Source of the DNA: Gemmatimonadales bacterium
GTDB lineage: Bacteria; Gemmatimonadota; Gemmatimonadetes; Gemmatimonadales; GWC2-71-9
Length of the DNA: 64,000 bases
Direction of reading: 5' to 3'
Assembly: GCA_040877595.1 (NCBI GenBank)
Contig: JBBDNM010000026.1
Coordinates: 78,732 to 142,731, forward strand
Below the pieces are notes generated by a model. That model searched no databases, had not been told where the DNA came from, and was given only the letters and a program-made list of their open reading frames with translations. Below, in pieces: positions 1 to 64,000 of the stretch; positions within the stretch are counted from its first letter, which is position 1, and each line of letters opens with the position of its first letter. The position numbers and the translations under genes were made by a program.

Positions 1-1
1 A

Positions 2-910
2 GCCACGTTCACCAACGCTCCCGCCGCCCGCAGCTACATCGACGCCCATGCCGAGCCGCTGGTGGTCAAGGCATCTGGCTTGGCCGCCGGTAAGGGCGCC
101 GTGGTATGCGCCACGCGCGCGGAGGCCCGATCGGCGGCGGACGCGATGTTCGACGGCCGGTTTGGCGACGCTGGGCGCGAAGTCGTGATCGAGAGTTTCC
201 TTGAGGGCGAGGAACTGTCGGTCTTCGCGCTCACCGATGGCGAACAGATCCAATTGCTCCCACCCGCCCAGGATCACAAGCGACTGGGTGAGGGTGATAC
301 CGGTCCCAATACCGGCGGCATGGGTGCGTACACGCCGGTCTCACTCGCCACCCCAGCGTTGCTCGACCGGGCGGTGGCCCAGGTCATCCGGCCCACGCTG
401 GCCGCCATGGCGGATCGTGGTGCCCGGTACCGGGGTGTGCTGTATGCCGGACTGATGGTGGCACCGGATGGCCGGCCCAGCGTGATCGAGTTCAACTGCC
501 GGTTTGGCGATCCCGAAGCCCAAGTGGTGCTGCCGGTCGCCGATCTCGACTTGGCGGCAACCTTGGTGGCCATTGCCCGGGACGACTGGCGGCCTACGAG
601 CCCGGTGGTACGCGCGCGCCGTGCGGCCGTTACCACGATTCTGGCGGCGCCGGGATACCCGGAGACGCCCGAGAAGGGCGTGGCAATCACCCTGCCTGCG
701 ACGCTCCCGGCTGAGTCGGTGCTCTTCCACGCAGGCACCCGAGTGGAGGGCGGTCGGCTGGTGACGGCGGGCGGCCGCGTGCTGTGCGCCACGGGTTTTG
801 GCGTCGATGTCCCAACCGCCGCCCAAGCCAGCCGGGCACTGGCCGAGCTGGTCACTTTCGACGGGGCGCAGTGGCGCCGCGATATCGGCTGGCGGGAGCT
901 GGCCCGATGA
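2..910 (+). CDS. purD: phosphoribosylamine--glycine ligase (PurD), 5' end cut by window edge
   Basis: Frame is open from the window start. ATP-grasp/PurD motifs VVKASGLAAGKGV, HKRLGEGDTGPNTGGMGAY, EFNCRFGDPE. Stop TGA at 908-910. Confidence 0.92.
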   Translation, partial: ATFTNAPAARSYIDAHAEPLVVKASGLAAGKGAVVCATRAEARSAADAMFDGRFGDAGREVVIESFLEGEELSVFALTDGEQIQLLPPAQDHKRLGEGDTGPNTGGMGAYTPVSLATPALLDRAVAQVIRPTLAAMADRGARYRGVLYAGLMVAPDGRPSVIEFNCRFGDPEAQVVLPVADLDLAATLVAIARDDWRPTSPVVRARRAAVTTILAAPGYPETPEKGVAITLPATLPAESVLFHAGTRVEGGRLVTAGGRVLCATGFGVDVPTAAQASRALAELVTFDGAQWRRDIGWRELAR

Positions 911-912
911 GA

Positions 913-938
913 TAGGTTAACCTAAATTCATATTTAGG
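913..938. promoter_or_regulatory. AT-rich palindromic element between purD and the next gene (terminator or operator candidate)
   Basis: Perfect 12-bp palindrome TAGGTTAACCTA (913-924) overlaps the hairpin CCTAAAT-tcat-ATTTAGG (921-938). It is a conspicuously AT-rich patch in GC-rich DNA. Confidence 0.3.
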
Positions 939-962
939 CTCCCCGAACTCATTGGACTCGTC

Positions 963-2087
963 ATGCTCTCCGCGTTCTCAGCCTTCATCCTGTTCACCGC
1001 GCCACCCGCGTCGGAAGCGATCCCCTATTTCGCGCGGCGCTATGGGGTCACGTGCAACGCCTGCCATGCCCTCCCACCCAAATTGAACGCGTTCGGCGAG
1101 AACTTCCGCCGCAATGGCTACTCGGCACCCACGCTCCGCGCGCGGGGAACCGTCCCGATGGCGCTCTGGGTGAGCGGCCGGTATGACGCCCTGCCGGACG
1201 CGCCGAACCAGCTCGACGCCACGCGATCCTATGTGAATCGAATCGAAGCGGTCTCCGGCGGTCGGCTGGTGGCGCCGTGGTTGTCGTATTTCGTCGAATG
1301 GCGACCGCTCAGCCTGGAAACGCGAGGCGACGGCTCGCTGCGGGACCGCTCCGGCCGGTTCGAGGACCTGTTCCTCACGGCGACCACGGGTGGTTTCGGG
1401 CTCACGGCGGGCCAGTTTCGTCAGGTAGACCAGGTGGATGTTTCGTTGCGCCTGGGCCTGAGCGAGCCGCTGGCGCTGGCGGCGTCCCTTCCGGGAGAGG
1501 CCGACGCCGACCCGCGGATCACCTCGTTGCGATCGTTTTCGCCCGCGGGGCGTTCACCGGCCGTGCGCGCGGCGTGGACGCGGCCAATCGGAAGGTGGGC
1601 CTGGACCTCTTCGGTCGCGGTGCCTTTCACCGGGGAATTCTCGCTGCCGCTCACCGACCAGGCCCGCATCGAAGCGAGCAACGAGTTCGCGCTGGATCCC
1701 AAGGGGGTCGTGCTGGAATCGTTCGTGCGGCGCGGCTCCACGTCGTGGGGGGCACACGGCTTTTACGATCATGCCGGCCGGTATCTGGTGAACGGCGTCG
1801 CGACGGGACACCGGGCGGGGTTCTACTGGACGGCGATCGCTGGCTTCGAGCGACGGGACGCCTCAACACACGTCCGGTGGTCGGCCGAGGGCGAGTATAT
1901 GGTCTCGCCCCTGTTCGCCATGGGGACACGTGTCGAGAACCGGGGCGGTGACGGCGCACCACCCGCGGCCCTGCCCTACATCGTGGCACACTTCCCCGGC
2001 ACCCACTATACACTTCGGTTCACGATTGAGCGGCGGACGCAAGGTGACCGGAGCGCCACGTTCGTGGAGGTGGGAACGGTCTTCTAA
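963..2087 (+). CDS. hypothetical secreted/outer-membrane beta-barrel-like protein with an N-terminal CxxCH heme-c motif
   Basis: ATG at 963. Hydrophobic N-terminus MLSAFSAFILFTAPPASEA. A single CNACH at aa 31-35 within RRYGVTCNACHALPPKLNAFG. The remainder is Gly/aromatic-rich and ends ...FVEVGTVF; a C-terminal Phe is typical of an OMP beta-signal. Confidence 0.6.
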   Translation: MLSAFSAFILFTAPPASEAIPYFARRYGVTCNACHALPPKLNAFGENFRRNGYSAPTLRARGTVPMALWVSGRYDALPDAPNQLDATRSYVNRIEAVSGGRLVAPWLSYFVEWRPLSLETRGDGSLRDRSGRFEDLFLTATTGGFGLTAGQFRQVDQVDVSLRLGLSEPLALAASLPGEADADPRITSLRSFSPAGRSPAVRAAWTRPIGRWAWTSSVAVPFTGEFSLPLTDQARIEASNEFALDPKGVVLESFVRRGSTSWGAHGFYDHAGRYLVNGVATGHRAGFYWTAIAGFERRDASTHVRWSAEGEYMVSPLFAMGTRVENRGGDGAPPAALPYIVAHFPGTHYTLRFTIERRTQGDRSATFVEVGTVF

Positions 2088-2110
2088 CGACATCTGACGG
2101 CGGGAGACCC

Positions 2111-2941
2111 GTGCCGGAGCTGCCTGAGGTCGAGACCATCGTGCGGGATATCGCCCCGCACCTCGAGGGCGTCACGCTCCGCGACCCCCGGCTCTACCGT
2201 CCCGACGTCCTCCGCGACACCACCCGCCGCACGTTCCTGCGGGCCGTGCGCGACCAGCGCGTCGTGTCGGTCACCCGCCGCGCCAAGCACGTCGTCCTGC
2301 AGCTGGCATCCAATCACCGGGTCATCATCCAGCCCCGCATGACGGGAAGCCTGCTCATCCTGCGGGCGGCACCGGCCGGGGACGATCGGCGGTACGCGGT
2401 CTTCGTGGCCAAGGCAGGCCGCGCGTGGTTTCTGGTGCGCGATGTCCGGCGACTCGGCACCATCACGCTCTTGGATGAAGCGGGGTGGATGTCCTATACT
2501 GAACGCATCGGACCGGAACCCCTTGCCGCGACGTTCACCGCCGAACGACTGGCGGAACGGTTGGCAGGCACCCGACAAGCCATCAAGAAGGTGCTGATGG
2601 ATCAGGCGCGCGTCGCCGGGATCGGCAACATCTACGCGAATGAGGCCCTGTGGCGGGCCGGTATTGACCCGTCCCTGCCGGCCGGCCAGCTCGACCGAGC
2701 GGCGGTCGGTCGCCTGCATCGGCACGTCCGGGCCATTCTCCGGGCAGCCGTCCGCTCGCGGGGCACCACCGTGCGGGACTACCGGACCGGCACCGGCCAG
2801 CCAGGACACTATCAGGACGGGCTCAAGGTGTACGACCGCGCCGGCCTGCCCTGCCGCCGGTGCGGCACCGTCCTTGCCACCACCCACGCCATTGACGGCC
2901 GGCAGACGACGTTCTGTTGGCGGTGCCAGGGCGGCGCATGA
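2111..2941 (+). CDS. mutM: formamidopyrimidine-DNA glycosylase (Fpg/MutM)
   Basis: GTG start gives MPELPEVETIVRDI, with the catalytic N-terminal Pro. H2TH region RQAIKKVLMDQARVAGIGNIYANEALW. C-terminal zinc finger CRRCGTVLATTHAIDGRQTTFCWRCQ. Confidence 0.93.
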   Translation: MPELPEVETIVRDIAPHLEGVTLRDPRLYRPDVLRDTTRRTFLRAVRDQRVVSVTRRAKHVVLQLASNHRVIIQPRMTGSLLILRAAPAGDDRRYAVFVAKAGRAWFLVRDVRRLGTITLLDEAGWMSYTERIGPEPLAATFTAERLAERLAGTRQAIKKVLMDQARVAGIGNIYANEALWRAGIDPSLPAGQLDRAAVGRLHRHVRAILRAAVRSRGTTVRDYRTGTGQPGHYQDGLKVYDRAGLPCRRCGTVLATTHAIDGRQTTFCWRCQGGA

Positions 2942-3963
2942 AGATCGCCGTGGTGTTCGACACCCCGCATGCGGGGTGGCGTCACGATGATTTCCAGCGC
3001 GATATGGTGGCCCAGGGGGCCGACCCCGAGGCCGAATACGAGGTCGCCCGCGCGCTGGCGGCGAACGGGCACGAGGTCCAGATGATCGGGGTACGGGAGG
3101 ACCTGCGGGTGCTGCTGGACGCCCTGGATGCGTTCAAGCCCGACCTGGCCTTTAACTGCGCCGAGGGATACCGCGGCGATTGCGGGCTCGATTACGTCCT
3201 GGCGACCGCGCTGGAAGCGGCCCGCGTCCTCTACACGGGCTCCCCGCCTGCGGCCCTCCTGGTGACCCGCGACAAGGCGCTGAGCAAGAAGGTGCTCGCA
3301 TGGCACGATCTCCGGGTGCCGGGCTTTGTGACCTTTCACCCCGGCACGCCGCTCCGCGCCCCTGAAGGGCTGATCTATCCGCTCATCGTGAAGCCGGTGG
3401 CCGAGGATGCGTCGGCGGGCATTGCGCACGCGTCGGTAGTGCGGGACGAGCGCGAACTGGCCGACCGCGTGGCCTTTATTCAAGCGACGTTCGCGCAGCC
3501 GGCCATCGCGGAAGAATTCATCGAGGGGCGCGAACTGTACGTTGGTGTGATCGGCAACGGCGAGACGCTGGAGGTCTTGCCGGTGGTCGAAATGGTGTTT
3601 GACAAGGAGAAGAACCCGCCGGAAGAGCGCATTGCCACGAAGCATGCCAAGTGGCACGACGGCTATCGGGAACGGCGGGGCATCCGGAACCAGTTTGCCC
3701 GGCCCATCGCGCAGAGCGCCCGTGAGGAGATCGAACGGTTGTGCCGGACAGCAGCCCAGGCCCTGCATCTCCGGGACTACGCGCGGTTCGACCTGCGCCT
3801 GACCGACGACCAGGAAGTCTGGCTCATCGAGGCCAACGCCAACCCGTATATCAGTTGGGGCCACGATATGGCCAACGCCGCCGAGAAGCGCGGCCTGGAC
3901 TACGCGGCGTTCATCAATCGCATCGCGCAGGAGGCGTTGAGCCGGCGTGCCGTTGTTGCGTAG
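2938..3963 (+). CDS. ATP-grasp enzyme, D-alanine--D-alanine ligase-like family
   Basis: ATG at 2938 overlaps the mutM stop (ATGA). Begins MKIAVVFD. ATP-grasp core PLIVKPVAEDASAGI, EEFIEGRELYVGVIG, EVWLIEANANP. The ORF-track start at 2917 is probably too early. Confidence 0.8.
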   Translation: MKIAVVFDTPHAGWRHDDFQRDMVAQGADPEAEYEVARALAANGHEVQMIGVREDLRVLLDALDAFKPDLAFNCAEGYRGDCGLDYVLATALEAARVLYTGSPPAALLVTRDKALSKKVLAWHDLRVPGFVTFHPGTPLRAPEGLIYPLIVKPVAEDASAGIAHASVVRDERELADRVAFIQATFAQPAIAEEFIEGRELYVGVIGNGETLEVLPVVEMVFDKEKNPPEERIATKHAKWHDGYRERRGIRNQFARPIAQSAREEIERLCRTAAQALHLRDYARFDLRLTDDQEVWLIEANANPYISWGHDMANAAEKRGLDYAAFINRIAQEALSRRAVVA

Positions 3964-4954
3964 GCGGGGGCTGCGGCTCCGGCCGCATCGCGAATATCGG
4001 TGCGCCTGTGGGGAGAAGCTTCAGCGGTTCTGGCCCTTCTGCTCGGAATGCGGCCGGGCGCAGGTCTGGAAGGACGAAGAACACGTTACCGGCGCCGAGT
4101 GTCACAGCTGCGGCTGGATGCTTTCGGACCTGTCGAGCTACTGCCCCTGGTGCGGTGCCGACGTGTACGAAGAAGGCGTCTCCAGCGAGGACCCCCTCAA
4201 GTCCCCCAAGGGTTTCACGTTCGGCGCCAAGTGCGACGCTGGGTGCGGCGGCGGCGTCATGTACCCGATGCCATTCTGTCCGTGGTGCGGCGATGAACAG
4301 AGTTGGGACGACCCGCAGGTGGGATCCTGTCCGCACTGCGATCGGGGCGTGGATGACTGGATGAAGACCTGCCCCTGGTGCGGCGGGGACGCCACCGGCC
4401 AGAGCCTGATCCCGAAGACCTTGGCCAAGGTGCGGCGGCTGCTCGCCGTATCTGGCATCAAGCACTGGGGCTACCGCATCCTCCTTCGACCCGGTGTCTC
4501 AGGGGTCGATCCGCGCTACCCGAACATCGTCGAGATCGAGCGCGACTACGTGATCGGCCAGCGCAGCCGCGACGAGATCCCGTGGTCCATGCTGGTCGGC
4601 CTGGTCTGCCACGAGTTGGGGCACAGCTTCCTGTTTCATCACTGGCGCTGGACCCGCAAGCCGGAGTTCCTCCGGACGTTCGGTGAAGCGGACAAGGCGT
4701 ACCGGGTGACCGACGACACGTGGGTGGATTTCCAGCGGCGCCGTATTTCGACCACGTATCCCGACCACGTCAGCGCGTATGCCGCGACACACCCGCAGGA
4801 AGATTTTTCGGAGACGTTTCGCTTCTACGTCACGCGCCGTGGTCGCATGCGCGAGATCCTGGCCGAGATCGGCCAGAAGCGCAAAGCGGTGAACGTGTAC
4901 GAGAAGTTCCTCGCGTTGCACCATTACTTGCGACAGCTGCGGGGCTGGCGGTGA
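3947..4954 (+). CDS. four-zinc-ribbon protein fused to an HExxH zinc metallopeptidase-like domain
   Basis: Four CxxC...CxxC units: CACGEKLQRFWPFCSECG, CHSCGWMLSDLSSYCPWCG, CDAGCGGGVMYPMPFCPWCG, CPHCDRGVDDWMKTCPWCG. These are followed by VCHELGHSFLFHHW and HPQEDFSETFRFY. The GTG start overlaps the upstream gene by 17 nt; start uncertain by up to about 3 codons. Confidence 0.75.
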   Translation: MPLLRRRGLRLRPHREYRCACGEKLQRFWPFCSECGRAQVWKDEEHVTGAECHSCGWMLSDLSSYCPWCGADVYEEGVSSEDPLKSPKGFTFGAKCDAGCGGGVMYPMPFCPWCGDEQSWDDPQVGSCPHCDRGVDDWMKTCPWCGGDATGQSLIPKTLAKVRRLLAVSGIKHWGYRILLRPGVSGVDPRYPNIVEIERDYVIGQRSRDEIPWSMLVGLVCHELGHSFLFHHWRWTRKPEFLRTFGEADKAYRVTDDTWVDFQRRRISTTYPDHVSAYAATHPQEDFSETFRFYVTRRGRMREILAEIGQKRKAVNVYEKFLALHHYLRQLRGWR

Positions 4955-6042
4955 GCACGCTGGCCCTCCCGCTCGCGGACCTGAACCGGATGGAGAAGCG
5001 GATGCGCGCGCTGGCGGAGCCGCGTCCGGCCATCTACCGCATGGTGGATCGGAGCGGACGCGTCGTGTACGTCGGGAAGGCTCGGCGGTTGCGACAGCGA
5101 CTGCTGAGTTATTTCCGTGCCAGGCCGCCCGAGAAAGCCGCGCGCATCCTGGAAGCGGCCGCCGACATCCAATGGGACTACGCGCCATCCGAGTTCGCGG
5201 CCTGCCTCGGTGAGCTGCGGCAGATCCGGAAGTTCAGACCATGGTTCAACGTGCACATGAACCGCACCCATCGCGTCGCCTTTGTCCGGATGTCGGTGGG
5301 ACCGGCCCCGCGCCTGTCCGTCGGCCCGGTGGTGGATGCGCCCGAGGTGCGGCACTACGGCCCGTTCCGCTCGGTCGGCCGGCTGCGCGACTCGGTGCGT
5401 GTCCTCAATGACCAGCTCGGCCTCAGGGACTGCGCCGAACGCATGCCAATCGTGTACGCCGAGCAGGGCGACCTCTTCAGTGAGGCCCGCCACGCCGCGT
5501 GCATGCGCCATGCGTTCGGGACGTGCGCCGGACCCTGTGCCGGCCTCGTGACGGAGACTGACTATCACGGGCGGGCCGAGGCGGCCGTGGCGTTCCTGGA
5601 AGGCCGTGCCGCCGCGCCGCTTGACCGCGTGGTCGCCGGAATGCAGCAGGCCAGCGACCGGGATGCGTTCGAGCAGGCGACCCGCTGGCGCGACCGGTTC
5701 GATGCGCTCGAATGGCTGTTCGGCGCCGCCAACCGCATTCGGACGACCATTGCCGCGATGACCTTCGTGTACGTGGACCCGGGCAGTCACGGCGACGACC
5801 ACGCGTACATCATCGTACAGGCTGCGGTGAAAGCGTCGGCACCCGCCCCACGCACACCGATCGAGCATGCAGCGTTTCTCGCGCTCGTGCATGAACATGC
5901 GACCATCGCCCCCAACGCCGGGCCGCTGCCGACCGACGGCATTGATGAGATGTTGCTGTTGTTGTCCTGGTTCCGCCGCCATCCCGCCGCCATGCGCAAG
6001 AGCCTTGCGCTCGACGCCTGGATTGCCCGGCACGGCCACTAG
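4951..6042 (+). CDS. UvrC N-terminal-half homolog (GIY-YIG nuclease plus Cys-rich/UVR-like region; Cho-like)
   Basis: GTG at 4951 overlaps the upstream stop (GTGA). GIY-YIG region PAIYRMVDRSGRVVYVGKARRLRQRLLSYF ... ELRQIRKFRPWFNV. Cys cluster and UVR-like helix CMRHAFGTCAGPCAG ... FEQATRWRDRFDALEWL. No C-terminal EndoV/HhH half. The upstream part of the track ORF (from 4720) overlaps the previous gene. Confidence 0.8.
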   Translation: MSTLALPLADLNRMEKRMRALAEPRPAIYRMVDRSGRVVYVGKARRLRQRLLSYFRARPPEKAARILEAAADIQWDYAPSEFAACLGELRQIRKFRPWFNVHMNRTHRVAFVRMSVGPAPRLSVGPVVDAPEVRHYGPFRSVGRLRDSVRVLNDQLGLRDCAERMPIVYAEQGDLFSEARHAACMRHAFGTCAGPCAGLVTETDYHGRAEAAVAFLEGRAAAPLDRVVAGMQQASDRDAFEQATRWRDRFDALEWLFGAANRIRTTIAAMTFVYVDPGSHGDDHAYIIVQAAVKASAPAPRTPIEHAAFLALVHEHATIAPNAGPLPTDGIDEMLLLLSWFRRHPAAMRKSLALDAWIARHGH

Positions 6043-6044
6043 TC

Positions 6045-7016
6045 ATGCTCACCGCCATCATCCAACTCGGCATTGGGCTGGGCATCCTGTCGTTCGGCGG
6101 GCACTATCTCGTCGAAGGTGCGGTGCGCATCGCGCTCATGGCGCGCCTGAGTCCCGGCGTCATCGGACTCACCATTGTCGCGATGGGCACCAGCATGCCG
6201 GAGCTCGCGGTGAGCCTGGGGGCGGCGGCGCGGGGCGCATCCGACGTGGCGTACGGCAATATCACCGGATCCAACATCTTCAACATTGCGTTTATCCTGG
6301 GGCTCACGGCGCTCCTCAAGCCCATCGCGACGTCGCGCCAGACCGTGCGCCTCGAGTACCCGTTCATGGTCATCGCGATGGGCATGCAGCTCTTGCTGGC
6401 GCGGGATGGTGTGATTGACCGCGTGGAGGGCATCTTTTTCTTCGGGTCAATGCTGGCCTTTGTATGGTACCTCGTGCGACTGTCCCGCGTCACAGGTGAA
6501 GAACCACAGGGTACCGAAACGGATCAGGCCGCCCGCGAACTGGCACGGGTCACACCGACGTCGAAGTTGTGGGCCGTCAATATCGGCCGCGTGGCACTCG
6601 GCATCGTCGGGCTTGCCGGCGGGGCCGAACTGATGGTGCGGGGTGCCATCACCATCGCTGATGTCTGGGGGATCAGCGAGCGCGTGATTGGACTCACGAT
6701 CGTGGCGGTCGGCACGAGCCTTCCTGAACTCGCCACGTCCATCGTGGCCGCCCGTAAGGGCGAGAGCGACATCGCGCTCGGCAATCTGGTTGGGTCCAAC
6801 ATCTTCAATACCCTGGCCATCCTCGGGGTCACGGCGTCACTCATTGACGTGCCGGTGCATCCGGCCGCCATCCAGGTGGATAACTGGATGATGCTTGGCG
6901 TGTGCGCGATCCTGTTTCCCATCATGCGGACGCGGTTCAAGATCGGGCGGTTTGAGGGCGGGTTGTTGTTGGTGGCGTATGGGGTGTATGTGGGGTGGCT
7001 GTTGATGGCGGGATAA
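6045..7016 (+). CDS. Ca2+/Na+ (CaCA, YrbG-type) antiporter
   Basis: Two alpha-repeats, GTSMPELAVSL...GNITGSNIFNIAFILG and GTSLPELATSI...GNLVGSNIFNTLAILG. Polytopic membrane protein. Confidence 0.9.
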   Translation: MLTAIIQLGIGLGILSFGGHYLVEGAVRIALMARLSPGVIGLTIVAMGTSMPELAVSLGAAARGASDVAYGNITGSNIFNIAFILGLTALLKPIATSRQTVRLEYPFMVIAMGMQLLLARDGVIDRVEGIFFFGSMLAFVWYLVRLSRVTGEEPQGTETDQAARELARVTPTSKLWAVNIGRVALGIVGLAGGAELMVRGAITIADVWGISERVIGLTIVAVGTSLPELATSIVAARKGESDIALGNLVGSNIFNTLAILGVTASLIDVPVHPAAIQVDNWMMLGVCAILFPIMRTRFKIGRFEGGLLLVAYGVYVGWLLMAG

Positions 7017-7095
7017 GCGGAGCCCCCTCCCAGCGACTGGCGCCGGGCGCGACACGCAGCATCTTTCCCGGCATCCCCGCCTCGGAGTGCTCGCG

Positions 7096-9189
7096 ATGCG
7101 TACGCTGTTCATGCTGTGCCTGGCTGTCTTCACGTTCTCCCCGCTCACAGCCCAGACCCGCGGCCTCCAGCCGCAGGACTACTACCGCATGACCTTTGTC
7201 GGGGACGTGGCATTGTCCCCCACCGGCGATCTGGTGGCATACACGGTCACCACCGTCAACGAAGCCGAGAACGAACGGCACCGCGAGGTGTGGCTCCAGC
7301 GCCTGCGCGACGGCCGGCCCGACGGAGCGCCGTTCCGGTTCACCGACCCCACTGAGGAATCGAGCGGGCCGCGCTGGTCACCGGACGGGACGGTGCTGTC
7401 CTTCACCTCTCGTCGCGGCGAGGACCAGAACAGCACCTGGTTCGCCCGTGTCACGGCACCCGGGGGTGAGGCCTACCACGTTGAGGGCGTCACGGGCGCC
7501 CCCGTGTGGTCCTCTGACGGCGCGTGGATCGCGTACGTGCGGGCACCAGATGATGGAGCCGAAGAGGGCGAGAACCGTCGGGTCGGCTGGATCGCGCCCA
7601 ACGCGATCAGCCGTACCCTGGACGCCCGCCGCTTTGACGGGCGCGTGATCACGTCCATGCGCTACAAGCGTGATGGGACGCGCACGCTGCTCCCCGACTA
7701 CCGCTCGCGCGACAAGCGCCAGCTGTACGTGGTGCCGGCCGCTGGCGGGACCCCGCGCCAGGTCACCGACGGACCGTTCGATGTCGGCTCGATCGCCTGG
7801 ATGCCCAACGGCCGCACGATCGTGTTCGCGGGAAACCCCGAGCAGGATGACGAGCTGAATCAGGAGCAGACGTCGGACCTGTACGCCGTGTCCGTCAGCG
7901 GCGGCACGCCCCAACGTCTCACCACCAACCCGGGCAGCGAGTCCGATCCCGCGATTTCGCCGAACGGTCGCCTGCTGGCATTTGTGCAAACGCAGGACCG
8001 GCTGAGCCAGCCGGAACTGCTGGTCGTGAACCTGACCGCCGACGGCGCCTTTGACGGGACGCCCCGCGTGCTCACCGGGGAGTGGGATCTCATCGCCGAT
8101 CAGCCCGTGTGGATGCCCGACAATCGCACGATCCGGTTCACGACCGGGGTCGGCGGCAACAGCCATGTGTTTGAGGTAGCGGCGACGGGCGGCGCCGTAC
8201 GACAGGTGACCACGGGCGACCGCCGCGTGGGCGGCGTATCCTGGAACGGCAATGGGCGCCTGATGGCCTATACGTCAACCGACGCCCAAACCCCCGGTGA
8301 GGTGTTCGTGGCGCGGGGCGACGGCTCGCGGGAGGTGCGGGTCACCGGCTTCAACGACGCGTGGCTGTCCGAGGTCGCGCTGATGCCCGCCGAGCGGCTT
8401 ACCTGGACCGTGGGCGACGGCACCGAGATCGAGGGATGGGTCATCCGTCCGGTCGGGCATCAGGCGGGACAGCGGTACCCGATGATCCTCAAGATTCACG
8501 GCGGCCCGTACGGCGCGTACGGCAACACGTTCTTTCAGACGTTCCACGTGCTGTCAGCCGCCGGCTTTTACGTGCTGTACGTCAATCCCCGGGGCTCAAC
8601 CGGGTACGGCCGCGACTACCAGTACGCCACGTTGGGGGGTTGGGGGGAAATCGACAGCGAGGACTTCCTTCGTGGGGTGGATGCCGCGCTCGCGCGCTAT
8701 CCAGATATTGACCCCACGCGAGTCGGGGTGTCCGGCGGCAGCTACGGCGGGTTCATGAGCAACTGGCTGACCGCGACGAGCGACCGCTTCGCCGCATCCG
8801 TCACGAGCCGTTCCATCGCCAACTGGGAGACGATGTACGGCACGTCAGACGCCCACTACCTGACGGAGCACGCGTTTGAGGGATCGCCGTGGGAGGCCCG
8901 CGACACGTTCCGACGGCTGTCACCACTCTCTTACGTGGAGCACGTGACGGCACCGACGCTGATCATTCACAGCGAGAACGACTATCGCACCCCGATCCCC
9001 GAGGGCGAGATGTGGTTCAAGTACCTCATGCGGAACGGTGTGCCGACCGAGCTCGTGCGCTACCCGCGTTCGTCACACGGTTTGTCGCGCACGGGAGAAC
9101 CCTGGCTGCTGGTGGACCGGCTGGAACGGATCCGGAGCTGGTTCGCACACTGGTTGATCGAGGTGCAGGCGGAGCGCGCGACACAGTGA
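7096..9189 (+). CDS. S9 family serine peptidase (prolyl oligopeptidase/acylaminoacyl peptidase type) with an N-terminal beta-propeller
   Basis: Signal peptide MRTLFMLCLAVFTFSPLTAQ after GGAG at 7084-7087. Repeated SPDG/SPNG propeller strands. Nucleophile elbow GVSGGSYGGFM. C-terminal ENDYRTP...SHG. Confidence 0.88.
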   Translation: MRTLFMLCLAVFTFSPLTAQTRGLQPQDYYRMTFVGDVALSPTGDLVAYTVTTVNEAENERHREVWLQRLRDGRPDGAPFRFTDPTEESSGPRWSPDGTVLSFTSRRGEDQNSTWFARVTAPGGEAYHVEGVTGAPVWSSDGAWIAYVRAPDDGAEEGENRRVGWIAPNAISRTLDARRFDGRVITSMRYKRDGTRTLLPDYRSRDKRQLYVVPAAGGTPRQVTDGPFDVGSIAWMPNGRTIVFAGNPEQDDELNQEQTSDLYAVSVSGGTPQRLTTNPGSESDPAISPNGRLLAFVQTQDRLSQPELLVVNLTADGAFDGTPRVLTGEWDLIADQPVWMPDNRTIRFTTGVGGNSHVFEVAATGGAVRQVTTGDRRVGGVSWNGNGRLMAYTSTDAQTPGEVFVARGDGSREVRVTGFNDAWLSEVALMPAERLTWTVGDGTEIEGWVIRPVGHQAGQRYPMILKIHGGPYGAYGNTFFQTFHVLSAAGFYVLYVNPRGSTGYGRDYQYATLGGWGEIDSEDFLRGVDAALARYPDIDPTRVGVSGGSYGGFMSNWLTATSDRFAASVTSRSIANWETMYGTSDAHYLTEHAFEGSPWEARDTFRRLSPLSYVEHVTAPTLIIHSENDYRTPIPEGEMWFKYLMRNGVPTELVRYPRSSHGLSRTGEPWLLVDRLERIRSWFAHWLIEVQAERATQ

Positions 9190-9206
9190 TGGGGTAGGAT
9201 CGGAAC

Positions 9207-9250
9207 GCCGCTGAAGCGGCTGCTCGGCCGCGGCCTGTCGCCAAGGCGAC
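9207..9250. terminator. two GC hairpins between convergent genes (bidirectional terminator candidates)
   Basis: GCCGCT-ga-AGCGGC (9207-9220) and GTCGCC-aa-GGCGAC (9237-9250). They lie between the + strand stop at 9189 and the - strand stop at 9279. No U-tract. Confidence 0.35.
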
Positions 9251-9278
9251 CGACCCGCGGGCAAAGCGCCTACCCGCC

Positions 9279-9674
9279 CTATCGATCCAAGCGCTCGAAC
9301 TTACGCTTGTCTGAAATACCCCAGATAAACGGACGCTCCGTCTCCACCGCGCGCCGGAGGATGGCGTCGGTCACCGAGAGCACGAACGCGGCGATCTCCC
9401 GGAATGACTTCTGCGGAAGCACTATTCCCGTAAACACGAACACGCCCGCTCCCGCGTCGAGGATGGCCTGACGCTGGGCGGGCCTGCGGGGCATCTTCGC
9501 GTCAAGTGTGACGAGAACCCATCCATGCTCCCTGAGCCCCTCGAAAAGGATCTCGTCAGCCGCGTCGGCGCCGAACTCCGCCGGGGCGTCTCGAAACTGA
9601 CAGTCCTCCTGATCCAACGCCTGCAACGCCCGCGCCAACTGCGGCGGGAACGTGGCATCGACCAGGAAGATCAT
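9279..9674 (-). CDS. DUF5615-like PIN-fold toxin candidate (VapC45-like)
   Basis: Begins MIFLVDATFPPQLARAL. 131 aa. Its ATG overlaps the stop of the upstream DUF433 gene (ATGA). Confidence 0.65.
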   Translation of the reverse strand: MIFLVDATFPPQLARALQALDQEDCQFRDAPAEFGADAADEILFEGLREHGWVLVTLDAKMPRRPAQRQAILDAGAGVFVFTGIVLPQKSFREIAAFVLSVTDAILRRAVETERPFIWGISDKRKFERLDR

Positions 9675-10393
9675 GCAGCCCGGCCAAGGTGCGCCTCAAA
9701 CGCCACCGCCGCCCGCACCTGGTCAACCGGCAAATCGAATGCCCGCGCTACGGACTGTTCCCGATTGCCGGATGCATAGGCCGAGAGCACGTCGGTGCGG
9801 ATGCGGGTCCCGAGCAGTACCGGAGCACCGAAGGCAATGCGCGGATCAAGCACAATCGCAACACCACGCCCCAGCGGGAACCATCGCGCAGCTAGCGATG
9901 TCTGGGCATCAAAGTCCATCTCGTCGACGTGGCCTTCGAGCAATCCGCCCGCAAGGAGCTGCGGGCTTGCCTTCCGGCCCGTCACCTGGAGCAAGCCAGG
10001 CTGCGCCTCCGCATCGGCGAGGTCAACGAAAATCTGCTGGCGATCCGTGAACAGCCCGCGGTGGGCGAACGGATGGACGGTGTCGAACAGATCGGCTACC
10101 CGACGCGCGGCCCCACGAACGCGTTGCAGGGGAACGCCCTTCTGCACGAACCCCCGCACGACCCGAAGCTCCATGAGCTCCAGGAAGGACAAGGCCGCCG
10201 CACCACCGATGCTCGGCAGGTCGGTCCGCACAATCGGTGGCTTGCTGGTCCGGCGCGACTGCGTGCCCGAACGGAGCCAGTACGTGTACCCTTGTACCCA
10301 GCGGCTCAGCCGACGCGGCGTCAACCCAAGCAGGCGCGCAGCGTCCGTACGCGTATAGATGCCGACGCCCAACTCGATGTGAGGATGGTCCAT
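9671..10393 (-). CDS. HTH plus DUF433 domain protein (VapB45-like antitoxin candidate)
   Basis: Start chosen at ATG 10393 (MDHPHIELGVGIYTRTDAARLLGLTPRRLSRWV, HTH-like). C-terminal DUF433 signature VLDPRIAFGAPVLLGTRIRTDVL...VDQVRAAVAFE. The track ORF extends to 10504 only by reading through a tandem repeat. Confidence 0.7.
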   Translation of the reverse strand: MDHPHIELGVGIYTRTDAARLLGLTPRRLSRWVQGYTYWLRSGTQSRRTSKPPIVRTDLPSIGGAAALSFLELMELRVVRGFVQKGVPLQRVRGAARRVADLFDTVHPFAHRGLFTDRQQIFVDLADAEAQPGLLQVTGRKASPQLLAGGLLEGHVDEMDFDAQTSLAARWFPLGRGVAIVLDPRIAFGAPVLLGTRIRTDVLSAYASGNREQSVARAFDLPVDQVRAAVAFEAHLGRAA

Positions 10394-10469
10394 GCTCCCT
10401 CGCGGACTCCGAGTAAGGCGAAGGTAGCGCTGCACCCATGAGGAGCGCCAGATGTCCACCGGACCCCCT

Positions 10470-10507
10470 TCGACATTCGACATTGAACATTCGACATTCG
10501 ACATTCG
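10470..10507. repeat. tandem heptamer array, about 5.4 x TCGACAT
   Basis: TCGACAT TCGACAT TGAACAT TCGACAT TCGACAT TCG. It sits 7 nt from the stop of the upstream - strand gene (10514) and 77 nt upstream of the DUF433 gene start. Confidence 0.95.
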
Positions 10508-10513
10508 CCGTTG

Positions 10514-10993
10514 CTACTCCGTCAGCGGCACCAACCTCGCCCTCGGCGGCAGCCCCATCTCCAACTCCATGATCCCGACACTCGGCAACAGGTCATACCG
10601 CGGCGGCCCGGCGGACCCAGGGTTCATCACGGTCACCGTCTGATCCACCATCGTAAGCAGCGGCCGGTGCGTGTGACCATACACAATCACGTCGGCCTCG
10701 GGATACGCGGCACGTAGGCCTTCGGGCGTCGGCTGGCCGAAACGGTCGCCGTGGACGATGGTGAAGTTGAGACCTTCCAGTTCCACATGCTGCTCCGCCG
10801 GCAGCCGCCCGCGCAGATCCCAGCCGTCGGTGTTTCCATAGACCGCGATCACCGGCGCCAGCGTTTCCAGCTCCATCAAGAGGTCGTGTGACCCGATGTC
10901 GCCGGCATGCAGGATCTGATCCACCTGTGAGAACACATCGAGAACTTCCGGGCGCAATGGGCCATGCGTATCGGAGATAATGCCGAGGCGCAT
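10514..10993 (-). CDS. YfcE/MJ0936-type metallophosphoesterase
   Basis: Start at ATG 10993: MRLGIISDTHG...HAGDIGS...YGNTD...VHGD...GHTHRP. The track ORF N-terminal extension to 11149 reads through the repeat hairpin. Confidence 0.88.
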   Translation of the reverse strand: MRLGIISDTHGPLRPEVLDVFSQVDQILHAGDIGSHDLLMELETLAPVIAVYGNTDGWDLRGRLPAEQHVELEGLNFTIVHGDRFGQPTPEGLRAAYPEADVIVYGHTHRPLLTMVDQTVTVMNPGSAGPPRYDLLPSVGIMELEMGLPPRARLVPLTE

Positions 10994-11007
10994 CGCTAGG
11001 AGGAGCA

Positions 11008-11078
11008 CGGTGCATGGTACACGGTGCACGGGCCCCGAACGGTCCACCCCGTGCACGGTGCACCGTGCACCGTGCATC
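11008..11078. repeat. inverted pair of GTGCACN heptamer arrays (hairpin)
   Basis: Left arm CGGTGCATGGTACACGGTGCACGGG (11008-11032). 14-nt spacer. Right arm CCCCGTGCACGGTGCACCGTGCACCGTGCATC (11047-11078). About 22 of 25 positions are complementary. Fills the gap between the ubiE stop (11082) and the phosphoesterase start (10993). Confidence 0.9.
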
Positions 11079-11081
11079 GCC

Positions 11082-11798
11082 TCACGCGACCCTGCCCCAA
11101 TGAACCGCCACAACCCCCATCGTGAGCCGTTCATAGCCCACATCCACAAATCCCGCCTGCCGCATCCGCTCGGCCAACGCGTCCGGCTCGGGAAATTGCA
11201 GTACCGATGCTGGCAGATAGGTGTAGGCGTCCGTATGTTTGGACACCAAGCGGCCGACGCGGGGCAGGACGTGACGGAAGTACAACAGATACAGCGGCCG
11301 CACCGGCCACACCCTGGGTGTGGCGAATTCGAGAATCACGAGGCGCGCCCCGGGCTTCAACACGCGCCGCAGTTCCCGCACGCCTTGATCGAGGTCGGCC
11401 AGATTCCGCACCCCGAAGCCCACCATCGCCCCATCAAACTGCCGGTCCCCAAACGGCAGACCAAGCGTGTCCGCACCCACCGCCCGCACGGCTTGGGCCT
11501 TCTGCGTCCCAAGTCGCAACATCGGCACCACAAAGTCCGCGCCGATGACCGTGCCCGTAAAGCCCGGCCGCTTCGCCAACACTGCCGCCAAGTCCAGCGT
11601 GCCCGCGCACGCGTCGAGGTAGCGGCCGGCCGGGGCGCGCTCCCAGCCCAACTGACGCACGGCCCGTTTCCGCCACCACCGATCAATGTTGAGCGACAGC
11701 ACGTGATTGAGCAGGTCATAACGCGGCGCAATGGCCGTGAACATGCCCTTCACATACGATCGCTTTTCGGTTCCGGTGGGGACTGGCGACGCCGTCAT
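11082..11798 (-). CDS. ubiE: demethylmenaquinone/ubiquinone C-methyltransferase (UbiE/MenG)
   Basis: VKGMFTAIAPRYDLLNHVLSLNIDRWWRK. SAM motif LDACAGTLDL. FGVRNLADLDQGVRELRRVLKPGARLVILEF. Confidence 0.9.
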   Translation of the reverse strand: MTASPVPTGTEKRSYVKGMFTAIAPRYDLLNHVLSLNIDRWWRKRAVRQLGWERAPAGRYLDACAGTLDLAAVLAKRPGFTGTVIGADFVVPMLRLGTQKAQAVRAVGADTLGLPFGDRQFDGAMVGFGVRNLADLDQGVRELRRVLKPGARLVILEFATPRVWPVRPLYLLYFRHVLPRVGRLVSKHTDAYTYLPASVLQFPEPDALAERMRQAGFVDVGYERLTMGVVAVHWGRVA

Positions 11799-11815
11799 GC
11801 CGGGAAACGTAACCG

Positions 11816-12421
11816 ATGAGGTTGGACCCGGACACGCTGGCGGAGTTCACCGACCAGGAGGTCGTGGTCCTCGCACAACAGGGCGCGGAGGCAGCGTATC
11901 GGGAACTCATCACGCGCTACCAACGACCCGTGTTTGCCCTGATCTATCGTATGGTGCGCGACCGGGAACTCGCCGAAGATCTGGCCCAGGACACCTTCAT
12001 CAAGGTTCTGAACCACATTGATTCGTACCGACCAGAACACAAGTTCTCGTCCTGGATCTTCAAGATCGCCAATAACGCGGCCATTGATCACCTGCGCCGC
12101 AAACAGCTCAACACTCTCTCCCTGGAAGGGGCGCCGGATGCCCTGACCGCCGACCGTCAGGAGGCCACAGCCCTTCAGGTATCGGGCGGGGAGGAATCGG
12201 CCCTCGACGAACTCGAGGCCCGGGAACTGGGAACCCAGATCGAACGGGCCATCGGACGGCTGAGACCCGAATATCGGGCCTGTATCATCATGCGACATGT
12301 CGAAGGCCGGCCGTATGAAGAAATCGCGGCAGCCCTCACGCTACCTCTCGGCACCGTAAAGACTTACATCCACCGGGCCCGGAATGAACTGCGGGTCCTT
12401 CTGGCGGAGAGCCGGGAATGA
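11816..12421 (+). CDS. ECF-type RNA polymerase sigma factor
   Basis: Region 2 LITRYQRPVFALIYRMVRDRELAEDLAQDTFIKV...SWIFKIANNAAIDHLRR. Region 4 PYEEIAAALTLPLGTVKTYIHRARNELR. Divergent from ubiE with a 17-bp gap. Confidence 0.9.
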   Translation: MRLDPDTLAEFTDQEVVVLAQQGAEAAYRELITRYQRPVFALIYRMVRDRELAEDLAQDTFIKVLNHIDSYRPEHKFSSWIFKIANNAAIDHLRRKQLNTLSLEGAPDALTADRQEATALQVSGGEESALDELEARELGTQIERAIGRLRPEYRACIIMRHVEGRPYEEIAAALTLPLGTVKTYIHRARNELRVLLAESRE

Positions 12422-12455
12422 AACCACCCCCTTTTCCCCCCGTAGGGACGAGCGT

Positions 12456-12956
12456 ATGAACGACGGCACCTTGCATCCTGACCTCGACGATTCGCGTTTG
12501 GACGACGCCCTGGCCGATATCGGTCGCCCTGCCCCCGGCATGGGGTTTGCGGACCGCGTCTTGTCCCGGACCCGGCACCCCCTGCCCAGACGGCTGGTCA
12601 GGATCCGGGATTGGTTCCGGCAGGCCACCAGCGGCGTGCGAGGCTGGGTGCTGCTCGCGATCATTTCCATTACGACCTTGGGCACGTGGTCGGTGGCTGG
12701 GTCCGTGGCCTGGCGCGAGCGGGACGTCATTGCTCGTGGAGCCGACATCGCCGCGGCAGAGGTTGTGGTCCCCGCTGTGCAGGAGGCCCGGGGTTGGCGT
12801 GAGGTGGTGGTGGACCGGCTGTTTGATTGGCTGCCCCTTTCGATTCCCGCACTCAAGTTTTTCCTGATGCTATACGCGGCCGTGTCGCTCGTGTGCGTCA
12901 TTGGTCTCTGGTGGCTCATGCGGACACCGCGCGCTGCGGAGGTTCACAATGCGTAA
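12456..12956 (+). CDS. putative membrane anti-sigma factor (hypothetical)
   Basis: ATG at 12456 (MNDGTLHPDLDD...). Sits immediately after the ECF sigma gene. Has internal TM segments (WVLLAIISITTLGTWSVAG; FFLMLYAAVSLVCVIGLWWL). No diagnostic motif recognised. Confidence 0.5.
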   Translation: MNDGTLHPDLDDSRLDDALADIGRPAPGMGFADRVLSRTRHPLPRRLVRIRDWFRQATSGVRGWVLLAIISITTLGTWSVAGSVAWRERDVIARGADIAAAEVVVPAVQEARGWREVVVDRLFDWLPLSIPALKFFLMLYAAVSLVCVIGLWWLMRTPRAAEVHNA

Positions 12957-14199
12957 TTGTTTCCTGACCCTGACGGGTCTCCTCGCGCTCACGTCCGGCA
13001 CCTTGGCGGCGCAGGACGCCCAGGTGGCGCAGGCCGCCCAAGTCGTCGGCTACTCGGCACAGACGGCCCGCGGCCACGCGACGCTCGACCTGCACCTGTC
13101 CGACGGCACCACCCACCAGATCCGGTTCCGCGGCGGCGAAATCCGCATCGGCAATGAGGTGATCGGCCAGTACACGCCGGGCGGCGCCCTGGAGACCGCA
13201 TGGCGGGCCCTGCTCGCGCGCAGCGATCTCACGAGTCCCGACCAGATGCTGGCGGCCCTGCGGACCCTGCCTGCCGAGGGTCTCGCCGAACTGGATCTGG
13301 CTGGGTTGACCGCGTTGTACGCGAATGCCGCCGTCCCGACGGCACCAGCGGGCGTTGCGGTACCGCCCATGCCGGACTTGGACGCGGTGCGCACACAGGT
13401 ACAGAACGCCCGGACGCAGGTTCGCGATGCCATCCGGAACGAGATTCGCAACGGCATTGAAGCCGGCATTGAGTCGAGCATCGACAACGTCAGTCCGCAG
13501 ATCATCGTCGTACCTCGTGCGGCGGCTCCGCCCATCAGCTCGGTACCCGGCGGCCTTCTGGCCTTGTTCGGCACGCTGATCGCGTTGAGTGGACTGGCCT
13601 TCGGCACCAGCTTCTTCGCGGAGCGCCAGATTGATGTCATGGCGGATACGGTGCAGCACTCGCTGGGACGGTCGTTCTTTGTGGGGCTGTTCGCCCAGCC
13701 CCTCCTCATTCCGGCCCTGGGCGCATTGGTCATTGGGCTCGCGCTGACGGTGGTCGGGATTCTCGTGATTCCCTTCGCGGTGATCGCGTTCTTCGCCCTG
13801 CTGGCGGTGGGTCTGGTGGGTGGCTACCTCGCGGTGGCGCGCGCCACCGGGGCCACATTCCTCACGCGACGGGATCAGCCGATCAGCGGCGGGATGAACC
13901 TGGTCAAGTCCACGATCATCGGGCTCGCCATTCTGATGGCGCTGTGGCTGCCGGCCGTTCTCTTTGGCTGGGTCCCGGTGATGGGCACGATTCTCCGCAT
14001 CGCGGCTGGGCTCGCGACATGGGGCTTGGTCACCACCGGGTTCGGCGCGGCAATTCTTACGCGCGGCGGCGTGCGCGGTACGTTCGGGCGGCGGTTTGCG
14101 CCGGAACCCATTCCGTTCAGTCGTCAGCTGAGCATTCCGGACGAGCCCGCGGCCGAGCGTTTCAGCACGGCCGAGTGGTTGTCCGGGAAGGCCAAGTAA
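12949..14199 (+). CDS. hypothetical membrane protein (signal peptide, soluble N-domain, polytopic C-terminal half)
   Basis: ATG at 12949 overlaps the upstream stop (ATGCGTAA). MRNCFLTLTGLLALTSGTLAAQD. The C-terminal half has several long hydrophobic helices. Confidence 0.6.
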   Translation: MRNCFLTLTGLLALTSGTLAAQDAQVAQAAQVVGYSAQTARGHATLDLHLSDGTTHQIRFRGGEIRIGNEVIGQYTPGGALETAWRALLARSDLTSPDQMLAALRTLPAEGLAELDLAGLTALYANAAVPTAPAGVAVPPMPDLDAVRTQVQNARTQVRDAIRNEIRNGIEAGIESSIDNVSPQIIVVPRAAAPPISSVPGGLLALFGTLIALSGLAFGTSFFAERQIDVMADTVQHSLGRSFFVGLFAQPLLIPALGALVIGLALTVVGILVIPFAVIAFFALLAVGLVGGYLAVARATGATFLTRRDQPISGGMNLVKSTIIGLAILMALWLPAVLFGWVPVMGTILRIAAGLATWGLVTTGFGAAILTRGGVRGTFGRRFAPEPIPFSRQLSIPDEPAAERFSTAEWLSGKAK

Positions 14200-15056
14200 T
14201 GCGCATCGCGCTCCTCGCCACGGTGCTGGCGGCGACCACCGCCCAGGCACAAAGCTGGCAGACGATCACGCAGGCACGCCGGGTCTCAGGCGAAGAACAG
14301 TTGCGCGTGTTCGTGGAGCACGGTGCCGGTACGTTGCGCATTCATCCGGCCGGTTCCGGCCAGCTGTACCGGGTGGCGCTGCGTTATGACGAAGACACCT
14401 TCACGCCACGCGTTCTCTACACGCCCACCTCGTCGAGCCTGCGGGTGACCATGCAGTCGGTGGACCGGCCCGGGAACCGACGTGACTTCGACTGGGATGA
14501 TGATGCGCAGTCGCTGGACCTTCAGCTGACCCCCGATGTCCCGCTGGCCTTGAGCGTGCGTTTTGGCGCAGGGCGCGCCGATGTCGATCTGGGCGGGCTC
14601 AACATCCGGACCTTGAGCGTCGAGACCGGAGCCAGCCAAAGCCAGCTGCGGTTCGACACCCCAAACGCCGGGTCGTGCCGGTTCATGGAACTCAAGGTTG
14701 GCGCCGCGGAGTTCCGCGCCTTTGGGCTCGGCAATGCCCGCTGCGACCGCATCTCGCTCGAGGCCGGCGTGGGCGACATGTTACTCGACCTGTCGGGCGA
14801 CCTGCCGGAGGGGTTCAACGGGACGGTCAGCGTCCAGATGGGGTTGGGCGGACTCGAAGTACGCGTGCCGGAAGATCTTGGCGTACGTCTCAACGTGCGC
14901 CGGTTCCTGGCGAGTGTCGAGCGTGTGGGCTTCATTGCGGATGGCAATCGCAGTTGGGTGACGCCCAACTGGAACGAAGCCACCCGGAAGATCACACTCG
15001 ATATTCGCGCGGTGTTTGGCGGAATCGAGATCGTGCGGGTGGCAACGCCCGAGTAG
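14199..15056 (+). CDS. secreted toast-rack/LiaF-C-like (DUF2154/DUF4097-like) repeat protein
   Basis: TAATG overlap with the upstream gene. Signal MRIALLATVLAATTAQAQ. Repeated G-x-G...(V/L)D(L/V) beta-strand pattern: GAGRADVDLGG, GVGDMLLDLSG, GLGGLEVRVP. Confidence 0.6.
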   Translation: MRIALLATVLAATTAQAQSWQTITQARRVSGEEQLRVFVEHGAGTLRIHPAGSGQLYRVALRYDEDTFTPRVLYTPTSSSLRVTMQSVDRPGNRRDFDWDDDAQSLDLQLTPDVPLALSVRFGAGRADVDLGGLNIRTLSVETGASQSQLRFDTPNAGSCRFMELKVGAAEFRAFGLGNARCDRISLEAGVGDMLLDLSGDLPEGFNGTVSVQMGLGGLEVRVPEDLGVRLNVRRFLASVERVGFIADGNRSWVTPNWNEATRKITLDIRAVFGGIEIVRVATPE

Positions 15057-15069
15057 ATTGCCCGGCAGG

Positions 15070-15600
15070 ATGACGCCCCTGCCCCCTCCCCAACCAGACG
15101 AGTACGCGGCGTTCTACGCGAGCTACGTCGCCGAGGCCACGGCGGCCGGCGCGGATGTGATCGCTGTGCTCGAATCGCAACGCTCGCTCACTGCCGCTCT
15201 TGGCAATCTGCCGGAATCCGTGGCGGCCAAGCGCTACCAGCCCGACAAGTGGTCGGTCAAGGAAATCGTCGGCCACCTGGCGGACGGTGAACGCGTGTTC
15301 TGCTACCGCGCCATGCGGTTTGCGCGCGGTGACGCGACCCCGGTCGAGGGATTCGATGAAAAGGCGTATACTCCGGCCGCGCGCTACGATCGCCGCACCA
15401 TCGCCCAGGTGGCGGACGAACTCGCCGCCGTGCATGAGGCGAGCATCGCGCTGTTCCGCACCTTTGACGCCGAGGAAGGCGCACGGTGGGGGGAGGCCAA
15501 TGGATCCCGCTGCACGGTGCGGGCGCTGGCATGGTTTGTGGCCGGGCATTTTCTTCACCATATGACGATGCTGCGCGAGCGGTACGGGATCGCACTCTGA
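15070..15600 (+). CDS. DinB family (DinB_2-like) protein
   Basis: ATG at 15070. PDEYAAFYASYV...KWSVKEIVGHLADGERVF...WFVAGHFLHHMTMLRE shows the metal-binding His pattern of the DinB fold. Confidence 0.75.
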   Translation: MTPLPPPQPDEYAAFYASYVAEATAAGADVIAVLESQRSLTAALGNLPESVAAKRYQPDKWSVKEIVGHLADGERVFCYRAMRFARGDATPVEGFDEKAYTPAARYDRRTIAQVADELAAVHEASIALFRTFDAEEGARWGEANGSRCTVRALAWFVAGHFLHHMTMLRERYGIAL

Positions 15601-16697
15601 TGACTGTCGCCACGTGGCTGGATCTCGGCAGCGCCGAGGAACTCAGCAAGCGCACGCTCCAGCAGGTCACGGTGGGGAAGGTGCAGGTTGCGCTGACCCA
15701 CCGCGATGGGACGTTCACCGCCGTGTCCGGTATCTGCAACCATGTGGGTGGCCCGCTGGGGGACGGACACCTGGACGGCGACTATATCGTCTGTCCGTGG
15801 CACAACTGGAAGTTTCATTGTGTCACAGGCGAAGGGGAACCCGGGTTCGAGCAAGATCGCGTGCCGCGCTTCGAGGTGACGGTGGAGGACGGTCGGGTGC
15901 TGCTCAATCCGGTAGCGGTGACCAAGCGTCACAAGGCCCCGCACGAACGGCATCCGCTGGCTCGACCGGTTGTGCGGGCCGCGGGACCGCTCCGGGTCCT
16001 CGGCATCTCGACCACGAACATGGACGTCGAGCATCGGCGGTACTCTACGTCAGAGGACTTGTTAGTCACCGCCCTGGACCACGCGAAGGGGAACGGCGCC
16101 GAGACGCAGATCGTCCGGCTGCACGAACTCACGTTCCGCGCGTGCGAGGGGTACTACTCCAAGAGCGCGCATGCCTGTACGTGGCCGTGCTCCATCACGC
16201 AGATGGACCCGGATGACCAGCTGGACCGTGTGTACGAGGGACTGGTCCATTGGGCGGACGTGGTGCTGGTGGCCACACCGATTCGCTGGGGCAATGCCAG
16301 TTCGTTGTACTACAAGATGATCGAGCGCCTGAATTGCGTACAGAACCAGATGACCATCCGCAATACGGCGCTCATCCGGAACAAGGTGGCCAGCTTCGTG
16401 ATCACGGGAGGCCAGGACAACGTGCAGGCGGTCGCGGGACAAGCGATGATGTTCTTCGGGGAGCTGGGCTTTCAGTTCCCGCCCTTCCCGTTCATTGCGC
16501 ATAGTCGCGGCTGGGACGCCGAGGACATGGAGGGGAACACGCGGGTGGTGCGCAACAGCACGGTCCTGCATGACGGCGCGCGTGCGCTGGTGGACCGGGC
16601 GATGGGAACCGCCGCGGCGCTCCTGGAGCACGCGACGGAGGCCCGGCAGTTCACGCGGGCCGGCCGCAAGGCGTACGGGGCAGGACGGGAAACATGA
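15600..16697 (+). CDS. Rieske [2Fe-2S] domain fused to a flavodoxin-like NAD(P)H-dependent FMN reductase domain
   Basis: ATG at 15600 overlaps the upstream TGA. Rieske ligands CNHVGG...CPWHNWKF. Second half LRVLGISTTN...VVLVATPIRWGNASSLYYKMIERL...FVITGGQDN. Confidence 0.8.
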   Translation: MTVATWLDLGSAEELSKRTLQQVTVGKVQVALTHRDGTFTAVSGICNHVGGPLGDGHLDGDYIVCPWHNWKFHCVTGEGEPGFEQDRVPRFEVTVEDGRVLLNPVAVTKRHKAPHERHPLARPVVRAAGPLRVLGISTTNMDVEHRRYSTSEDLLVTALDHAKGNGAETQIVRLHELTFRACEGYYSKSAHACTWPCSITQMDPDDQLDRVYEGLVHWADVVLVATPIRWGNASSLYYKMIERLNCVQNQMTIRNTALIRNKVASFVITGGQDNVQAVAGQAMMFFGELGFQFPPFPFIAHSRGWDAEDMEGNTRVVRNSTVLHDGARALVDRAMGTAAALLEHATEARQFTRAGRKAYGAGRET

Positions 16698-16730
16698 GCG
16701 ACCTCGCCTTCGGGCGCGTCGTGGCGGTCC

Positions 16731-17837
16731 TCAGCCGGTAAGTATCGGCAGAGTCCGCTTCACCCCGGTCTTCTTCTGCACCAAACGCGCGATCGCGATG
16801 AGCGCATGGGCGGCGGGCGAGTCCGGCGCGGCAATCACGACCGGCGTACCGGCATCCGCCTGATCGGCCAGGCCCGCCTGGAGCGGGATGCGGCCCAGCA
16901 GGTCTACGTTCACTTCCGCCGCCAGCTTCTCGCCGCCACCGGTCAGGAAGATCTCCGTCGTCTTGTTGCAGTGGGGACAGACGAACCCCGCCATGTTCTC
17001 GACCACGCCCAGCACCGGCACACTCACCCGCTCGAACATCTTGGCACTGCGCAAAGCGTCGCCGACGGCCACTTCCTGCGGGGTCGTCACAATCACGGCG
17101 CCGGTAAGCTGGATGGACTGTGCGAGGGAAAGCTGGGCATCACCGGTGCCGGGAGGCATGTCCACAATCAGATAATCGAGCGTGCCCCAATCCACGTCGC
17201 GCAGGAACTGCTGGATCACCTTGGTGACGATGGGCCCGCGCCAGATGGCCGCCGTGTCGCGCTCCATCATGAACCCCATGGACATGAGCCTCACGCCGTG
17301 CGCCTCGAGCGGCACGATGCGCTGGCCGCGGATGGGCGGTTTCTCATTGACGCCGAACATGCGTGGCACGTTCGGGCCATACACGTCGGCATCCATGAGC
17401 CCGACGCTCTTCCCCTCAGCCGCGAGTGCCACCGCCAGATTGGCGGCCACGGTGGACTTGCCGACACCACCCTTGCCGGACGACACCGCGATGATGCGAC
17501 CCAATTGGTCGGGTGCCATCGCCTGGGCAGGCGGCGGCGCGCGATGCGCCGCCTGCGTACCAACCGGTGCCGCACGACCCGCAGGCGTCGACGTGGCGGG
17601 TTCCTTCACGTTGATCCGCACGCCGGTGACCCCTTCCACCTCCTGCACCGCCTTGCGGGCCTCACGGACCAGGCTGGCCGGATCATCGCGGCCGAGCAGG
17701 AAGGTGAATACCACGGCGCCTTCGGCGCTCACGGACAAATCGGCGACCATCCCGGCAGAAATCACGTCGTTGCCGACGCGCGGATTGCGGACACTCGTCA
17801 GGGCGCCCGCGATGCGGGCTTCAAGCGTATTGGGCAT
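16731..17837 (-). CDS. apbC: Fe-S cluster carrier ATPase (Mrp/ApbC/NBP35 family) with an N-terminal DUF59-like domain
   Basis: Deviant Walker A VSSGKGGVGKSTVAANLAVALA. DADVYGPN. CPHCNKTTEIF. Confidence 0.92.
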   Translation of the reverse strand: MPNTLEARIAGALTSVRNPRVGNDVISAGMVADLSVSAEGAVVFTFLLGRDDPASLVREARKAVQEVEGVTGVRINVKEPATSTPAGRAAPVGTQAAHRAPPPAQAMAPDQLGRIIAVSSGKGGVGKSTVAANLAVALAAEGKSVGLMDADVYGPNVPRMFGVNEKPPIRGQRIVPLEAHGVRLMSMGFMMERDTAAIWRGPIVTKVIQQFLRDVDWGTLDYLIVDMPPGTGDAQLSLAQSIQLTGAVIVTTPQEVAVGDALRSAKMFERVSVPVLGVVENMAGFVCPHCNKTTEIFLTGGGEKLAAEVNVDLLGRIPLQAGLADQADAGTPVVIAAPDSPAAHALIAIARLVQKKTGVKRTLPILTG

Positions 17838-17847
17838 GATGCGGAAA

Positions 17848-18852
17848 CTAATGGATCAAGACGGCCCGGGCGGCCTCCAGCACCTTGGCCTGCACGTCCG
17901 CGAGCGTACCCTCGAGCGATGCGCCCGCGGCCCTCACGTGGCCCCCACCATCAAACTGTCCCGCCAGTGCTGCCACATCCACACCGCTCATCGAGCGAAA
18001 ACTCACCTTGATGCGACCGTTCCCGATGGGACGGAACAGCAGTGCGAGCCGAACGCCGGCGATCGAACGGGGAAACTCAACGATGCCGTCCAGATCTTCC
18101 GAGGTGGCCCCGAATTGCTCCATGGCACCGGGCGGGACGGTTACCCACGCGAGTCCGTTTTCCACCACCAGTGTCTCGAGCACGTGCCCGGTCAGCCGCA
18201 CCCTTCCCTCCGGCGCGCTGGCATACACCTGCGCGTATACGGTCTCGGGATCCAGTCCGCATTCCAGCAGCTCGGCCGCCACGCGGAGCACCCGGGGCGA
18301 GGTATTACTGAACCGGAACCCGCCGGTGTCGGTCAGCATGGCCACATAGAGCCCGCGAGCCGCAGCCGGCGACAGCTCCCACCCGGCCACGCGGCCCAGG
18401 TCGTACAGCAACTCGCCGGTGGCGGCCGCGGCCGGATCCACCATGCGCGGGCCCGGCGGGAGCTGCCCTTCGCTCATATGGTGATCAATGCAGACCACGG
18501 GCACGCCGCGTGACGCCACGTGGCTCCCGAGCTGGCCCAGACGCCCCAGATCAGCAATGTCGAGCACCACGATGAGATCGGCCTGTTCGATGGCCTTGAC
18601 CCCCTGGGTGCCGGCGTCGAGGTCGTCCCGACCGTCCAGCAGGAAGCGGTACCGGTCGGGGAACCCCGTGGGAGCGGCAATCACCGGCAGGCAGCCGAGC
18701 GCCTCAAGGCACAGCGCCAGCCCGACCGCACTGCCCGAGCCGTCCCCGTCGGCATTCACGTGGGTGGTGATCACGACTCGCTGGCCGGGCACAAACGCTT
18801 TCAGCACGAGCCGCGCATCCCGGCGGCGTTTCGGGGGTATGGGGAGGGTCAT
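17848..18852 (-). CDS. nrnA: DHH/DHHA1 phosphoesterase (NrnA-type oligoribonuclease/pAp phosphatase)
   Basis: HVNADGDGSGSAVG, VLDIAD, CIDHHMS, GGGHVRAAG. Confidence 0.88.
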   Translation of the reverse strand: MTLPIPPKRRRDARLVLKAFVPGQRVVITTHVNADGDGSGSAVGLALCLEALGCLPVIAAPTGFPDRYRFLLDGRDDLDAGTQGVKAIEQADLIVVLDIADLGRLGQLGSHVASRGVPVVCIDHHMSEGQLPPGPRMVDPAAAATGELLYDLGRVAGWELSPAAARGLYVAMLTDTGGFRFSNTSPRVLRVAAELLECGLDPETVYAQVYASAPEGRVRLTGHVLETLVVENGLAWVTVPPGAMEQFGATSEDLDGIVEFPRSIAGVRLALLFRPIGNGRIKVSFRSMSGVDVAALAGQFDGGGHVRAAGASLEGTLADVQAKVLEAARAVLIH

Positions 18853-18928
18853 TGCCGGGGGAAGCTAGCGCCGAGCCCACGCTTTGCCCATCTTGTGCCC
18901 GGCCAAAACGCCCCCCAAGGGAGTCTGC

Positions 18929-20662
18929 ATGCTCGAACACATCGTCACCACGGTCAACAACCTCGTGTGGGGGTTCGGCTTCACCATCGGCGGGGAGCGA
19001 CTTCCCGTGGTGGTGATTGCCCTGCTCGGCACCGGCGTCTTCCTTACCCTTCGGCTCGGGTTCATCCAGTTGCGCCGCATCGGCCACGGGTTTGCCGTGA
19101 CCAGCGGCAAGTACGATGACCCCGACGAGCCCGGTGACGTGCCGCATTTCCAGGCGCTCACCACGGCCCTTTCGGCCACGGTCGGGATCGGGAACATCGC
19201 CGGCGTCGCGATCGCGATTCACTGGGGTGGGCCCGGCGCGTTGTTCTGGATGTGGATGACAGCCCTGCTCGGCATGGCGGTCAAATACTCCGAGGTGACG
19301 CTGGCCCAGCACTATCGGGTGACGGAACCCAACGCGACCGCGCTGACGGGGTCCGTCTCCGGCGGCCCGATGTACTACATCGAACGCGGACTCGGGAAAC
19401 ACTGGAAGCCGCTGGCGATTTTCTTTGCGATCATGCTCGGCTTCACGGCGTTCCTGACCGGGAACGCGGTGCAGTCCAACACGGTTGCCGACACGATGCT
19501 CACCGAGTTCAGCATGCCGGCGTGGGCGACGGGCCTGATCACGAGCGCCATCGTGGCCTCCGTGGTGTTGGGTGGCATCAAGCGCATCGGGCGCGTCACC
19601 GCGATCATGGCGCCGGTCATGGCGGCGGTGTACGTCCTCGGCGCCGCCGTGATCATCCTGCTGCATTTCGACTGGTTCATCCCGGCGGTGAAACTCATCT
19701 TCACCGAAGCGTTCAACCCCACCGCGGGTGTCGCGGGCACGGGCATTGGCGCGATCCTCACCACGATGATGTGGGGTGTGCGACGCGGCCTGTTCTCGAA
19801 CGAGGCCGGCCAGGGTTCCGCGCCCATCGCGCACGCGGCCGCCAAGACCGACGAGCCCGTCTCTGAGGGCGTCGTCGCGCTGCTCGAGCCGTTCATTGAT
19901 ACGCTGGTGATCTGCACGATGACCGGGCTCGTCATCATCATGACGCAGTCCTGGCAGGAGACGACCCCCACGGCCCTGTCTCTTGGTGGCGGCGACCGCG
20001 GGTACGTTCTGGTGGACGACGGTGGCGTCACGCGCCAGGCCACGCTGGCCGATGCCCCGGTCTCACTCCGCATCGCGAACGGTGCGCCTGCCGACCCGGC
20101 TGGCATCCGGTTTGCCTGGCACGAAGCGTCGGTCGAGATGTTCTATACGGATGCCGGCCAGACGATGCCGTTCACGGGCGTTATTCGCCCCGCGACCGGC
20201 GATGCGCTTGCCGACGACGGCACCACCTACGGCACGTTGTACGGACCGGCGGTCGAAAGCGGCGCGCCGCTCACCATGATGGCGTTCCGGGAGGGCCTGC
20301 CCGGCACCTGGGGCCGCTTCATCGTGCTGTTCGGTGTCTTGCTCTTTGCCATTTCAACGGCCATCAGCTGGAGCTACTACGGCGACCGCTGTGCCAACTA
20401 CCTGTTTGGCGCCAAGGCCATTCTGCCCTACAAGATCGCGTTCATCGGCATGCACTTCTTCGGCGCCGTGGTCTCGCTGCAGGTGATCTGGGACATGGGC
20501 GATATTGCCCTCGGCATCGTGATTCTCCCCAACCTGCTGGCGCTCTGGCTGTTGTCCGGCAAGGTGAAGGAAATGACCGACAGCTACTTCCAGCGCCGGC
20601 CGTGGGAGTCGAACGCCGAGAAGCACAAACAACTGAAGGCCCAAGGCAAGCAGACCCACTAA
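18929..20662 (+). CDS. alanine/glycine:cation symporter (AGCS family) with a long extra-membrane insertion
   Basis: ATG at 18929 (MLEHIVTTVNNLVWG). LSATVGIGNIAGVAIAIHWGGPGALFWMWMTALLGM. SNEAGQGSAPIAHAAAKT. About 100 extra residues at roughly nt 19945-20265. Confidence 0.88.
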   Translation: MLEHIVTTVNNLVWGFGFTIGGERLPVVVIALLGTGVFLTLRLGFIQLRRIGHGFAVTSGKYDDPDEPGDVPHFQALTTALSATVGIGNIAGVAIAIHWGGPGALFWMWMTALLGMAVKYSEVTLAQHYRVTEPNATALTGSVSGGPMYYIERGLGKHWKPLAIFFAIMLGFTAFLTGNAVQSNTVADTMLTEFSMPAWATGLITSAIVASVVLGGIKRIGRVTAIMAPVMAAVYVLGAAVIILLHFDWFIPAVKLIFTEAFNPTAGVAGTGIGAILTTMMWGVRRGLFSNEAGQGSAPIAHAAAKTDEPVSEGVVALLEPFIDTLVICTMTGLVIIMTQSWQETTPTALSLGGGDRGYVLVDDGGVTRQATLADAPVSLRIANGAPADPAGIRFAWHEASVEMFYTDAGQTMPFTGVIRPATGDALADDGTTYGTLYGPAVESGAPLTMMAFREGLPGTWGRFIVLFGVLLFAISTAISWSYYGDRCANYLFGAKAILPYKIAFIGMHFFGAVVSLQVIWDMGDIALGIVILPNLLALWLLSGKVKEMTDSYFQRRPWESNAEKHKQLKAQGKQTH

Positions 20663-20674
20663 CCCAAGGATCCC

Positions 20675-22075
20675 ATGCGGCAGACCGGCTCGTTTCGTCC
20701 GCTGGATTTCGACGAATCCACCGCCACCGCCGAACCGTGGGAACGGCTGCATGAACTGATCGCCGCGGGGCAACCCGCGGCGATTTTGCCGTTCCTCACT
20801 TCCCTCGCGCCCGGGGAAACCGCCCGGGCCATGGACCGCCTGAGCGAGGGGGACCAGCTCGCGTTAATGACGCTCCTGGCGCCCGAAGACGCGGCCGACG
20901 TGCTCGACACGATGACGGACGGGCAAGCGGCCGACCTGGTGGAGGAGATGTCGGCCGAGCAGGCGGCTGCGATCGTCCAGGAACTGCCGAGCGCCATGCA
21001 GGCGGACCTGCTCGGCGACCTGGAGGACGAGGACGCGCAGGCCATCCTGAGCAACATGCGGGTGCCGCGCCGTACCGAGGCCCTGCGCCTGATGGCGTAC
21101 GAGCCCGATACGGCCGGCGGCGTCATGATGACGGAGTACCTCGCCTATCGCGAGGACCAGGCCGTGGCCGACGTCATCGAAGACCTGCGCGCCAACGCTG
21201 ATCGGTACCAGGACTTCGACATTCAGTATGCCTACGTCCTCGGGGAGCGCGACCGCCTGGTTGGTGTGCTGCGGCTGCGAGACCTGCTGCTGACCGCTCC
21301 GAACGTGGGTGTCGCCTCGATCATGATTCGCGATCCGCTGCGCGTGGCGGACAATACCACCATCGAAGATCTCAAGCGGTTCTTCGATGAGCACGCCTTC
21401 TACGGCATCCCGGTGGTCGATCAGGACGACCGGCTGGTCGGCGTGGTGCGACGGGCCGCCGTCGAACGCGGGCTCAATCAGCGGGCCACACAGACGTTCC
21501 TGGCGGCAAGCGGTATTGTGGGCGATGAGGAACTCCGCTCGATGCCGATGGTGTTCCGCGCCAAGAATCGCCTGTCGTGGCTCTCGCTCAATATCATCCT
21601 GAACGTGATCGCAGCCAGCGTCATCACGCTGTTCCAGGATACCCTGTCTGCTGTGGTGATTCTCGCCGTGTTTCTTCCCATCATTTCCGACATGAGCGGG
21701 TGCTCGGGCAATCAGGCGGTGGCGGTCAGTATTCGCGAGATGTCCCTGGGCCTGCTCCGGCCCTACGAGTACATGCGCGTGGTCATCAAGGAAGGTTCGC
21801 TCGGCATACTGAACGGCGTGGCCCTCGGGATCGTGCTGGGAGCGCTGGCATTCCTGTGGAAGGGGAACATCTGGCTGAGTCTGGTCGTATTTCTCGCCCT
21901 CGCCATCAACACGCTGATTGCGGTACTGGCCGGTGGCCTGATTCCGCTCCTGATCAAGCGCCTCAAGTTTGATCCGGCCGTGGGGGCGGCCCCGCTCCTC
22001 ACCACGGTCACCGACATGTGCGGCTTCCTGCTGGTGCTCGGCCTCGCGACGATGGTGCTGGACAAGCTGGTGTGA
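20675..22075 (+). CDS. mgtE: magnesium transporter MgtE
   Basis: MgtE N-domain (acidic helices), a CBS pair, and a TM domain with FLPIISDMSGCSGNQAVAVSIR. Confidence 0.92.
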   Translation: MRQTGSFRPLDFDESTATAEPWERLHELIAAGQPAAILPFLTSLAPGETARAMDRLSEGDQLALMTLLAPEDAADVLDTMTDGQAADLVEEMSAEQAAAIVQELPSAMQADLLGDLEDEDAQAILSNMRVPRRTEALRLMAYEPDTAGGVMMTEYLAYREDQAVADVIEDLRANADRYQDFDIQYAYVLGERDRLVGVLRLRDLLLTAPNVGVASIMIRDPLRVADNTTIEDLKRFFDEHAFYGIPVVDQDDRLVGVVRRAAVERGLNQRATQTFLAASGIVGDEELRSMPMVFRAKNRLSWLSLNIILNVIAASVITLFQDTLSAVVILAVFLPIISDMSGCSGNQAVAVSIREMSLGLLRPYEYMRVVIKEGSLGILNGVALGIVLGALAFLWKGNIWLSLVVFLALAINTLIAVLAGGLIPLLIKRLKFDPAVGAAPLLTTVTDMCGFLLVLGLATMVLDKLV

Positions 22076-22079
22076 GACG

Positions 22080-23564
<1,485 letters not shown>

Positions 23565-23879
23565 TCAAGACGCGGCGGGCGGCTCCGGCTTGCGTCCCAT
23601 CTCATGCACGGCGGCGCGCCCTGCGTCGGCCAATCGGTCCATCAGGCGGGCGGCGGTGTCCACGGCGCCCACCGTGCCCTTGATGGCGGCGGCCGGCAGG
23701 CGCACGGCCCGCATGGCGTCCTGCACGCTGTCCGCGATCTTGTCCATCACGCCGTCCTTCCGCTCCCCGGCGCTGTACTTGGACTCAAGAAACTCGATGT
23801 AATCGAGTACACGGTACGCCTGCTCGTCCGGCAGCCGCTCGAGGCGGCGCATCAGGCGTTTCATCAGCATGTCGTCCAT
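23565..23879 (-). CDS. hypothetical small protein
   Basis: 104-aa ORF in the operon position between a secreted-protein gene and guaB. N-terminal helix RLPDEQAYRVLDYIEFLESKY. No diagnostic motif. Confidence 0.5.
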   Translation of the reverse strand: MDDMLMKRLMRRLERLPDEQAYRVLDYIEFLESKYSAGERKDGVMDKIADSVQDAMRAVRLPAAAIKGTVGAVDTAARLMDRLADAGRAAVHEMGRKPEPPAAS

Positions 23880-23882
23880 TGA

Positions 23883-24902
23883 TCAGCGCTCCACGGTCGC
23901 GAGTTCGATCAGGTCGAGTACGGGGTTGCCGAGGTAGCGGGATCGTCCGACCCGCACCCGCGCCAGCAGCACGACGTCGGCGAGCGGCGGCAGGGCGCGG
24001 ACGCGCTCGACCCAACCCTCCGGCACGATGACATACGCAAACGAGGCCTCGGGCGACGGACCGCGAACCAGGAGGTACTGGCTCCCCGGCGGCATCTCAG
24101 GACGCAGCTCGTCGGCGACCTGCCGGCTCACCACCTGTACGCGCCACTGGAGGACCCGGCCTTCGAAGTCCTGCGGGCGGGCGCGCACCTCGGCACTGGA
24201 GACACCCACCAGCACGCCGGCCGCCCCGGGACGCAATGAAGATTCCGGCACCCACACGTCGAGCTGGACGCGCGCCCACCCACCGGCCCTGCCCAGCACG
24301 CGCACGGGCATGCCCGGCGCAAGCGTCCCGACCGAGTCACCCGCCGCGGTACGGGCCACCGGCGTCTCGGTGCCCAGCGTGGCGCGATCGAGCGTGGGAG
24401 GTCCCGCCGATGTGGGCGCAGCAGTTGCCGGTTCGGCGACCGGGGCATCCAGGCGTGTAAGGGATCGTTCCCACATCCAGGCGGTGCGGCGGACGCGCAC
24501 CCACCCGCTGGTACGCTCGACTTCTTCCAGCAGGCAGCCTTCGCGCAGCCGCGCCCGCACTCCGCCGTTAGGCTGCACGCGGAGGTTTTCGCCGGCCGCC
24601 GGGCGTACGGCGAGCGTAAATCCATCACGTACCCGAGGCGTAATAGACTGGCCCCAGATCCACCCCTCGAGTGTGATCTGCACCCAGCCATCACGGACCT
24701 CGCCACCCACCACCTCCACCCCGGCCTGCACCGTGCCCAGCAACGTGCCCGCCGGACCCGGTTCGGCCCGGAAGTTCTCCTGGCGATCCACGCGGTAGCG
24801 CACTTGCGCGTGGGTCGTGGGTACCAGCATCAGCCCTGACAGGACCACCAGGCAGGCTGGTAGCCGGTACAGAGCCCGGGTACATTGCGACACGTTCTTC
24901 AT
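23883..24902 (-). CDS. hypothetical secreted protein with SH3-like repeats
   Basis: Signal-anchor LPACLVVLSGLMLVPTTHAQ. Three W-containing repeats: GWVQITLEGWIWG, GWVRVRRTAWMW, GWARVQLDVWVP. Confidence 0.6.
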   Translation of the reverse strand: MKNVSQCTRALYRLPACLVVLSGLMLVPTTHAQVRYRVDRQENFRAEPGPAGTLLGTVQAGVEVVGGEVRDGWVQITLEGWIWGQSITPRVRDGFTLAVRPAAGENLRVQPNGGVRARLREGCLLEEVERTSGWVRVRRTAWMWERSLTRLDAPVAEPATAAPTSAGPPTLDRATLGTETPVARTAAGDSVGTLAPGMPVRVLGRAGGWARVQLDVWVPESSLRPGAAGVLVGVSSAEVRARPQDFEGRVLQWRVQVVSRQVADELRPEMPPGSQYLLVRGPSPEASFAYVIVPEGWVERVRALPPLADVVLLARVRVGRSRYLGNPVLDLIELATVER

Positions 24903-24933
24903 CCGGCCGCCATTCTAGGAGTCGTCCGCACGG

Positions 24934-25638
24934 ATGTCAAAGTCGTTGGTTCTCCTCATGATCGTGGTCTGTCCGGCGGTGCTTGCGGCGCAAGTTGGTC
25001 ATGCGCCTGAACGTTCACCTTACCGGGACATTACGGGACGCACCAGTCTGGTGTTGCAGGGCGGCCTTCTGGGCGGCTCCGGCGGACTGTTGGATATCGG
25101 GCCCACCGGCGGTGCGCTCTACGGGTTCCGCCTGGAAACGGTCCTGTCCGGACCGACCGACGGTTTCCTCGGCTTCACGAGGGGTCGCCCCGAGCGGATG
25201 CTCGTAGACCCCACGGCACCCGAGGCCTCCCGCGTCAGCGGCCCGGAGTCGCAGTCGCTCGTGATCGTGGACGCCGGACTCACCATCCTGCTTGCCGGCG
25301 AGAAAACGTGGAACGGCTTGGCCCCGTTCGTGGGCGCCTCGTTGGGCATGGGATTCGCCACCACACCGGCGGCCGATACCACGAGCGGCTTCCGGTTCAA
25401 CGCCAAGCTCGTAACCGGTCCTCATGTCGGCGTACGTTGGTACGCCACGCGTTCCATCTCGCTGCGCGCCGAGGGGCGGTTGCTGTTCTGGCAGCTCAAG
25501 TACCCGAGCCTTTTCTTCCAGTCGCCTGCTGGCGCGCCGAACGATCCGCCGGTGCTTGACCCGGCCAGCAGCCCCGATTCGGAATGGACGTCGCATCCCG
25601 TGCTGCACTTCGGGCTCGGAATCGCCTTCCGGCTCTAA
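24934..25638 (+). CDS. hypothetical outer-membrane beta-barrel protein
   Basis: Signal MSKSLVLLMIVVCPAVLAAQ. Alternating strand pattern. C-terminal HFGLGIAFRL. Confidence 0.6.
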   Translation: MSKSLVLLMIVVCPAVLAAQVGHAPERSPYRDITGRTSLVLQGGLLGGSGGLLDIGPTGGALYGFRLETVLSGPTDGFLGFTRGRPERMLVDPTAPEASRVSGPESQSLVIVDAGLTILLAGEKTWNGLAPFVGASLGMGFATTPAADTTSGFRFNAKLVTGPHVGVRWYATRSISLRAEGRLLFWQLKYPSLFFQSPAGAPNDPPVLDPASSPDSEWTSHPVLHFGLGIAFRL

Positions 25639-25641
25639 ACG

Positions 25642-26346
25642 GTGGACTTCCTCGTCGAGGGGCTGCGACGGGCGCTGACGCTCCTCGCCGGCGCGGACCC
25701 CGACGTGATCGGCATCGCGGCGCTCTCGCTTCGCGTCGCGGTGGTTGCTACGCTCCTCGCCTGTCTGATCGGCATTCCCACCGGGTTCGTCCTTGGCACC
25801 ACCCGCTTCTGGGGTCGGCGTGCCGTGCTCACCGTCCTCAACACGATGCTCGCGTTCCCTACGGTCGTGATCGGCCTGCTCGTGTGGGGTCTGCTCGCGC
25901 GGCAGGGACCGTTCGGCGGGCTGGGTCTGTTATACACCTGGTGGGCGATTGTGGTCGCCGAGGTCGTGCTGGCGGCACCGATTGCTGCCGCGCTGACGGC
26001 GGCGGCGGTTCAGGGCGTTGATCCACGCGTGCGGCGCACCGCCCTGACGCTGGGTGCGGGACCGTTGCGGACCCATTGGGCGGTCGCCCGTGAGGCCCGG
26101 TTTGCGCTGGCGGCGGCGGTCATTGTCGCGTTTGGCCGGGTGCTCGCCGAGGTGGGGGCGGTGATGATTGTCGGCGGCAACATCCGGCACCACACGCGGA
26201 CACTCACGACGGCCGTGACCCTGGCCACGTCCCAGGGGGACTTCGGTCTTGCGGTGGCGCTGGGGCTCGTCCTGCTGGCCATCGCGCTCACGGTGAATGT
26301 GCTGCTCCAACTGTTCCAGGGCCGAGACGATGCTCAGCGCGCGTGA
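25642..26346 (+). CDS. ABC transporter permease, tungstate/molybdate (TupB-like) type
   Basis: GTG start. 234 aa. VMIVGGNIRHHTRTLTTAVTLATSQGDFGLAVALGLVLL resembles the TupB signature. Confidence 0.75.
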   Translation: MDFLVEGLRRALTLLAGADPDVIGIAALSLRVAVVATLLACLIGIPTGFVLGTTRFWGRRAVLTVLNTMLAFPTVVIGLLVWGLLARQGPFGGLGLLYTWWAIVVAEVVLAAPIAAALTAAAVQGVDPRVRRTALTLGAGPLRTHWAVAREARFALAAAVIVAFGRVLAEVGAVMIVGGNIRHHTRTLTTAVTLATSQGDFGLAVALGLVLLAIALTVNVLLQLFQGRDDAQRA

Positions 26347-27310
26347 CCTGCGGGTGGTGCGGGGGAACCGCGCGGTGCTGGACGTGAGCCGCGTGGAGCT
26401 CGCGGCGGGCACGGTGACGGCGATACTCGGGCCTAACGGCGCGGGGAAGAGCACCTTGCTCAGTGTGCTGGCGTTCCTGGAGGCGCCGGATGCCGGCGCC
26501 CTCACGCTGGACGGCCACCAGGTGCGCACGCGCGGCGAGCAACGCGCGGCGCGGCAACGGGTGACGCTGGTGGATCAGGCCCCGCTCGCGTTTCGCGGTA
26601 CGGTGGTCGAGAACCTCCAGTGGCCGCACCGGGCTCGTGGTGCGGGCGGCGAGGTCGTCTCGACGGCAACGGCGTTGGGAATCGAAGGCCTGCTGTCGCG
26701 TGACGCGCGCACGCTCTCGAGCGGCGAGCTGCAGCGTCTCGCGTTGGCGCGCGCCCTGCTGTGCCGGCCGGCGGTGCTGCTGCTGGATGAGCCCACGAGC
26801 GCCGGCGACCGCACGGCGAGCGATGCGGTGGAGGCTGCTATCACTCGGGCACGCGCCGCGGGCGTCGCGGTGGCCCTCGCGTCGCACCGGCTGGGTGAGG
26901 CGTATCGGTGGTCCGACCGTGTGCTCGGCCTGGCCGATGGCAAGCTGGACACGGTCACACCCGAGAACCTGTTTCGGGTGGTGCTGCCCACCGGCACCGG
27001 CGTCAAGGCGGTGGCCTGTGGTGCGCTGACGGTGCACATCGTGACGGATCGCTCGGGTGCCGCGGTGCTCGCGGTGCCCCCGGAGGACATCGTCTTGAGT
27101 GCGGCACCGCTCTCGTCGTCGGCCCGGAACACGTTTCCTGGTCGCGTGATCGGCATTGTCGAGGAAGGCGCCGGGCGCCTGTCGGTCACCGTAGATGCGG
27201 GGACCACGCTCGTGGCCCGGGTAACTCCTTCCGCGCTACGGGAGCTGGGCCTGACGGTCGGGTCGCCCGTGGTGCTCTCGGTCAAGGCGACGGCCGTGCG
27301 GGTGTTGTAG
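26330..27310 (+). CDS. ABC transporter ATP-binding protein with a C-terminal Mop/TOBE-like domain
   Basis: ATG at 26330. Walker A GPNGAGKST. Signature LSSGELQRLALARAL. Walker B LLLDEP. C-terminal FPGRVIGIVEEGAGRLSVTVDAG...VVLSVKATAVRVL. Confidence 0.85.
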   Translation: MLSARDLRVVRGNRAVLDVSRVELAAGTVTAILGPNGAGKSTLLSVLAFLEAPDAGALTLDGHQVRTRGEQRAARQRVTLVDQAPLAFRGTVVENLQWPHRARGAGGEVVSTATALGIEGLLSRDARTLSSGELQRLALARALLCRPAVLLLDEPTSAGDRTASDAVEAAITRARAAGVAVALASHRLGEAYRWSDRVLGLADGKLDTVTPENLFRVVLPTGTGVKAVACGALTVHIVTDRSGAAVLAVPPEDIVLSAAPLSSSARNTFPGRVIGIVEEGAGRLSVTVDAGTTLVARVTPSALRELGLTVGSPVVLSVKATAVRVL

Positions 27311-27330
27311 TCCGCGCGTAGATTCGATTC

Positions 27331-28056
27331 ATGCGCGAAAGTGCCCGTCGCAACACGTCCCAGCTCGTCGAGGAGACGGCCGTCTGGCTCGAGATCAACG
27401 GAGCCCCGGCGGTCACGTGGATGTGTACCGCGCACCAACTCGAGGAACTCGCGGTGGGCTGGCTGTACGGCGAGGGCTACATCGCCTCCGCGGCCGACGT
27501 GCGGCTCAAGCCCTGCGCCACCGACCTGGGCTTCTGGGCCACCGTACCGGACGACCGCGTGACCGCCGTGCTGGGCAAGGAGCGCCGGTCCGTGCTCGCG
27601 TCGGGATGCGGCGCGGTCGCCACCTACCTGGCGCCACCCGAACCCGGCACGTGGGAGCCCATTCGAGGGGAACCGCCCGGGGTCGAGATCCTGCGCGTCC
27701 GCTTCAAGGAGATGTTCGGCCTGGGTGAGCGGTACCACGATACGGGCGGCATTCACGGCGCGGCGCTCACCAATGGAGACACGCTGCTTCAGCACGCCGA
27801 GGATATCGGCCGGCACAACGCCGTGGATAAGGTGGTAGGCGCCGCGATTCTGGCAGGCGCTGCACCCACCGGCCTCGGTCTGTTGGTGACCGGACGCATC
27901 TCCGCGGAACTCGCCTCCAAGGCGGCCGCCGCCGGCATCGCGTGGGTGGCGACACCGTCTGTCCCCTCGTCACTCGCCGCCACCATCGCCGCCCGATGCG
28001 GCATGATCCTGGTGGGCCGAGCGGTCAGCGGCCAGCCGCATGTGCACCGGCCGTGA
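27331..28056 (+). CDS. fdhD: formate dehydrogenase accessory sulfurtransferase FdhD
   Basis: TGGIHGAAL...AEDIGRHNAVDKVVG...LVTGRISAELASKAAAAGI. Confidence 0.88.
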   Translation: MRESARRNTSQLVEETAVWLEINGAPAVTWMCTAHQLEELAVGWLYGEGYIASAADVRLKPCATDLGFWATVPDDRVTAVLGKERRSVLASGCGAVATYLAPPEPGTWEPIRGEPPGVEILRVRFKEMFGLGERYHDTGGIHGAALTNGDTLLQHAEDIGRHNAVDKVVGAAILAGAAPTGLGLLVTGRISAELASKAAAAGIAWVATPSVPSSLAATIAARCGMILVGRAVSGQPHVHRP

Positions 28057-28058
28057 CC

Positions 28059-28655
28059 ATGCGCAGCGCGATCCTGGCCGGCGGGCATTCCACCCGATAC
28101 GGTGGCAGGCCGAAAGGTCTGGAAGCGGTCGGCGGCGAGCGGATTCTCGACCGCTTGATCGAGGCGCTCACGCAGACTACAGGCGGCGCGCCGATACTCA
28201 TCGCCAACCACCAGGATGCCGGAGGATGGCGCCGAGGGCTGACTGTCGTGCCGGACGTGCGCCCCAACTGCGGGACACTCGGCGGCCTCCTCACGGCGGT
28301 GACGGCGGGTGAAGGCCCGGTGCTGGTCGCGGCGTGGGATATGCCATTCGTAAGCGAAAGCCTGCTTCAGGCGTTGATCACCGGATCCCAAGGGTACGAC
28401 GTGTTCCTGCCGGGCTCGGAGGGCCCGCGCGGCATGGAACCGCTCTGCGGCGTGTACGGCCCCGGCTGCCGAGCGCCCATGGAACAGGCGCTCGACGAGG
28501 ACTTTCGCGCCATCGCGTTTCATGACAAGGTGAAGGTCGGGGTCCTGCCGCTGGACGATGTGCGCACCCACGGGGACCCCGCGGCCCTGTTCTTCAACGT
28601 GAACACCACCGACGACCTCGCAGAGGCGGAGACGCTATGGCGATCCCGCGGCTGA
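28059..28655 (+). CDS. mobA: molybdenum cofactor guanylyltransferase MobA
   Basis: ATG at 28059: MRSAILAGGHSTRYGGRPKGLEAVGG...AAWDMPF. Confidence 0.85.
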   Translation: MRSAILAGGHSTRYGGRPKGLEAVGGERILDRLIEALTQTTGGAPILIANHQDAGGWRRGLTVVPDVRPNCGTLGGLLTAVTAGEGPVLVAAWDMPFVSESLLQALITGSQGYDVFLPGSEGPRGMEPLCGVYGPGCRAPMEQALDEDFRAIAFHDKVKVGVLPLDDVRTHGDPAALFFNVNTTDDLAEAETLWRSRG

Positions 28656-29176
28656 TCAGCATCATCGGACGCAAGAACGCGGGCAAGACCACCCTGCTGG
28701 TGGCGCTCGCCGCGGCGTTCGTGCGTCGTGGATTGGACGTCGCGACACTCAAGCACGGGCATCATCCCGCGGCGGCGGACCAGCAGGGCAAGGACACCTG
28801 GCGTCACTACCATGAGGGTGGCGCGCGGCGCGTCATGATCGAGTCACCCGGGGGGCGGGTACTCTTCGAGCGGACGCCATCGGAATCGGACCCGTTCACG
28901 CTGGCGCGGCGCTACCTGGATGGCGCGGACATTATTTTGCTCGAGGGCTTCAAGCACTTCCCCCTCCCCAAGATCGAAGTGCACCGCCAGGCCATTGCGC
29001 AACCGCCCTTGATCATCACGGATCCTGACCTGCCGGGCGGCTGGGTGGCCCTGCTCACCGACCAGCGCGATATCCGCGTGTCGTGCTCGTGCTTCCTGTT
29101 CTCCGACACGTCGTGGCTTCAGATGCTCGCCACGGTGGCCCTGGACAAGGCGCTACCACTCGACCAGGCGCCGTGA
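28637..29176 (+). CDS. mobB: molybdopterin-guanine dinucleotide biosynthesis adaptor MobB
   Basis: P-loop ISIIGRKNAGKTTLL; TLKHGHH; ILLEGFK. Confidence 0.85.
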   Translation: MAIPRLISIIGRKNAGKTTLLVALAAAFVRRGLDVATLKHGHHPAAADQQGKDTWRHYHEGGARRVMIESPGGRVLFERTPSESDPFTLARRYLDGADIILLEGFKHFPLPKIEVHRQAIAQPPLIITDPDLPGGWVALLTDQRDIRVSCSCFLFSDTSWLQMLATVALDKALPLDQAP

Positions 29177-30402
29177 AGCCCACCGACGCCGCACACCAGA
29201 TCGTCAGCACCATCACGCCGCTCCCTGCGGTCACCGTGCCCCTCACGCGCGCCTTGGATTGCGTGCTCGCCGCCGACATCACCAGTCCGATCAACCTGCC
29301 CCCCTGGACCAACTCGGCGATGGACGGCTATGCGACGCGGGCCACAGATAGCACAGAAGGGGCACGATTGAAGGTGATCGAGTCGGTGCCCGCGGGCGCC
29401 TTTCCGACGCGGGCCCTCGGGCCGGGCGAGGCCACGCGCATCTTCACGGGCGCCCCGCTGCCCGAAGGCGCGGACGGCGTCATCCGCCAGGAGGACACGA
29501 CCGCGTCCGGCCACACCGTCGTGATCACCAACCCGCGCGATGCGGGCCGCAACCTCCGGCACAGCGGCGAGGATATCGCGCAGGGCTCGACGGTCCTGAC
29601 GCGGGGCACACCGCTCGGGCCGGCCCAGCTCGGTGTCCTCGCCTCCATCGCCCAGGCGGACGTGTCGGTGCATCGCCGTCCCGTGGTGGCGATCCTCGGT
29701 TCCGGTGATGAGATCGTGGACCTAGACCGCCGCGACGAGATCCTAGCCGGCACCAAGATCGCGACGTCGAATAGCTACACGTTGCTCGGCAATCTGGCGC
29801 GTGCCGGCGTCGAGGCGCGCAATTTGGGGCTGGCCGTCGATGATCCCGCCGACCTGGAAGCCCGCCTGCGGCAGGCGGCCGACGCCGACCTGATCGTGAC
29901 GACCGCCGGCATCAGCGTGGGCGAGCACGACCACCTGCGTGAGGTGATCACGCGCCTGGGTGGGACGATCGATTTCTGGCGCTTGCGCATGCGGCCGGGA
30001 GCGCCGGTCGGGTTCGGGCAGGTGATGGGTGTGCCGTGGATCGGCCTGCCGGGCAACCCGGTGAGCGCGATGGTCACGTACGAGCTGTTCGTGCTGCCTG
30101 CCATTCGCCGATTGCAGGGACACGCCCTGCCCTTCCGCCGCACGGTGACGGTGACCATTGACGAGCCGTTCGCCTGCACGCCACCGCTCACGCACTTTCA
30201 GCGCGGATGCGTCCGTGCGGACGGCGACCGCTTGCTGGCGCGACTGACGGGACCCCAAGGATCGGGTATCCTCACGTCCATGGCCAAGGCCGACGCGTTA
30301 TTGATTGTGCCTGCGGAAGTCAACGCCGTCGAGGCGGGAGACACCCTCCGAGCCATCCTGCTGTCGGACCCGGTGTTTCGCGCGACGCCGGACTGGGAGT
30401 AG
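29173..30402 (+). CDS. moeA: molybdopterin molybdenumtransferase MoeA
   Basis: GTG at 29173 overlaps the mobB stop (GTGA). NSAMDGYA; IFTGAPLPEGADGVIRQED; VTTAGISVGEHDHL; GLPGNPVSAMV. Confidence 0.88.
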   Translation: MKPTDAAHQIVSTITPLPAVTVPLTRALDCVLAADITSPINLPPWTNSAMDGYATRATDSTEGARLKVIESVPAGAFPTRALGPGEATRIFTGAPLPEGADGVIRQEDTTASGHTVVITNPRDAGRNLRHSGEDIAQGSTVLTRGTPLGPAQLGVLASIAQADVSVHRRPVVAILGSGDEIVDLDRRDEILAGTKIATSNSYTLLGNLARAGVEARNLGLAVDDPADLEARLRQAADADLIVTTAGISVGEHDHLREVITRLGGTIDFWRLRMRPGAPVGFGQVMGVPWIGLPGNPVSAMVTYELFVLPAIRRLQGHALPFRRTVTVTIDEPFACTPPLTHFQRGCVRADGDRLLARLTGPQGSGILTSMAKADALLIVPAEVNAVEAGDTLRAILLSDPVFRATPDWE

Positions 30403-32022
30403 CTACATTCTCTTGTAGCTGGGCCCGCTGCCGCCTTCGCGCGGTGTCCACCGCGGACCCAGGACATCCGTCGCCTTGCAGTCAATGCAGTTGGGCGCGT
30501 TGACCTTGAGACCGCCATCCACCCACTCGTACACACCGGCTGGGCACATCCGCTCGTACAGGCGCGCGGTGGCTTCGTCAATCTGGTCGGCGGGAATCAG
30601 GTGGGACGGGATATCATCGCGGGTGGCGTTGCCCGACTTGAACACGGCGTCCAGCTTGCGAATCGCGAGTGGTCCGGTGGGTTCGGCAGCGGTCCCCCGC
30701 ACGACGCGCTTGGGGGCATCCGCGTCCGCGTGCATCGGGATTCGTCCACCAGGAATCCGTCCGCCGGTGACCGTCATCAATCCGGCCTTCATGACGCCAC
30801 TGACAAATCCGTCCTTGAACGCGAGCCGCATATTGCGCGTGCGGTACATGTCGCTCCCGATATAGCTCTCCCGCACGGCGGTATCGTAGGCACGCAGGCG
30901 CTCGACGGTGGGGTCGCCCGCGGCGAGCGCCTCGCGGATCGCCTTGGCCGCGTAGATCCCCGACTGCATCGCGTAGTGAATGCCCTTGAGGGAGGGCACA
31001 TCCACGAAACCCACCGTGTCGCCCACGGTCACGAGTCCGTTTCCGGAGAACCGCTCGGGCAGCGCATGGAACCCGCCTTCGGGAATCGTCTTGGCTCCCC
31101 ACTCCACCAGTTCCCCGCCGTCGAGGATCCTGGCGAAGAAGGGATGGGACTTCATGCGTTGCAGCAGCTGGTGCACGTCGAGCCCCGCATCGCGATAGTC
31201 GAGACCCACCACCAGGCCCAACGAGACCAGGTGCGACTCCATCGGATACATCCAACTGCCGCCGAAGGCGTCGCGCGGCAGCGGCCAGCCCATCGTGTGA
31301 ATCACGCGATCGAGCGGCGTCCTGGTCTCCCACAGTTCCTTGACGCCGAGGGCAAAGATCTGCGGGTTCGCCGATCCGACGCCTCGCCACGCACGCCATG
31401 CCATGGCCAGTGGGCCCCGTGTGCCTTCAGCGAGGACCGTCACCTTGCCGGTGATATCGGCCGGCGGCTGGAACCCCGGACCCGGCCGTCCATCGCGGCC
31501 CAGTCCACTGGGCTCGGTGCGGACACCAAGGACGCGGTCGTCCCGCACCAGAAGCGAAGCGGCCGGATAGCCTGGGAAGATATTGACGCCGACCCGCTCG
31601 GCCTGTTCGCCCATCCAGCGCACGATCTCGCTAATGGATGCCACGTAGTGGCCGTGGTTCCGCATGGTGGGCGGCACGGGGATGCGGCGGGCGGCGTGCT
31701 CTGTCAGAAAGTAGACCGCATCGCGCGTCACGGGCGTGCGGAGCGGAAGATCCTTGTCGGAGAGGTCCGGGAAGAGTTCCCGCAGGGCGCGCGGGTTGAC
31801 GACCGCGCCCGAGAGCGTGTGTTCGCCGAGCGCCGCCGCCTTTTCCAGCACGGCCACTTGGAGATCGCCGCCGCGCGCCAATGCGATCGCGGTGGCAAGA
31901 CCCGCGGGCCCACCCCCCACAATCACCACATCCATCTCGATGGCTTCCTCACCCGGCGCGTCAGCGGTGATGAAGCGGTGCTGCGGGAGCGCGGGATGGC
32001 GCTCGGCGGGCCGGACGGTCAC
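30403..32022 (-). CDS. electron transfer flavoprotein:quinone oxidoreductase (ETF-QO)
   Basis: MDVVIVGGGPAGLATAIALA. C-terminal 4Fe-4S region NAPNCIDCKATDVLGPRWTPREGGSGPSYKRM. Start set at GTG 32022, which overlaps the upstream stop (GTGA); the alternative is ATG 31935. Confidence 0.88.
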   Translation of the reverse strand: MTVRPAERHPALPQHRFITADAPGEEAIEMDVVIVGGGPAGLATAIALARGGDLQVAVLEKAAALGEHTLSGAVVNPRALRELFPDLSDKDLPLRTPVTRDAVYFLTEHAARRIPVPPTMRNHGHYVASISEIVRWMGEQAERVGVNIFPGYPAASLLVRDDRVLGVRTEPSGLGRDGRPGPGFQPPADITGKVTVLAEGTRGPLAMAWRAWRGVGSANPQIFALGVKELWETRTPLDRVIHTMGWPLPRDAFGGSWMYPMESHLVSLGLVVGLDYRDAGLDVHQLLQRMKSHPFFARILDGGELVEWGAKTIPEGGFHALPERFSGNGLVTVGDTVGFVDVPSLKGIHYAMQSGIYAAKAIREALAAGDPTVERLRAYDTAVRESYIGSDMYRTRNMRLAFKDGFVSGVMKAGLMTVTGGRIPGGRIPMHADADAPKRVVRGTAAEPTGPLAIRKLDAVFKSGNATRDDIPSHLIPADQIDEATARLYERMCPAGVYEWVDGGLKVNAPNCIDCKATDVLGPRWTPREGGSGPSYKRM

Positions 32023-32660
32023 GGACGCAGCAGCATGCGCGCACCGACCGTGATCACACCATCGTGCGACGTACCGGTCTGGAAGGTGGGCACCAGGCCG
32101 GCGTTGTCGGTCTTGAGGAAGAAGGAGTGCCACGCCACGCGCACGAAAGTCCGCTCGCCGGCGGCAAAGTCCGCGCCAATCGTGAAGACGCCGCCAATAT
32201 CCATCGTCGGTTCGGTCTGGACGGAAAAGGTTGACGGTTGTACGCGCATCCCGGCCGCGCCGAGGCCGAAGTACACCGGGGCGCGTGCCTTGAGGCGCGC
32301 GAGCAGCTGGGCGCGGCCGCGAATGCCGTACACGCGGCCGCTGGTGTTGCAGTTTCCGCCGGGAATGCATTGCTGCCGCAGCATGGTGAGTCCATCGGCA
32401 CCCACCGCGATGCCGAACGTCCCCATGAGGGGTGCCTGCAACTCGGCACCCACTCCCAGCCCCCGCGTGAACGCAAAGTTGATGCAGTTCACGTCGCTGC
32501 AGGCCGGGAGCGAGTCAAGGAAGGCTCTCGTTCCATAAGCATTCATCGCACCGGAAATCGTCACCGACAACGGGAACGACGCGGGGCGCGGCCGACGGGT
32601 CTGTGCCGACAGCGGCGCGACGACGGCAACAGCCAACAGGACAACCAGGCTGCGGATCAT
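32019..32660 (-). CDS. outer-membrane beta-barrel protein (OmpW/porin-like, hypothetical)
   Basis: Signal MIRSLVVLLAVAVVAPLSAQ. Alternating strands. C-terminal ITVGARMLLRP. Embedded between etfA and the ETF-QO gene. Confidence 0.65.
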   Translation of the reverse strand: MIRSLVVLLAVAVVAPLSAQTRRPRPASFPLSVTISGAMNAYGTRAFLDSLPACSDVNCINFAFTRGLGVGAELQAPLMGTFGIAVGADGLTMLRQQCIPGGNCNTSGRVYGIRGRAQLLARLKARAPVYFGLGAAGMRVQPSTFSVQTEPTMDIGGVFTIGADFAAGERTFVRVAWHSFFLKTDNAGLVPTFQTGTSHDGVITVGARMLLRP

Positions 32661-32661
32661 A

Positions 32662-33633
32662 TCAGGTACTCCTTGCGTGACGGACAGCTTCAGTCAGTCG
32701 CGGAATGATATCGAACAGGTCGCCCACGATCCCGTAATCGGCCACCTTGAAGATCGGTGCATCCTTGTCCTTGTTGATCGCCACAATCGTGCGCGCCGTG
32801 CGCATCCCCGCCAGATGCTGAATGGCACCGGATATCCCGACGGCGATATACAGGTTCGGGCTCACCGTCTTGCCCGTCTGTCCCACCTGCTCGCTGTGTG
32901 GGCGCCACCCGGCATCCACCACCGCCCGCGAGGCGCCGACTGCGGCTTGGCCGCCAAACGCTTCCGCCAGGGCTTCCAGCAACGCGAAGTGGGCAGGCTC
33001 CTTGAAGCCACGCCCACCGCTCACCACGACTGGTGCTTCGGCGACATCCAGCGTGGCGCGGGCTGACGCCTTGATCTCGACCGTGCGCTCCCCGTGGCTC
33101 GTGATGGCCGGAAGCGCCATCGCGCTCACCGCACCCGCCTTCGCCCGCTCCCTCGGCGTGAAGTTGTTCGGCCGCAGCGTGACCACCACGCGGTCGGCCG
33201 TGACCGCCAGACGCGCGTGCGCCTTGCCAGCATACACCGGACGGGTCACTTGGATCACGCCGGCGTCCACTTCGAGGGCCGTCACGTCAGCCGCGAGCGG
33301 GGCATCGAGCCGGGCGGCGATGCGTGGACCCAGGTCACGTCCCATCGCCGTCGCGGCGACGAGTACCGCCCGGCAGCCTGCCGCCGCCTGCACAGCGATC
33401 GAGGTCCAGGCCCCGGGCTGATACAGATGAAAATCGTCTCCCGATGCCACCAGCACCTTGTCGGCGCCGTGCGCGGCCAGCGCCTCGGTGGCGATCCCGG
33501 CCCGGCCGATCACAAGCGCATGCACCTCGGCGCCCATCGCATCGGCCAGCGTGCGTGCGGCGGTGACCGTTTCGAGGGCCACGCGCTTGATCGTGCCGCC
33601 ACGCTGTTCGCAGACGGCAAGAATCGTCGTCAT
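32662..33633 (-). CDS. etfA: electron transfer flavoprotein alpha subunit
   Basis: VVSGGRG...YIAVGISGAIQHLAGMRTARTIVAINKDKDAPIFKVADYGIVGDLF. Confidence 0.93.
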   Translation of the reverse strand: MTTILAVCEQRGGTIKRVALETVTAARTLADAMGAEVHALVIGRAGIATEALAAHGADKVLVASGDDFHLYQPGAWTSIAVQAAAGCRAVLVAATAMGRDLGPRIAARLDAPLAADVTALEVDAGVIQVTRPVYAGKAHARLAVTADRVVVTLRPNNFTPRERAKAGAVSAMALPAITSHGERTVEIKASARATLDVAEAPVVVSGGRGFKEPAHFALLEALAEAFGGQAAVGASRAVVDAGWRPHSEQVGQTGKTVSPNLYIAVGISGAIQHLAGMRTARTIVAINKDKDAPIFKVADYGIVGDLFDIIPRLTEAVRHARST

Positions 33634-34385
33634 CAGAGCACCTTCGCTTCCGTCCGCAGGGCCTCGATCAGGGCGGGCACCGCGTCAGGCCCCTCACCGA
33701 GGATGCGGCCCGCCGGCCGTTCGGGGGGTGGCGCCAATCCCACGAGGCGCAGGCCACCCTCGGGCACGTTGACCGCCTTGATCTCGAGGGGCTTCTTCTT
33801 TGCCGCCATGATGCCCTTGAGCGCCGGGTAGCGCGGCTCGTTCAGGCCCTTGTCGCACGTCACCACCGCGGGAAGCGGCGCGGTCACGACTTCCGTGCCA
33901 CCTTCAATCTCCCGCTCGGCCGTCAACGACCCGTCCGCTACCGTGAGGTGGGCCACCGCGCTTACGGAAGGGCGCCCCAACTTCTCGGCTACGATGGTCC
34001 CGACGGCGTGCGTCGCATCATCAATCGCAAGCTTGCCCGCGAGAATCAGATCATACCCAGCCTCAGCGAGCTCGGCGGCCAGCAGGCTACCCGCGACTAC
34101 CGGATCCGCGATCGGTCGGTCCACCTTGAGCAGGACACCACGGTCGGCGCCCATGGCCAGGGCCGTGCGAATGGTCTCCTGCGAGGCATCCGTGCCAAGC
34201 GACACGACCACGACCTCACCCTGCCCGGCAGCATCCCGGAGCTTCAACGCCTCTTCGACGGCAAACTCATCGTACGGATTGAGGACAAACTTGACGCCCG
34301 CTTCGTCAAGACTCACGCCGTCGGCGCCAATCTTGATGCGGGCCTCGCTGTCCGGGACCCGCTTGATGCAGACCGCTATCTTCAC
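33633..34385 (-). CDS. etfB: electron transfer flavoprotein beta subunit
   Basis: MKIAVCIKRVPDSEARIKI...NPYDEFAVEEALKL...DLILAGKLAIDD. 1-nt overlap with etfA. Confidence 0.93.
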   Translation of the reverse strand: MKIAVCIKRVPDSEARIKIGADGVSLDEAGVKFVLNPYDEFAVEEALKLRDAAGQGEVVVVSLGTDASQETIRTALAMGADRGVLLKVDRPIADPVVAGSLLAAELAEAGYDLILAGKLAIDDATHAVGTIVAEKLGRPSVSAVAHLTVADGSLTAEREIEGGTEVVTAPLPAVVTCDKGLNEPRYPALKGIMAAKKKPLEIKAVNVPEGGLRLVGLAPPPERPAGRILGEGPDAVPALIEALRTEAKVL

Positions 34386-34483
34386 TCCAACCTCAATAGT
34401 GACAATGGGTTACGTGCGGCTAGAGGAAGGGTGGCCGCGCCTGCGAAAACTAGCCGCGGCGCTTGGGCGAGGCAACGCGCCGG

Positions 34484-35536
34484 TCAGAACCAGCCGCGGC
34501 GGCGAAAGAAGAACAGCATCCCCACGCCGACCGACACCATGATGCCCCACACGATGGGATAGCTCCAGCGCCAACCCAGCTCGGGCATGTGCACGAAGTT
34601 CATGCCGTACACACCGACAATGAACGTGAGCGGAATGAAAATCGTGGCGATGACGGTGAGTACCCGCATCACGTCGTTCATCCGGTGGCTCAACGCGGAG
34701 AGGTAGGCGTCAACCATGCCCTGCACCATCTCGCGATTCAGGTCAATCGTTTCCATGATGCGAACGAGGTGATCTTCCACGTCGCGCAGGTACAGCCGAG
34801 TGCTTTGCTGGATCAGCGCCGAATCCCCGCGGCGCACGTGGGCAACCGCGTCGAACGCGGGGCCGACAAACCGGCGCAGGCTCACCAAGGCGCGCTTGAT
34901 CGCATACAGTTCGGCCAGCGTCGAGCTGTCCGGCGACGCGATGACGTCCGGTTCAAGATCCTCAACCCGCGTGCCCAAGCCTTCCGCCACCTGGAAATAG
35001 TTGTCCACGACCGTGTCGACCAACGCGTACATCAGGTAGTCGGGGCCGTGCTGGCGTACGCGACTCTCTGCCTGTTCCAGACGGCGGCGGACCGGGTCAA
35101 AGGTGTCGGCCTCACGCTCCTGGAACGTGAGCACCCAGTGCGGACCCAGCACCAATGAGACCTGTTCCACTTCAATGGTGCGCTTCTCCGGATGCACCAT
35201 GATCATCTTGAGCACCAAATAGTATCGGTCGCCGTAGTCCTCGGCCTTGGGACGCTGCGTGGTGTTGACGAGATCTTCCATCAGGAGGGGATGCAGCCCG
35301 AACCCGGTGCCGAGGTGGCGTACCAGCTCGACGTCGTGCACACCGTTCACGTCCACCCACGCCACGTGGTCGGCGGTCGCGAACGCGGCAGCCGCGGCAG
35401 CATCCGGAAGGGAACGCGCCTCCAGCGTACCTTGCGGCGCAAACCGCATCCCGGCCATGGTCACATCGACGGCATGGCGTTCGCCGACGTGGATGAGTGT
35501 GCCTGGCGCGAGGCCGGCCTTCGTATGGCGAGGCAT
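34484..35536 (-). CDS. corA: CorA-type magnesium/cobalt transporter
   Basis: ATG at 35536 (MPRHTKAG...). C-terminal TVIATIFIPLTFIVGVYGMNF (GMN motif) plus a final TM helix. The track ORF continues upstream only as overlap with the EVE gene in another frame. Confidence 0.9.
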   Translation of the reverse strand: MPRHTKAGLAPGTLIHVGERHAVDVTMAGMRFAPQGTLEARSLPDAAAAAAFATADHVAWVDVNGVHDVELVRHLGTGFGLHPLLMEDLVNTTQRPKAEDYGDRYYLVLKMIMVHPEKRTIEVEQVSLVLGPHWVLTFQEREADTFDPVRRRLEQAESRVRQHGPDYLMYALVDTVVDNYFQVAEGLGTRVEDLEPDVIASPDSSTLAELYAIKRALVSLRRFVGPAFDAVAHVRRGDSALIQQSTRLYLRDVEDHLVRIMETIDLNREMVQGMVDAYLSALSHRMNDVMRVLTVIATIFIPLTFIVGVYGMNFVHMPELGWRWSYPIVWGIMVSVGVGMLFFFRRRGWF

Positions 35537-36000
35537 TACGCGGAGCCGCGGCCCAAGCGGACCACGATCGCAAAATGCTCCGCGGACACCGGCTGCACCG
35601 ACAACCGGGCACCGCGCTGCGTGGCCATCATCCCCGTGAGCTTGGCGGCCCCTTTCAGGTCGGCGAGGGTGACAAACGTGGGAAATTTCTCGACGAACTT
35701 GACCCGGACCTGATACCAAATGGGCTTCTCGCGCGTCGCCTTCGGATCGTAATAGTCGCTCTTCCCGTCGAACTGTACGGGGTCCGGGTGGCCGGCCTCG
35801 ACCACTTGGGCCGCTCCCGCCACACCCGGCGGCTCCGCATTCGAGTGGTAGAACAGGACCTGATCGCCCACCTGGATTTCGTCCCGCAGGTAGTTGCGGG
35901 CCTTGTAGTTTCGGATGGAATCCCATCCCGTCGTGCGGTCGCGCTTGAGGTCGTCGATGGAATAGACCTCGGGCTCGGATTTTAAAAGCCAGTAGTTCAT
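35536..36000 (-). CDS. EVE (PUA-like, DUF55) domain protein
   Basis: ATG at 36000: MNYWLLKSEPEVYSIDDLKRD...WDSIRNYKARNYLRDEIQVGDQVLFYHSN. Its stop TAA overlaps the corA ATG by 1 nt. Confidence 0.85.
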   Translation of the reverse strand: MNYWLLKSEPEVYSIDDLKRDRTTGWDSIRNYKARNYLRDEIQVGDQVLFYHSNAEPPGVAGAAQVVEAGHPDPVQFDGKSDYYDPKATREKPIWYQVRVKFVEKFPTFVTLADLKGAAKLTGMMATQRGARLSVQPVSAEHFAIVVRLGRGSA

Positions 36001-36018
36001 GCCACTCCTCACGTTCGG

Positions 36019-36059
36019 AGTTCCCGTGCACGGTGCACGGTGCACAGTGCACGGGAACT
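36019..36059. repeat. 41-nt near-perfect palindrome made of 4 x GTGCAC at 7-bp spacing
   Basis: AGTTCCC GTGCACg GTGCACg GTGCACa GTGCAC GGGAACT. It overlaps the TAG stop (36058-36060) of the acyl-CoA dehydrogenase gene and lies 19 nt upstream of the EVE start. Confidence 0.95.
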
Positions 36060-37239
36060 ACGAGAATGCGCTCAACCCCGTCACTTCCTGTCCCAGCACC
36101 AGAGTGTGAATGTCGTGCGTTCCCTCGTAGGTGTACACGCTCTCCAGGTTGGCCAAGTGCCGCATGGCCTGGTACTCGGCCAGAATGCCGTTGGCGCCGA
36201 GCAGCCGCCGTGTTTCGCGCGCCGCTTCACACGCGATGTGCACGTTGTTCCGCTTGGCGAGCGACACCTGCTGCGCCGTCATGGTACCAGCGTCCTTGAG
36301 CCGACCGAGTTGAAGCACGAGCAACTGACCCTTGGTGATCTCGGTGAGCATGTCCGCCAGGCGCTGCTGCTGCAGCTGGAACTGGCCGATGGGTCGGTCG
36401 AACATGACCCGGTTCTTCGCATAACGCCGCGCTTCGTCAAAACAGGCCATCGCGGCACCCAGCGCGCCCCAGGCGATGCCGTACCGCGCCTGCGTCAGGC
36501 ACATCAGCGGGCTCTTGAGCCCGCCCGACTTGGGCAGCAACGCGTCCTTCGGGACGTGGACATCCTCAAGCACCAGCTCGCTAGTGTCGCTCGCCCTGAG
36601 CGAGAGCTTGCCCTTCTGGTCCTTGGCGGTGAAGCCCCTGGTGTCCGTCGGCACGATGAATCCACGAATGGTCGAGGCGTCATCCAGTGCGCCTGTCTTG
36701 GCCCACACCACCGATACCGTCGCCAGCGACCCGTTGGTGATCCACATCTTGGCGCCGTTCAACACCCAGCCGTCCTTGGTCTCGCGCGCCGTGGTGATCA
36801 TGCCCGCGGGGTTCGAGCCAAAGTCGGGCTCGGTAAGGCCGAAACATCCGATCGCTTGCCCCGTCGCGAGTTTGGGGAGCCACGCCTTGCGCTGCTCCTC
36901 GCTCCCGAACGCGAAGATGGGATACATCACGAGAGCGCCCTGCACCGAGGCGAACGAACGAATCCCCGAATCGCCGCGCTCGAGTTCCTGCATGATCAAG
37001 CCATAGGCGACGTTGTTGAGGCCCGCACACCCGTAGTGCTCCGGCAGGTTGGCCCCGAACAACCCCATTTCACCCATGAGCGGGATCAGGTGCTTCGGAA
37101 ACTCTCCCTTGACGTACGCGTCCCCGATGATGGGCATGACTTCGTTATCCACGAGGCGGCGCACGGTAGCGCGCACGGCACACTCTTCTTCGGAGAGCAG
37201 GCCGTCCATTGCATAGAAATCCACACCTTCGAAGGCCAC
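36058..37239 (-). CDS. glutaryl-CoA dehydrogenase-like acyl-CoA dehydrogenase
   Basis: Start set at GTG 37239, just after GGAGGA (VAFEGVDFYAMDGLLSEEE...). GLTEPDFGSNPAGMITTA...LNGAKMWITNGS...YEGTHDIHTLVLG. 393 aa. The track ORF upstream of this overlaps the next gene. Confidence 0.9.
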   Translation of the reverse strand: MAFEGVDFYAMDGLLSEEECAVRATVRRLVDNEVMPIIGDAYVKGEFPKHLIPLMGEMGLFGANLPEHYGCAGLNNVAYGLIMQELERGDSGIRSFASVQGALVMYPIFAFGSEEQRKAWLPKLATGQAIGCFGLTEPDFGSNPAGMITTARETKDGWVLNGAKMWITNGSLATVSVVWAKTGALDDASTIRGFIVPTDTRGFTAKDQKGKLSLRASDTSELVLEDVHVPKDALLPKSGGLKSPLMCLTQARYGIAWGALGAAMACFDEARRYAKNRVMFDRPIGQFQLQQQRLADMLTEITKGQLLVLQLGRLKDAGTMTAQQVSLAKRNNVHIACEAARETRRLLGANGILAEYQAMRHLANLESVYTYEGTHDIHTLVLGQEVTGLSAFS

Positions 37240-37250
37240 AAATCCTCCGG

Positions 37251-38093
37251 TCAGGTCGCCACGGCCCGGACCACCGGCCGACGGCGCGCAAATTGGTGTT
37301 GATGGGAGCGTCGAAAGACGCCGCCGCTCGCGTCCCAACGGTAGTGCTCCACGGTCATCGCTTCGTCTTCGACGACGATCCGGAAGAACACGGGCGGACG
37401 CCCACCACGTGAACGGGTGGACAACGTCCCGGCACAAGCGACCACCACGCCCTCCAGGGCCTCGACCTGTTCCGTGTGATCGTGCCCACACAGCACGAGA
37501 TCGGCGCCCGAGGCCACGATGCGTCGTTGCGCGGTCTTCCATCGCGCCAGCCCCATCCGCTTGGAGAGCTCGCCGCGCAGCACGTTGTGATGCAGCACCA
37601 GGATACGTGTCTGTTCGCGGCGTGCCGCGGTGAACAGCTTCTGCGCCCGCAAGATCTCGGACTTGGGCAAGTGGCCCTTCACGGCGATGTCGCCCAATCG
37701 CGGCGTGAGCGACCCCCATGCCACGCCGTGCGCCGTGAGGACACCGGCCACCACCGCGTCGGGCAGGTTCAGTGCCGGCGTGAGTTCTTCGCCGAAGTAC
37801 GCACGATACTTCGCGTACTTGCCACGCCGTCCGACCGGAATCAACGGGCGTCGCCACCACTGCACGTCGTGGTTGCCGGGAATGATGTGGACCGGAGCCG
37901 CGAACTCCATGGATCGGACGAAAGCGCGGGCGCGCTGCAACTCGCCGTGGCGAGCCCGTTGCGACACATCGCCCGAGATCACGACGAGGTTCGGCTCCAA
38001 CTCCGGCACCAGGGTCTCGACCGCCTCGATCTGGGCCAGGTCGGCGCCGCCGCCGAAGTGCGGGTCGGACAAGTGGACAAGACTGAAACTCAC
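37251..38093 (-). CDS. calcineurin-like metallophosphoesterase
   Basis: HLSDPHFG, SGDVSQRARHGE, GNHD, VLHHN, CGHDH. Confidence 0.85.
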   Translation of the reverse strand: MSFSLVHLSDPHFGGGADLAQIEAVETLVPELEPNLVVISGDVSQRARHGELQRARAFVRSMEFAAPVHIIPGNHDVQWWRRPLIPVGRRGKYAKYRAYFGEELTPALNLPDAVVAGVLTAHGVAWGSLTPRLGDIAVKGHLPKSEILRAQKLFTAARREQTRILVLHHNVLRGELSKRMGLARWKTAQRRIVASGADLVLCGHDHTEQVEALEGVVVACAGTLSTRSRGGRPPVFFRIVVEDEAMTVEHYRWDASGGVFRRSHQHQFARRRPVVRAVAT

Positions 38094-38100
38094 GGACGCC

Positions 38101-38394
38101 TCATGAAAGCCACAGGTTCGCGGCCCGATACACGATGGCGTAGACGAGTGCCCACGTAACCAGGGCAGCGCTGCCGGCCACGATCCGCGCCATTGGATCG
38201 TCCGGCACCTTGATCAGCACCCATACGCCAAACGCCAACACCACGCCGAGGGCCCAGCGACGCGCCAGACGGCGCGCGCGACGGCGCACCTGGGCGCGAC
38301 ACTCGCCGCAGAGCATGCCGAACGGGAGATCCACCGTCCGTCCGCACCGCGGACACCGCGTCTCACGCAAGGCGCCGAATGACGGCATCGGCAA
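38101..38394 (-). CDS. hypothetical zinc-ribbon membrane protein
   Basis: CPRCGRTVDLPFGMLCGEC, followed by an Arg-rich linker and two TM helices. Its 5' end overlaps the upstream dehydrogenase gene by about 30 nt. Confidence 0.5.
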   Translation of the reverse strand: MPMPSFGALRETRCPRCGRTVDLPFGMLCGECRAQVRRRARRLARRWALGVVLAFGVWVLIKVPDDPMARIVAGSAALVTWALVYAIVYRAANLWLS

Positions 38395-39379
38395 ACGCGC
38401 CGGTCCCGACGTTGCCGCCCAGGTCGCCGGTGCGGATGGCGTCGTCGCGAATCGTGGTGATCACGGCCTGGCGTACGCGCGTCGCCGTGTTCTGCTCGCG
38501 CAGGTGTTCGAGCATCATGCACGCGGCCAGCAGCAAGGCGGTTGGATTGGCGATTCCCTTCCCGGCGATGTCCGGTGCGGACCCATGCACCGCCTCGAAC
38601 AACGCCGCGTCGGCCCCGATGTTGGCCCCGGGGGTCAGTCCCAGCCCGCCCACCAGGCCGGCCATCAGGTCGCTCAGGATATCGCCGAACATGTTGGTGG
38701 TAACGATGACGTCGAACTGCGACGGGTCCATCACCAGCTTCATGGCCGCCGCATCAATGATGACGTCATTCGCGGTGACGCGACCTGTGTACTCGTCCGC
38801 AACGCCACGCGCGACCTCGAGGAACAGCCCGCTGACCGCCTTGAGGATATTCGCCTTGTGGACGATGGTGACCTTCTTGCGACCGTGGGTCACCGCATAC
38901 TCGAACGCGAACCGCACGGCCCGCTCACAGCCGGCGCGCGTCACGATCGCGATGGATTGCGCCACGGCCTTGGGATCGTTGCCGATGGGGATGAACGTCT
39001 CGAAACCGATGTACAGGCCTTCGGTGTTCTCCCGCACCAGCACCAGGTCCACGTTGTCGTACCGCTGGCCCGGAATGATGGTGCGGGCCGGCCGCAGGTT
39101 GGCGTACAGATTGAACTCGCGACGCAGGGCGACGTTCACCGAGCGGAACCCGGTGCCGACGGGCGTCGCCAGCGGACCCTTGAGGGCGACGCGGTGCTGG
39201 CGGATGGACTCCACCGTGGCGTCGGGCAAGGGGTCGCCAGCCTCTTCGAGCGCTGCGACCCCGCCGAGCTGACGGTCCCAGGTAATCGGCGCCTCGGCGG
39301 CGGCGAGGATGCGGAGTACCGCGTCGGTAATCTCGGGGCCAATCCCGTCACCCGGGATCAGTGTCACCACATGACTCAT
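38363..39379 (-). CDS. isocitrate/homoisocitrate/isopropylmalate dehydrogenase family enzyme (NAD-IDH-like)
   Basis: MSHVVTLIPGDGIGPEI...LKGPLATPVGTGFRSVNVALRREFNLYANLRP...NMFGDILSD...GSAPDIAGKGIANP. Confidence 0.9.
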   Translation of the reverse strand: MSHVVTLIPGDGIGPEITDAVLRILAAAEAPITWDRQLGGVAALEEAGDPLPDATVESIRQHRVALKGPLATPVGTGFRSVNVALRREFNLYANLRPARTIIPGQRYDNVDLVLVRENTEGLYIGFETFIPIGNDPKAVAQSIAIVTRAGCERAVRFAFEYAVTHGRKKVTIVHKANILKAVSGLFLEVARGVADEYTGRVTANDVIIDAAAMKLVMDPSQFDVIVTTNMFGDILSDLMAGLVGGLGLTPGANIGADAALFEAVHGSAPDIAGKGIANPTALLLAACMMLEHLREQNTATRVRQAVITTIRDDAIRTGDLGGNVGTGAFADAVIRRLA

Positions 39380-39990
39380 GGCAGACCAGGAACGAGGGAA
39401 CGGACGGCCGCTTCAAAGGCCGGCCAGGGTGCATCGCGTGTTGCGTGGGCCACCGTGCGCCATCCGATGAGTCCGGTGCGCACGTCGGCCAGGACGAGGA
39501 TCAACTCCGCCCGTCCACCACCGTCCGCCGGCCGGAACACCAGGGCGGCGGGCACGAGGACGTAGCGGCTGCCGGCCACCCCGGCCAGCGCGCGAAGCTG
39601 TGACCGGAGTGGATCGGGCACCTGCGCCTGCGGGTGCCGCAACAAGGCCGTGCCGAGCTGATCCGGGGACGCCAGTATCCCGGGTGCCCGCTCCGCCGCG
39701 CGGCGCAAGGCCGGCGGCAGCACCCACGTGACTTCCGGCGACCGCTCGGTGAGCAGGGCGCCCAGCACGCTGTCGGCGTGATCGAGTACCGCGCGGCGCG
39801 GCGTCAACTCGGCCACCCACCCCATCGTGTCGTCCACCGCAAACAACGTGAGCGGCGTGACCGCGACGCTCTGGCCGGCGAGCCCCGCCGTCGGCAACGG
39901 AGCCGCGGGCGACGGTGCAGGCGCTTCCGCCGGCGCACCGCCACAAGCGACGCCGAGCGCAGTCAGGAACAGGATCAGTCGTTGTGCCAC
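39376..39990 (-). CDS. hypothetical lipoprotein
   Basis: Lipobox LFLTALGVAC-G. Its stop overlaps the downstream ATG (ATGA). No recognisable domain. Confidence 0.55.
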   Translation of the reverse strand: MAQRLILFLTALGVACGGAPAEAPAPSPAAPLPTAGLAGQSVAVTPLTLFAVDDTMGWVAELTPRRAVLDHADSVLGALLTERSPEVTWVLPPALRRAAERAPGILASPDQLGTALLRHPQAQVPDPLRSQLRALAGVAGSRYVLVPAALVFRPADGGGRAELILVLADVRTGLIGWRTVAHATRDAPWPAFEAAVRSLVPGLP

Positions 39991-40030
39991 GTGAGCGCGC
40001 TTGTGGAGGAGGGTTTGGGGTTGGCGGCAG

Positions 40031-40786
40031 TCAGGTAATGCTCAACCCGCCGTCCACCAAGATAACCTGTCCGGTAATGTGGCGGGCCTCCTCGGAACAG
40101 AGGAACAGCACCACATTGGCCACGTCTTCCGGCTCGGCCAGACGCCCGAGGGCGGCGTCTTTCTTGGCCCGTTCAATGACATCCTCGGGGAGGGTCGCAA
40201 TCAGCTCCGTGCGCACATAACCGGGGGCCACGGCGTTCACGTTGACGTTGGACGGCCCAAGCTCGACCGCCGCCGACCGCGTCAAGCCAACCAGCGCCGC
40301 CTTGCTGGCGGCGTAGGCCGACACGCCAAAACTGGGTTGGTAGGCGAGGTAGCTGGAGATGGAGACGATCTTGCCGTAGTGTTGCGCCCGGAACAGACGC
40401 GACACCGCCTGGGTGCAGTGGTAGGCGCCCGTGATGTTGGTATCAATGACGTCTTTCCAGTCCTGGTCGGGCAGACGCCACAGGGCCCCATCGCGGGTAA
40501 TACCGGCATTGTTGACGAGGTAGTGCACACCGCCCAACTCGCCCCGCGCACGTTCCACGAAGCGTTCGACGGCATCCAGGTTGCGGACGTCGCACGCTTC
40601 GGAATACACCGACACCCCGTACCCGCGAAGCGCGGTCTCGGTCATCAGGGCCTGGGCGCCGATGTCCCGCCCGGGCAGGTCCACGTAGTTGAAGGCCACG
40701 TTCACGCCGCGACGGGCAAACTCGAGAGCCGCCGCCCTCCCGATACCCGTGGCCCCACCAGTAATCATGGCGGTGTTGCCGCGCAT
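40031..40786 (-). CDS. short-chain dehydrogenase/reductase (FabG-like SDR)
   Basis: ATG at 40786: MRGNTAMITGGATGIGRAAALEFARRG; NNAG; YAASKAAL (YxxxK). 251 aa. The track ORF N-terminal extension was not used. Confidence 0.88.
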   Translation of the reverse strand: MRGNTAMITGGATGIGRAAALEFARRGVNVAFNYVDLPGRDIGAQALMTETALRGYGVSVYSEACDVRNLDAVERFVERARGELGGVHYLVNNAGITRDGALWRLPDQDWKDVIDTNITGAYHCTQAVSRLFRAQHYGKIVSISSYLAYQPSFGVSAYAASKAALVGLTRSAAVELGPSNVNVNAVAPGYVRTELIATLPEDVIERAKKDAALGRLAEPEDVANVVLFLCSEEARHITGQVILVDGGLSIT

Positions 40787-40961
40787 GTCGGTGGGCGCCT
40801 TGCGTTCGGCCTGGGCCTTGGGCGCGGGCGCAAGGGCCGACCCCGACGAGCGCTTTTCGCGCCCCCCGGCCAGCCACTCTGGTTCTGAAGACGATCCGAT
40901 CGGAATACGACACCCCGTAGGTGAAGGGGAATTCGAACGTACGGCGGAAGGGCTGTGGTGG

Positions 40962-42665
40962 CTAGGGGGCGCGCTTGCGGAGCGCTGCCCAGGCCTCGAG
41001 CACCAGCCAGAGCTCAAGCACAAAGACCACACCGCCCACCCCGAACAACAGAGTTTGCGAGTCCGTCCAATACCACATGAGGTTGATGACCATGGCCCAT
41101 GTGGTCATCGCGAGCAGGAACACCATGGGCACGGCCGTCACCCAGATGGGTCGGCCCAGCCGCTTGAGGAACAGCGTGATCACCAGCAGGGTGAGGGCCC
41201 CGGTGAGCTGGTTGGTCGTGCCGAACAACGGCCACAGCCGCATGCCGCCGGCACCCCGGTCGAGCCCGAGCGCGAGCGCGGCACACGCGACCACGGCGAT
41301 GCCGGTGGCCAACCATCGGTTGCCCAGGGCCGGCATACGGTACTGGACCGCCAGTTCGCTGACGATGTACCGCTGCAGGCGCACCCCAGTGTCCATCGTG
41401 GTGGAGGCAAAGGCGATCACCACCACCGCCGCAAAGATGACGGCGACCGCGTGCGGGATACCGATACCCTCGGCCAGCGTGCCGACGCCGTTGACGAACG
41501 CTATGGTTGCGCCGGCGGACGCGCGGGCCCACGTGCCGTAGTGCTCGTGCCATCCGTCCGCCCCGGCGTAGATGGCAAAGCCCGCCGTGGTGGCGAGGAT
41601 TGATGTCAAGGCCAGCGTCCCTTCCCCCACCGCACCACCGTATCCGACATACCGCGCGTCCGTCTCGCGATCCAGCTGTTTAGATGTGGTCCCCGATGCC
41701 ACCAGTCCGTGGAAGCCGCTGATGGCGCCACAGGCAATGGTAATGAACAGCAACGGGAACCAGCTGGGCGCATCGGGCGGCAGGTTGGTGTTGATCGCCG
41801 GCGCCTCGATGATCGGGTTGGTCACGAGGACACCCAAAAAGATGATGCCCAAGGCGACGAACAGTTGATGGCTGTTCACGTAGTCGCGCGGCTGGAGTAG
41901 CAGCCACACGGGCAGTACGCTCGCGACGAAGGCGTACACAAACAGGATGAGTACCCACCCAACGCGCTGGCCATCGGCGACCGCCTGGGCCGCTGACTGG
42001 CCCTCGCGCGGCACGAACTGAAACAGGTCAGGCAGCGTGTACGGCGCGTACTGTCCTACCCAGATCAGGACATACAGAATGACCAACGCGGCCAGCGACG
42101 GTCGGAGAATACCAACCTTGGTGCGATAGATCAGCAGGCCGACGATGACCGCGACGACCAGGCTGCCCCAGACCGGGAGCACCGCACCGGGGTTCGCGAT
42201 GAACAGGTTCGCAATGACCACTGCGAACACGGCATTCACGAGCAGGAGCAGGAAAAAGATGATCAGCAGGAACAGTACCCGGGCCCGGGACCCTACGATC
42301 GAGGCCGTAAGCGTTCCGATGGAGTTGGCCTTGTGGCGCGTACTGATCCAGAGCGCACCGAAATCGTGCACCGCGCCGGCGAAGACGGTCCCCAACACCA
42401 CCCACAGGAACGCGGGCAGCCAGCCCCAGATGACGGCAATGGCCGGCCCGACAATGGGCGCGGCGCCGGCAACGGACGTAAAGTGATGGCCAAACAGGAC
42501 GTGCTTGTTGGTGGGCAGGAAGTCCACCCCATCCTGAAACTCGTGCGCCGGCGTGCGATAGTCCGGATCCAATCGATAGATCCGCTCCGCGAGGTACGTG
42601 GCGTACAGACGGTAGCCGGTCAGAAACGCAAGCAGGCCGACAATCAGCAGGACAATGGCGTTCAC
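40962..42665 (-). CDS. cstA: carbon starvation protein CstA (peptide/pyruvate transporter family)
   Basis: GTG start overlaps the upstream stop (GTGA). DFLPTNKHVLFGHHFTSVAGAAPIVGPAIAVIWGW. Polytopic. Confidence 0.9.
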   Translation of the reverse strand: MNAIVLLIVGLLAFLTGYRLYATYLAERIYRLDPDYRTPAHEFQDGVDFLPTNKHVLFGHHFTSVAGAAPIVGPAIAVIWGWLPAFLWVVLGTVFAGAVHDFGALWISTRHKANSIGTLTASIVGSRARVLFLLIIFFLLLLVNAVFAVVIANLFIANPGAVLPVWGSLVVAVIVGLLIYRTKVGILRPSLAALVILYVLIWVGQYAPYTLPDLFQFVPREGQSAAQAVADGQRVGWVLILFVYAFVASVLPVWLLLQPRDYVNSHQLFVALGIIFLGVLVTNPIIEAPAINTNLPPDAPSWFPLLFITIACGAISGFHGLVASGTTSKQLDRETDARYVGYGGAVGEGTLALTSILATTAGFAIYAGADGWHEHYGTWARASAGATIAFVNGVGTLAEGIGIPHAVAVIFAAVVVIAFASTTMDTGVRLQRYIVSELAVQYRMPALGNRWLATGIAVVACAALALGLDRGAGGMRLWPLFGTTNQLTGALTLLVITLFLKRLGRPIWVTAVPMVFLLAMTTWAMVINLMWYWTDSQTLLFGVGGVVFVLELWLVLEAWAALRKRAP

Positions 42666-43558
42666 GGGGAGCCCTCCAGGCGGGCGCCAATGTAATGCAG
42701 CAGGGCACGGTCGCGCACGGTACGCGGCGCCAGGGGCAGTTCGGTCAGATGCAGTTCAGGGAACGCCGCGCGGAACGCTGCGACGTGCTCGCCATCCTCC
42801 ACGGCCACGCGATTCACGACGAGGGCGGCCGGCCTGATGCCACTCCCGCGCAGCGTCTCGGCGGAGCGCCGGGTTTCGAGCAGGCTCAAGCGTTCGGGAA
42901 TCGCCACCAGGGTTACGGCGGCGCGCGCCGGATCGGTGAGCAGGGAGCGCAGGCGGCGGAGCCGTTCCCGCCGCGCCTCGAGCACCGCCAGGATGCGGTC
43001 CGTGTCGGGCGCGTCGCCCCGCACGGTCCGCCACATCTGTTCCAGTGCGCCGAGTTTGCGGCGCCGGCCAATCACGGCATCGAGCCAGACGCGCATGGTG
43101 TCGGGCATCGCGAGCAGGCGGAGCGTATGACCGAACGGCGCCGTATCCACCACGATGCGGTCCCAGCCGGATCCAAGACCTTCGGTCAGCACCGCCAGCC
43201 GCTCCAGGATGGCGGCTTCCACGACGCCGGGCGTCTCCCGCGCCATCGCAAGCTGGCGATCCACTTCGCCCGTCATGCCCGGGGGCGTGATATCCGCCAC
43301 ATGGCGGCGAACGCCGTCAACGTATCGCGCGGCCTCGGCATCAGGATCGAGTTCCACGGCCCAGAGGTTATCAACGATCTGTGTGGGATCCGCGCCGAGC
43401 GACGATTCCAGTGCGTCACCCGCGGAGTGGGCGGGGTCGGTGGAAATGAGGAGTGTGCGGTGCCCCCGTTCGGCGAACGCGAGCGCGGTCGCGGCGGCCA
43501 GCGTGGTCTTGCCGACCCCGCCCTTGCCGGCAAACAGGAGGAACGCGGGTTCGCTCAC
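42662..43558 (-). CDS. ArsA/GET3-family P-loop ATPase (single-domain)
   Basis: GTG at 43558 overlaps the fprA stop (GTGA). LLFAGKGGVGKTTLAAATALAFA, LLISTDPAHSAGD, DTAPFGHTLRLL. Confidence 0.82.
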   Translation of the reverse strand: MSEPAFLLFAGKGGVGKTTLAAATALAFAERGHRTLLISTDPAHSAGDALESSLGADPTQIVDNLWAVELDPDAEAARYVDGVRRHVADITPPGMTGEVDRQLAMARETPGVVEAAILERLAVLTEGLGSGWDRIVVDTAPFGHTLRLLAMPDTMRVWLDAVIGRRRKLGALEQMWRTVRGDAPDTDRILAVLEARRERLRRLRSLLTDPARAAVTLVAIPERLSLLETRRSAETLRGSGIRPAALVVNRVAVEDGEHVAAFRAAFPELHLTELPLAPRTVRDRALLHYIGARLEGSP

Positions 43559-44895
43559 GGCGCCGACGGCGCCCCACTCCCAAGCATGTCCGCGACCCGC
43601 ACCACCTTGACCCGCGGTCGTCCGAGCGGGGACCCGGCAGCGATCTCCGCCGCGTCCAACCGTTCCCAGTCTTGCCACGTCACGAGCTGACCGCACGCCG
43701 CCTGCAGGGTGGCCAGCGCGGCGGCGGGATCAGGTGCGGGCGGCGTGGGCAGGGTCGGCGCGTCGGCGCATACCGTTTCCACCGTCTCGCTGGCGTCGGC
43801 CTTATTCGTGCCGATCACTCCGCTCGGACCCCGCTTGATCCAGCCGGCGACATAATATCCCACCATGTCCTTCACGCGGCCTTTGTGGTTGGGGACCGTG
43901 CCCGATCGTTCGTCAAACGGCAGATCGGCGATGGCGACCCCGTGGTACCCGACCGAACGGAACACCAGATCCACCGGCATCTCTTCCACCTGGCCGGTGG
44001 GGACCGCCACGATGCGACCCGCCTTGAGCTCGAGTCGGTTCCGCATGACGCGCAAAGCCCGCACGTGGCCGGTCTCGTCGCCGATCAACGCCTCAGGCGA
44101 CACACAGAATCGGATCGCCAGGCGCTTGGGCTTCCCTTCAGGCGCGCGTTGCGCAAACTCGCGCAGAATTTCCAGCTTCTTGGCCGTCGGGCGATCGGGG
44201 GGCGTGAGCGGCTCGTCGGCGACCTCGTCCGCGCGCACCACGATGTCGGCCCCCGGCAGTGCGCCGAGTTCCCGGACTTCCGGGTTGGTGAACGCCGCCT
44301 CGGCCGGGCCACGTCGGCCCAGCATGGCCACTTCTTCGATGCCACTCGCCATGATGGCTTCGAGGGCTGCGTCCGTGATGTCGGTGGCCGCGAGCTCCGC
44401 CTGCGTGCGGCACAGCACCCGTGCAATGTCCACCGCGACGTTGCCGACCCCCACCACCGCTACCCGCTTGCCGGACAGATCGAAAGTGCAATGCTGGAAA
44501 TCGGGATGCCCGTTGTACCAGGCCACGAATTCGGTGGCCGGATGGCTGCCGATCAGGTCTTCGCCCGGGATGCCGAGGCGGCGGTCGGTCTGGGCGCCGG
44601 TAGCGAAGAGCACGGCGTGGTAATGGCGTTGGAGGTCGGCCAGCTTCACCGTGCGGCCGACGTCCACGTTGCCGAAGAAGCGCACGCGCTCATGGGCGGC
44701 CGTCTTGGCAAACCCCTTGATGACGCTCTTGATCTTCTGGTGGTCCGGTGCCACCCCAAACCGCACCAGGCCGTACGGAACCGGAAGGCGCTCGAGGATA
44801 TCCACGGTGACATCGAGGCCGTCGCGGTGCATGAGGTGGTCGGCGGCAAAGAAGGCCGCGGGACCGGATCCGATGACGGCTATCCGCAGAGTCAT
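43555..44895 (-). CDS. fprA: FprA/adrenodoxin-reductase-type NADPH:ferredoxin oxidoreductase
   Basis: ATG at 44895: MTLRIAVIGSGPAAFFAADHL...PYGLVRFGVAPDH...VVGVGNVAVDIARVL. The track start at TTG 44904 is also possible. Confidence 0.88.
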   Translation of the reverse strand: MTLRIAVIGSGPAAFFAADHLMHRDGLDVTVDILERLPVPYGLVRFGVAPDHQKIKSVIKGFAKTAAHERVRFFGNVDVGRTVKLADLQRHYHAVLFATGAQTDRRLGIPGEDLIGSHPATEFVAWYNGHPDFQHCTFDLSGKRVAVVGVGNVAVDIARVLCRTQAELAATDITDAALEAIMASGIEEVAMLGRRGPAEAAFTNPEVRELGALPGADIVVRADEVADEPLTPPDRPTAKKLEILREFAQRAPEGKPKRLAIRFCVSPEALIGDETGHVRALRVMRNRLELKAGRIVAVPTGQVEEMPVDLVFRSVGYHGVAIADLPFDERSGTVPNHKGRVKDMVGYYVAGWIKRGPSGVIGTNKADASETVETVCADAPTLPTPPAPDPAAALATLQAACGQLVTWQDWERLDAAEIAAGSPLGRPRVKVVRVADMLGSGAPSAP

Positions 44896-44902
44896 GGAAG
44901 TC

Positions 44903-44912
44903 AAGATATCTT
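44903..44912. promoter_or_regulatory. 10-bp perfect palindrome in a 24-bp divergent intergenic gap
   Basis: AAGATATCTT, centred between the fprA start (44895, - strand) and the adenosyltransferase start (44920, + strand). Confidence 0.3.
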
Positions 44913-44919
44913 CTCAGGC

Positions 44920-45465
44920 ATGAAGATCTATACTCGCACCGGTGACGATGGCGACACGGCCCTTCTGGGCGGCGGACGCGTGGGCAAGGACGACGCGCGG
45001 GTGGCCGCGTACGGCGAGGTGGACGAACTCAACGCCGTGATCGGCTGGGCGCTCGCGGTGGAGCCGCGAGACTTTCACCAGGACCTCCTGTCGGGCATCC
45101 AGCGCGACCTGTTTGCCATCGGTGGCCAGCTGGCGTCCCCCGATCCGGCCAAGGTGAGCAAGGTGCTCGCCAAGGCACAGCTCGATGACGCGCGGATTGC
45201 CGCCATGGAAGCGGCGATTGATGCCGCTGACACGCAGCTCACACCGCTGGAGGCATTCATCCTGCCCGGCGGCGCACCGAAGGCCGCCGCCTTCCATATG
45301 GCTCGTACGGTTTGCCGACGCGCAGAACGGGCCGTGGTGGCCCTCGATCACTCGGCGGGCGTCCCGCCGATCATCGTGCGGTACGTGAACCGACTGTCCG
45401 ACTTGCTGTTCACGCTGGCACGCCTGGCGAACCATCAAGCGGGTATCCGCGAGACCACCTGGTAA
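44920..45465 (+). CDS. PduO-type ATP:cob(I)alamin adenosyltransferase
   Basis: MKIYTRTGDDGDTALLGGGRVGKDDARVAAYGEVDELNAVIG...FILPGG...AAFHMARTVCRRAER. This is only the last 181 codons of a 670-codon track ORF. Confidence 0.9.
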   Translation: MKIYTRTGDDGDTALLGGGRVGKDDARVAAYGEVDELNAVIGWALAVEPRDFHQDLLSGIQRDLFAIGGQLASPDPAKVSKVLAKAQLDDARIAAMEAAIDAADTQLTPLEAFILPGGAPKAAAFHMARTVCRRAERAVVALDHSAGVPPIIVRYVNRLSDLLFTLARLANHQAGIRETTW

Positions 45466-46370
45466 TGCCGCGTTGGACGTTCCATCAGCTCGACGTGTTC
45501 ACCACGAGACCGCTCGCCGGCAACGCGCTGGCGGTGTTTCCGGACGCGCGCGGGCTCGACGCAGGTACCATGCAGGGGCTCGCGCGCGAGATGAACCTGT
45601 CGGAAACGACCTTCGTCTTTCCGTCCAGCCACGCCACCCGACACATCCGGTTCTTCACCCCGACGTCTGAAGTACCCTTGGTGGGCCATCCGACCATCGG
45701 CACCTGGTGGGCGCTTGCCGATCTGGGCTTGCTGACTGACCTCCCGCCGGACGGGACCACGACCATCACGCAGGAGACCGGGCGCGGCGTCTTACCGGTG
45801 GATATCACGATGATCGGCGGCCGACCGACGCGCGTGGTAATGACGCAGACGGTTCCACTGTTCGGCGACACCGTGGACCGCGCCGCGCTCGCGCTGGCCG
45901 TGGGCGGACCCGATGCCCTGACGGCGCATCCCCTGCCACAGGTCGTCTCGACCGCGCTTCCCCAGGTGATGGCACCGGTCGTCACACGAGCCGCGTTGAC
46001 GGGGCTCCCTTCCGGCGGCACCGGAGCGGGCTTGGCGCGGCTGTTGCGGAGCCACGACTCGGATTGCGTCATGCTGTTCGCACCGCCTGAGGGCGGAACG
46101 GTCTTCTGCCGGATGTTTGCCCCGGGATTCAACATCCCGGAGGATGCGGCCACGGGGTCGGCGGCCGGAGCGCTGGGCGCGTATCTGGTGCATCATGGGT
46201 TGGTCCAACTCGTCGGCGGTCGGGCGACCCTCACCTTGCATCAGGGCGCAGAGATCGGCCGGCCCAGCACCCTGCACGTGGAAGTCCCGGTTGCCGTCGA
46301 CGGAACGATCGGGCAGGTCCGCGTGGGCGGCGAGGCCGTCCGCATCATCACGGGAGAAGTGACGCTGTGA
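45465..46370 (+). CDS. PhzF-family isomerase-like protein
   Basis: TAATG overlap with the upstream gene. FHQLDVFTTRPLAGNALAVF...NLSETTFVFPS...EVPLVGHPTIG. Confidence 0.85.
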   Translation: MPRWTFHQLDVFTTRPLAGNALAVFPDARGLDAGTMQGLAREMNLSETTFVFPSSHATRHIRFFTPTSEVPLVGHPTIGTWWALADLGLLTDLPPDGTTTITQETGRGVLPVDITMIGGRPTRVVMTQTVPLFGDTVDRAALALAVGGPDALTAHPLPQVVSTALPQVMAPVVTRAALTGLPSGGTGAGLARLLRSHDSDCVMLFAPPEGGTVFCRMFAPGFNIPEDAATGSAAGALGAYLVHHGLVQLVGGRATLTLHQGAEIGRPSTLHVEVPVAVDGTIGQVRVGGEAVRIITGEVTL

Positions 46371-47452
46371 CCGCCCGGACAGTTGCCGTCCCCTTGCCCC
46401 ACGGAGCGTATGGCGTGGTGGTCGGCTCCGGGCTGCTGGCGCAGGCGGGCGACCGCATTCGCAGGGCCTGCCCGGCGGCCCGCTACGCCCTCATCGCGGA
46501 CCAGACGGTCGCCGACCTCTACGCTGCGCGCCTGGCGGTCCAGTTGGACGCCACCATCCACACGTTCCCCGCCGGCGAGGCGCAGAAGACGCGCACGACG
46601 TGGACGCAGCTGACGGATGCGCTGCTGGCGAGCGGCCTCGGGCGTGATGGCGCGCTGGTCGCACTGGGCGGCGGCGTGCCGGGTGACGTGGCCGGCTTCG
46701 TCGCGGCGACGTACCTGCGCGGGATTCCGTACGTGCAGGTACCCACCACGTTGCTCGCCATGGTGGACAGCTCCGTGGGCGGGAAGACCGGGGTGGATGC
46801 GGCGCAGGGCAAGAACCTGATCGGGGCGTTTCACCAACCGCGACTCGTCCTGGCCGACGTGCATACGATCGCGACGCTCCCGCCAGCCCATCGCCGCGCG
46901 GGGTTGGTCGAAGCCCTCAAGCACGGCGCCGTCGCCGATGCGGGATACTTCGATCGTCTGGTCGCGGCGCGAGACGCCTTGCTTGCCGCCGACCCTGAGG
47001 CGCTGATCGAGGCTGTGGTCCGGTCCGTCGCGATCAAGGCCGAGGTCGTGACTGCGGACGCAACCGAGCGGGGCCGGCGAGCGGTTCTCAACGCGGGCCA
47101 CACCGTGGGCCACGCGCTCGAGACCGCCTCCGACTACACCCTCGCACATGGCGAGGCGGTCGCGATCGGCCTGGTGGTGGAGGCACGAATCGGCGAACAG
47201 CTGGGTGTGACGGCACGCGGTACCGCTGGCCGCCTGCGCGACGCGTTCCAACGGTGCGGGTTGCCCGTCTCGCCACCGACGATCGATCGCAATCGGTTGC
47301 GCGAGGCGCTTGCTGCCGACAAGAAGAACCGCGGCGGCGAGATTCGCCTCACCCTGCTGGCCTCGATCGGCGCCGTACACCAAACGAACACCGAAACTTG
47401 GACGACGCCGGTACCCGAGAATATGGTCGTCGAGGCCGTCCAAGCCTCCTGA
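46367..47452 (+). CDS. aroB: 3-dehydroquinate synthase
   Basis: GTGA overlap with the upstream gene. GGGVPGDVAGFVAATYLRGIPYVQVPTTLLAMVDSSVGGKTGV...NAGHTVGHALE. Confidence 0.92.
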   Translation: MTARTVAVPLPHGAYGVVVGSGLLAQAGDRIRRACPAARYALIADQTVADLYAARLAVQLDATIHTFPAGEAQKTRTTWTQLTDALLASGLGRDGALVALGGGVPGDVAGFVAATYLRGIPYVQVPTTLLAMVDSSVGGKTGVDAAQGKNLIGAFHQPRLVLADVHTIATLPPAHRRAGLVEALKHGAVADAGYFDRLVAARDALLAADPEALIEAVVRSVAIKAEVVTADATERGRRAVLNAGHTVGHALETASDYTLAHGEAVAIGLVVEARIGEQLGVTARGTAGRLRDAFQRCGLPVSPPTIDRNRLREALAADKKNRGGEIRLTLLASIGAVHQTNTETWTTPVPENMVVEAVQAS

Positions 47453-47638
47453 ACTCATCTCTATTGATAGCAACATGTTCCGCAATTCGCCAACATTTCA
47501 ACAATCGCTAACTTGTTAATGAATAACGACTTGCGTCATGGAACTGTCAGTGGCGTGAGACTGGCGTGACAGCGGTCGTGGGAAAGATTCGCAAGACAAT
47601 ATGCCGCAACACTTTGTGATGTGGAAAAATCGGTTTTC

Positions 47639-47667
47639 TTGACGGTTTTTCGGGCATTTCCTATATT
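47639..47667 (+). promoter_or_regulatory. sigma-70-type promoter for the downstream sigma factor gene
   Basis: TTGACG (47639-47644), 17-nt spacer, TATATT (47662-47667). It lies in a 258-bp AT-rich gap. AGGAG at 47701-47705 sits 5 nt before ATG 47711. Confidence 0.6.
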
Positions 47668-47710
47668 CGGTGTGCACGGATCGGTCCCACCACCACCGTC
47701 AGGAGCGTTC

Positions 47711-48631
47711 ATGGCCGTAGCAAAGAGCTCCGCAGCGAAGAAGAAAAAGGCTCCCGCCAAGTCCAAGGCGTTCTTTCGAGCCAGTCCATCCGGCGCGTTT
47801 GACCAGTATCTCCACGACATCCAGAAACTGCCCCTCATCAAGGATCCGCTCGAAGAGCGACGGCTTGCGCGCCTTGCCCAGAACGGTGATCCGACCGCGG
47901 CAGAACGCCTGGTAACCGCGAACCTGCGGTTCGTGATCTCGTACGTGAAGAAGTATCAGGGTCACGGCCTCGACTTGTCGGAACTGGTGGCGATCGGCAA
48001 CGAGGGTCTGCTCAAGGCGGTCAAGAAGTTCGACCCCGACCAGGGTGTCAAATTCATCTCGTACGCCGTGTGGTGGGTGCGGCAGGCGGTGCTCAAGGCG
48101 TTGGCCGAGCAAACGCGCTCCGTCCGTATCCCGCTCAACCAGAACAGCCAGCTCATCCGCATGTCCCGTACCGAGACCTACCTCACGCAGGAACTCGGAC
48201 GCGAGCCCACCGACAAGGAAATCGCCAAGGCGCTCGAAGAGACGGAAACCAACGTGCGGGCCGCACGACGGATGACGGCCGCCGAGATCTCGCTGGATGC
48301 GCCGATTGATCGGAGCGACAAGGATGCGGCGACGGTCGGCGAGCGCTTTGCCGGTCAGGAAGGCTCGGACATTGAAGAAGGCACCGACAAGACCCTCCAG
48401 CGCGAGTTTATTGACAGCATCTTCCAGAAGTACCTCACGCCGCGCGAGCGCAAGATCCTGTATCTCTACTATGGCCTCGACGAAGGCGCCGAGGGCATGA
48501 CGTTGGAGCGGATTGGCGAGCTGATGGGCGTCACCCGCGAACGGATCCGCCAGATACGGGAACGGGCCTTCGAGAAGTTGCGCCAGAGCCCGCACGGAAA
48601 GGCCCTCGCGGCATTCTGGGTCGCGGCATAG
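47711..48631 (+). CDS. sigma-70 family RNA polymerase sigma factor (group 1/2-like, short, Lys-rich N-tail)
   Basis: MAVAKSSAAKKKKAPAKSK... Region 2 NLRFVISYVKKYQGHGLDLSELVAIGNEGLLKAVKKFDPDQGVKFISYAVWWVRQAV. Region 4 TLERIGELMGVTRERIRQIRERAFEKLR. Confidence 0.9.
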   Translation: MAVAKSSAAKKKKAPAKSKAFFRASPSGAFDQYLHDIQKLPLIKDPLEERRLARLAQNGDPTAAERLVTANLRFVISYVKKYQGHGLDLSELVAIGNEGLLKAVKKFDPDQGVKFISYAVWWVRQAVLKALAEQTRSVRIPLNQNSQLIRMSRTETYLTQELGREPTDKEIAKALEETETNVRAARRMTAAEISLDAPIDRSDKDAATVGERFAGQEGSDIEEGTDKTLQREFIDSIFQKYLTPRERKILYLYYGLDEGAEGMTLERIGELMGVTRERIRQIRERAFEKLRQSPHGKALAAFWVAA

Positions 48632-50037
48632 ACGCCGCGCTGCAGTCCGCGCTGATCGCCCAGGTCGGTGAACGGCATGTCCGTTCCCGACCTGCGCTTT
48701 TAGCGACCTATGCGCGCGATGCGCTGCCCACGCTCGTCCGGCGTCCGGCCTTCGCCATCTTTCCCGGCTCGCGCGATGAGGTGGCCGGCGTTCTCAGGAT
48801 TCTTCACCACTACGGCGTTCCGTTCGTCGCGCGCGGGGCCGGCACCGGTCTCTCGGGCGGTGCGTTGGCCGACCGCGACGCCGCCCTGATCGTGCTGACC
48901 CGGCTCAACCGGATTCTCGAGATCGACTCCTACAACCGCTCGGCCCTGGTCGAACCCGGCCTGGTGAACGCCACGCTATCGGCGGCGGTGGCGCCCCTGG
49001 GCCTGCATTACGCCCCGGACCCTTCCAGCCAGACGGCGTGCACCCTCGGCGGCAACGTGGCCGAGAACGCCGGCGGGCCGCACTGCTTCAAGTACGGGGT
49101 GACCACCAACCACATACTCGAACTTGAGGTCGTCCTCCCCGACGGCACGGTGACCACGCTGGGGTCGCCGAGCGGCGCATCGTGGGGGCCGGACCTGGTG
49201 GGCCTGTTTGTTGGCTCTGAGGGAATGTTCGGCATCGCCACCGCTATTCGGGTTCGGCTGGTGCCCCTGCCGGGCGCCGTGCGGACGCTGCTCGCCGCCT
49301 TTCCCACGCTCCGCTCGGCCGGAGCCGCGGTTTCGGCGATCATTGAGGGAGGGATCGTGCCGGCCGCGCTCGAGATGATGGACCAGACCTGCATTCGTGT
49401 GGTCGAAGCTTCGCGCTATGCCGCAGGCTACCCGACCGATGCGGCGGCGGTCCTGATTGTCGAGCTGGACGGACCGGAGGCCGACGCCTTGGATCACCAG
49501 GTGCCGGCCGTCGAGGCCATTCTCCGGCGCGCCGGAGCCACCGAGGTACGGGTAGCAGCGGACCCTGCCGCGCGCGAGCGGCTCTGGCAGGGACGCAAGA
49601 AGGCGTTCGGGGCGCTGGGGCGCCTGAGCCCCGATCTCATGGTGCAGGACGCCGTCGTGCCTCGCACGGCATTACCGGACGTCTTGGACGCCATCAGCGC
49701 AATTGGCGAGCGACACGGTCTCACGATAGGGAACGTCTTTCATGCGGGGGACGGCAACCTGCACCCCAATATCTGCTTTGACGGGGCCGACCCCGCCGAG
49801 CGGGGCCGCGCCGAAGAGGCGATGGGGGAGATCATGGCCCTCTGCGTCGGGGCGGGTGGGACCATAACGGGGGAGCATGGTGTAGGGCTGGATAAGCTCA
49901 GGTACATGACCACCATATTCTCGCCAACGACCTTGGGCGCCATGCGCGCCGTACGGCGGGTTTTCGATGTCCAGGAGCGAGCAAACCCGGGAAAGGTTCT
50001 CCCGATACATTCCTGTCGGGAATGGGGAGGGAGGTAG
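48613..50037 (+). CDS. glcD: glycolate oxidase FAD-linked subunit GlcD (start codon unresolved)
   Basis: FVARGAGTGLSGGALA and the FAD-binding-4 fold. The in-frame translation upstream of the track start (GTG 48781) reads DAALQSALIAQVGERHVRSRPALLATYARDALPTLVRRPAFAIFPGSRDEV. This matches GlcD N-termini, but no ATG/GTG/TTG exists in frame after the stop at 48307-48309. 48613 (ATT) is a placeholder. Confidence 0.8.
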   Translation: MLGRGIDAALQSALIAQVGERHVRSRPALLATYARDALPTLVRRPAFAIFPGSRDEVAGVLRILHHYGVPFVARGAGTGLSGGALADRDAALIVLTRLNRILEIDSYNRSALVEPGLVNATLSAAVAPLGLHYAPDPSSQTACTLGGNVAENAGGPHCFKYGVTTNHILELEVVLPDGTVTTLGSPSGASWGPDLVGLFVGSEGMFGIATAIRVRLVPLPGAVRTLLAAFPTLRSAGAAVSAIIEGGIVPAALEMMDQTCIRVVEASRYAAGYPTDAAAVLIVELDGPEADALDHQVPAVEAILRRAGATEVRVAADPAARERLWQGRKKAFGALGRLSPDLMVQDAVVPRTALPDVLDAISAIGERHGLTIGNVFHAGDGNLHPNICFDGADPAERGRAEEAMGEIMALCVGAGGTITGEHGVGLDKLRYMTTIFSPTTLGAMRAVRRVFDVQERANPGKVLPIHSCREWGGR

Positions 50038-50144
50038 AAAAGATGAAAAGATGAAGAGTGGAAGAGTGGAAGAGTGGAAGAGTTGGTGGACGAGTGGAAG
50101 AGCGGAAGAGTTGGTGAAAGGGTGAAAGGGTGAAAGGGTTGGAT
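50037..50144. repeat. 108-nt array of 8-bp tandem units (GAAAAGAT x2, GAAGAGTK x4, GAAGAGCG, GAAGAGTT, GGTGAAAG x3, GGTTGGAT)
   Basis: Starts at the last base of the glcD stop codon and ends 6 nt before the four-helix-bundle gene stop. Only two C residues on the + strand. One 12-nt irregular unit, GGTGGACGAGTG. Confidence 0.95.
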
Positions 50145-50150
50145 AGGGAC

Positions 50151-50524
50151 TCATTCCAAGGATTGGCGCAGGAACCAGCAGAGCGTTCCCGCGTGGTTTC
50201 GTTGTCCGTCGAGGTCACGCCATTGATCCGGGGTGAGGTAACCGACATCCCGGGCAAGTAGTAGCCAGTTACCAACCTCATTCAATGAGGTAATTGCAAT
50301 GGACAGATACCGACGAAACTCCCGCTTGGTGGGCTTAGCGCTGCCCTCAGCGATATTGGCGCCAGCAGACGACGCTGCCCGACGCAATTGGGATGTCAGC
50401 CCTACTTCTCCGTCTCAGGAAACGAGCCTGTGACATGATAGAGCTGAACCGTCAGGGCGTGAGTTTCACCAACATTTCCACCCTTCAACTCTTCAACCCT
50501 TAGACTCTTCAAATGGAGGCCCAT
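50151..50524 (-). pseudogene. four-helix-bundle protein gene (TIGR02436/PF05635, 23S rRNA IVS protein/Avd family), frameshifted
   Basis: C-terminal frame: (V)GLTSQLRRAASSAGANIAEGSAKPTKREFRRYLSIAITSLNEVGNWLLLARDVGYL. N-terminal frame: MGLHLKSL...THALTVQLYHVTGSFPETEK, then TAG. The family motif FP..E(K/R)YGLTSQ is restored by adding one base in the TA- codon near 50403. The N-terminal 20 codons overlap the right-hand repeat array. Confidence 0.8.
50463..50518. repeat. 8-bp unit array, reverse-complement partner of the 50037-50144 array
   Basis: GTTTCACC AACATTTC CACCCTTC AACTCTTC AACCCTTA GACTCTTC AAATGGAG. AACTCTTC and GACTCTTC are reverse complements of GAAGAGTT and GAAGAGTC. GTTTCACC is the reverse complement of GGTGAAAC. 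Confidence 0.85.
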
Positions 50525-50903
50525 GATCCCTACACGTTGGAGAACGTTGTTCGACGAGCAGCTGGAGGATGCGGTCCACCGTTTACAGGAAGCGCGGAAA
50601 CACCTGGCATCCGGTGATGGCGCACGCGCCATGCAGGGGGCCTATCAGGCGACCGTGACGGCCGCCAGCATTCGGGTGTGGATGCAGAAGCATCCGTGGG
50701 ACACCACGTTGCCGGCGGACGAAATGCAACGCCGGGCCGTGGCCGAGTTTCCCACGGGGTTCGCCTCGATGGCGACCCTTGACCTGCCGAGCTTGTTGCG
50801 CGGATTCTGGTCGCCCGACGCGGCGCTACCGTATGTGTCCGAAACGGAGGCCTTTGTGCAGGCAACGCGTGACCAGTTCGACTCGGGGGTGGCTGCGGCC
50901 TGA
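50523..50903 (+). CDS. hypothetical helical protein (HEPN-like N-terminal pattern)
   Basis: 126-aa ORF with coding-like GC3. LEDAVHRLQEARKHLASGDGARAMQGAYQATVTAASIRVWM resembles the HEPN helix 1-2 pattern. Its ATG (50523-50525) overlaps the - strand ATG of the four-helix-bundle gene (CCATGATCC). Confidence 0.5.
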   Translation: MIPTRWRTLFDEQLEDAVHRLQEARKHLASGDGARAMQGAYQATVTAASIRVWMQKHPWDTTLPADEMQRRAVAEFPTGFASMATLDLPSLLRGFWSPDAALPYVSETEAFVQATRDQFDSGVAAA

Positions 50904-50968
50904 CCGCCGGGGCCGGCGCCGCGGAGGATGCGGCGCCGGACGGCACCCCACGCGTTGCGCCTCGGTCG

Positions 50969-51736
50969 GTGCATGGCATGGCCCGACTGCTCCAGGCCGC
51001 CACCCGCGAACGGTGGCGGGTCCGGGTGGAGCACGATGCGTGGTCCCCGCTGGACGCACCGGCCGACCTGGCCGTCAGCACGCGACTGTTCGACGCTGTT
51101 CGGGACCCCTCACCCGCGGATCAGGTGGTCACGGCCGGCGCCGGCGCGCCCATCGAGGCGGTCGGTCTCCAGGCTCCCGGCACCCGTCGTACCGTCGGCA
51201 GTGCGCTCGCCGTTGGCGCCGATCACGTTCGCGATGAGGTCCTCGGGCTTACCGCAGTCACCGGCGACGGACGGATCCTTACGGTCGGTGGACGCGTCCT
51301 CAAGAATGTCGCCGGGTACGACCTGGCCAAGTTGTTCATCGGCGGGTTCGATGCGTTCGGTGTCATTGTCGAAGCACACCTCCGCCTGCGTGACCGACTA
51401 CCACTCCACGACAACCCCACCGGACCAGTCGTGCTGAGCGTCGGCGCACTGCGGACCCAGCATGACTTGGCTATCACGCTGCTCGCCGCCGAGTTGCCAC
51501 CGCACCAGACGCTCACCACGCAGGACGGCGTGCGCTGGTCGGGCACGGCGGACGCCGCCGCCCTGCGGCGCGCGCGCGCTGCCTGCGCCCGACACCACAT
51601 GCCGCTCACGCTCGAGCGCGCGCCGTGGACTGTCCGATCAACCGTGGGTGTGCACGGCTCCTTCCGCGATGGGGTCGCGCCGCTCGTGGACGGGTTGCGG
51701 CGGTCGTTTGATCCGGCCGGGGTGTTCGTTGTCTAG
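50969..51736 (+). CDS. glcE: glycolate oxidase subunit GlcE (compact, divergent)
   Basis: VRDEVLGLTAVTGDGRILTVGGRVLKNVAGYDLAKLFIGGFDAFGVIVEAHLRLR. C-terminal FDPAGVFV. Start is GTG 50969 or ATG 50978. Confidence 0.75.
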   Translation: MHGMARLLQAATRERWRVRVEHDAWSPLDAPADLAVSTRLFDAVRDPSPADQVVTAGAGAPIEAVGLQAPGTRRTVGSALAVGADHVRDEVLGLTAVTGDGRILTVGGRVLKNVAGYDLAKLFIGGFDAFGVIVEAHLRLRDRLPLHDNPTGPVVLSVGALRTQHDLAITLLAAELPPHQTLTTQDGVRWSGTADAAALRRARAACARHHMPLTLERAPWTVRSTVGVHGSFRDGVAPLVDGLRRSFDPAGVFVV

Positions 51737-52931
51737 CGGGTACGCCGGGCTGGATCCGTGCGTGCATTGCGGGTTCTGTTTGCCCGCGTGCCCGACGTAC
51801 ACCGTAACCGGCAACGAGGCGGACAGTCCGCGCGGCCGCATTGTGCTGATGCAAGGCCTGGCCCGCGGCACGCTCGCCCCGACGGACGACACCGTCGCGC
51901 ATCACCTCGACCGCTGCCTCGGGTGTCGCGCCTGCGAACCCGCGTGCCCGTCGGGCGTGCAGTACGGTACCGCCCTCGAGGCAGCCCGCACGGACATCGC
52001 GACGGCACATGGAGTGCCGTGGCGGGCGCGGCTGGTATTGTTCCTGATGGCGCATGCGCCGTTGCGCCGCGTGGTGTTCTGGTGTGCGCGGCTGGTGCGG
52101 CCGTTCCTCCCGATCCGGATGCTCCAGGCAACGACCCCATGGCGGGGGGGCGGGAAGGCGGGACGGACGCGTCTTCCCGCCTTCCCGCGTTCACGCCCTT
52201 CCGCCTTGTTCCTCGGCTGCATCCAGCGTGAACTGTTTGGTCATGTGCATGACGCCACGCGCATCACGCTGGCCGCGAACGGCTACGCGTGCACTGCGGC
52301 GAACGGCCAAGGCTGTTGTGGCGCGCTGCATGCCCATGCGGGCCGTCACGACGACGCGCGCCGCCTCGCGCGGGTCAACGTGCTGGCCTTCCGCGACACC
52401 GAAGGACCCATCGTCGTGAACAGTGCCGGCTGCGGCGCGATGCTCAAACAGTACGGTTCATTGCTTGCCGACGACCCCTTGGCCGCGGACGCACGCCGCG
52501 TAGCCGACCGTGTGCGCGACGTGATGGAGGTGCTGGCCGAAGCGGGGCCGGCGCCAGGAGGTCCGCTCGCAGTCCGCGTGGCGTACGACGCGCCGTGCCA
52601 TTTGCAGCACGCGCAGGGCGTGGTCACCGAACCCCTGGCAGTACTTGCGGCTATTCCGGGACTCAGGGTGGTACCGCACGCCGGAGCTGATCGGTGTTGC
52701 GGCAGCGCGGGATTGTACAGCCTGCTCGAGCCGGCGCTCGCGGGTGAGGTTCTGGCCGGCAAGCTGGACGCGCTGGTGGCGAGCGATGTGGATGCCGTCG
52801 CTACGGGGAACCCGGGATGTCAGATGCAGATCGGCGCCGGATTGGCTGCCCGGGGCGTCGCGACGGCGGTCTGCCACCCTGTGGAACTGCTTGCTGCGAG
52901 CTACCGGTCCCGGGGGATACATTCTCCGTGA
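51729..52931 (+). CDS. glcF: glycolate oxidase iron-sulfur subunit GlcF
   Basis: TTG at 51729 overlaps the glcE end by 8 nt. Two ferredoxin-type clusters, CVHCGFCLPACPTY and CLGCRACEPACPSG. CCG domains with CCGSAG. Confidence 0.85.
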   Translation: MSSGYAGLDPCVHCGFCLPACPTYTVTGNEADSPRGRIVLMQGLARGTLAPTDDTVAHHLDRCLGCRACEPACPSGVQYGTALEAARTDIATAHGVPWRARLVLFLMAHAPLRRVVFWCARLVRPFLPIRMLQATTPWRGGGKAGRTRLPAFPRSRPSALFLGCIQRELFGHVHDATRITLAANGYACTAANGQGCCGALHAHAGRHDDARRLARVNVLAFRDTEGPIVVNSAGCGAMLKQYGSLLADDPLAADARRVADRVRDVMEVLAEAGPAPGGPLAVRVAYDAPCHLQHAQGVVTEPLAVLAAIPGLRVVPHAGADRCCGSAGLYSLLEPALAGEVLAGKLDALVASDVDAVATGNPGCQMQIGAGLAARGVATAVCHPVELLAASYRSRGIHSP

Positions 52932-53935
52932 TGAGTGACACCCTGCTCGCGGCGCCTCGGGTCCTGGATGCCGAGGCCCTGCCGTCGGCCGTGGCCGAGG
53001 CGGTGCTGGACCGTGCCCTGGCCGCCCCCGTGGATGCCGTGATCCTGGATATCGTGGGACCGGGTGCGGTGGCGAGTCTGCAGGGATTGCTCACCACGGA
53101 CGTAGAGAAGCCCGGTGACGGTGGGCATGCCTATGGCGCAATTCTGACGCCCAAGGGCATGATCTTGAGTGACTTGTGGATCTGGCGCGAGGCGGCGGGA
53201 GCGACGCTCGTGATCCCGCCCGAAGGCGCTGACGCGGTGCGGGAAATCTTCACGCGTTCCCTGCCTCCCCGACTGGCCAGGGTGTCGGAACGAGCCGGCA
53301 TGGTCCTCCTGCGGGTGGCGGGTCCCGAGACGGTGGCGGCGCTCGCGCGGGTGGGCCTCACCGTGCCGGAACCCGGACGCATCCAGGCTGCCATCACGGA
53401 TGGCATCCCACTCCACATCGCGCGGCCGACTGGGCCTGCCGCCTTCATCGCCGACCTGCTGATCGCTCAGGAGCATTTGGAAACGTTGCGCCGGCGGCTC
53501 GCGCGGGCCGGTGTCATGGTGAACGCGCCCTCAGGCTTGGAACTGGCGCGGGTACTGGCCGGCTGGCCGCGCCTTGGCGTGGAGATCGGCGACAAGACGC
53601 TGCCACAGGAAGTGCGTCTTGACGAGATCGGCGGAGTCTCGTACACCAAGGGCTGCTACACCGGGCAGGAGACCGTGGCGCGCGTGCACTTCCGTGGCCA
53701 TCCCAATCGCCACCTGGTGGGATTGATCTGGGACGGCGTTCCGAACGGTGCCATTCCGGACATCACGCAGGACGATCAGCCACGCGGACGTGTAGGCACT
53801 GTGCTGTGGCTCGAGCCCGTCGAGCGGTGGATCGGCCTCGCATTGCTTCGTCGAGAAGTGGCGCTCGACCGGCCCGTACTCGCGGCCGGCGCCGAGGCCA
53901 CCGTTGTGGAGTTGCCGTTCCGGATTGACCCATGA
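52931..53935 (+). CDS. ygfZ: YgfZ/GcvT-like folate-binding protein
   Basis: ATG at 52931 overlaps the glcF TGA. Signature YTKGCYTGQETVARVHFRGHPNR. Confidence 0.82.
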   Translation: MSDTLLAAPRVLDAEALPSAVAEAVLDRALAAPVDAVILDIVGPGAVASLQGLLTTDVEKPGDGGHAYGAILTPKGMILSDLWIWREAAGATLVIPPEGADAVREIFTRSLPPRLARVSERAGMVLLRVAGPETVAALARVGLTVPEPGRIQAAITDGIPLHIARPTGPAAFIADLLIAQEHLETLRRRLARAGVMVNAPSGLELARVLAGWPRLGVEIGDKTLPQEVRLDEIGGVSYTKGCYTGQETVARVHFRGHPNRHLVGLIWDGVPNGAIPDITQDDQPRGRVGTVLWLEPVERWIGLALLRREVALDRPVLAAGAEATVVELPFRIDP

Positions 53936-55110
53936 AGTGGACCGGCCCCGGGCCCGGGGCCGTGGTCGCCGCCGCGTTCATCGGACCAGGAACAGTCACC
54001 ACCGCCACCCTCGCAGGCGCACGCACCGGTAGTGCCCTGCTCTGGTGCGTCGCGTTTGCGACGGTCGCCACCATCGTGTTGCAGGAGATGGCGGCGCGGC
54101 TGGGGATCGTGACGGGTGCTGGCATTGGAGCGGGCCTCAGTCGGGCGGGCGGGAAGGCGGGAAAGGGGCTGGCTTGGCTCGCGGTCGTCTCGGTGCTGGT
54201 GGGCGTCGTGGCGTACGAGGCCGGCAACCTGACCGGCGCGGGGTTGGGCCTTGGAGCCGCCGCGGGTGTGCAGCCAAAGTACGTCGTGCTGGTCTCGGCA
54301 GTACTCGCGGGGTTGCTGCTGTGGTCGGGACGCTATCGGCTGATTGAGCGTGTGCTCGTGGTATGCGTCGCCATCATGGGGCTCGTCTTCTTTGCCACGG
54401 CCTTGATGGTGCTGCCCTCGGTGCCGGGACTGCTGCGCGGCCTCACGATTCCCTCCCTGCCTGATGGCGCCACGCTCACCGCGCTGGGCCTGGTCGGCAC
54501 GACCATCGTCCCGTACAACCTGTTCCTGCATGCCGCGGCGGTGAACGAGCGGTTCAGCGGACAGGCCGACCTGCAGGCCGTGCGTCGTGATCTCTACTGG
54601 TCGGTGGCGTTGGGCGGCGTGATTACCGCCGCGATCGTGGTCACGGCCGCGGCGGCGCTGGACGGTGCCGCCGTTCGCTCAGCGGGCGACATGGCGGGAC
54701 AGTTGGAACCGTTGCTGGGCCCTTGGGCATCGCGCGCGTTCACGCTGGGCCTGGCGGCCGCCGGGCTGTCCTCCGCGATCACCGCTCCGCTCGCCGCAGC
54801 GTACGCGCTGCTTGACCTGTTGGGTCGCGGCCGCGCCACCACGCACGTGGTTGCACGCGCGACGTTCCTGACGGCGCTGGCCGTCGGCGCGGCCATTGCC
54901 TACGTCGGCACGCGCCCGGTTCCGTTGATTCTCGCGGCGCAGGCGCTGAACGGATTGATGTTGCCGCTGGTGGCAGCGGCGCTCTTGGTGGCAATGAACT
55001 CGCGTACGTTGCTCGGTGACGCGGTCAACGGTGGGTGGCGCAACATGGCTGGTGTTGCGGTTGTGCTGTTGTGTGCGGCGCTCGGCATCCGCGCTATCGC
55101 GGCGCTCTAG
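53932..55110 (+). CDS. Nramp-family transporter with non-canonical metal-site residues
   Basis: ATGA overlap with ygfZ. FIGPGTVTTATLAG aligns to the MntH motif IDPGNFATNIQAG. LQEMAARLGIVTG. GTTIVPYNLFLHAAAV aligns to GATVMPHVIYLHS. Confidence 0.8.
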   Translation: MKWTGPGPGAVVAAAFIGPGTVTTATLAGARTGSALLWCVAFATVATIVLQEMAARLGIVTGAGIGAGLSRAGGKAGKGLAWLAVVSVLVGVVAYEAGNLTGAGLGLGAAAGVQPKYVVLVSAVLAGLLLWSGRYRLIERVLVVCVAIMGLVFFATALMVLPSVPGLLRGLTIPSLPDGATLTALGLVGTTIVPYNLFLHAAAVNERFSGQADLQAVRRDLYWSVALGGVITAAIVVTAAAALDGAAVRSAGDMAGQLEPLLGPWASRAFTLGLAAAGLSSAITAPLAAAYALLDLLGRGRATTHVVARATFLTALAVGAAIAYVGTRPVPLILAAQALNGLMLPLVAAALLVAMNSRTLLGDAVNGGWRNMAGVAVVLLCAALGIRAIAAL

Positions 55111-55118
55111 CGAGGCGC

Positions 55119-57254
55119 ATGGTACCCCGTCGAGAGTTCCTGACCAGCGCGGGCGCCGTACTCGGGGCGGTCGCATCGCGCCATCTCGCCGCGCAGATGA
55201 TACCTGCGGTCGAGGCGATTCCGACAGTATTCCATGGTCATCCGGACGGTACCCGCACGTTGATCCGCCTTGTCGTGCGGAACAGCGACGCGCCCGCCGG
55301 ACGACTGCGCGTGTACGATGAGCGCACCAACGCCCTCCTCGGCACGGCCGGCGTGATCTCGGTTGGCGACGGCCGATTGTCGGGCGAACTGTGGCTGCCG
55401 CTCGAGCGACCGCTGCGTGTGCGCACCGAACTGGAGTACCCCGGAACTCAGCGCCCGCTCCGCGATCGGTTCACGCTGACCCCCACGCCCCGCTGGACCC
55501 TGCACTGGCTGTTGCTCGCCGACCCCGCCTCGATCACCGCGACGCTCGCGACGCTCGACGCGATGTGGCGTGGCGTCCCTGTCGCTGCGTTACGCGACGT
55601 CGGCGCACAGATCGACCCCGTCCGCCATGCGGAAGCACCTACCGATCTCGCGGCCGCGCGCATCGTCTGGCCCGCGTGGATGGCCAGTCGAGCGTCGGGC
55701 CTGCCGCTCGCGCCCGTGGGCACGGCGTTGCGCGGGTTTGCCGGGCTGCCGTCCGTGTTGGCTGGCTCCGGACTGACCGGCACGGTCGGCATGCTGGATG
55801 AACCGTGGACCGTCGTGGACCAGATCCCGGCCTCGCTGGCCGACCTGCAACGCCTGGTGGAAGAACGTCTGGTGGCGAACGACGCTCCGCTCCACCGAGG
55901 CTTCGTCGTAACACCCATCCATCAGGACACCGACGGATTGGCGGCGTTGTTCGACGCGTGGCGCACGCGGTTCACCGCGCCGGTTCTCGCGGTGGGCACG
56001 GCCCCCGCCGACATGCGGACGCGCGGAATCACGATGCTTGGTGTTGCGCTACCTGGGGGCCCGGACGCGCTCGCCGAACGCGCAGCCCAGCGTCGAGACG
56101 CCCTCGAGTCGGAGGGCGATTCGCTGTTCGCCCCGTTGGCATCCCCGCTCGGCGCGTCCGGGAATGCTCGGACGGCCATCGCGAACGCCATACGCTCCGC
56201 GTACGCCGGGACCATCGTGTTCAACGCGACATCGTTCGGGCGCACCGACGTCGTGCGGGCGGGCGACGGCGAGTGGATTGCCACGGACATTCCGGGTCCA
56301 GGATATGCTGTCGTGCCAACGCCAGCGCCGATCACCTGGCCGGAACCGACGACGACCGCACCGCCGGTTATCGCCAACATCACGTGGCGTGTGCGCCTGA
56401 CCGAGCGCGGCACCATCAGTTCCCTGCTCCACCAACCAAGCGGCACGGAACTCGCGGGCACCCACGGGCTCATGGTGGCGTCGGATGCACGCGCGATGGA
56501 TATCGGCGTCACCCGCGTTCGTGCCTTCGGAGAGCGTCTCGTCGTGCGCCACGTGGCGGGCGGGTCCCGCTGGACCACAACGTTCACACTATACAACGGC
56601 CTCGATACGCTGGACGTGCAGACCGACGGTGGTCCGTGGGACCATGCGTGGCGCTTCGATGCAGCGGTGGGCGGCACGCGCACACGCTGGGCGGAGTTGC
56701 TGGGTATGGGTCAGGCGGACGGCGCGATGCACGGGGTCTCGGCGGGCGACTGGTGGGCGGCCGACGGCACCGCCGGCTCGCTCATGGTCGCCTGTCCTGA
56801 CGGTGCGGTGCTCAGTCGTGACGCCGACGGCGTGTTGCGTCACATGGGCCCATCCGGCGGACTGCGACTTCGCCTGGCGTTTGCCGGCACCGCGCTCGCG
56901 GATGATCCATGGCGGATTGGTGCGTTGGGCCATCCTTTGATCGCCCTCCCCATCCCAGGCACCGGCTCAAACGCGTTGCCAGGCTTTGGCCGCGTGCTCA
57001 ATCTGCGCGATCCCGGTACCCGTCTGGTGGGGCTGCGCCCAGCAGATGACGGCCACGGCGTCATCGCGTACTTGCACGACATCATGGGCGTGGCTCGACC
57101 AATCACTCTGCAGAGCGATCTCCATACCATCCGCACTGCGTACGCCTGCGACCTGCTGGAGCGCGATCGCGCGGTGCTCACCGTGCAGGACGGCGCAGTC
57201 ACCGTAGAACTCGTCGCCGACGGAGTGGTCGCGGTGCGATTGATACTCGGCTAG
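55119..57254 (+). CDS. large hypothetical exported protein (twin-arginine-like signal)
   Basis: MVPRREFLTSAGAVLGAVASRHLAAQ. 711 aa. No catalytic motif recognised. The C-terminal beta-sandwich-like tail is weakly reminiscent of glycoside hydrolase C-terminal domains (speculative). Confidence 0.55.
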   Translation: MVPRREFLTSAGAVLGAVASRHLAAQMIPAVEAIPTVFHGHPDGTRTLIRLVVRNSDAPAGRLRVYDERTNALLGTAGVISVGDGRLSGELWLPLERPLRVRTELEYPGTQRPLRDRFTLTPTPRWTLHWLLLADPASITATLATLDAMWRGVPVAALRDVGAQIDPVRHAEAPTDLAAARIVWPAWMASRASGLPLAPVGTALRGFAGLPSVLAGSGLTGTVGMLDEPWTVVDQIPASLADLQRLVEERLVANDAPLHRGFVVTPIHQDTDGLAALFDAWRTRFTAPVLAVGTAPADMRTRGITMLGVALPGGPDALAERAAQRRDALESEGDSLFAPLASPLGASGNARTAIANAIRSAYAGTIVFNATSFGRTDVVRAGDGEWIATDIPGPGYAVVPTPAPITWPEPTTTAPPVIANITWRVRLTERGTISSLLHQPSGTELAGTHGLMVASDARAMDIGVTRVRAFGERLVVRHVAGGSRWTTTFTLYNGLDTLDVQTDGGPWDHAWRFDAAVGGTRTRWAELLGMGQADGAMHGVSAGDWWAADGTAGSLMVACPDGAVLSRDADGVLRHMGPSGGLRLRLAFAGTALADDPWRIGALGHPLIALPIPGTGSNALPGFGRVLNLRDPGTRLVGLRPADDGHGVIAYLHDIMGVARPITLQSDLHTIRTAYACDLLERDRAVLTVQDGAVTVELVADGVVAVRLILG

Positions 57255-57286
57255 ACGGCCAAGCGGCCAGACGGCTAGTGTACGGT

Positions 57287-58756
57287 ATGCACCCGAACAC
57301 GCTCGGCGAGCTCAAGCAGTCAGATTGGGCTGACCCGAAGAAACACCTGCGCACTGTGCGCGACGAGATGCGCACCAACCTGCTCAAGCACCTGGAATCC
57401 GGGCAGGAGGTCTTCCCCGGCATCGTGGGCTATGAGGAGACGGTGGTTCCGCAGGTCGTGAACGCCGTGCTCGCGCGCCATCACTTCATTCTGCTGGGGC
57501 TGCGGGGTCAGGCCAAGAGCCGCATCCTTCGGGAACTGGTGCGCCTGCTGGACGACCAGATCCCGATCATCGCGGGATCGGAGATCAACGACAATCCGTT
57601 TGCGCCAATCTCCAAGTTCGGGCGTGCCCTCGTCGAAGAGCATGGCGACCGTACGCCGATTGCGTGGGTACCTCGTGCGCAGCGCTACGTGGAAAAGCTG
57701 GCGACCCCGGACGTGACCATCGCGGATATCATCGGCGACGTGGATCCGATCAAGGCCGCGCGCGGTGGGCACCTGCTGTCAGACGAACTGACCATTCACT
57801 ACGGACTCCTGCCCCGCGCCAACCGCGGCATCTTCGCCATCAATGAGCTGCCGGACCTGGCGGGCAAGATTCAGGTGGGGTTGTTCAACATCATGCAGGA
57901 AGGCGACATCCAGATCAAAGGCTATCCGATCCGCATGCCGCTCGATGTCCTGCTCGTGTTCTCGGCCAATCCCGAGGACTACACGGCGCGCGGCAAGATC
58001 ATCACGCCGCTCAAGGACCGGATCGGCGCCGAGATCCAGACGCACTATCCGCCGACGGTCGAGTACGGCATGGCCATCACCGCGCAGGAAGCGTGGACCG
58101 ACCGGAACGGCAAGCGGGTGCAGGTACCCGACTTTGTGCGTGAGGTGGTGGAACGGATCGCGTTTGAGGCGCGCTTCGACAAGCGGATTGATCATCGCTC
58201 CGGCGTAAGCCAGCGGTTGCCCATTTCGGTGCTGGAGACCGTCCTGTCCAACGCCGAGCGGCGCGCGGTCACGCATCGGGAAAAGGCGATCGTGCCGCGC
58301 GTGTCGGACATCTACGCCGCGTTGCCGAGTGTCACGGGCAAGATCGAGCTTGAGTATGAGGGCGAACTGCAGGGGGCGCAGGCCATCGCGGTTGATCTCA
58401 TCCGGCGCGCCTGTCGCGGCACGTTCGAGGCCCGCGCTGGTGGAGCGGACGTGGATGGCCTGGTGATGTGGTTTGATGGCGGGGCCGCGCTCAAGGTGGC
58501 CGACCAGGAGCGGACCGACCTGCTGCTCGAGGCGTTCAGCTCGGTGCCGGGCCTTTTGGACCTCGTGCGTCACACTGGGCTGGCGCCCACCAAGGATGCG
58601 GGCGCGATGGTGGCGGCCTGCGAGCTGGTGCTCGAGGGTCTGGTCGCGCAGAAGCGCATTTCACGCAACGATGAGTTGGGATACGTGATGGCACGCCGGG
58701 AGCGTGGCCCTGGGGCTGGCGGAACCGGCCTCGGTGGTCCCAACTTGTTCGCCTGA
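57287..58756 (+). CDS. AAA+ ATPase, Mg-chelatase (ChlI/BchI)/MoxR-like family
   Basis: ATG at 57287 (MHPNTLGELK); GTG at 57278 is also possible. Walker A-like LLGLRGQAKSRILREL. Walker B GIFAINELPD. LVFSANPEDYTARGKIITPLKDRIG. Confidence 0.82.
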   Translation: MHPNTLGELKQSDWADPKKHLRTVRDEMRTNLLKHLESGQEVFPGIVGYEETVVPQVVNAVLARHHFILLGLRGQAKSRILRELVRLLDDQIPIIAGSEINDNPFAPISKFGRALVEEHGDRTPIAWVPRAQRYVEKLATPDVTIADIIGDVDPIKAARGGHLLSDELTIHYGLLPRANRGIFAINELPDLAGKIQVGLFNIMQEGDIQIKGYPIRMPLDVLLVFSANPEDYTARGKIITPLKDRIGAEIQTHYPPTVEYGMAITAQEAWTDRNGKRVQVPDFVREVVERIAFEARFDKRIDHRSGVSQRLPISVLETVLSNAERRAVTHREKAIVPRVSDIYAALPSVTGKIELEYEGELQGAQAIAVDLIRRACRGTFEARAGGADVDGLVMWFDGGAALKVADQERTDLLLEAFSSVPGLLDLVRHTGLAPTKDAGAMVAACELVLEGLVAQKRISRNDELGYVMARRERGPGAGGTGLGGPNLFA

Positions 58757-59385
58757 TGTCCGTCATCACCATTTCCCGTCAGTACGGGTCCGGCGGATCC
58801 GATATCGCGAAGCTCGTGGCCAAGCGCCTGGGCTGGTCATTGATTGACAATGAGTTCGTGGACCGCGTGGCCGAGCGGGCGGGCATAGATCCGGCTGAAG
58901 TGGAGTCGAAGGAGGAGCGCGTGCCCGGATTGATTGAGCGGCTGGCGCGCGCACTGGCGATTTCGAGTCCGGAGGTGTTTGTCGCCACCGGCGCGCCCCC
59001 GGAAGCGGTGGGCCACGAAGACCGTATCATTGAGATGACCGAACGGGTTATCACCGAGGCCGTGCAACATGGGCACGTCGTGATGGTGGGACGCGGAGCG
59101 CAGGCGTATCTCGCGGAACGCGAACGCACGCTCCATGCCTACATCGTCGCCCCGCGGGCCGCGCGCATCCTGGCGGTGATGAAGCGGCTCGATATTGGTG
59201 AGGTTGAAGCGGGACGGACGCTGGACGATATCGACAAGAACCGCGAGCGGTACGTGAAGACCCACTACAACCGGCACTGGGCCCACCCTGCCAACTATCA
59301 TCTCTGCCTGAACTCAGAGGCGCTCGGATACGAGGGATGCGCAGATATCATCGTCGCGGCGACGGAGTTGCGAGAACTTCGGTAG
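58756..59385 (+). CDS. cytidylate kinase-like family protein
   Basis: TGATG overlap with the AAA+ gene. MSVITISRQYGSGGSDIAKLVAKRLGWSLIDNEF...VMVGRGA. Confidence 0.8.
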   Translation: MSVITISRQYGSGGSDIAKLVAKRLGWSLIDNEFVDRVAERAGIDPAEVESKEERVPGLIERLARALAISSPEVFVATGAPPEAVGHEDRIIEMTERVITEAVQHGHVVMVGRGAQAYLAERERTLHAYIVAPRAARILAVMKRLDIGEVEAGRTLDDIDKNRERYVKTHYNRHWAHPANYHLCLNSEALGYEGCADIIVAATELRELR

Positions 59386-59410
59386 CGGTGGGCGACTGCC
59401 TCTTCGCGCG

Positions 59411-60625
59411 CTACAGTTGCACAACCCCCGGGTGCCGACCCAAGGCAAGCCAGGCCACAACTCCCGTGGTGAGACCGCCCAAGGTCAACACCCATGTTGT
59501 CCCCACCATCTCTGCGGCTGTCCCAGCCGCGAACGCTCCAATCGGTGCCATCCCGACAAATGCCACCGTATAGACGGATACGACTCGCGCACGGAACTCA
59601 TCCGGGGCGATGGATTGAATCAGCGTATTGGTCAGTGCGGTGGCGATGATCATGGCGGCACCCATCATGGCCAACAGCACCAAGGTCAGCGGCAATGACC
59701 GCGACAACGCCACCAGAGCCACCAGCAACCCAAAAGCCGCAGTACTCCATGCCAGCACTCGGCCCTTCGGGAGTTCGTGCACGTAGAGGGCCAGCACGAG
59801 TGCACCACCCAGCGCGCCCAGTCCCACCGCCGACATCATCCAGCCAAACTCACGGGCGCCCACCTCGAGTACGCTGCGGGCGAGAACCGGCATGAGGGTC
59901 AGCACGGGGATGGACAGGATACTGGACGCCGCGATGTTGAAGACGATGCGGCGCAGCCGCGGTTCCCCGTTGACGTAGCGCAATCCCTCGACGATCCGGT
60001 TCCACGGACGGCCGGTGGCTGACGGCCGGCTGCGGTCGACGGATTTGCGAATCACCAGCATGACGCCGAGCACGGCCAGGAACGTCACGCCATTCAGTAG
60101 AAAGCAGATGCCAACGCCAAACGCACCAATCAGGACGCCGGCAATGCTCGGGCCGATGGCGCGCGTGCCGTTGAATGCCGAGGAGTTGAGCGCAATCGCA
60201 CTCGGCAGATGCTCTCGACCGACCAGATCAAAGAAGAACGAGTGGCGTGCCGGGATATCAAATGCCTGTACGATCCCCAGTCCGGCGGCGAGCAGGGCTA
60301 CGAGCGTGATGGTGGCGTTGCCGGAGTACCACATGATCGCGAACGCAAAGCCAAGCAGCATGCCGAAGGTTTGCGTGACGAACACCATGCGGTAGCGTGA
60401 CACCCGGTCGGCCACGGCACCGGCGTAGAGCGAGAACAGCAGGACGGGCAGCGTCCCGAGCGCGTCTACCAGACCGACGTAAAACGGGGAGTCCGTGAGT
60501 TCGACTACGAGCCAGGCCTGCGCGGTCCGCTGCATCCAGACGCCGATGAGCGACACCACGTACCCGACAAAGAAAATCCGGAACGCGGGGACATTCAGGG
60601 CACCGGCGCGGGCGCGTGGTGCCAT
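59411..60625 (-). CDS. MFS transporter (EntS/DUF894-like)
   Basis: 12-TM pattern. FRIFFVGYVVSLIGVWMQRTAQAWLV...GAVADRVSRYRM. Confidence 0.85.
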   Translation of the reverse strand: MAPRARAGALNVPAFRIFFVGYVVSLIGVWMQRTAQAWLVVELTDSPFYVGLVDALGTLPVLLFSLYAGAVADRVSRYRMVFVTQTFGMLLGFAFAIMWYSGNATITLVALLAAGLGIVQAFDIPARHSFFFDLVGREHLPSAIALNSSAFNGTRAIGPSIAGVLIGAFGVGICFLLNGVTFLAVLGVMLVIRKSVDRSRPSATGRPWNRIVEGLRYVNGEPRLRRIVFNIAASSILSIPVLTLMPVLARSVLEVGAREFGWMMSAVGLGALGGALVLALYVHELPKGRVLAWSTAAFGLLVALVALSRSLPLTLVLLAMMGAAMIIATALTNTLIQSIAPDEFRARVVSVYTVAFVGMAPIGAFAAGTAAEMVGTTWVLTLGGLTTGVVAWLALGRHPGVVQL

Positions 60626-61029
60626 CAGGTCACGATCTCGAGCGGTGCGCCGCCGACCTGGACCGCAGCAAAGTCCCGGCGGTCGAACGTCAGGATGCGA
60701 CGGAGTTGGAGTGTCTCGGCAAGCACCAGGAGGGTGGCATCGGCGTAATCAGTTCCAAACTGTCGCATCAGCCGGCTCGCCGCACGCTGGTCCGGGGGGT
60801 CCAGCCCGCGAATCGGGACGCCGGCATCCAGCAACGCCTCGACGACCACCCACGGTTCGACTCCGCCCCGGCGCACGAGGTGGGTGGCCTCGGTCACCAC
60901 CGCCTCTGATGTCACGCAGTGGCCGATGTAGCGGGTGAGGAGGTCCAGACTGCGCGCATGCTGGTGATCGTTACGAGCCAGCGCCGCCACCAGCGGCCCG
61001 GTGTCGAGAAGCACCGTGCCGGGGGACAC
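60625..61029 (-). CDS. PIN-domain ribonuclease toxin (VapC-like)
   Basis: GTG at 61029, 2 nt after the antitoxin stop. VLLDTGPLVA...SEAVVTEA...YADATLLVLAE...ILTFDRRDF, with the acidic PIN residues D, E, D, D. Its stop overlaps the MFS ATG by 1 nt. The track ORF upstream part reads through the heptamer hairpin. Confidence 0.8.
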   Translation of the reverse strand: MSPGTVLLDTGPLVAALARNDHQHARSLDLLTRYIGHCVTSEAVVTEATHLVRRGGVEPWVVVEALLDAGVPIRGLDPPDQRAASRLMRQFGTDYADATLLVLAETLQLRRILTFDRRDFAAVQVGGAPLEIVT

Positions 61030-61030
61030 G

Positions 61031-61285
61031 CTACTCGCGCCAGTTGTGACGATAGATCTGGTCGGCGATGGGATCGTTGCGAATCGCGTCATAGTCGAGG
61101 CTGACCGAGCCCAGGTACGGCGCGAGGCGTTCGGCCGCGCGCGACCGATCAACGGCCGGGCTCGCGAGGTAGGCCTCGATGGCCTCACGGACCACGGCAC
61201 CGCGGGCGACCCCGCGCGCCTTGGCCAGCTTCCGGATGGCCTTGGCGAGGTCGGCGGGGAGGCGGAGGGACAGTTGTTCGGACAT
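61031..61285 (-). CDS. ribbon-helix-helix (CopG/VapB-like) antitoxin
   Basis: MSEQLSLRLPADLAKAIRKLAKARGVARGAVVREAIEAYL is a beta-strand plus two helices, the RHH fold. Confidence 0.8.
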   Translation of the reverse strand: MSEQLSLRLPADLAKAIRKLAKARGVARGAVVREAIEAYLASPAVDRSRAAERLAPYLGSVSLDYDAIRNDPIADQIYRHNWRE

Positions 61286-61290
61286 GCGTC

Positions 61291-61319
61291 AATGTAGTAC
61301 AGATGCATTACATGTGCAA
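61291..61319 (-). promoter_or_regulatory. candidate promoter/operator of the RHH-PIN-MFS unit (near-leaderless)
   Basis: The - strand reads TTGCAC, a 17-nt spacer, TACATT, gacgc, then ATG. The spacer and flanks contain palindromes TGTAgTACA (61293-61301), ATGCAT (61303-61308) and ACATGT (61310-61315), which are plausible RHH operators. Confidence 0.45.
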
Positions 61320-61324
61320 TATAG

Positions 61325-61398
61325 GGCGTGCGTAGTGCGTAGTGCGTGGTGCGTGGATATTCCGTTCTACGCACTACGCACCACGCACCACGCACGCC
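61325..61398. repeat. inverted pair of GTGCGTR heptamer arrays (32-nt arms, 10-nt loop)
   Basis: Left arm GGCGTGCGTA GTGCGTA GTGCGTG GTGCGTGG (61325-61356). Loop atattccgtt. Right arm CTACGCA CTACGCA CCACGCA CCACGCACGCC (61367-61398). 28 of 32 positions are complementary. Confidence 0.95.
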
Positions 61399-61440
61399 GT
61401 TCATCATTGCCTGATCCCTCCCTCCTGGTCACCTTCCGGC

Positions 61441-62769
61441 ATGGGTTTCCACACCTACGGCAAGTACATCCCGCGCTTGGCCGACGCGGTGAATCTCCAG
61501 GATCTGCTCGAGCAGCTGGGGGATTTCCTGTTGCAATCCGGCTTTGCCGGCGGGCCGTCGTGGCATCCGTACTGGGGGGAGTTTGGCGACGAGGACACGC
61601 GGTCCATGGACGCGTTGCGGCAGGCTATCCTCCAGGCGCTCAAGGACTCGGGCAAACTCACGCCCGAGATGTTGCAGGTGCTGCGCGGCGATACTACCGG
61701 CGATCCGAACCGTGATGCGCAGATCCAGGCTGAGCTGGCGGAGCTGCTGGATGAAATCGTCAAGCGGCTGATGGAGGAAGGATATCTCACGGCCGAGCAG
61801 GCGCCGCAGATGCCGGGCGGCCAACAGGGCATGTTCGGACCGGACGGTCAGGCGCGGGCGGCGAGTCAGGACGTCAACTTCGGAATTACGACCAAGGCGG
61901 TGGACTTCCTGGGCTACCGCTCGCTCAAGAGCCTGATCGGCGCCGTGGGCAAGTCAAGCTTCGGGAGCCACGACACCGCACACCTGAGCACGGGAATCGA
62001 GGCGGAGGCGGCGTCGAAGCAGTACGAATTTGGCGATGTGATGAACCTCGATGTACCGGAGACGCTCAAACGGACGTTGATGCGTGGACGCGGGGACGCG
62101 GGGACGCGAACGGGCAACAGCGAATCTGATCCGTTTCTCGATATCGACTATCCCGACTTGATGGTGCACCAATCTGAGTATCGGTCGTCGGCCGCAACGG
62201 TACTGATGCTCGACTGCTCGCACTCGATGATCCTGTACGGCGAAGACCGCTTCACGCCGGCCAAGAAGGTGGCGTTGGCTCTGACGCACCTGATCCGCAC
62301 GCAGTTCCCGGGCGACACGCTCAACGTGGTGCTGTTTCATGACGGCGCCGAGGAAATTCCGCTGGGCAAGCTGGCCGACGTGCAGGTGGGGCCATATCAC
62401 ACCAACACGGCCGAAGGCCTCAAGCTCGCGCGCCGCATCCTCCTGGCGCAGAAGAAGGACATGCGGCAGATCATCATGATCACGGACGGCAAGCCGTCCG
62501 CCCTCACGCTGCCGGACGGCCGGATCTATATCAATTCTGCCGCCCTGGACCCGCGCATCCTGCGCGCGACTTATCGCGAGGTCTCCGCCTGCCGCCGGGC
62601 GGGGATTCTGATCAACACGTTCATGCTGGCGCGGGAGCGGAGTCTGGTCGAGTTCGTCAAGCGGGTGTGCGAGATCGCGAAGGGGAAGGCCTACTTCACG
62701 TCCACGATGACGCTGGGGCAGTACATCCTGATGGATTTCATGAGGCGGAAGACGAGGCGGGTGGGGTAG
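61441..62769 (+). CDS. von Willebrand factor A (vWA) domain protein, probable partner of the AAA+ ATPase at 57287
   Basis: ATG at 61441 ([17 protein letters not shown]...). MIDAS motif LMLDCSHSM and [11 protein letters not shown]. The track ORF start at 61342 lies inside the repeat hairpin. Confidence 0.82.
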
Positions 62770-62802
62770 TGTAAACGCCCTGCGGGAACCGCTGGACGTG
62801 CG

Positions 62803-64000
62803 CTACCGCAGATCGATAACAAGGGAAGACCCGAATGAGCCGGCGACCAGGAAATCGCCTGACGGCGACAACGCTATCTCGGCCGGCATGAACGGCAGCA
62901 GGATACGGTCCAAGACGGCCCCATCGCTCACCCGCACCTTCACCACTTCCGGATCGTTGCTGTACCCCAACCACGCGTACGTCCCATCGGGCCCGATTCC
63001 TGTCACGGTCGGGGCGCCGCGCACGGCCGTCAGCCCCTCGACAGGTGGCGTCAACCAAAACAGGAAGACGCCATCGCGGTCGTACAGCGCGGCCCCCGCC
63101 AGTATGAAATCCCCGTTGGCCGAAATGCTGAGGCTCCCCGAAGCGAATCCGCCGTTGAGTGCATGAACGCTCCCATTCCGCAACGCAACGCCTGACCCGA
63201 AAACCAGGTATGACCCGTCCTCAGGACGCGCCACCCGCTGGTCCGTACTGTTCGGTCCAATCTGGGTCGGTGGCTCGCTGGGCGACAACAGGACATAGTT
63301 CAAGATGTTGGGGAAGGTCTGTTGTGCCGTCGCGCCTATCGCTCCGTCCGCTCGCACGGCGACAAACCGCGGCGCAGCGCCGAGGGGAATGCTCACGAAG
63401 TCTTCCGCTGTACCGAGCAGCGGCCCGATATACAGACCCGCCCCCGTATTCCCACTGATCACGACGCTGTCGGACCCCGCGGTGAAGTCACCACTCCACG
63501 AAGTACTCGCAAGCGGCAAATCGCGGACCAGTCGCAACGGGCTGAGCGCAAAGACTCGCACAGGCCCTGAGGGAATGCCGGTCCCCAGAAAGTGGACGCT
63601 ATCCGGTGCAAAACGGAAGTAACGCGAATGCGCCGGGAGGGGTTGCGACGGCGGCGTCCGGGCGTGATAGATGCCTGCTGCCAAGCTGTCGGTCCGGCTG
63701 TTCCCGGCCAGGTCGTACGCTTCCGCCGTGATCCATCCGCGGATGCCCTCGGGCACAACCGCCGCCACCGCGTACGTGGTGTCAGCCGCAAATCCCGACA
63801 GATGGATCGTATCCACCGACCCCACCAGCGGGTTCACCACCACAACGTGTGAAAGTCCGACGCCATCGTTCGCCCGCACCCTCAGGGACATGGGGCTGCC
63901 ACTGACGTGGGCATAGAACTGCCGTCCGGTGGCCCCCACAAACGCCATCACGCTCCGTGCACCCAGCAGCCCGAGGAAGACCTGGGGAGGCACGGGATCC
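62803..64000 (-). CDS. hypothetical beta-propeller-like secreted protein, 5' end possibly beyond the window
   Basis: ORF is open to within 7 nt of the window end. Repetitive strand motifs (SPSGDFLVAG, SANGDFILAG, GPDGTYAWLG) suggest beta-propeller blades. No catalytic motif. Confidence 0.55.
   Translation of the reverse strand, partial: DPVPPQVFLGLLGARSVMAFVGATGRQFYAHVSGSPMSLRVRANDGVGLSHVVVVNPLVGSVDTIHLSGFAADTTYAVAAVVPEGIRGWITAEAYDLAGNSRTDSLAAGIYHARTPPSQPLPAHSRYFRFAPDSVHFLGTGIPSGPVRVFALSPLRLVRDLPLASTSWSGDFTAGSDSVVISGNTGAGLYIGPLLGTAEDFVSIPLGAAPRFVAVRADGAIGATAQQTFPNILNYVLLSPSEPPTQIGPNSTDQRVARPEDGSYLVFGSGVALRNGSVHALNGGFASGSLSISANGDFILAGAALYDRDGVFLFWLTPPVEGLTAVRGAPTVTGIGPDGTYAWLGYSNDPEVVKVRVSDGAVLDRILLPFMPAEIALSPSGDFLVAGSFGSSLVIDLR

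Follow-up and report, generated by a model that had tools for sequence, protein, structure and literature searches.

The window, the whole 64-kb stretch of DNA that was analysed, comes from an uncultured Gemmatimonadales bacterium and holds five loci of short tandem repeats. A first-pass annotation had described them as 7–8 bp units, usually in inverted arrays. TRF and inspection of the sequence recovered all five in place, and they proved to be real 7–8-base microsatellites, mostly back-to-back inverted pairs. Genes were called with our own simple gene caller. Locus 1 (10469–10507, minus strand) is a direct-only heptamer array of 5.6 copies, with the unit TTCGACA on the plus strand, or CGAATGT on the sense strand. 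It begins 6 nt after the stop codon of a metallophosphoesterase gene (10514–10516), and a DUF433/HTH-PIN_10 toxin-antitoxin pair lies downstream. The locus is unchanged in the 99% strain L082, and it folded no better than shuffled sequence (z = −0.2). Locus 2 (11008–11078, minus strand) consists of inverted GTGCACN heptamer arrays with about four units per arm and a 20-nt loop. Starting 3–5 nt from the UbiE stop codon (11082–11084), it fills the gap up to the phosphoesterase ATG (10993), and its hairpin has a folding energy of −58.8 kcal/mol (z = −5.0). Locus 3 (36021–36059, minus strand) is the palindrome GTTCCC(GTGCACN)x4GGGAAC, which folds with −35.9 kcal/mol (z = −6.6). It begins on the final base of the stop codon (36058–36060) of an acyl-CoA dehydrogenase gene, and its end lies 18 nt upstream of the start of an EVE-domain gene with its own GAGGAG ribosome-binding site.

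Locus 4 is built of octamers. Its left arm (50037–50144, plus strand) shares its first base (50037) with the end of the glcD stop codon and contains the blocks GAAAAGAT x2.4, GAAGAGTG x ~8 and GGTGAAAG x3.4. The right arm (50463–50518, plus strand) carries CTTCAACY octamers, in inverted orientation to the left arm, and ends just upstream of the following gene's ribosome-binding site and ATG (50523). The arms show 78% inverted complementarity over 45 nt and stand 378 nt apart. Between them lies a decayed four-helix-bundle gene remnant (50151–50387, minus strand; TIGR02436 / PF05635 23S_rRNA_IVP, profile positions 31–98 of 109), 5'-truncated and with a stop or frameshift within the FP..E.Y.L.SQLRRAA motif. 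Locus 5 (61325–61398, plus strand) is the inverted pair GTGCGTR x4 / YACGCAC x4 with a 12-nt loop and a hairpin of −66.6 kcal/mol (z = −7.6). The gap it occupies is a divergent one: an RHH-PIN toxin-antitoxin pair starts at 61285 on the minus strand and a VWA-domain gene at 61441 on the plus strand. AT-rich palindromes, separate from these arrays and more operator-like, are found nearer the RHH start. The annotation had four of the five loci abutting a stop codon, which agrees with loci 1–4.

TRF also detected three arrays absent from the annotation. An inverted octamer pair (GGCGGGAA / CTTCCCGC; 52141–52207, plus strand) lies within a glcF-like ORF, in the linker that joins the Fer4 domain to the CCG domain, and is translated as ...WRGGGKAGRTRLPAFPRSRPS...; its hairpin reaches −55.4 kcal/mol (z = −3.9). 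The octamer array GGCTAGAC GGCCAAGC GGCCAGAC GGCTAGTG (57248–57275, plus strand) fills the interval between two genes, from the TAG stop codon of the first to the GTG with which the second starts. The direct octamer array GCGGGGAC x3.4 (62082–62108, plus strand) is translated within the VWA-domain protein. Two of the additional arrays are therefore inside ORFs. The claim that arrays sit exactly in the few non-coding gaps has to be narrowed, since only 5 of the 25 gaps of at least 25 nt hold one. The window contains five exact tandem runs of period 7 (0.2 expected) and four of period 8 (0.0 expected), and runs of other periods are at chance level only. A shared architecture without a shared sequence had been proposed. 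The architecture was confirmed, but the second part was overstated: loci 2, 3 and 5 have a GTGC core and all match GTGCNNN x3, a pattern with 13 matches against 1.75 expected.

We extended the census to approximately 2 Mb of related DNA, comprising a first set of 1.29 Mb and an independent second set of 0.73 Mb, sampled as two anchored neighbourhoods from many genomes rather than as whole genomes. The first set contained 126 period-7 arrays against 10–19 in Markov simulations, and the second 103 against 11–22, so that these arrays occur at 5–10 times expectation. There were 60 distinct units among the 126 arrays. In the first set, 94 of the 126 heptamer arrays fell outside called genes, in DNA that makes up 8.3% of the sequence. 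The first arm began no more than 6 nt from a stop codon in 46 of 55 gaps, about 40% of the first-set gaps being supplied by one orthologous site; at non-anchor sites the same was true of 28 of 34, with ~15% expected. The stop codon often falls within the first unit of the array. In convergent gaps, the arms include both stop codons, and divergent gaps hold only 4 of 105 arrays. In line with the first-pass annotation, the arrays thus strongly favour gene ends and non-genic DNA.

Across the ~2 Mb, all 83 neighbouring array pairs were inverted and none was direct. The median arm was 4.3 units long, and the copy numbers of the two arms were within one unit of each other in 84% of the pairs (Spearman 0.41, p = 1e-4). 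Because the pairs have about four units per arm, DNA or RNA hairpins of 25–30 bp are possible, and the median calculated stability was −62 kcal/mol. On the sense strand, the G-rich arm came first in 55 of 62 oriented pairs and in all 24 intragenic pairs. This order is a transcription- or replication-linked asymmetry, and a function could lie behind it. The sense RNA was the more stable strand in 31 cases and the antisense RNA in 30, with 103 G.U pairs in the sense folds and 130 in the antisense folds. Variant units were mirrored between the arms in 0 of 44 pairs. Neither the symmetry of folding nor the arm variants show any sign of selection at the RNA level.

Arrays also occur inside translated sequence. 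A small ORF contains inverted pairs and kept its frame in 33 of 33 cases, with a coding signature in the codon-position entropy (0.60, 0.45 and 1.52 bits). The Fer4–CCG linker is hypervariable among GlcF homologues. It carried 7/8-mer arrays in 22 of 81 GlcF genes, the glcF of the window being one such case, and the frame was open in all 22.

Comparison of close relatives revealed turnover. The near-identical contigs L086 and L087 differed over 2.3 kb by a single 7-nt gap, equal to one heptamer, with 0 mismatches; the length polymorphism among relatives implied by the first-pass annotation therefore exists. At an orthologous site, GTTCCCC is present in one copy in L023 and in four in L008. Between L031 and L034, where the neighbouring protein is 95.6% identical, the consensus changed from GCGGATT to GCAGAAT in both arms. 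Orthologous sites retain the architecture while the unit is replaced. Units were similar only where the neighbouring protein was at least 90% identical, with complete turnover below ~90%, and presence or absence of an array flips among relatives at ≥80% identity. The UbiE-to-phosphoesterase gap illustrates this with three states among 80–100% relatives. L083/84 and L169 have an ORF for a small basic protein and no arrays in the gap, L086/87 have this ORF with arrays on both sides, and L168 has arrays of a different unit and no ORF. In L170 an array follows the stop of the basic-protein ORF, and the contig is cut upstream. Unit families preferred by a lineage recur at non-orthologous sites: units were identical in 6 of 23 site pairs within a genome and in 23 of 1307 between genomes, and one variant pattern (AACGCGG...AAGTCGG, GTTTCGC) is shared by L048 and L040 at two sites. 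The GTGCGTR unit of locus 5 was also found in L169, in at least seven copies directly after the phosphoesterase stop codon.

We favor, with a probability of about 0.55, the reading that the arrays are 7/8-nt long simple-sequence repeats (SSRs) made by slippage, which persist at low-constraint sites mostly as self-propagating by-products. Slippage in low-constraint spacers is the most likely origin. Unit-step strand slippage would produce and remodel the arrays. A new pair would carry the same consensus unit and copy number in both arms, which we infer to be created jointly; the arms would then acquire variants independently, and pairs would be rapidly lost or replaced. In these compact genomes they would persist where sequence constraint is minimal. 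The main refuge would be co-directional and convergent gaps, in the stretch that begins at the stop codon, and the second would be translated, unconstrained segments, in which selection may act only on total length, that is, on the reading frame. The arrays would thus lack a selected function for the most part and would not be dedicated terminators, and their effects on mRNA or peptides would be incidental. Slippage alone does not explain the common unit and copy number of both arms, and the order of the arms on the sense strand also speaks against this reading. The recurrence of unit families at non-orthologous sites points to some copying or sequence preference as well. The earlier proposal of a generating process instead of the copying of one element therefore holds for the repeat-generating part, given the one-heptamer polymorphism, and is weakened by the recurring families.

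Gene-end placement and scarcity in divergent gaps are also compatible with a 3'-end function. The pairs may be selected RNA stem-loops, either terminators lacking a U-tract, REP/BIME-like barriers to 3'-exonucleases, or sites of RNase III processing by which segments of polycistronic mRNA are separated or stabilized. Stems of 25–30 bp fit RNase III substrates. The very stable hairpins, the first arm 0–6 nt past the stop, the stops within the arms in convergent gaps and the architecture kept under a changed unit at one orthologous site all agree with this, and canonical terminators in the window are at chance level only, so that another 3'-end device would be needed. However, read-through is required in the small ORF and the GlcF linker, several pairs lie mid-operon a few nucleotides before the next ribosome-binding site (e.g. 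locus 3), and no U-tracts were found after the hairpins. Antisense RNA folds as well as sense RNA, position-specific compensation between the arms is absent, presence among close relatives is patchy, and locus 1 without a hairpin and locus 5 in a divergent gap do not fit. We consider stem-loops of this kind possible but unlikely. Since pairs also occur in translated, in-frame sequence, termination or RNA processing, as suggested earlier, is not their general role. Spread by copying, as small dispersed palindromic mobile elements (REP/MITE-like) with heptamer-built stems and a few families per lineage, would account for the identical units within genomes, the variant pattern repeated in L048 and L040, and the presence of GTGC-core units both at three loci of the window and at further sites in the relatives; REP elements, too, are palindromic and lie outside called genes. 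This seems improbable, as the consensus ends at the repeat unit, loops vary by site, 60 units are found in 126 arrays and the local stop codon is often part of the first unit. The in-place change from one to four copies and the unit-step polymorphism also speak against it, and incidental inspection showed no link to a transposase or RAYT.

Binding sites for proteins are very improbable. Operators typically consist of repeated short units. Locus 5 adjoins an RHH-PIN pair and locus 1 an HTH/DUF433-PIN pair, whose regulators might be served; other candidates are a nucleoid or cruciform-binding protein and a single-strand binder of the cold-shock type with heptamers as its target, and CspB has been reported to bind heptamer repeats with one protein per heptamer (MacGregor 2015). 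The units, however, vary by site and species, which no one sequence-specific protein could match; the genes ahead of most arrays are housekeeping genes, without a regulator in the vicinity, and at locus 5 the AT-rich palindromes mentioned above are the better operator candidates. Contingency (phase-variation) loci and footprints of four-helix-bundle cassettes, both proposed in the first-pass annotation, are largely refuted and have hardly any probability left. Unit-step length change does exist, and a 7-nt step in an ORF would shift the frame, but contingency switching is unsupported because surface and restriction genes are not among the neighbours, which have housekeeping roles (ubiE, ubiA, glcDEF, acyl-CoA dehydrogenase), and most arrays follow stop codons, where a length change switches no gene. 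The remnant between the inverted arms of locus 4 resembles a 23S rRNA intervening sequence. It is itself decayed, however, and is the sole such gene in 1.29 Mb; only this one of the 83 pairs encloses a gene-sized insert, and spacers of at least 70 nt occur in only four.

The arrays are not a new kind of element. They are heptameric, less often 8-nt, long SSRs in a unit-diverse variant, a class already described in Xanthomonas and cyanobacteria. According to MacGregor's summary of Mrázek (2007), heptameric long SSRs are over-represented in many bacteria. The cyanobacterial STRR repeats, named earlier as the nearest analogue, are related, but this wider class is closer, especially the GGGAATC arrays of Xanthomonas, which form inverted pairs of ~4 units (Rehm 2015). 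The Gemmatimonadales arrays have this pairing in common with them. They differ from the earlier-described heptamer repeats in using many different units and in occurring also in translated protein segments.

The first-pass annotation had described five intergenic loci of 7-8-nt tandem units that share an architecture but no sequence. TRF and direct reading of the sequence confirmed all five at 10469-10507 (locus 1, direct repeats only), 11008-11078 (locus 2), 36021-36059 (locus 3), 50037-50144 with 50463-50518 (locus 4, octamers), and 61325-61398 (locus 5). A stop codon lies within 0-6 nt of four of the five, in line with the original description. These distances were judged on the gene calls of a Logan metagenome contig (L001), 100% identical to the window over 13 kb, and on those of a simple codon-model caller, which agreed with the independent calls for L001. 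Exact runs of two copies plus 3 nt were counted against third-order Markov simulations, giving five runs at period 7 (0.2 expected) and four at period 8 (0.0 expected); periods 4-6 and 9-12 stayed at chance level in the window. Arrays occupied 5 of the 25 gaps of at least 25 nt. The absence of a shared sequence had been put too strongly: there is no overall consensus, but GTGCNNN in three copies is common to loci 2, 3, and 5, and the pattern had 13 matches in the window against 1.75 expected. The hairpins of these three inverted loci had energies of -58.8, -35.9, and -66.6 kcal/mol, respectively, with folding z-scores of -5 to -7.6. The direct-only locus 1 folded no better than its shuffles (z = -0.2), and an Rfam scan of the window returned no match at gathering thresholds.

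Three further arrays had been overlooked: an inverted octamer pair in the glcF-like ORF (52141-52207, + strand), an octamer array spanning from a stop codon to the following start (57248-57275), and a direct octamer array in a VWA gene (62082-62108). The gene junction at 57248-57278 reads GGCTAGAC GGCCAAGC GGCCAGAC GGCTAGTG. An overlapping stop/start junction (TAGTG) has apparently been duplicated three times in 8-nt steps, yielding a 23-nt intergenic spacer.

Array abundance was determined in two sets of related DNA at a threshold of at least three copies, with simulated expectations. The first consisted of 80 UbiE-anchored loci from species-representative genomes (1.29 Mb counting the window), and about 40% of its gaps represent one orthologous site, hereafter the anchor site. 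The second comprised 80 GlcF-anchored loci from metagenomes (0.73 Mb) with relatives of at most 57% identity; it served as a replication set, not as a strain comparison. Both sample two anchored neighbourhoods across many genomes rather than whole genomes. The UbiE protein of the window itself reached at most 73% identity to Gemmatimonadales MAG proteins, which places its source among the uncultured members of the order. Period-7 arrays formed a sharp peak in both sets, with 126 against 10-19 simulated in the first and 103 against 11-22 in the second. Smaller excesses were found at period 8 and, in the second set, also at period 10. The 126 heptamer arrays of the first set contain 60 distinct units.

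Outside the called genes, in 8.3% of the sequence, lay 94 of these 126 arrays, some of which are actually translated, since the codon-model caller missed a small ORF. Apart from the small-ORF and GlcF-linker cases, most of the remaining arrays called as coding are weak three-copy chance repeats. Co-directional gaps held 64 arrays, convergent gaps 31, and divergent gaps 4. The first arm, that is, the first of the two tandem arrays of an inverted pair, started at most 6 nt from the upstream stop in 46 of 55 gaps; away from the anchor site the figure was 28 of 34, compared with about 15% expected. Many first units contain the stop codon, and in convergent gaps both stops lie within the arms. The proposed bias toward gene ends and non-coding DNA extends from the window to the related genomes.

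Same-unit neighbours were inverted in 83 cases and direct in none, both sets taken together. Arms had a median size of 4.3 units, and the copy numbers of the two arms were within one unit of each other in 84% of pairs (Spearman 0.41, p = 1e-4). The median spacer measured 25 nt and the median hairpin energy was -62 kcal/mol. Of 62 oriented pairs, 55 have the G-rich (purine-rich) arm first on the sense strand, as do all 24 intragenic pairs. Window pairs with this order are found at 11008-11078 (- strand), 52141-52207 (+ strand), and 50037-50518 (+ strand). The sense RNA was the stabler in 31 cases and the antisense RNA in 30, with 103 G.U pairs in the sense folds and 130 in the antisense folds. 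Unit variants were mirrored between the arms in none of 44 informative pairs. Because the two strands are balanced and the variants unmirrored, we see no sign of selection at the RNA level.

Strains differ in copy number, as the first-pass annotation had anticipated, and the difference is a one-unit step. This polymorphism was found only in an 81% relative, of which contigs from two sister samples (L086 and L087) carry three and four copies, separated by a single 7-nt gap equal to one TGTGCAC unit, with no mismatch over 2326 nt. The window loci displayed no length polymorphism against L001 or the only 99% relative (L082), both being identical to the window. Downstream of the UbiA-like gene, dozens of species have one architecture built from different units (GGGGAAC, ATTGCGG, GGTGCGC, GCAGAAT, AACGCGG, GGATGCG, and others). 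Units were alike only where the neighbouring protein was at least 90% identical, and unit similarity at the orthologous site had no overall correlation with phylogeny. Array presence and absence flip among relatives at 80% identity or above. L031 and L034, with neighbouring proteins 95.6% identical, have different consensus units (GCGGATT to GCAGAAT), the change being the same in each arm.

The gap between the UbiE and phosphoesterase genes, which holds locus 2 in the window, was caught in three states within 80-100% relatives. A small ORF without arrays is present in L083/84 and L169. GTGC-type arrays surround the small ORF in L086/87, where both arms are seen, and L170 has an array after the small-ORF stop, its contig being cut upstream. 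Arrays only are found in the window and, with the different unit GGAGCAA, in L168. In L169, the locus-5 unit GTGCGTR recurs in at least seven copies after a different gene. Within genomes, 6 of 23 site pairs had identical units, versus 23 of 1307 between genomes, and families of units specific to a lineage recur at sites that are not orthologous.

The presumed intergenic region after the UbiA-like gene turned out to be a small ORF whose ATG, GTG, or TTG start overlaps the TGA stop, and its protein ends in the conserved tail ...RHPKRSPTPNRRGR. In all 33 species with a detected tail motif, the tail is in frame with the start and the frame stays open across both arms. Codon-position entropies of the tail were 0.60, 0.45, and 1.52 bits, and Arg codons swap between CGN and AGR, which together make a clear coding signature. 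Arrays are present in 27 of 55 small-ORF instances. The predicted protein, so far unannotated, has 34-75 residues, with a Lys/Arg/Gly-rich and then Pro-rich body before the invariant-like tail, and matched no Pfam or NCBIfam family. That order of compositions is the one expected from translation of a G-rich and then a C-rich arm. From its overlaps with ubiA or ubiE (ATGA/GTGA), and often with the next gene (TGATG), the gene is predicted to be translationally coupled to these neighbours. Among its 55 loci are L083:4894-4998 (ATGA-coupled, after ubiE), a copy after position 13041 of contig L033, and one after ubiE in contig L027. The gene is absent from the window, where locus 2 (11008-11084) takes its place; the lineage of the window appears to have lost it at the UbiE-phosphoesterase site.

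The second translated setting is a linker in GlcF (MLAAT.P to ALF.GC), which spans about 50 to 100 residues in the contigs L088-L167 (e.g., L123:10443-10518 and L148:3322-3405) and in the window (52120-52215). Arrays of 7- or 8-mers, mostly inverted pairs, were detected in the linker of 22 of 81 genes, including the window pair at 52141-52207, and the frame was kept in all 22. The idea that the glcF pair had been inserted, judged against homologues, was rejected: the linker is hypervariable throughout and longer in homologues. Even linkers without a detectable array often have a Gly/Arg/Lys-rich and then a Pro/Ser-rich part, a layout which suggests that much of the linker consists of decayed former arrays. 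At loci 1, 2, 3, and 5, reading frames that stay open from the array into the downstream gene were uninformative, because stops are rare in high-GC sequence.

An excess of 7-nt head-to-tail units, a bias toward non-coding DNA and ORF ends, and unit-step copy change place the arrays with long simple-sequence repeats (LSSRs). As cited by Rehm et al. (2015) and MacGregor (2015), Mrázek, Guo & Shah (2007, PNAS 104:8472) reported that heptanucleotide LSSRs are the commonest class in most genomes surveyed and are mainly intergenic, with slippage proposed to be favoured by the approximately 7 nt of DNA held by the polymerase. Their survey is cited as giving units in coding regions as multiples of three, whereas here 7- and 8-nt units are translated and the frame is kept by the total length. 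The closest match is the GGGAATC repeat of Xanthomonas (Rehm et al. 2015, PMC4692102), which in a high-GC genome prefers about four units, forms 70-75 inverted pairs among about 185 arrays, and has a non-coding bias near ORF ends with divergent gaps under-represented. Its length and sequence vary between close species and the single-or-paired type is kept. The Gemmatimonadales arrays share the 7-nt units, the roughly four copies, the inverted pairs, the ORF-end bias, and the scarcity in divergent gaps. They differ in phylum (Gemmatimonadota), in the recurrence of pairs in frame within translated segments, in a first unit that often holds the stop codon, and in having 60 units among 126 arrays, as opposed to essentially one G-quadruplex-capable unit genome-wide. 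Most Gemmatimonadales units (GTGCACG, TTCGACA, and ATTGCGG, for instance) cannot form G-quadruplexes, and their high diversity excludes G-quadruplex formation as a general rationale.

The proposed analogy to the STRR repeats of cyanobacteria held for tandem heptamers in intergenic DNA. The host is not cyanobacterial, there is no fixed unit, and inverted pairs dominate, while the GGGGAYT heptamers of Nostoc are mostly direct, with one or a few fixed units and few inverted pairs (Rehm 2015). TAACTGA repeats of Beggiatoaceae formed 169 direct sets and 1 indirect set in the genome studied, frequently lie upstream of genes, and are predicted to lack structure (MacGregor 2015, PMC4679880). Like both of these (2-6 or more copies), the present arrays are tandem intergenic heptamers; unlike them, they are mainly inverted pairs positioned after stop codons. 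Borg repeats evolve fast, are genome-specific, arise independently, and encode disordered protein segments within genes; they are direct and A-rich with longer units, and the genic units are all divisible by three (Schoelmerich et al. 2023, PMC9879509). Here, by contrast, the units are of 7-8 nt, occur as inverted pairs, and stay in frame through total length only. In the literature collection searched, there was no report of such arrays in Gemmatimonadota. Heptamer over-representation, inverted pairing, and a size of about four units are already known from other bacteria; the present arrays differ in the unit diversity, the stop codons in units, and the in-frame non-triplet units of translated segments.

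Several roles were weighed against these data. Intrinsic termination, suggested in the first pass, would suit stable hairpins after stop codons. No T-run follows any locus, however, and the stems span 25-30 bp; pairs lie within the translated small ORF (33/33) and the GlcF linker (22/22), including 52141-52207, and several are placed a few nucleotides ahead of the next ribosome-binding site. Termination is therefore untenable as a general role, and such hairpins should not be annotated as terminators. Some apparent intergenic DNA is a small conserved ORF. In window positions 1-20000, canonical intrinsic terminators (stem plus U-tract) were at chance level (10 versus 8.9 expected) and sigma-70-like promoters had 1 match versus 2.1 expected; the organism probably relies on other signals. 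The suggestion that the arrays are footprints of four-helix-bundle cassettes fits locus 4, where a decayed gene of this type (PF05635/TIGR02436) lies between 45-nt arms of 78% complementarity. It did not generalize: tblastn found no further such gene in 1.29 Mb, the remaining 82 pairs do not enclose one, and spacers reach 70 nt or more in only 4 of 83 pairs. Contingency loci fared no better, as the arrays follow the stops of housekeeping genes and no on/off alleles were seen. CRISPR arrays, with 24-48-nt repeats and unique spacers, were rejected for spacerless head-to-tail units of 7-8 nt. REP/BIME elements of enterobacteria, palindromes that follow stops in co-directional and convergent gaps (operons included) and are not known from promoters, would be the closest functional analogy if the pairs had a role. 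Across a genome, REP elements keep to one consensus of about 35 nt, and they are associated with RAYT transposases. Membership in a REP/BIME or MITE family is unlikely, as the window loci have no common consensus except a GTGC core in loci 2, 3, and 5, and loops and flanks differ. Nothing but the repeat unit is common to the pairs, their tandem-repeat stems are two to three times longer than those of REP/BIME, and they also occur within ORFs.

We favour, at a probability of roughly 55%, the reading that the loci are LSSRs of 7-8 nt, remodelled by slippage and persisting in sequence of low constraint. Unit-step slippage would both generate and remodel the arrays. Pairs would be born as near-perfect inverted repeats, after which each arm would decay independently, with fast turnover. 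Arrays would survive where the sequence is least constrained. In compact gaps this is chiefly the stretch that begins at the stop codon; disordered translated segments, in which selection acts on total length alone, would be the other refuge. Functional or mechanistic alternatives to simple slippage are kept alive by the gain of the same unit and copy number in both arms, by the G-rich-first order (55/62 pairs; 24/24 intragenic), and by the lineage unit families at non-orthologous sites (6/23 versus 23/1307). Candidate processes for coupling the arms are template switching at quasi-palindromes and the hairpin-primed reiterative synthesis carried out by polymerases in vitro. We consider it possible, if rather doubtful, that hairpin-coupled expansion makes both arms together and continually rewrites the intergenic spacers of Gemmatimonadales, along with disordered segments of two proteins, namely the linker of GlcF and the body of the small basic protein. 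New coding sequence would then come routinely from a non-triplet microsatellite, with selection acting on total length only, and the G-rich-first polarity would show which way the underlying replication or transcription step runs.

The arrays explain what fills many gene gaps in a widespread, poorly studied soil phylum. Should the translated cases be typical, non-triplet repeats shape disordered protein segments. Why heptamers dominate the long microsatellites of bacteria has been a question since 2007, and Gemmatimonadales, with many units, arm coupling, strand polarity, and orthologous sites caught in several states, is an unusually informative system for it.

Some loci have features of their own. 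The four-helix-bundle remnant of locus 4 (50151-50436, - strand) is truncated and frameshifted and belongs to the 23S rRNA intervening-sequence protein family. A long imperfect inverted repeat in the glcD-glcE-glcF operon has this remnant in its loop, a layout resembling that of rRNA intervening sequences, whose place is in hairpin loops. Toxin-antitoxin genes adjoin two atypical loci: DUF433/HTH with PIN_10 (9279-10393, - strand) beside the direct-only locus 1, and RHH with PIN (60625-61285, - strand) beside locus 5, located between divergent genes. Those 81-89% relatives with contigs reaching past the phosphoesterase gene have no DUF433-PIN pair, so that the pair is a recent insertion beside locus 1. 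Much longer arrays were seen in four relatives (L007:10705-10790; L106:2162-2355 and 10075-10249; L120:6550-6784; L118:7094-7156), with arms of 9-11 units or with 11 direct NNGCTCAG octamers from the ubiE stop onward. Among them, the stop-containing units GAGAAGT, AGGAGTG, and TGAGCTA place stops in all three frames.

Follow-up and report, generated by a model that had tools for sequence, protein, structure and literature searches.

A decaying four-helix-bundle gene between inverted tandem-repeat arrays in a glc operon, and its likeness to ORF-bearing rRNA intervening sequences

Avd, the accessory protein of diversity-generating retroelements (DGRs), is a pentamer and belongs to the four-helix-bundle (FHB) family PF05635. 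Outside DGRs we know of no function for PF05635/TIGR02436 and, to our knowledge, the sole context studied is the intervening sequence (IVS) of 23S rRNA; nor do we know of a catalytic motif in the FHB fold. Among other elements relevant here, RAYTs are HUH tyrosine transposases, with REP sequences that are conserved within a genome, while integron cassettes depend on an integrase with an attI platform and occur in cassette arrays.

ORF-bearing IVSs were described in Leptospira 23S rRNA (Ralph & McClelland 1993, as cited in PMC3936711), and FHB genes have been reported within cas operons (PMC3936711). PF05635 is also named in the DGR literature (PMC10053308). The IVS of Coxiella burnetii carries at its 5′ end tandem GACAGAT heptamers, whose copy number varies between strains. 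It has a 28-bp terminal stem inside which RNase III cuts, as mapped in vitro and by RACE; its S23p ORF is decaying and the element is regarded as selfish (PMC4990558). Intergenic direct repeats of the TAACTGA type are known from Beggiatoaceae and cyanobacteria (PMC4679880).

We analysed an FHB gene located in a window of 64,000 nt (the whole stretch of DNA under study). The cassette that carries it is surrounded by sigma-70, glcD, orf126, glcE, glcF and a GCV_T protein, and its gene runs antisense to the glc operon. The features are as follows.

48781..50037, + strand: 3′ part of glcD with its stop codon (FAD_binding_4 and FAD-oxidase_C; NCBIfam GlcD, 1.6e-141)
50026..50512, no strand assigned: whole inserted cassette (comparison with the empty site L087 and with the ORF-less arrays of L083, L084 and L088)
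50037..50144, + strand: left array, 8-nt period, G/A-rich on the + strand (TRF, repeat search, allele alignments)
50151..50403, - strand: C-terminal two-thirds of the FHB pseudogene, from GLTSQLRRAASSAGANIAEG to the stop at 50151-50153 (ORF 50151-50387, tblastn, PF05635/TIGR02436)
50404..50461, - strand: N-terminal remnant of the FHB pseudogene (HALTVQLYHVTGSFPETEK) in another frame (minus-strand reading; 1-nt deletion near 50403)
50462..50463, no strand assigned: deletion junction, where 147 nt of allele L001 are missing (alignment of alleles)
50463..50512, + strand: right array, C/T-rich on the + strand (TRF 50476-50512, inverted-repeat search, duplex test)
50513..50903, + strand: host ribosome-binding site GGAGG and orf126 (50523-50903; homologues in relatives' glc operons)
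52141..52197, + strand: ORF-less hairpin of inverted 8-nt arrays (GGCGGGAA / TTCCCGCC), in frame within the glcF linker

The boundaries of the insert were defined by comparison with relatives. In L087 the site is empty, and the stop of glcD and the start of orf126 share the sequence ATGA. Homology between L087 and the window stops past the Trp codon at 50023-50025, and 487 nt of the window stand in place of 13 nt (TCACCCTGGACGC) of the empty site. The target was the final glcD codons, directly before the orf126 ribosome-binding site. The last three sense codons of glcD (GGA GGG AGG) and its stop TAG, which is new, come from positions 50026-50037 of the insert, and the ribosome-binding site of orf126 is undamaged. 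GC content drops from ~67-70% to ~50% across 50000-50550, and L001, L002 and L093, three assemblies made independently from other samples, contain the same cassette. Neither another FHB copy nor the cassette octamers were found elsewhere in the window. No rRNA or other Rfam family matched the cassette in a scan of 47000-53000, in which only weak miRNA-like matches to the glcF hairpin appeared, and PADLOC and PHROG returned no defence or phage match.

These comparisons bear out the original prediction of a foreign insert in the glc operon and reduce its extent. Of the ~930 bp held to be foreign to the pathway, ~380 bp are the host gene orf126 and only 50026-50512 is foreign. Eleven orf126 homologues were recovered, all of 126 aa, with no match in Pfam, NCBIfam, PADLOC or PHROG. 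The gene lies between glcD and glcE in six of the six contigs read (P0121, P0123, P0128, P0129, P0131 and L001, where it corresponds to the JGI call of 118 aa), and in the relatives its start overlaps the glcD stop. The gene belongs to the glc operon, is specific to this lineage and lies outside the cassette. A role as a part of the cassette, for example as a partner protein, was ruled out by its presence at the empty site and on all relatives' contigs read.

For profile searches of the FHB protein, the 1-nt deletion near 50403 was repaired (EK[Y]GLTSQLRR). The repaired protein matched PF05635 at 1e-28 (100 bits, curated cut-off 33.8) and TIGR02436 at 7e-27 (93.8 bits, curated cut-off 24), confirming the predicted four-helix-bundle gene with a 1-nt frameshift, now a pseudogene. 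Its closest solved relatives are XCC0516 (2GSC), the nearest, and 2RLD, each deposited with five chains; Avd is likewise a pentamer. However, no solved Avd chain matched the window protein at E≤0.01, and no reverse transcriptase domain was found among the scanned neighbour genes of the cassette. The proposed membership of the Avd family is not supported by these searches.

The window copy is not an intact translatable gene: it carries the frameshift and has lost its first 14 codons and its leader. The L001 allele (P0001), ~97% identical, keeps an intact MAMPFERLEAWKTSHALTVQLYHVTGSFPETEKYG where the reading frame of the window breaks, and has a lesion of its own, a 75-nt internal deletion. The original prediction had the right array overwriting the first ~20 codons. 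This was ruled out, since a single 147-nt deletion took the N-terminus (14 codons), the 5′ leader over ~69 nt and, from the right array, inner repeat units amounting to ~36 nt. When the alleles L001, L002 and L093 were compared, the left array of the window proved 44 nt longer than that of L001. As read from the sequence, the gene is dead, with different lesions in two alleles, while the arms persist and vary in length in steps of one or more complete units.

Relative to the FHB gene, the left array is the C/T-rich 3′ arm and the right array, its reverse complement, the G/A-rich 5′ arm. TRF divided the left array into period-8 calls at 50037-50055 (GAAAAGAT), 50053-50111 (GAAGAGTG) and 50113-50139 (GGTGAAAG), with a 28-nt super-period across 50058-50142, and placed the arrays of the right side at 50476-50512. 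The first base of the left array is the last base of the glcD stop (TAG, 50035-50037), as first proposed; GC skew in this array reaches +0.92. In an inverted-repeat search, arms of 45 nt (50044-50088 and 50467-50511) were 78% complementary. For the arm-to-arm duplex the energies were -49.5 kcal/mol (+ strand) and -57.0 kcal/mol (- strand), to neither of which any of 300 dinucleotide shuffles came up, and the arrays pair in the MFE and centroid predictions of the whole cassette on both strands. The claim that inverted-complement arrays could form a stem around the gene is supported by these results. The z-score of the whole-cassette fold was -5.4 for the - strand and only -1.7 for the + strand, the strand of the operon transcript, and the G-rich array pairs with some GC-rich windows elsewhere as well as with its partner. 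Neither a sigma-70-like promoter nor an intrinsic terminator was detected in the cassette, which makes host read-through plausible.

We then surveyed 80 FHB loci from more than 10 phyla, defining an array as a tandem repeat of period ≤16. The groups sampled were Gemmatimonadota, Acidobacteriota, Chloroflexota, Planctomycetota, Bacteroidota, Verrucomicrobiota, Nitrospira, Desulfobacterota, Myxococcota, Patescibacteria and archaea. Arrays, mostly of 7-10 nt period, occurred upstream of the gene in 76 loci, downstream in 68 and on both sides in 65. Both arrays were present at 11 of 13 FHB loci on viral contigs and in three of four plasmid copies from cultured strains (Nostoc punctiforme, Anabaena variabilis and Gemmatirosa); the Nostoc PCC 7120 plasmid copy has a 3′ array only. 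The flank-to-flank inverted-repeat score had a median of 42, compared with 19 in positional controls (control maximum 31), and flanks were inverted complements in 65/75 loci (score above the 95th percentile of the controls). Arms had a median length of 40 nt and a mean complementarity of 84%. Long-range duplex energies computed on 220-nt flanks (~-130 kcal/mol) were meaningless, and an analysis limited to the arms was used instead. As predicted, nearly every FHB gene surveyed is thus accompanied by inverted short-period arrays, and the cassette design can be given as one TIGR02436 FHB gene between reverse-complement arrays of a 7-10-nt unit.

The unit of the array differs between loci, both arms shifting in step. 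The orthologous cassettes L015, L020 and L041 (AGCTTCT) differ from L081 (AGCTACG) in both arms, as does L083 (GGCGGACC) from L084 (GGCGGATG), and for deviations within units 94 mirrored cases were counted between partner arms, where chance alone would give 9.7. The asymmetry of G·U wobbles was weak (107 vs 86, p=0.15) and the comparison of sense and antisense duplex energies gave p=0.06, signals too weak to demonstrate selection at the RNA level. Closely related cassettes mostly occupy orthologous sites, their arrays having been inherited with the gene. Recent transposition found no support, related FHB genes mostly sharing their flanks. By crude gene calls, the upstream neighbour lies on the opposite strand in ~40% of cassettes.

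Arrays also occur as hairpins that lack an ORF. The window holds four such inverted-array hairpins to one FHB cassette, with five different repeat units in all, and relatives have hairpins of other units at the glcF-linker position. L083, L084 and L088 carry ORF-less arrays at the glcD/orf126 junction, where the window has the FHB cassette, and ORF-less hairpins were found near FHB cassettes in other surveyed loci as well. At L127 an FHB remnant is decaying between arrays, suggesting that ORF-less hairpins descend from cassettes. The window unit GAAGAGTG was tried as a marker of related cassettes and rejected as a common simple repeat, with an FHB gene at 0/80 loci and an inverted partner at only ~10.

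Among described systems, the 23S IVS shares with this cassette the protein family and an ORF enclosed by stem-forming terminal inverted repeats, and the Coxiella IVS in particular has tandem short units of varying copy number and a decaying ORF. The original likening to ORF-bearing rRNA intervening sequences was apt, considering the Coxiella heptamers, the RNase III stem and the decaying ORF. Several differences should be noted. The window copy lies antisense at the junction of a protein-coding operon and not in an rRNA helix; the period is 7 in Coxiella and 8 in the window; the stem there has 28 bp, whereas the window arms span 50-108 nt. Cut rRNA fragments stay together in the ribosome, while a cut mRNA makes two messages. 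Finally, RNase III cleavage was demonstrated in Coxiella and is proposed for the cassette of the window by analogy. The likeness to integron cassettes (a small promoterless single-ORF unit between genes, with an imperfect hairpin-forming inverted repeat) is limited by attC being one-sided and not tandem, in contrast to the tandem arrays on both sides of the FHB gene, and no integrase, attI platform or row of cassettes is apparent here. TAACTGA-type repeats and cyanobacterial STRR repeats are likewise tandem 7-nt units in 2-6 copies, mostly intergenic and abutting start or stop codons, and cyanobacteria and Bacteroidetes carry both; however, they are direct repeats of one conserved sequence, lack an inverted counterpart and have not been reported in association with FHB genes.

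On balance, our preferred reading of the insert is that of a widespread cassette of the ORF-bearing rRNA IVS type, present here as a decaying copy, whose arms would form a stem for RNase III to cut. We take the processing of such a dsRNA stem as the best-supported candidate mechanism because the Coxiella 23S IVS, of the same design, is cut by RNase III. By this analogy, the arms would pair in any transcript crossing the cassette into an imperfect dsRNA stem of ~45-50 bp around the gene, and the repeats would allow pairing in several registers. RNase III would cleave this stem, as in Coxiella, freeing the cassette RNA and parting the glcD message from the orf126-glcEF message. Slippage, together with copying from one arm onto the other, could renew the arms.

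Alternatively, the arms may act at the level of DNA and protein, as spaced sites (transposon-end- or iteron-like) bound by the FHB pentamer or by some factor of the host. By analogy with RAYTs and their inverted REPs or REPIN hairpins, the binding factor would mobilise or maintain both cassettes and ORF-less hairpins. We regard this as unlikely, though several points speak for it. A typical unit comprises 5-6 invariant and 1-2 variable positions, which would suit a binding site, and the median of 4.1 copies in an arm of ~40 nt corresponds to roughly one unit per pentamer subunit. In L095-L104 the stems consist of 5-bp cores separated by 2-nt unpaired positions, a pattern closer to a spaced protein-binding motif than to continuous dsRNA. 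The ORF-less hairpins of the window, of the relatives' glcD/orf126 junction and of the surroundings of other FHB cassettes also fit, as does L084, where one unit family recurs at two sites of a single operon. REPINs offer a parallel in placing a gene between inverted short repeats and ORF-less hairpin doublets between operon genes. Nevertheless, the cassette gene encodes an FHB protein, a fold in which we know of no catalytic motif, and not a transposase; the arms are tandem arrays whereas REPs are single palindromes; and the units vary from site to site, even within the window. They differ also between copies in one genome (L007 and L054; L041 and L059), so a single sequence-specific protein cannot serve all. 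The orthologous positions of most related cassettes count against mobilisation, and the clustering of unit variation may also stem from duplication of a dimeric super-unit.

A function in expression and insulation appears improbable. Here a purine-rich, Shine-Dalgarno-like 5′ arm would be sequestered by the 3′ arm, controlling translation of the FHB gene, or the C-rich arm would load Rho; in the latter version masking of the C-rich site would be confined to read-through transcripts, in which the G-rich arm has already been made, and polar effects of the cassette on a host operon would be avoided in either direction. The first arm has G>C in 46/54 loci, and on either strand the G-rich arm is met first and the C-rich arm second, an order that would agree with this. 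That gene direction sets this polarity was rejected: a G-rich leading arm reads the same on the reverse complement and is thus a property of the palindrome. Also in agreement are the start of the 3′ arm ~5 nt (median) past the FHB stop codon, the cyanobacterial 5′ units, which include GGAG and stop 5 nt short of the ATG, the lack of an intrinsic terminator in the cassette, and the occurrence of cassettes within operons in both orientations. However, the 5′ spacers of FHB cassettes gave no sigma-70 promoter signal, leaving a self-made transcript devoid of the 5′ arm unsupported, and the argument is one of base composition. Such a function would moreover be compatible with RNA-stem processing and not exclusive of it.

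Still less probable is an origin of the array hairpins as independent, slippage-born simple-sequence palindromes, one of which received or captured the FHB gene. The 4:1 excess of ORF-less hairpins in the window, their occurrence even in frame within glcF, and the GAGTGGAA-type unit, a common simple repeat on >120 metagenome contigs with an FHB gene at 0/80 examined loci, would agree with this. Against it, arrays are 8 times denser adjoining FHB genes than 350-2000 nt away (2.86 vs 0.36 per kb), they flank these genes across more than 10 phyla and are co-inherited with them at orthologous sites, and the L127 remnant suggests conversion of a cassette into an ORF-less hairpin. Chance low-complexity sequence or misassembly, to which short-period repeats are prone and with which the modest + strand z-score would agree, is practically discounted by the three independent assemblies with length differences in unit multiples, by an arm duplex unmatched in 300 shuffles and by the same pattern at dozens of unrelated FHB loci.

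For annotation, gene callers read arrays as protein extensions or linkers (the GlcD tails of L083 and L084; the GlcF linker in the window), and short purine-rich ORFs spanning arrays are spurious. Our literature searches turned up no general account of FHB genes with flanking arrays. The shared bracket unites, as a single type of element, the scattered FHB copies, those reported in cas operons and the intervening sequences of rRNA, and its presence at nearly all stand-alone copies sampled, with co-evolving arms, suggests that the functional core lies in the arms. PF05635/TIGR02436 comprises 19,901 clusters at 50% identity. Tentatively, a single, very large class of selfish elements may embrace stand-alone FHB genes and the neighbouring ORF-less inverted-array hairpins, with periodic arms as its core, processed as dsRNA and perhaps bound one unit per pentamer subunit, and with a protein that maintains or spreads the hairpins in a RAYT-like manner. 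If this is true, the classic ORF-bearing rRNA intervening sequences would be merely the rRNA-resident minority of this class.

The four-helix-bundle (FHB; PF05635/TIGR02436) gene of the window lies in a cassette, bracketed by two inverted short-period arrays (hereafter the arms). The arrays, the minus-strand gene and its frameshift near 50403 were all found in the window sequence as originally described. The locus is composed as follows:

50035-50037, + strand: stop codon TAG of glcD (FAD_binding_4 and FAD-oxidase_C; NCBIfam GlcD, 1.6e-141)
50037-50144: left array, 8-nt period, GAAAAGAT x2, GAAGAGTG x~7, GGTGAAAG x3
between the two arrays, minus strand: FHB gene
50463-50512: right array, reverse complement of the left array
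50523-50903, + strand: orf126, 126 aa

The left array (50037-50144) carries a 28-nt super-period and is nearly C-free, with a GC skew of up to +0.92. GC content falls from ~67-70% to ~50% across 50000-50550. The best arms are 45 nt long and 78% complementary. When the 1-nt deletion near 50403 was repaired (EK[Y]GLTSQLRR), the FHB product matched PF05635 (1e-28) and TIGR02436 (7e-27). No second FHB copy was found within the 64-kb window.

To define the insert we used L087, a related contig which represents a true empty site of the kind sought in the original prediction: here, the glcD stop overlaps the start of orf126 (ATGA). By this comparison the insert spans 50026-50512, with 487 nt in place of 13 nt. 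It supplies the last three glcD codons together with the glcD stop, and it ends immediately ahead of the GGAGG ribosome-binding site of the host. The stretch 50523-50903, formerly counted as spacer, is instead orf126, a host gene conserved between glcD and glcE in relatives. Its 11 homologues (sequence clusters, one of them from a Gemmatimonadota MAG) are all 126 aa long, and in all six homologue contigs examined the gene sits between glcD and glcE, overlapping each of them. Searches of Pfam, NCBIfam, PADLOC and PHROG gave no match. Within the glycolate oxidase operon, orf126 is apparently a lineage-specific gene.

Contigs L001 and L002 were reached through P0001, the closest homologue, and L093 was added later. 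All three share with the window the order sigma-70, glcD, FHB, small ORF, glcE, glcF, GCV_T, Nramp, with flanks ~95-98% identical. In L001 the FHB N-terminus (MAMPFERLEAWKTS) and a leader of ~69 nt are still present and the right array is longer; on the left, its array falls 44 nt (5.5 units) short of that of the window. The right array had been thought to overwrite the N-terminus of the gene; relative to L001, the window simply carries a 147-nt deletion that took out 14 N-terminal codons along with the leader and repeat units amounting to ~36 nt. The frameshift is a further lesion of this allele, and L001 lacks an internal 75-nt stretch of the gene. The lesions of the two alleles are different, showing that the FHB gene is dying independently in each. 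The arrays survive the decay of the gene and change by whole units.

To examine whether such arrays accompany FHB genes generally, as had been proposed, the FHB alignment was scanned against one genome per species, giving 80 loci from more than 10 phyla. A tandem array (period <=16, within 350 nt) was present upstream at 76 of the 80 loci, downstream at 68 and on both sides at 65. Array density reached 2.86 per kb within 350 nt of an FHB gene, compared with 0.36 per kb farther off, and median copy number was 4.1. Among arrays of period 7-10, 90 had a period of 7 nt, 33 of 8 nt, 25 of 9 nt and 9 of 10 nt. Symmetry was assessed by local alignment of the upstream flank with the reverse complement of the downstream flank. 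The median score was 42 at FHB loci against 19 (maximum 31) for positional controls, and 65 of 75 loci exceeded the 95th percentile of the controls. The general occurrence of inverted arrays was thus confirmed. Arms have a median length of 40 nt and a mean complementarity of 84%, upstream and downstream units being reverse complements, as at L010 (AGACGGCA / TGCCGTCT), L016 (CAGACGGG x12.5 / TCTGCCCG x13) and L028 (ATCGTGA x18 / CGATTTA x11.6). Unit sequence varies by locus, even inside a single genome, and conservation is limited to period and mirror symmetry.

Arrays typically start within a few nt of the stop of the upstream gene and finish just before the next start codon: cassettes, including that of the window, occupy short gaps within operons. 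Both arrays were also observed at 11 of 13 FHB loci of viral contigs, and both arms in three of the four plasmid copies examined from cultured organisms: Nostoc punctiforme PCC 73102 (NPUN_RS35280), Anabaena variabilis ATCC 29413 (AVA_RS28115) and Gemmatirosa kalamazoonensis KBS708 (plasmid 1, 1007.6-1008.0 kb). The remaining copy, on a Nostoc PCC 7120 plasmid, has the 3' array only and an adjoining transposase. The FHB protein family comprises 19,901 clusters at 50% identity. Related FHB genes mostly have homologous flanks; the cassettes are stably inherited, with no sign of recent mobility.

Three loci show particular arrangements. At L229 (544-1088, G. kalamazoonensis plasmid 1), the FHB gene is absent from the annotation of the record; one G-rich arm (GAGGGCAG x4.4) is accompanied by two C-rich arms, one 14 nt past it and upstream of the gene, the other directly after the stop, in effect a cassette joined to an ORF-less hairpin. 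At L013 (430-1000), C-rich 9-nt arrays (TCCCGTCCC / TCCCGTCGC) and G-rich arrays are both present on each flank, so that the direct-repeat score (132) exceeds the inverted score (45). At L068 (1860-2417, an archaeal MAG), a heptamer-array cassette immediately precedes a 23S rRNA gene, and its 3' arm extends over the initial ~60 nt of the Rfam archaeal LSU match (start 2358).

The first arm contains more G than C at 46 of 54 loci, and the window agrees. This order, G-rich first and C-rich second, is the same on both strands and is therefore a property of the palindrome, not of gene direction. Both arms differ between orthologous cassettes (AGCTTCT in L015, L020 and L041, AGCTACG in L081) and likewise between L083 and L084. 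Where single units deviate from the array consensus, the other arm showed the matching change in 94 cases, with 9.7 expected by chance; alignment choice inflates this count. These data argue that the two arms evolve together. Pairing is imperfect: arms of L095-L104 have 5-bp cores with 2-nt spacer positions unpaired between arms. In the window, the arrays were predicted to pair in both MFE and centroid structures on both strands (z -1.7 for +, -5.4 for -), as anticipated, and the arm duplexes were more stable than all 300 shuffles.

Inverted arrays also occur without an enclosed gene. The window holds four such hairpins:

10998-11082: intergenic, CACGGTG unit, predicted -58 kcal/mol
36015-36063: intergenic, GTGCACG unit, predicted -33 kcal/mol
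52141-52197: in glcF (51744-52931), 8-nt GGCGGGAA/TTCCCGCC, predicted -50 kcal/mol
61326-61397: intergenic, GTGCGTA unit, predicted -62 kcal/mol

The three intergenic heptamer hairpins have the G-rich arm first and look like ORF-less versions of the cassette arms. The fourth is in frame within the GlcF linker, coding ...WRGGGKAGRTRLPAFPRSRPS...; at the same position, L083 and L084 carry hairpins of other units and L087 a short C-rich run only. ORF-less inverted 8-nt arrays were further observed at the glcD/orf126 junction of other relatives (L083-L086 and L088-L092):

L083, 3915-3975: near-perfect palindrome of GGCGGACC/GGTCCGAC units, no FHB gene
L084-L086 (L084, 3895-3975): GGGCGGAT/CCGCCCAC arms, 21-nt loop, no FHB gene
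L088-L092, same junction: short decayed array remnant

The junction arrays of L083 and L084 are without a stop codon and gene callers add 20-30 C-terminal residues to GlcD (495-504 aa; at L087, the empty site, GlcD has 474 aa). L084 uses one unit family at both the glcF hairpin and the glcD tail. An FHB C-terminal remnant persists between arrays in L127. A series from full cassette through gene loss to ORF-less hairpin fits these observations; an origin of the hairpins independent of FHB cassettes is possible.

Lone tandem arrays with no inverted partner nearby are located at 10469-10507 (TTCGACA x5.6), on the opposite side of one gene from hairpin 10998-11082, and at 62082-62108 (GCGGGGAC x3.4). 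Three metagenome contigs of GC ~0.42 (L135 1850-2318, L138 600-1143 and L166 450-900) carry another element: a C-rich 8-mer array, 3-6 tandem ~37-nt repeats (…attacaagtcgccagtggggatcagcaaaaatccac…), then a complementary G-rich 8-mer array. It has no ORF inside, and its arm order is opposite to that of FHB cassettes.

The Coxiella 23S IVS (intervening sequence) encodes a decaying FHB-family ORF; its 5' end carries two or three tandem GACAGAT heptamers, their number being strain-dependent, its terminal repeats pair into a stem of 28 bp, and RNase III cleavage within this stem was mapped, in vitro and by RACE, to the point where the first repeat begins (PMC4990558). FHB genes are also known within cas operons (PMC3936711) and have been reported in rRNA insertions of CPR bacteria. 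Heptanucleotide direct repeats were described in Beggiatoaceae and cyanobacteria with no FHB link (PMC4679880). In the full texts searched, drawn largely from outside the subscription journals, inverted tandem arrays were nowhere found described as a general property of FHB genes.

The comparison with ORF-bearing rRNA IVSs made in the original prediction holds: the window element is an IVS-type cassette outside rRNA, represented here by a dead copy that runs antisense to the glc operon. By analogy with the Coxiella IVS, the arms most likely work by pairing into a dsRNA stem, which would be processed by RNase III. The slight strand asymmetry in wobble pairs (107 vs 86, p=0.15) gives no clear sign of selection at the RNA level. 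Action of the arms at the DNA level or by protein binding is a possible alternative. A role in expression control is possible as well. No sigma-70-like promoter was found in the 5' spacers of cassettes and no intrinsic terminator in the cassette. Relative to their neighbours, cassettes are oriented either way: crude gene calls gave ++ 20, -+ 12, +- 11 and -- 10. More than the window copy itself, the result of interest is the general array-bracket architecture of FHB genes, which is directly testable.

Follow-up and report, generated by a model that had tools for sequence, protein, structure and literature searches.

What is the 74-nt hairpin that lies between a vapB-like antitoxin gene and a divergent vWA-domain gene in a Gemmatimonadales genome, how did it come to be there, and does it serve either of its neighbours? 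We addressed these questions in the DNA around it (the window hereafter, meaning the whole stretch of 64,000 nucleotides that was analysed) and in related loci from other assemblies. Some of the answers bear on claims made in an initial annotation of the same DNA, and these are taken up where the evidence appears.

Structure of the hairpin

A repeat finder and inspection of the sequence resolved positions 61325-61398 into eight GTGCGTR heptamers, four on each side of a short loop. In full, the element reads GGC-(GTGCGTA)2-(GTGCGTG)2-GA, the loop, and TC-(TACGCAC)2-(CACGCAC)2-GCC, with the following parts:

61325..61357, unstranded, left arm: GGC, then GTGCGTA, GTGCGTA, GTGCGTG, GTGCGTG, then GA(T)
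61358..61365, unstranded, loop: ATTCCGTT
61366..61398, unstranded, right arm: (T)C, then TACGCAC, TACGCAC, CACGCAC, CACGCAC, then GCC; position 61375 is C in the related locus L207

According to the repeat finder the arms measure 33 nt each and are 88% complementary, with 29 of 33 positions paired and 8 nt between them. The 32-nt arms, 10-nt loop and 28 of 32 pairs given in the initial annotation describe this structure with one A-T pair fewer. Each arm is a tandem array of 7-nt units laid head to tail (3.9 copies per arm at a 95% match, where at least three copies make an array), and the array of the complementary unit converges on it from 8 nt away. The units follow the order A,A,G,G in the left arm and G,G,A,A in the right arm read on its own strand. 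As had been described, A-type units face G-type units across the stem, and all four non-Watson-Crick positions coincide with the variable seventh position of the unit (A or G): A.C oppositions lie at 61334/61389 and 61341/61382, and G.T oppositions at 61348/61375 and 61355/61368. With two oppositions of each kind, RNA of either strand would contain two wobble pairs and two true mismatches. The order of the units is not statistically remarkable on its own, with a probability of roughly 1 in 10-20 of arising by chance.

In the 64-kb window GTGCGTRGTGCGT has six matches, always within the hairpin, against an expectation of 0.57. The very stable RNA fold anticipated by the initial annotation was borne out by folding of the plus strand, which gave -75.5 kcal/mol (z = -7.3), and the minus strand gave -70.4 kcal/mol (z = -6.4); in neither case was any shuffle as stable. 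Folded as single-stranded DNA, the element reached -35.8 kcal/mol (z = -8.0), a value attained by 0 of 200 shuffles. These results confirmed that the hairpin is real and non-random and excluded chance as its origin.

We also considered other structures that the repeats might adopt. A pseudoknot or a slipped register of the perfect 15-nt sub-repeats is sterically implausible, the connecting loops being of zero length, and a Z-DNA reading, based on the alternation of purines and pyrimidines in GTGCGT, was set aside because other units of the class described below do not alternate. GTGCGTR is devoid of the G-tracts of at least three per unit that characterize the G-quadruplex subtype of such repeats.

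Gene neighbourhood and the vapBC insertion

The genes around the hairpin, identified by their Pfam domains, are arranged as follows:

58756-59385, plus strand, cytidylate-kinase-like gene (Pfam)
59411-60625, minus strand, MFS transporter (Pfam MFS_3)
60625..61029, minus strand, vapC-like PIN toxin gene (Pfam PIN, E = 7.7e-14; gene call)
61031..61285, minus strand, vapB-like RHH antitoxin gene, 84 aa (Pfam RHH_1, E = 1.4e-9)
61441..62769, plus strand, vWA-domain gene, 442 aa (Pfam VWA_2; NCBI MEX0690912.1, Gemmatimonadales MAG)

With ATGs at 61441 on the plus strand and 61285 on the minus strand, the hairpin lies 43 nt from the vWA gene and 40 nt from the RHH gene, exactly as first reported. 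A minus-strand ORF spanning 60625-61407, preceded by the SD-like GGAGGGAGGGA, was rejected as spurious, as it is not conserved in the related loci L202, L204 and L205.

We compared this neighbourhood with that of 80 metagenome loci encoding vWA relatives of 70-78% identity. Wherever the contig reached far enough, the order of genes was conserved as upstream ORF, AAA, cytidylate-kinase-like, MFS on the minus strand and vWA on the plus strand, and a PIN or RHH match was found in 0 of the 80 loci. Since the MFS gene forms part of the conserved order, it is ancestral at its position and vapBC alone was inserted. The toxin-antitoxin/MFS insert that had been proposed therefore survives in its vapBC part, which is extra, and loses the MFS gene. 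Closer relatives (L202, L203, L204 and L205) were found through VapB homologues. Residues 1-26 of VapB, which take in the N-terminal beta-strand, do not differ between the window and P0001/L205 and hardly differ in P0002-P0004. RHH proteins read DNA through this N-terminal strand.

Presence in strains and relatives

The hairpin is identical in L121, a Logan contig that is 99.95% identical to the window over 6 kb. In L207 (MAG GCA_040899675.1, 99.35% identical) it has equal length and differs from that of the window solely by a unit-position change in the right arm, where CACGCAC stands in place of TACGCAC at 61375; the left arm shows no corresponding change. The contig of a third MAG, L208 (97.7% identical), begins in the loop and has an identical right arm. 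As these three other assemblies, 97.7-99.95% identical, carry the hairpin, it is not an assembly artefact. The right arm consists of four units in all four strains, across 2.3% divergence, which counts against an SSR reading, since variation in unit number would then be expected.

The picture is different in relatives that share the vapBC insertion. L202 (with its short duplicate L203) and L204, whose vWA and VapB proteins are 84-87% and 83-89% identical to those of the window, respectively, possess the series vWA-vapB-vapC-MFS with vWA-vapB spacers of 103-111 nt in L202, L203 and L204, and in none of these spacers is there a repeat hairpin. In L205, whose VapB is 95% identical, the spot of the GTGCGTR hairpin is occupied by a hairpin of GGCGGGAA octamers that reads GGCGGGAT GGCGGGAA GGCGGGAA ... 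CCTCCCGCC CGCCCGCC TTGCCGCC and begins immediately beyond a conserved GCAATAT block. The same position thus varies in length and sequence, through the unit change of L207, the replacement in L205 and the absence in L202 and L204.

The hairpin is young, confined to strains at least 97.7% identical. Because relatives with the same vapBC insertion lack it, it is younger than that insertion and is not a scar of the junction, and it can no longer be taken as a marker of the edge of the insert, the role in which it had first been presented. The initial annotation had also named absence from all relatives of unchanged gene order, with no other copies in the genome, as what would speak against the element, and this is in part what we found: relatives with unchanged gene order lack it, and there is no further copy in the window.

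A class of repeat hairpins in the lineage

The window contains repeats of other units in comparable settings:

11003-11076, GGTGCAC hairpin, between the stop of a ubiE-like gene and the next start
36020-36058, self-complementary GTGCACG array, between the stop of an acyl-CoA dehydrogenase gene and an EVE-domain gene

Moreover, a GGCGGGAA hairpin lies in frame in the linker of a GlcF-like ORF of the window, and a 23S_rRNA_IVP-family ORF is flanked by inverted octamer arrays. We ran TRF on the window and the 80 related loci, 735 kb in all, in which the related loci are partly redundant metagenome contigs, and recovered 86 period-7 arrays of at least three copies against 3 in shuffled sequence, with 14, 11 and 15 arrays of periods 6, 8 and 9. 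Heptamers are therefore over-represented in the window and its relatives, where they are, by a wide margin, the most frequent kind of tandem repeat. After removal of duplicates, 46 of 62 unique heptamer arrays (74%) had an inverted partner built of the same unit within 150 nt, while no such partner was found in control windows 500-650 nt away, nor for any of the 15 period-9 arrays. A typical hairpin of the class has 3-5 units per arm, a loop of about 8-50 nt and an RNA fold of about -35 to -100 kcal/mol. Dozens of unit types are in use across the lineage, GGGAGAC, GCGGGAT, GATTGCG and GTGCACG among them.

Gene contexts were assigned with a home-made codon-model gene caller, which reproduces the Pfam-confirmed genes. 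The hairpins were found in convergent gaps (e.g., between the kinase-like gene and MFS), in tandem gaps, in divergent spacers and in coding linkers. Their largest group lies inside an ORF of ~1200 aa that encodes a Kgd-like 2-oxoglutarate dehydrogenase, exactly in two inter-domain linkers (about aa 56-84 and aa 318-345) that separate 2-oxogl_dehyd_N, the acyltransferase domain and E1_dh. At both sites hairpins are kept in about 25 relatives, with arms that are always complementary and units that differ widely (GGGAGAC, GCGGGAT, GGAGCAG, GTGCGC, GAGCGGT). The GTGCGTR hairpin is a member of this abundant class of SSR hairpins in the Gemmatimonadales lineage.

Beyond the lineage, an exact-pattern scan for three GTGCGTR units, with one genome per species, gave at least 120 loci, where chance alone would account for no more than a handful. 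Among the matches listed were Chloroflexota, Gemmatimonadota, Planctomycetota, Verrucomicrobiota, Actinomycetota and other phyla. An inverted partner lay within 120 nt in 24 of the 120 matches listed, compared with 1 of 213 control windows, and many of the listed arrays adjoin arrays of other heptamers. A BLAST comparison of the window with these 120 listed loci returned no match.

The replacement seen in L205 raises the question of whether the hairpin is a mobile element of a non-autonomous kind (MITE, REP or RPE) that entered a hotspot between promoters, where L205 acquired another member of the family. Close relatives carry two unrelated hairpins at one spot, the GGCGGGAA unit of L205 is found again in the window, as a hairpin at 52141-52207 and also at 54148-54163, and unit types are shared within genomes. 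Rickettsia palindromic elements (RPEs) are known to insert in frame into protein-coding genes (review PMC10969869), and at class level the hairpins resemble them in being both intergenic and, as in the Kgd and GlcF linkers, in frame. However, RPE, MITE and REP families share a conserved full-length sequence, whereas here the short unit alone is shared and the stems consist of tandem units; copies with a common unit differ in loop and in unit number. A second copy of the unit pattern is missing from the window, the loop context GGATATTCCGTTCTA was found, among the related loci compared, solely in strain-level relatives, and the flanks show neither target-site duplication nor distinct terminal repeats. 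We consider a mobile origin quite unlikely.

Evolution of the arms

We next turn to how the arms remain complementary. In 36 class hairpins taken on the coding strand, the non-Watson-Crick oppositions along the main diagonal comprised 25 G.T and 38 A.C; this diagonal count is strand-symmetric, unlike one based on RNAfold structures, in which shifts of register within the stems confound the result. Selection for an RNA structure should leave the sense strand tolerant of G.U but poor in A.C. No tolerance of G.U on the sense strand was seen, so it is apparently on the DNA that complementarity is maintained. Moreover, the two Kgd-linker hairpins differed by 1.26 positions per unit within a genome and by 2.1-2.3 between genomes (permutation p < 1e-4). 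These hairpins are thus closer to each other within a genome than orthologous hairpins are between genomes, which is concerted evolution.

Together with the class membership described above, these observations led us to favour the reading, to which we assign a probability of roughly 0.6, that the element is an inverted pair of heptanucleotide SSR arrays, shaped by slippage within the arms and by concerted evolution at the DNA level, at a place where extra DNA is tolerated. Slipped-strand mispairing in each arm would duplicate, delete and homogenise adjacent units; slippage of this kind would be expected to produce both the blocks of like units (AA-GG and TT-CC) and a change limited to one arm, as in L207. 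Both arms, and nearby hairpins, would then be held to one unit by hairpin-templated strand switching or gene conversion, with template switching between the arms as a putative step. Such a process would act on DNA wherever additional sequence is tolerated, that is, in promoter-free spacers, intergenic gaps and inter-domain linkers. The opposed A,A,G,G and G,G,A,A orders could also stem from independent two-unit deletions in a longer palindrome.

The initial annotation had concluded from the unit order that the arms evolved independently. The order cannot carry this conclusion by itself, being unremarkable; the single-arm change of L207 and the order of unit variants in other class hairpins, which is likewise scrambled between arms, do support it.

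Two features of the class run against passive tolerance, namely the re-occupation of the spot in L205 and the persistence of hairpins at the fixed Kgd linkers across relatives. Both could reflect selection or targeted insertion.

Putative promoters and possible roles

The sequence on either side of the hairpin contains the following promoter-like motifs:

61314..61319, minus strand, putative vapB -35 box TTGCAC, in the conserved GCAA(T) block, 5 nt from the hairpin and separated by a 17-nt spacer from TACATT
61291..61296, minus strand, putative vapB -10 box TACATT, 5 nt before the ATG, proposed from conservation
61407..61435, plus strand, putative vWA promoter, TTGCCT (61407-61412), a 17-nt spacer and CACCTT (61430-61435), with the ATG 5 nt on

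On the vapB side (minus strand), TTGCNC, 17 nt, TACAYT and, 5-9 nt on, the ATG are kept in all relatives. The vWA side, with TTGCCN, exactly 17 nt and CA(C/G)(C/T)(T/A)T, is kept in the window, L205, L202 and L204, and relatives without vapBC have a related ATTGCSGGAA motif 35-45 nt before the vWA ATG. A strict sigma-70 consensus scan called neither promoter, so that both are predicted from weak conserved motifs. As these motifs lie between the hairpin and each start codon, the vapB and vWA mRNAs would be leaderless or nearly so, and the hairpin is probably in neither of them. The stable 5' stem that had been envisaged on the vWA mRNA is accordingly not what we would expect: the conserved promoter-like motif at 61407-61435 is downstream of the hairpin and implies a transcription start after 61398.

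The same arrangement makes it highly improbable that the hairpin works as an RNA element, be it a 5'-leader stem on the vWA or vapB mRNA or a terminator or insulator against read-through. Its fold is very stable on both strands, but the motifs on both sides imply leaderless mRNAs, a T/U tract and a terminator call are both lacking, and the two flanking genes point away from it. No Rfam family reached its gathering score in the window, where the hits were sub-threshold miRNA-hairpin look-alikes (the best being mir-1419, at 33.5 bits against a threshold of 62), and no tRNA or tmRNA genes were found. The mismatches of the hairpin are symmetric (2 G.T and 2 A.C), and the class as a whole has no preference for G.U on the sense strand.

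A role as DNA structure, selected as a cruciform under the supercoiling of divergent transcription or as a promoter spacer or insulator that tunes vapBC and vWA, has more in its favour. The hairpin sits precisely in the 87-nt spacer between the back-to-back putative -35 boxes of vapB and vWA, it folds stably as single-stranded DNA, and its strand-symmetric mismatches would suit a role at the DNA level. Repeat hairpins also occur in the homologous divergent spacer of L205, L123, L132, L193, L199 and L201, an enrichment confounded by the choice of loci, all of which were picked to include that spacer. Nevertheless, L202 and L204 work with the same promoters, with 24-40 nt between the putative -35 boxes and no hairpin, and similar hairpins lie in coding linkers and convergent gaps, where such a role would be senseless. 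We therefore regard a selected structure as unlikely.

The remaining candidate is the neighbouring antitoxin. The omega2 repressor of pSM19035, an RHH protein of a toxin-antitoxin-linked operon, binds arrays of 7-bp heptads, both direct and inverted (PMC4627068), and the hairpin resembles its operators in that 7-bp units of either orientation adjoin an RHH gene's promoter in a toxin-antitoxin setting. With an RHH_1 gene starting 40 nt away, the array might be a heptad operator or a decoy array bound by adjacent VapB dimers. Read in another register, its unit is GTAGTGC. This heptamer forms the core of TGTAGTGC, an operator-like half-site in L204 and L205, and of the TGTA(A/G)TGC half-site in the vapB promoter of relatives; the match could be fortuitous, or could reflect decoy sites or the sequence from which the array grew.

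The omega2 heptads, however, follow one another without a gap inside the promoter and are conserved along with their protein, whereas this array is split by the 10-nt loop and lies upstream of the putative -35 box, 5 nt from it. It is replaced by GGCGGGAA octamers in L205 and is absent from L202 and L204, even though the N-terminus with which VapB would read DNA is identical or nearly identical. Palindromic motifs inside the core promoter are better candidates: the spacer of the vapB promoter (61297-61313) contains the operator-like repeats TGTAATGCAT and TGTACTACAT, and TGTA(A/G)TGC, repeated there, is the likely VapB operator as predicted from these motifs. Congruently, heptamer hairpins are common in settings without an RHH gene, and no VapB/VapC (RHH/PIN) homologue was detectable near the GTGCGTR arrays of the 120 matches listed, which is a weak test. 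We find an operator or decoy function very unlikely.

Taken together, a sequence-specific role of the hairpin is unlikely, and it probably adds at most spacing or cruciform potential between two promoters.

Comparison with known repeat systems

The closest known case of inverted heptamer arrays is that of the inverted GGGAATC pairs of Xanthomonas. In X. campestris and X. axonopodis, 70-75 convergent pairs of GGGAATC arrays were described among about 186 arrays, with position and pair type conserved between species and lengths that vary, and the authors interpreted the arrays mainly as G-quadruplex formers (Rehm et al. 2015, PMC4692102). The architecture is, then, already described, in another phylum and with a single unit. 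The arrays of the Gemmatimonadales agree with those of Xanthomonas in being convergent, mostly intergenic heptamer arrays, of which about 75% are paired there, with 70 pairs among 186 arrays, and 46 of 62 here, and in keeping position and pair type between relatives while length and sequence vary. They differ in that Xanthomonas uses one G-rich unit genome-wide, whereas GTGCGTR lacks G runs and the lineage has dozens of unit types; in that units turn over at orthologous sites; and in that many hairpins lie in frame in coding linkers. Our literature search found no description of repeat hairpins in Gemmatimonadota.

Heptanucleotide repeats more generally have been reported as the most abundant class of long SSRs in many bacteria, and a proposed explanation is polymerase slippage related to the footprint of the enzyme (Mrazek 2007, as cited in PMC4679880 and PMC4692102). 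Named examples include the cyanobacterial STRR and GGGGAYT repeats, TAACTGA of Beggiatoaceae and GGGACCG of Geobacter. Like these prokaryotic SSRs, the arrays of the lineage have a few to a dozen copies, are mostly non-coding and exceed arrays of other periods. Unlike them, they occur as a rule in inverted pairs, where the known heptanucleotide SSRs are described mainly as direct repeats, often placed shortly before a start codon; in Beggiatoa 169 sets are direct and 1 is indirect, and pairs are few in Nostoc.

Implications

As a lone element the hairpin is ordinary and is probably of little consequence for vapBC or vWA. Its value is that of a clean and datable example of the process by which such repeats arise and change, and it is the behaviour of the class that is of interest. 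For annotators, hairpins of this type deserve attention since they break assemblies, as in L208, whose contig starts in the loop, mimic miRNA-like or terminator-like structures, and can sit within genuine ORFs.

A broader proposal, which we put forward tentatively and consider possible rather than probable, is that inverted heptamer arrays are self-maintaining DNA hairpin elements rather than passive microsatellites, keeping their positions over long periods, also in frame in both Kgd linkers, with stems rewritten in concert in each genome. It draws on the Gemmatimonadales and Xanthomonas, with hints in Chloroflexota, Planctomycetota, Verrucomicrobiota and Actinomycetota. If this is true, some dedicated process would have to be at work, for instance hairpin-templated repair or gene conversion, or else a trans-acting factor, and the heptanucleotide excess of bacteria would be tied to hairpin architecture.

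That excess of 7-nt repeats has been noted since 2007 without a tested mechanism. Our results suggest that it is linked to hairpin formation, and the vapB-vWA spacer and the Kgd linkers offer concrete loci at which this link may be put to the test.

Repeat arrays elsewhere in the window

Octamer arrays at 50-58 kb and intergenic heptamer arrays at 10-36 kb were located in the window as follows.

10469-10507: direct TTCGACA x5.6 array, directly 3' of one gene's stop
11003-11076: GGTGCAC/CCGTGCA heptamer hairpin, in the gap between the stop of a ubiE-like gene (11082) and the start of a metallophosphoesterase gene (~10994)
36020-36058: self-complementary GTGCACG x4 array, between an acyl-CoA dehydrogenase stop (36058) and an EVE-domain gene
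50037-50142 and 50476-50512: long octamer arrays of GAAAAGAT, GAAGAGTG and GGTGAAAG with an inverted counterpart, either side of a 23S_rRNA_IVP-family ORF
50151-50387, minus strand: this small 23S_rRNA_IVP-family (four-helix-bundle) ORF, downstream of a GlcD-like gene
52141-52207: GGCGGGAA octamer hairpin, in frame in a GlcF-like ORF (51462-52931), in the Fer4-CCG inter-domain linker
57248-57275: octamers GGCTAGAC, GGCCAAGC, GGCCAGAC and GGCTAGTG, running over the stop codon (57254) of the preceding ORF

The GGCGGGAA unit is found again at 54148-54163, and it also builds the vapB/vWA-spacer hairpin of L205, a close vapBC-bearing relative. Together with its flanking octamer arrays, the 23S_rRNA_IVP ORF looks like an inserted cassette that has the repeat arms as its bounds. 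The hairpin at 11003-11076, predicted to fold as RNA at -50.6 kcal/mol, lies between two minus-strand genes. The GTGCACG array is bracketed by GTTCCC/GGGAAC and directly followed by the GAGGAG ribosome-binding site of the EVE-domain gene. The TTCGACA array, which showed no inverted partner, precedes an HTH_66/DUF433 gene by ~75 nt.

The vapB promoter and the spacer upstream of vWA

The vapB promoter region (61286-61319) is conserved in the relatives L202-L206, found through their VapB homologues, and contains repeated TGTA(A/G)TGC motifs spaced ~10-11 nt apart. These repeats are likely the VapB operator, and their core equals the hairpin heptamer in the register GTAGTGC. On the minus strand at 61402-61426, GGAGGGAGGGA lies 8 nt upstream of an ATGATG, opening a 260-aa ORF that crosses the hairpin and then vapBC in a different frame; this ORF was judged spurious given that its conservation is absent in L202, L204 and L205.

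In relatives without vapBC, different repeat arrays occupy the MFS-vWA divergent spacer (L201:5898-5997, L193:5893-5998 and L199:1247-1381, and upstream of vWA in L123, L125, L132 and L177). Among them are a CCCTAGW x14 array that reaches the vWA ATG, inverted pairs of GTCGGGA and GTCGCGA that flank the core promoter, and the octamers GGGCGGNA, TCCGCCGG and GGGGACGG.

The contig of L208, a 97.7%-identical MAG, starts (L208:1) within the hairpin loop, which suggests that hairpins of this kind break short-read assemblies.

The putative partner of vWA

Pfam gave no hit with E <= 1e-3 for the 492-aa protein encoded at 57278-58756, named the AAA+ partner of vWA in the initial annotation; the octamers at 57248-57275 take up most of the ~23-32-nt gap preceding its start. 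The vWA protein has a precomputed match to PF27098 (Rv0959_3rd). The pair is kept in the relatives whose contigs are long enough to reach it, with a kinase-like gene and the MFS gene standing between the two.

Heptamer hairpins in the Kgd-like linkers

In ~25 relatives (among others L139, L141, L151, L159-L165, L175, L178, L191 and L200), an ORF for a Kgd-like 2-oxoglutarate dehydrogenase carries in-frame heptamer-array hairpins in both of its inter-domain linkers.

L151:7461-7545 and L151:8248-8328: in-frame Kgd hairpins, one per inter-domain linker
62082-62108: GCGGGGAC x3.4 array, within the window's vWA coding sequence

The units vary from relative to relative while arm complementarity is kept, and the two Kgd hairpins within one genome have a unit type in common more than orthologous hairpins do. 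In the 99.35%-identical strain L207, the linker 1 hairpin (L207:6350-6700) is built of GCGTGGAC, similar to GCGGGGAC. These two arrays are a further instance of within-genome unit sharing.
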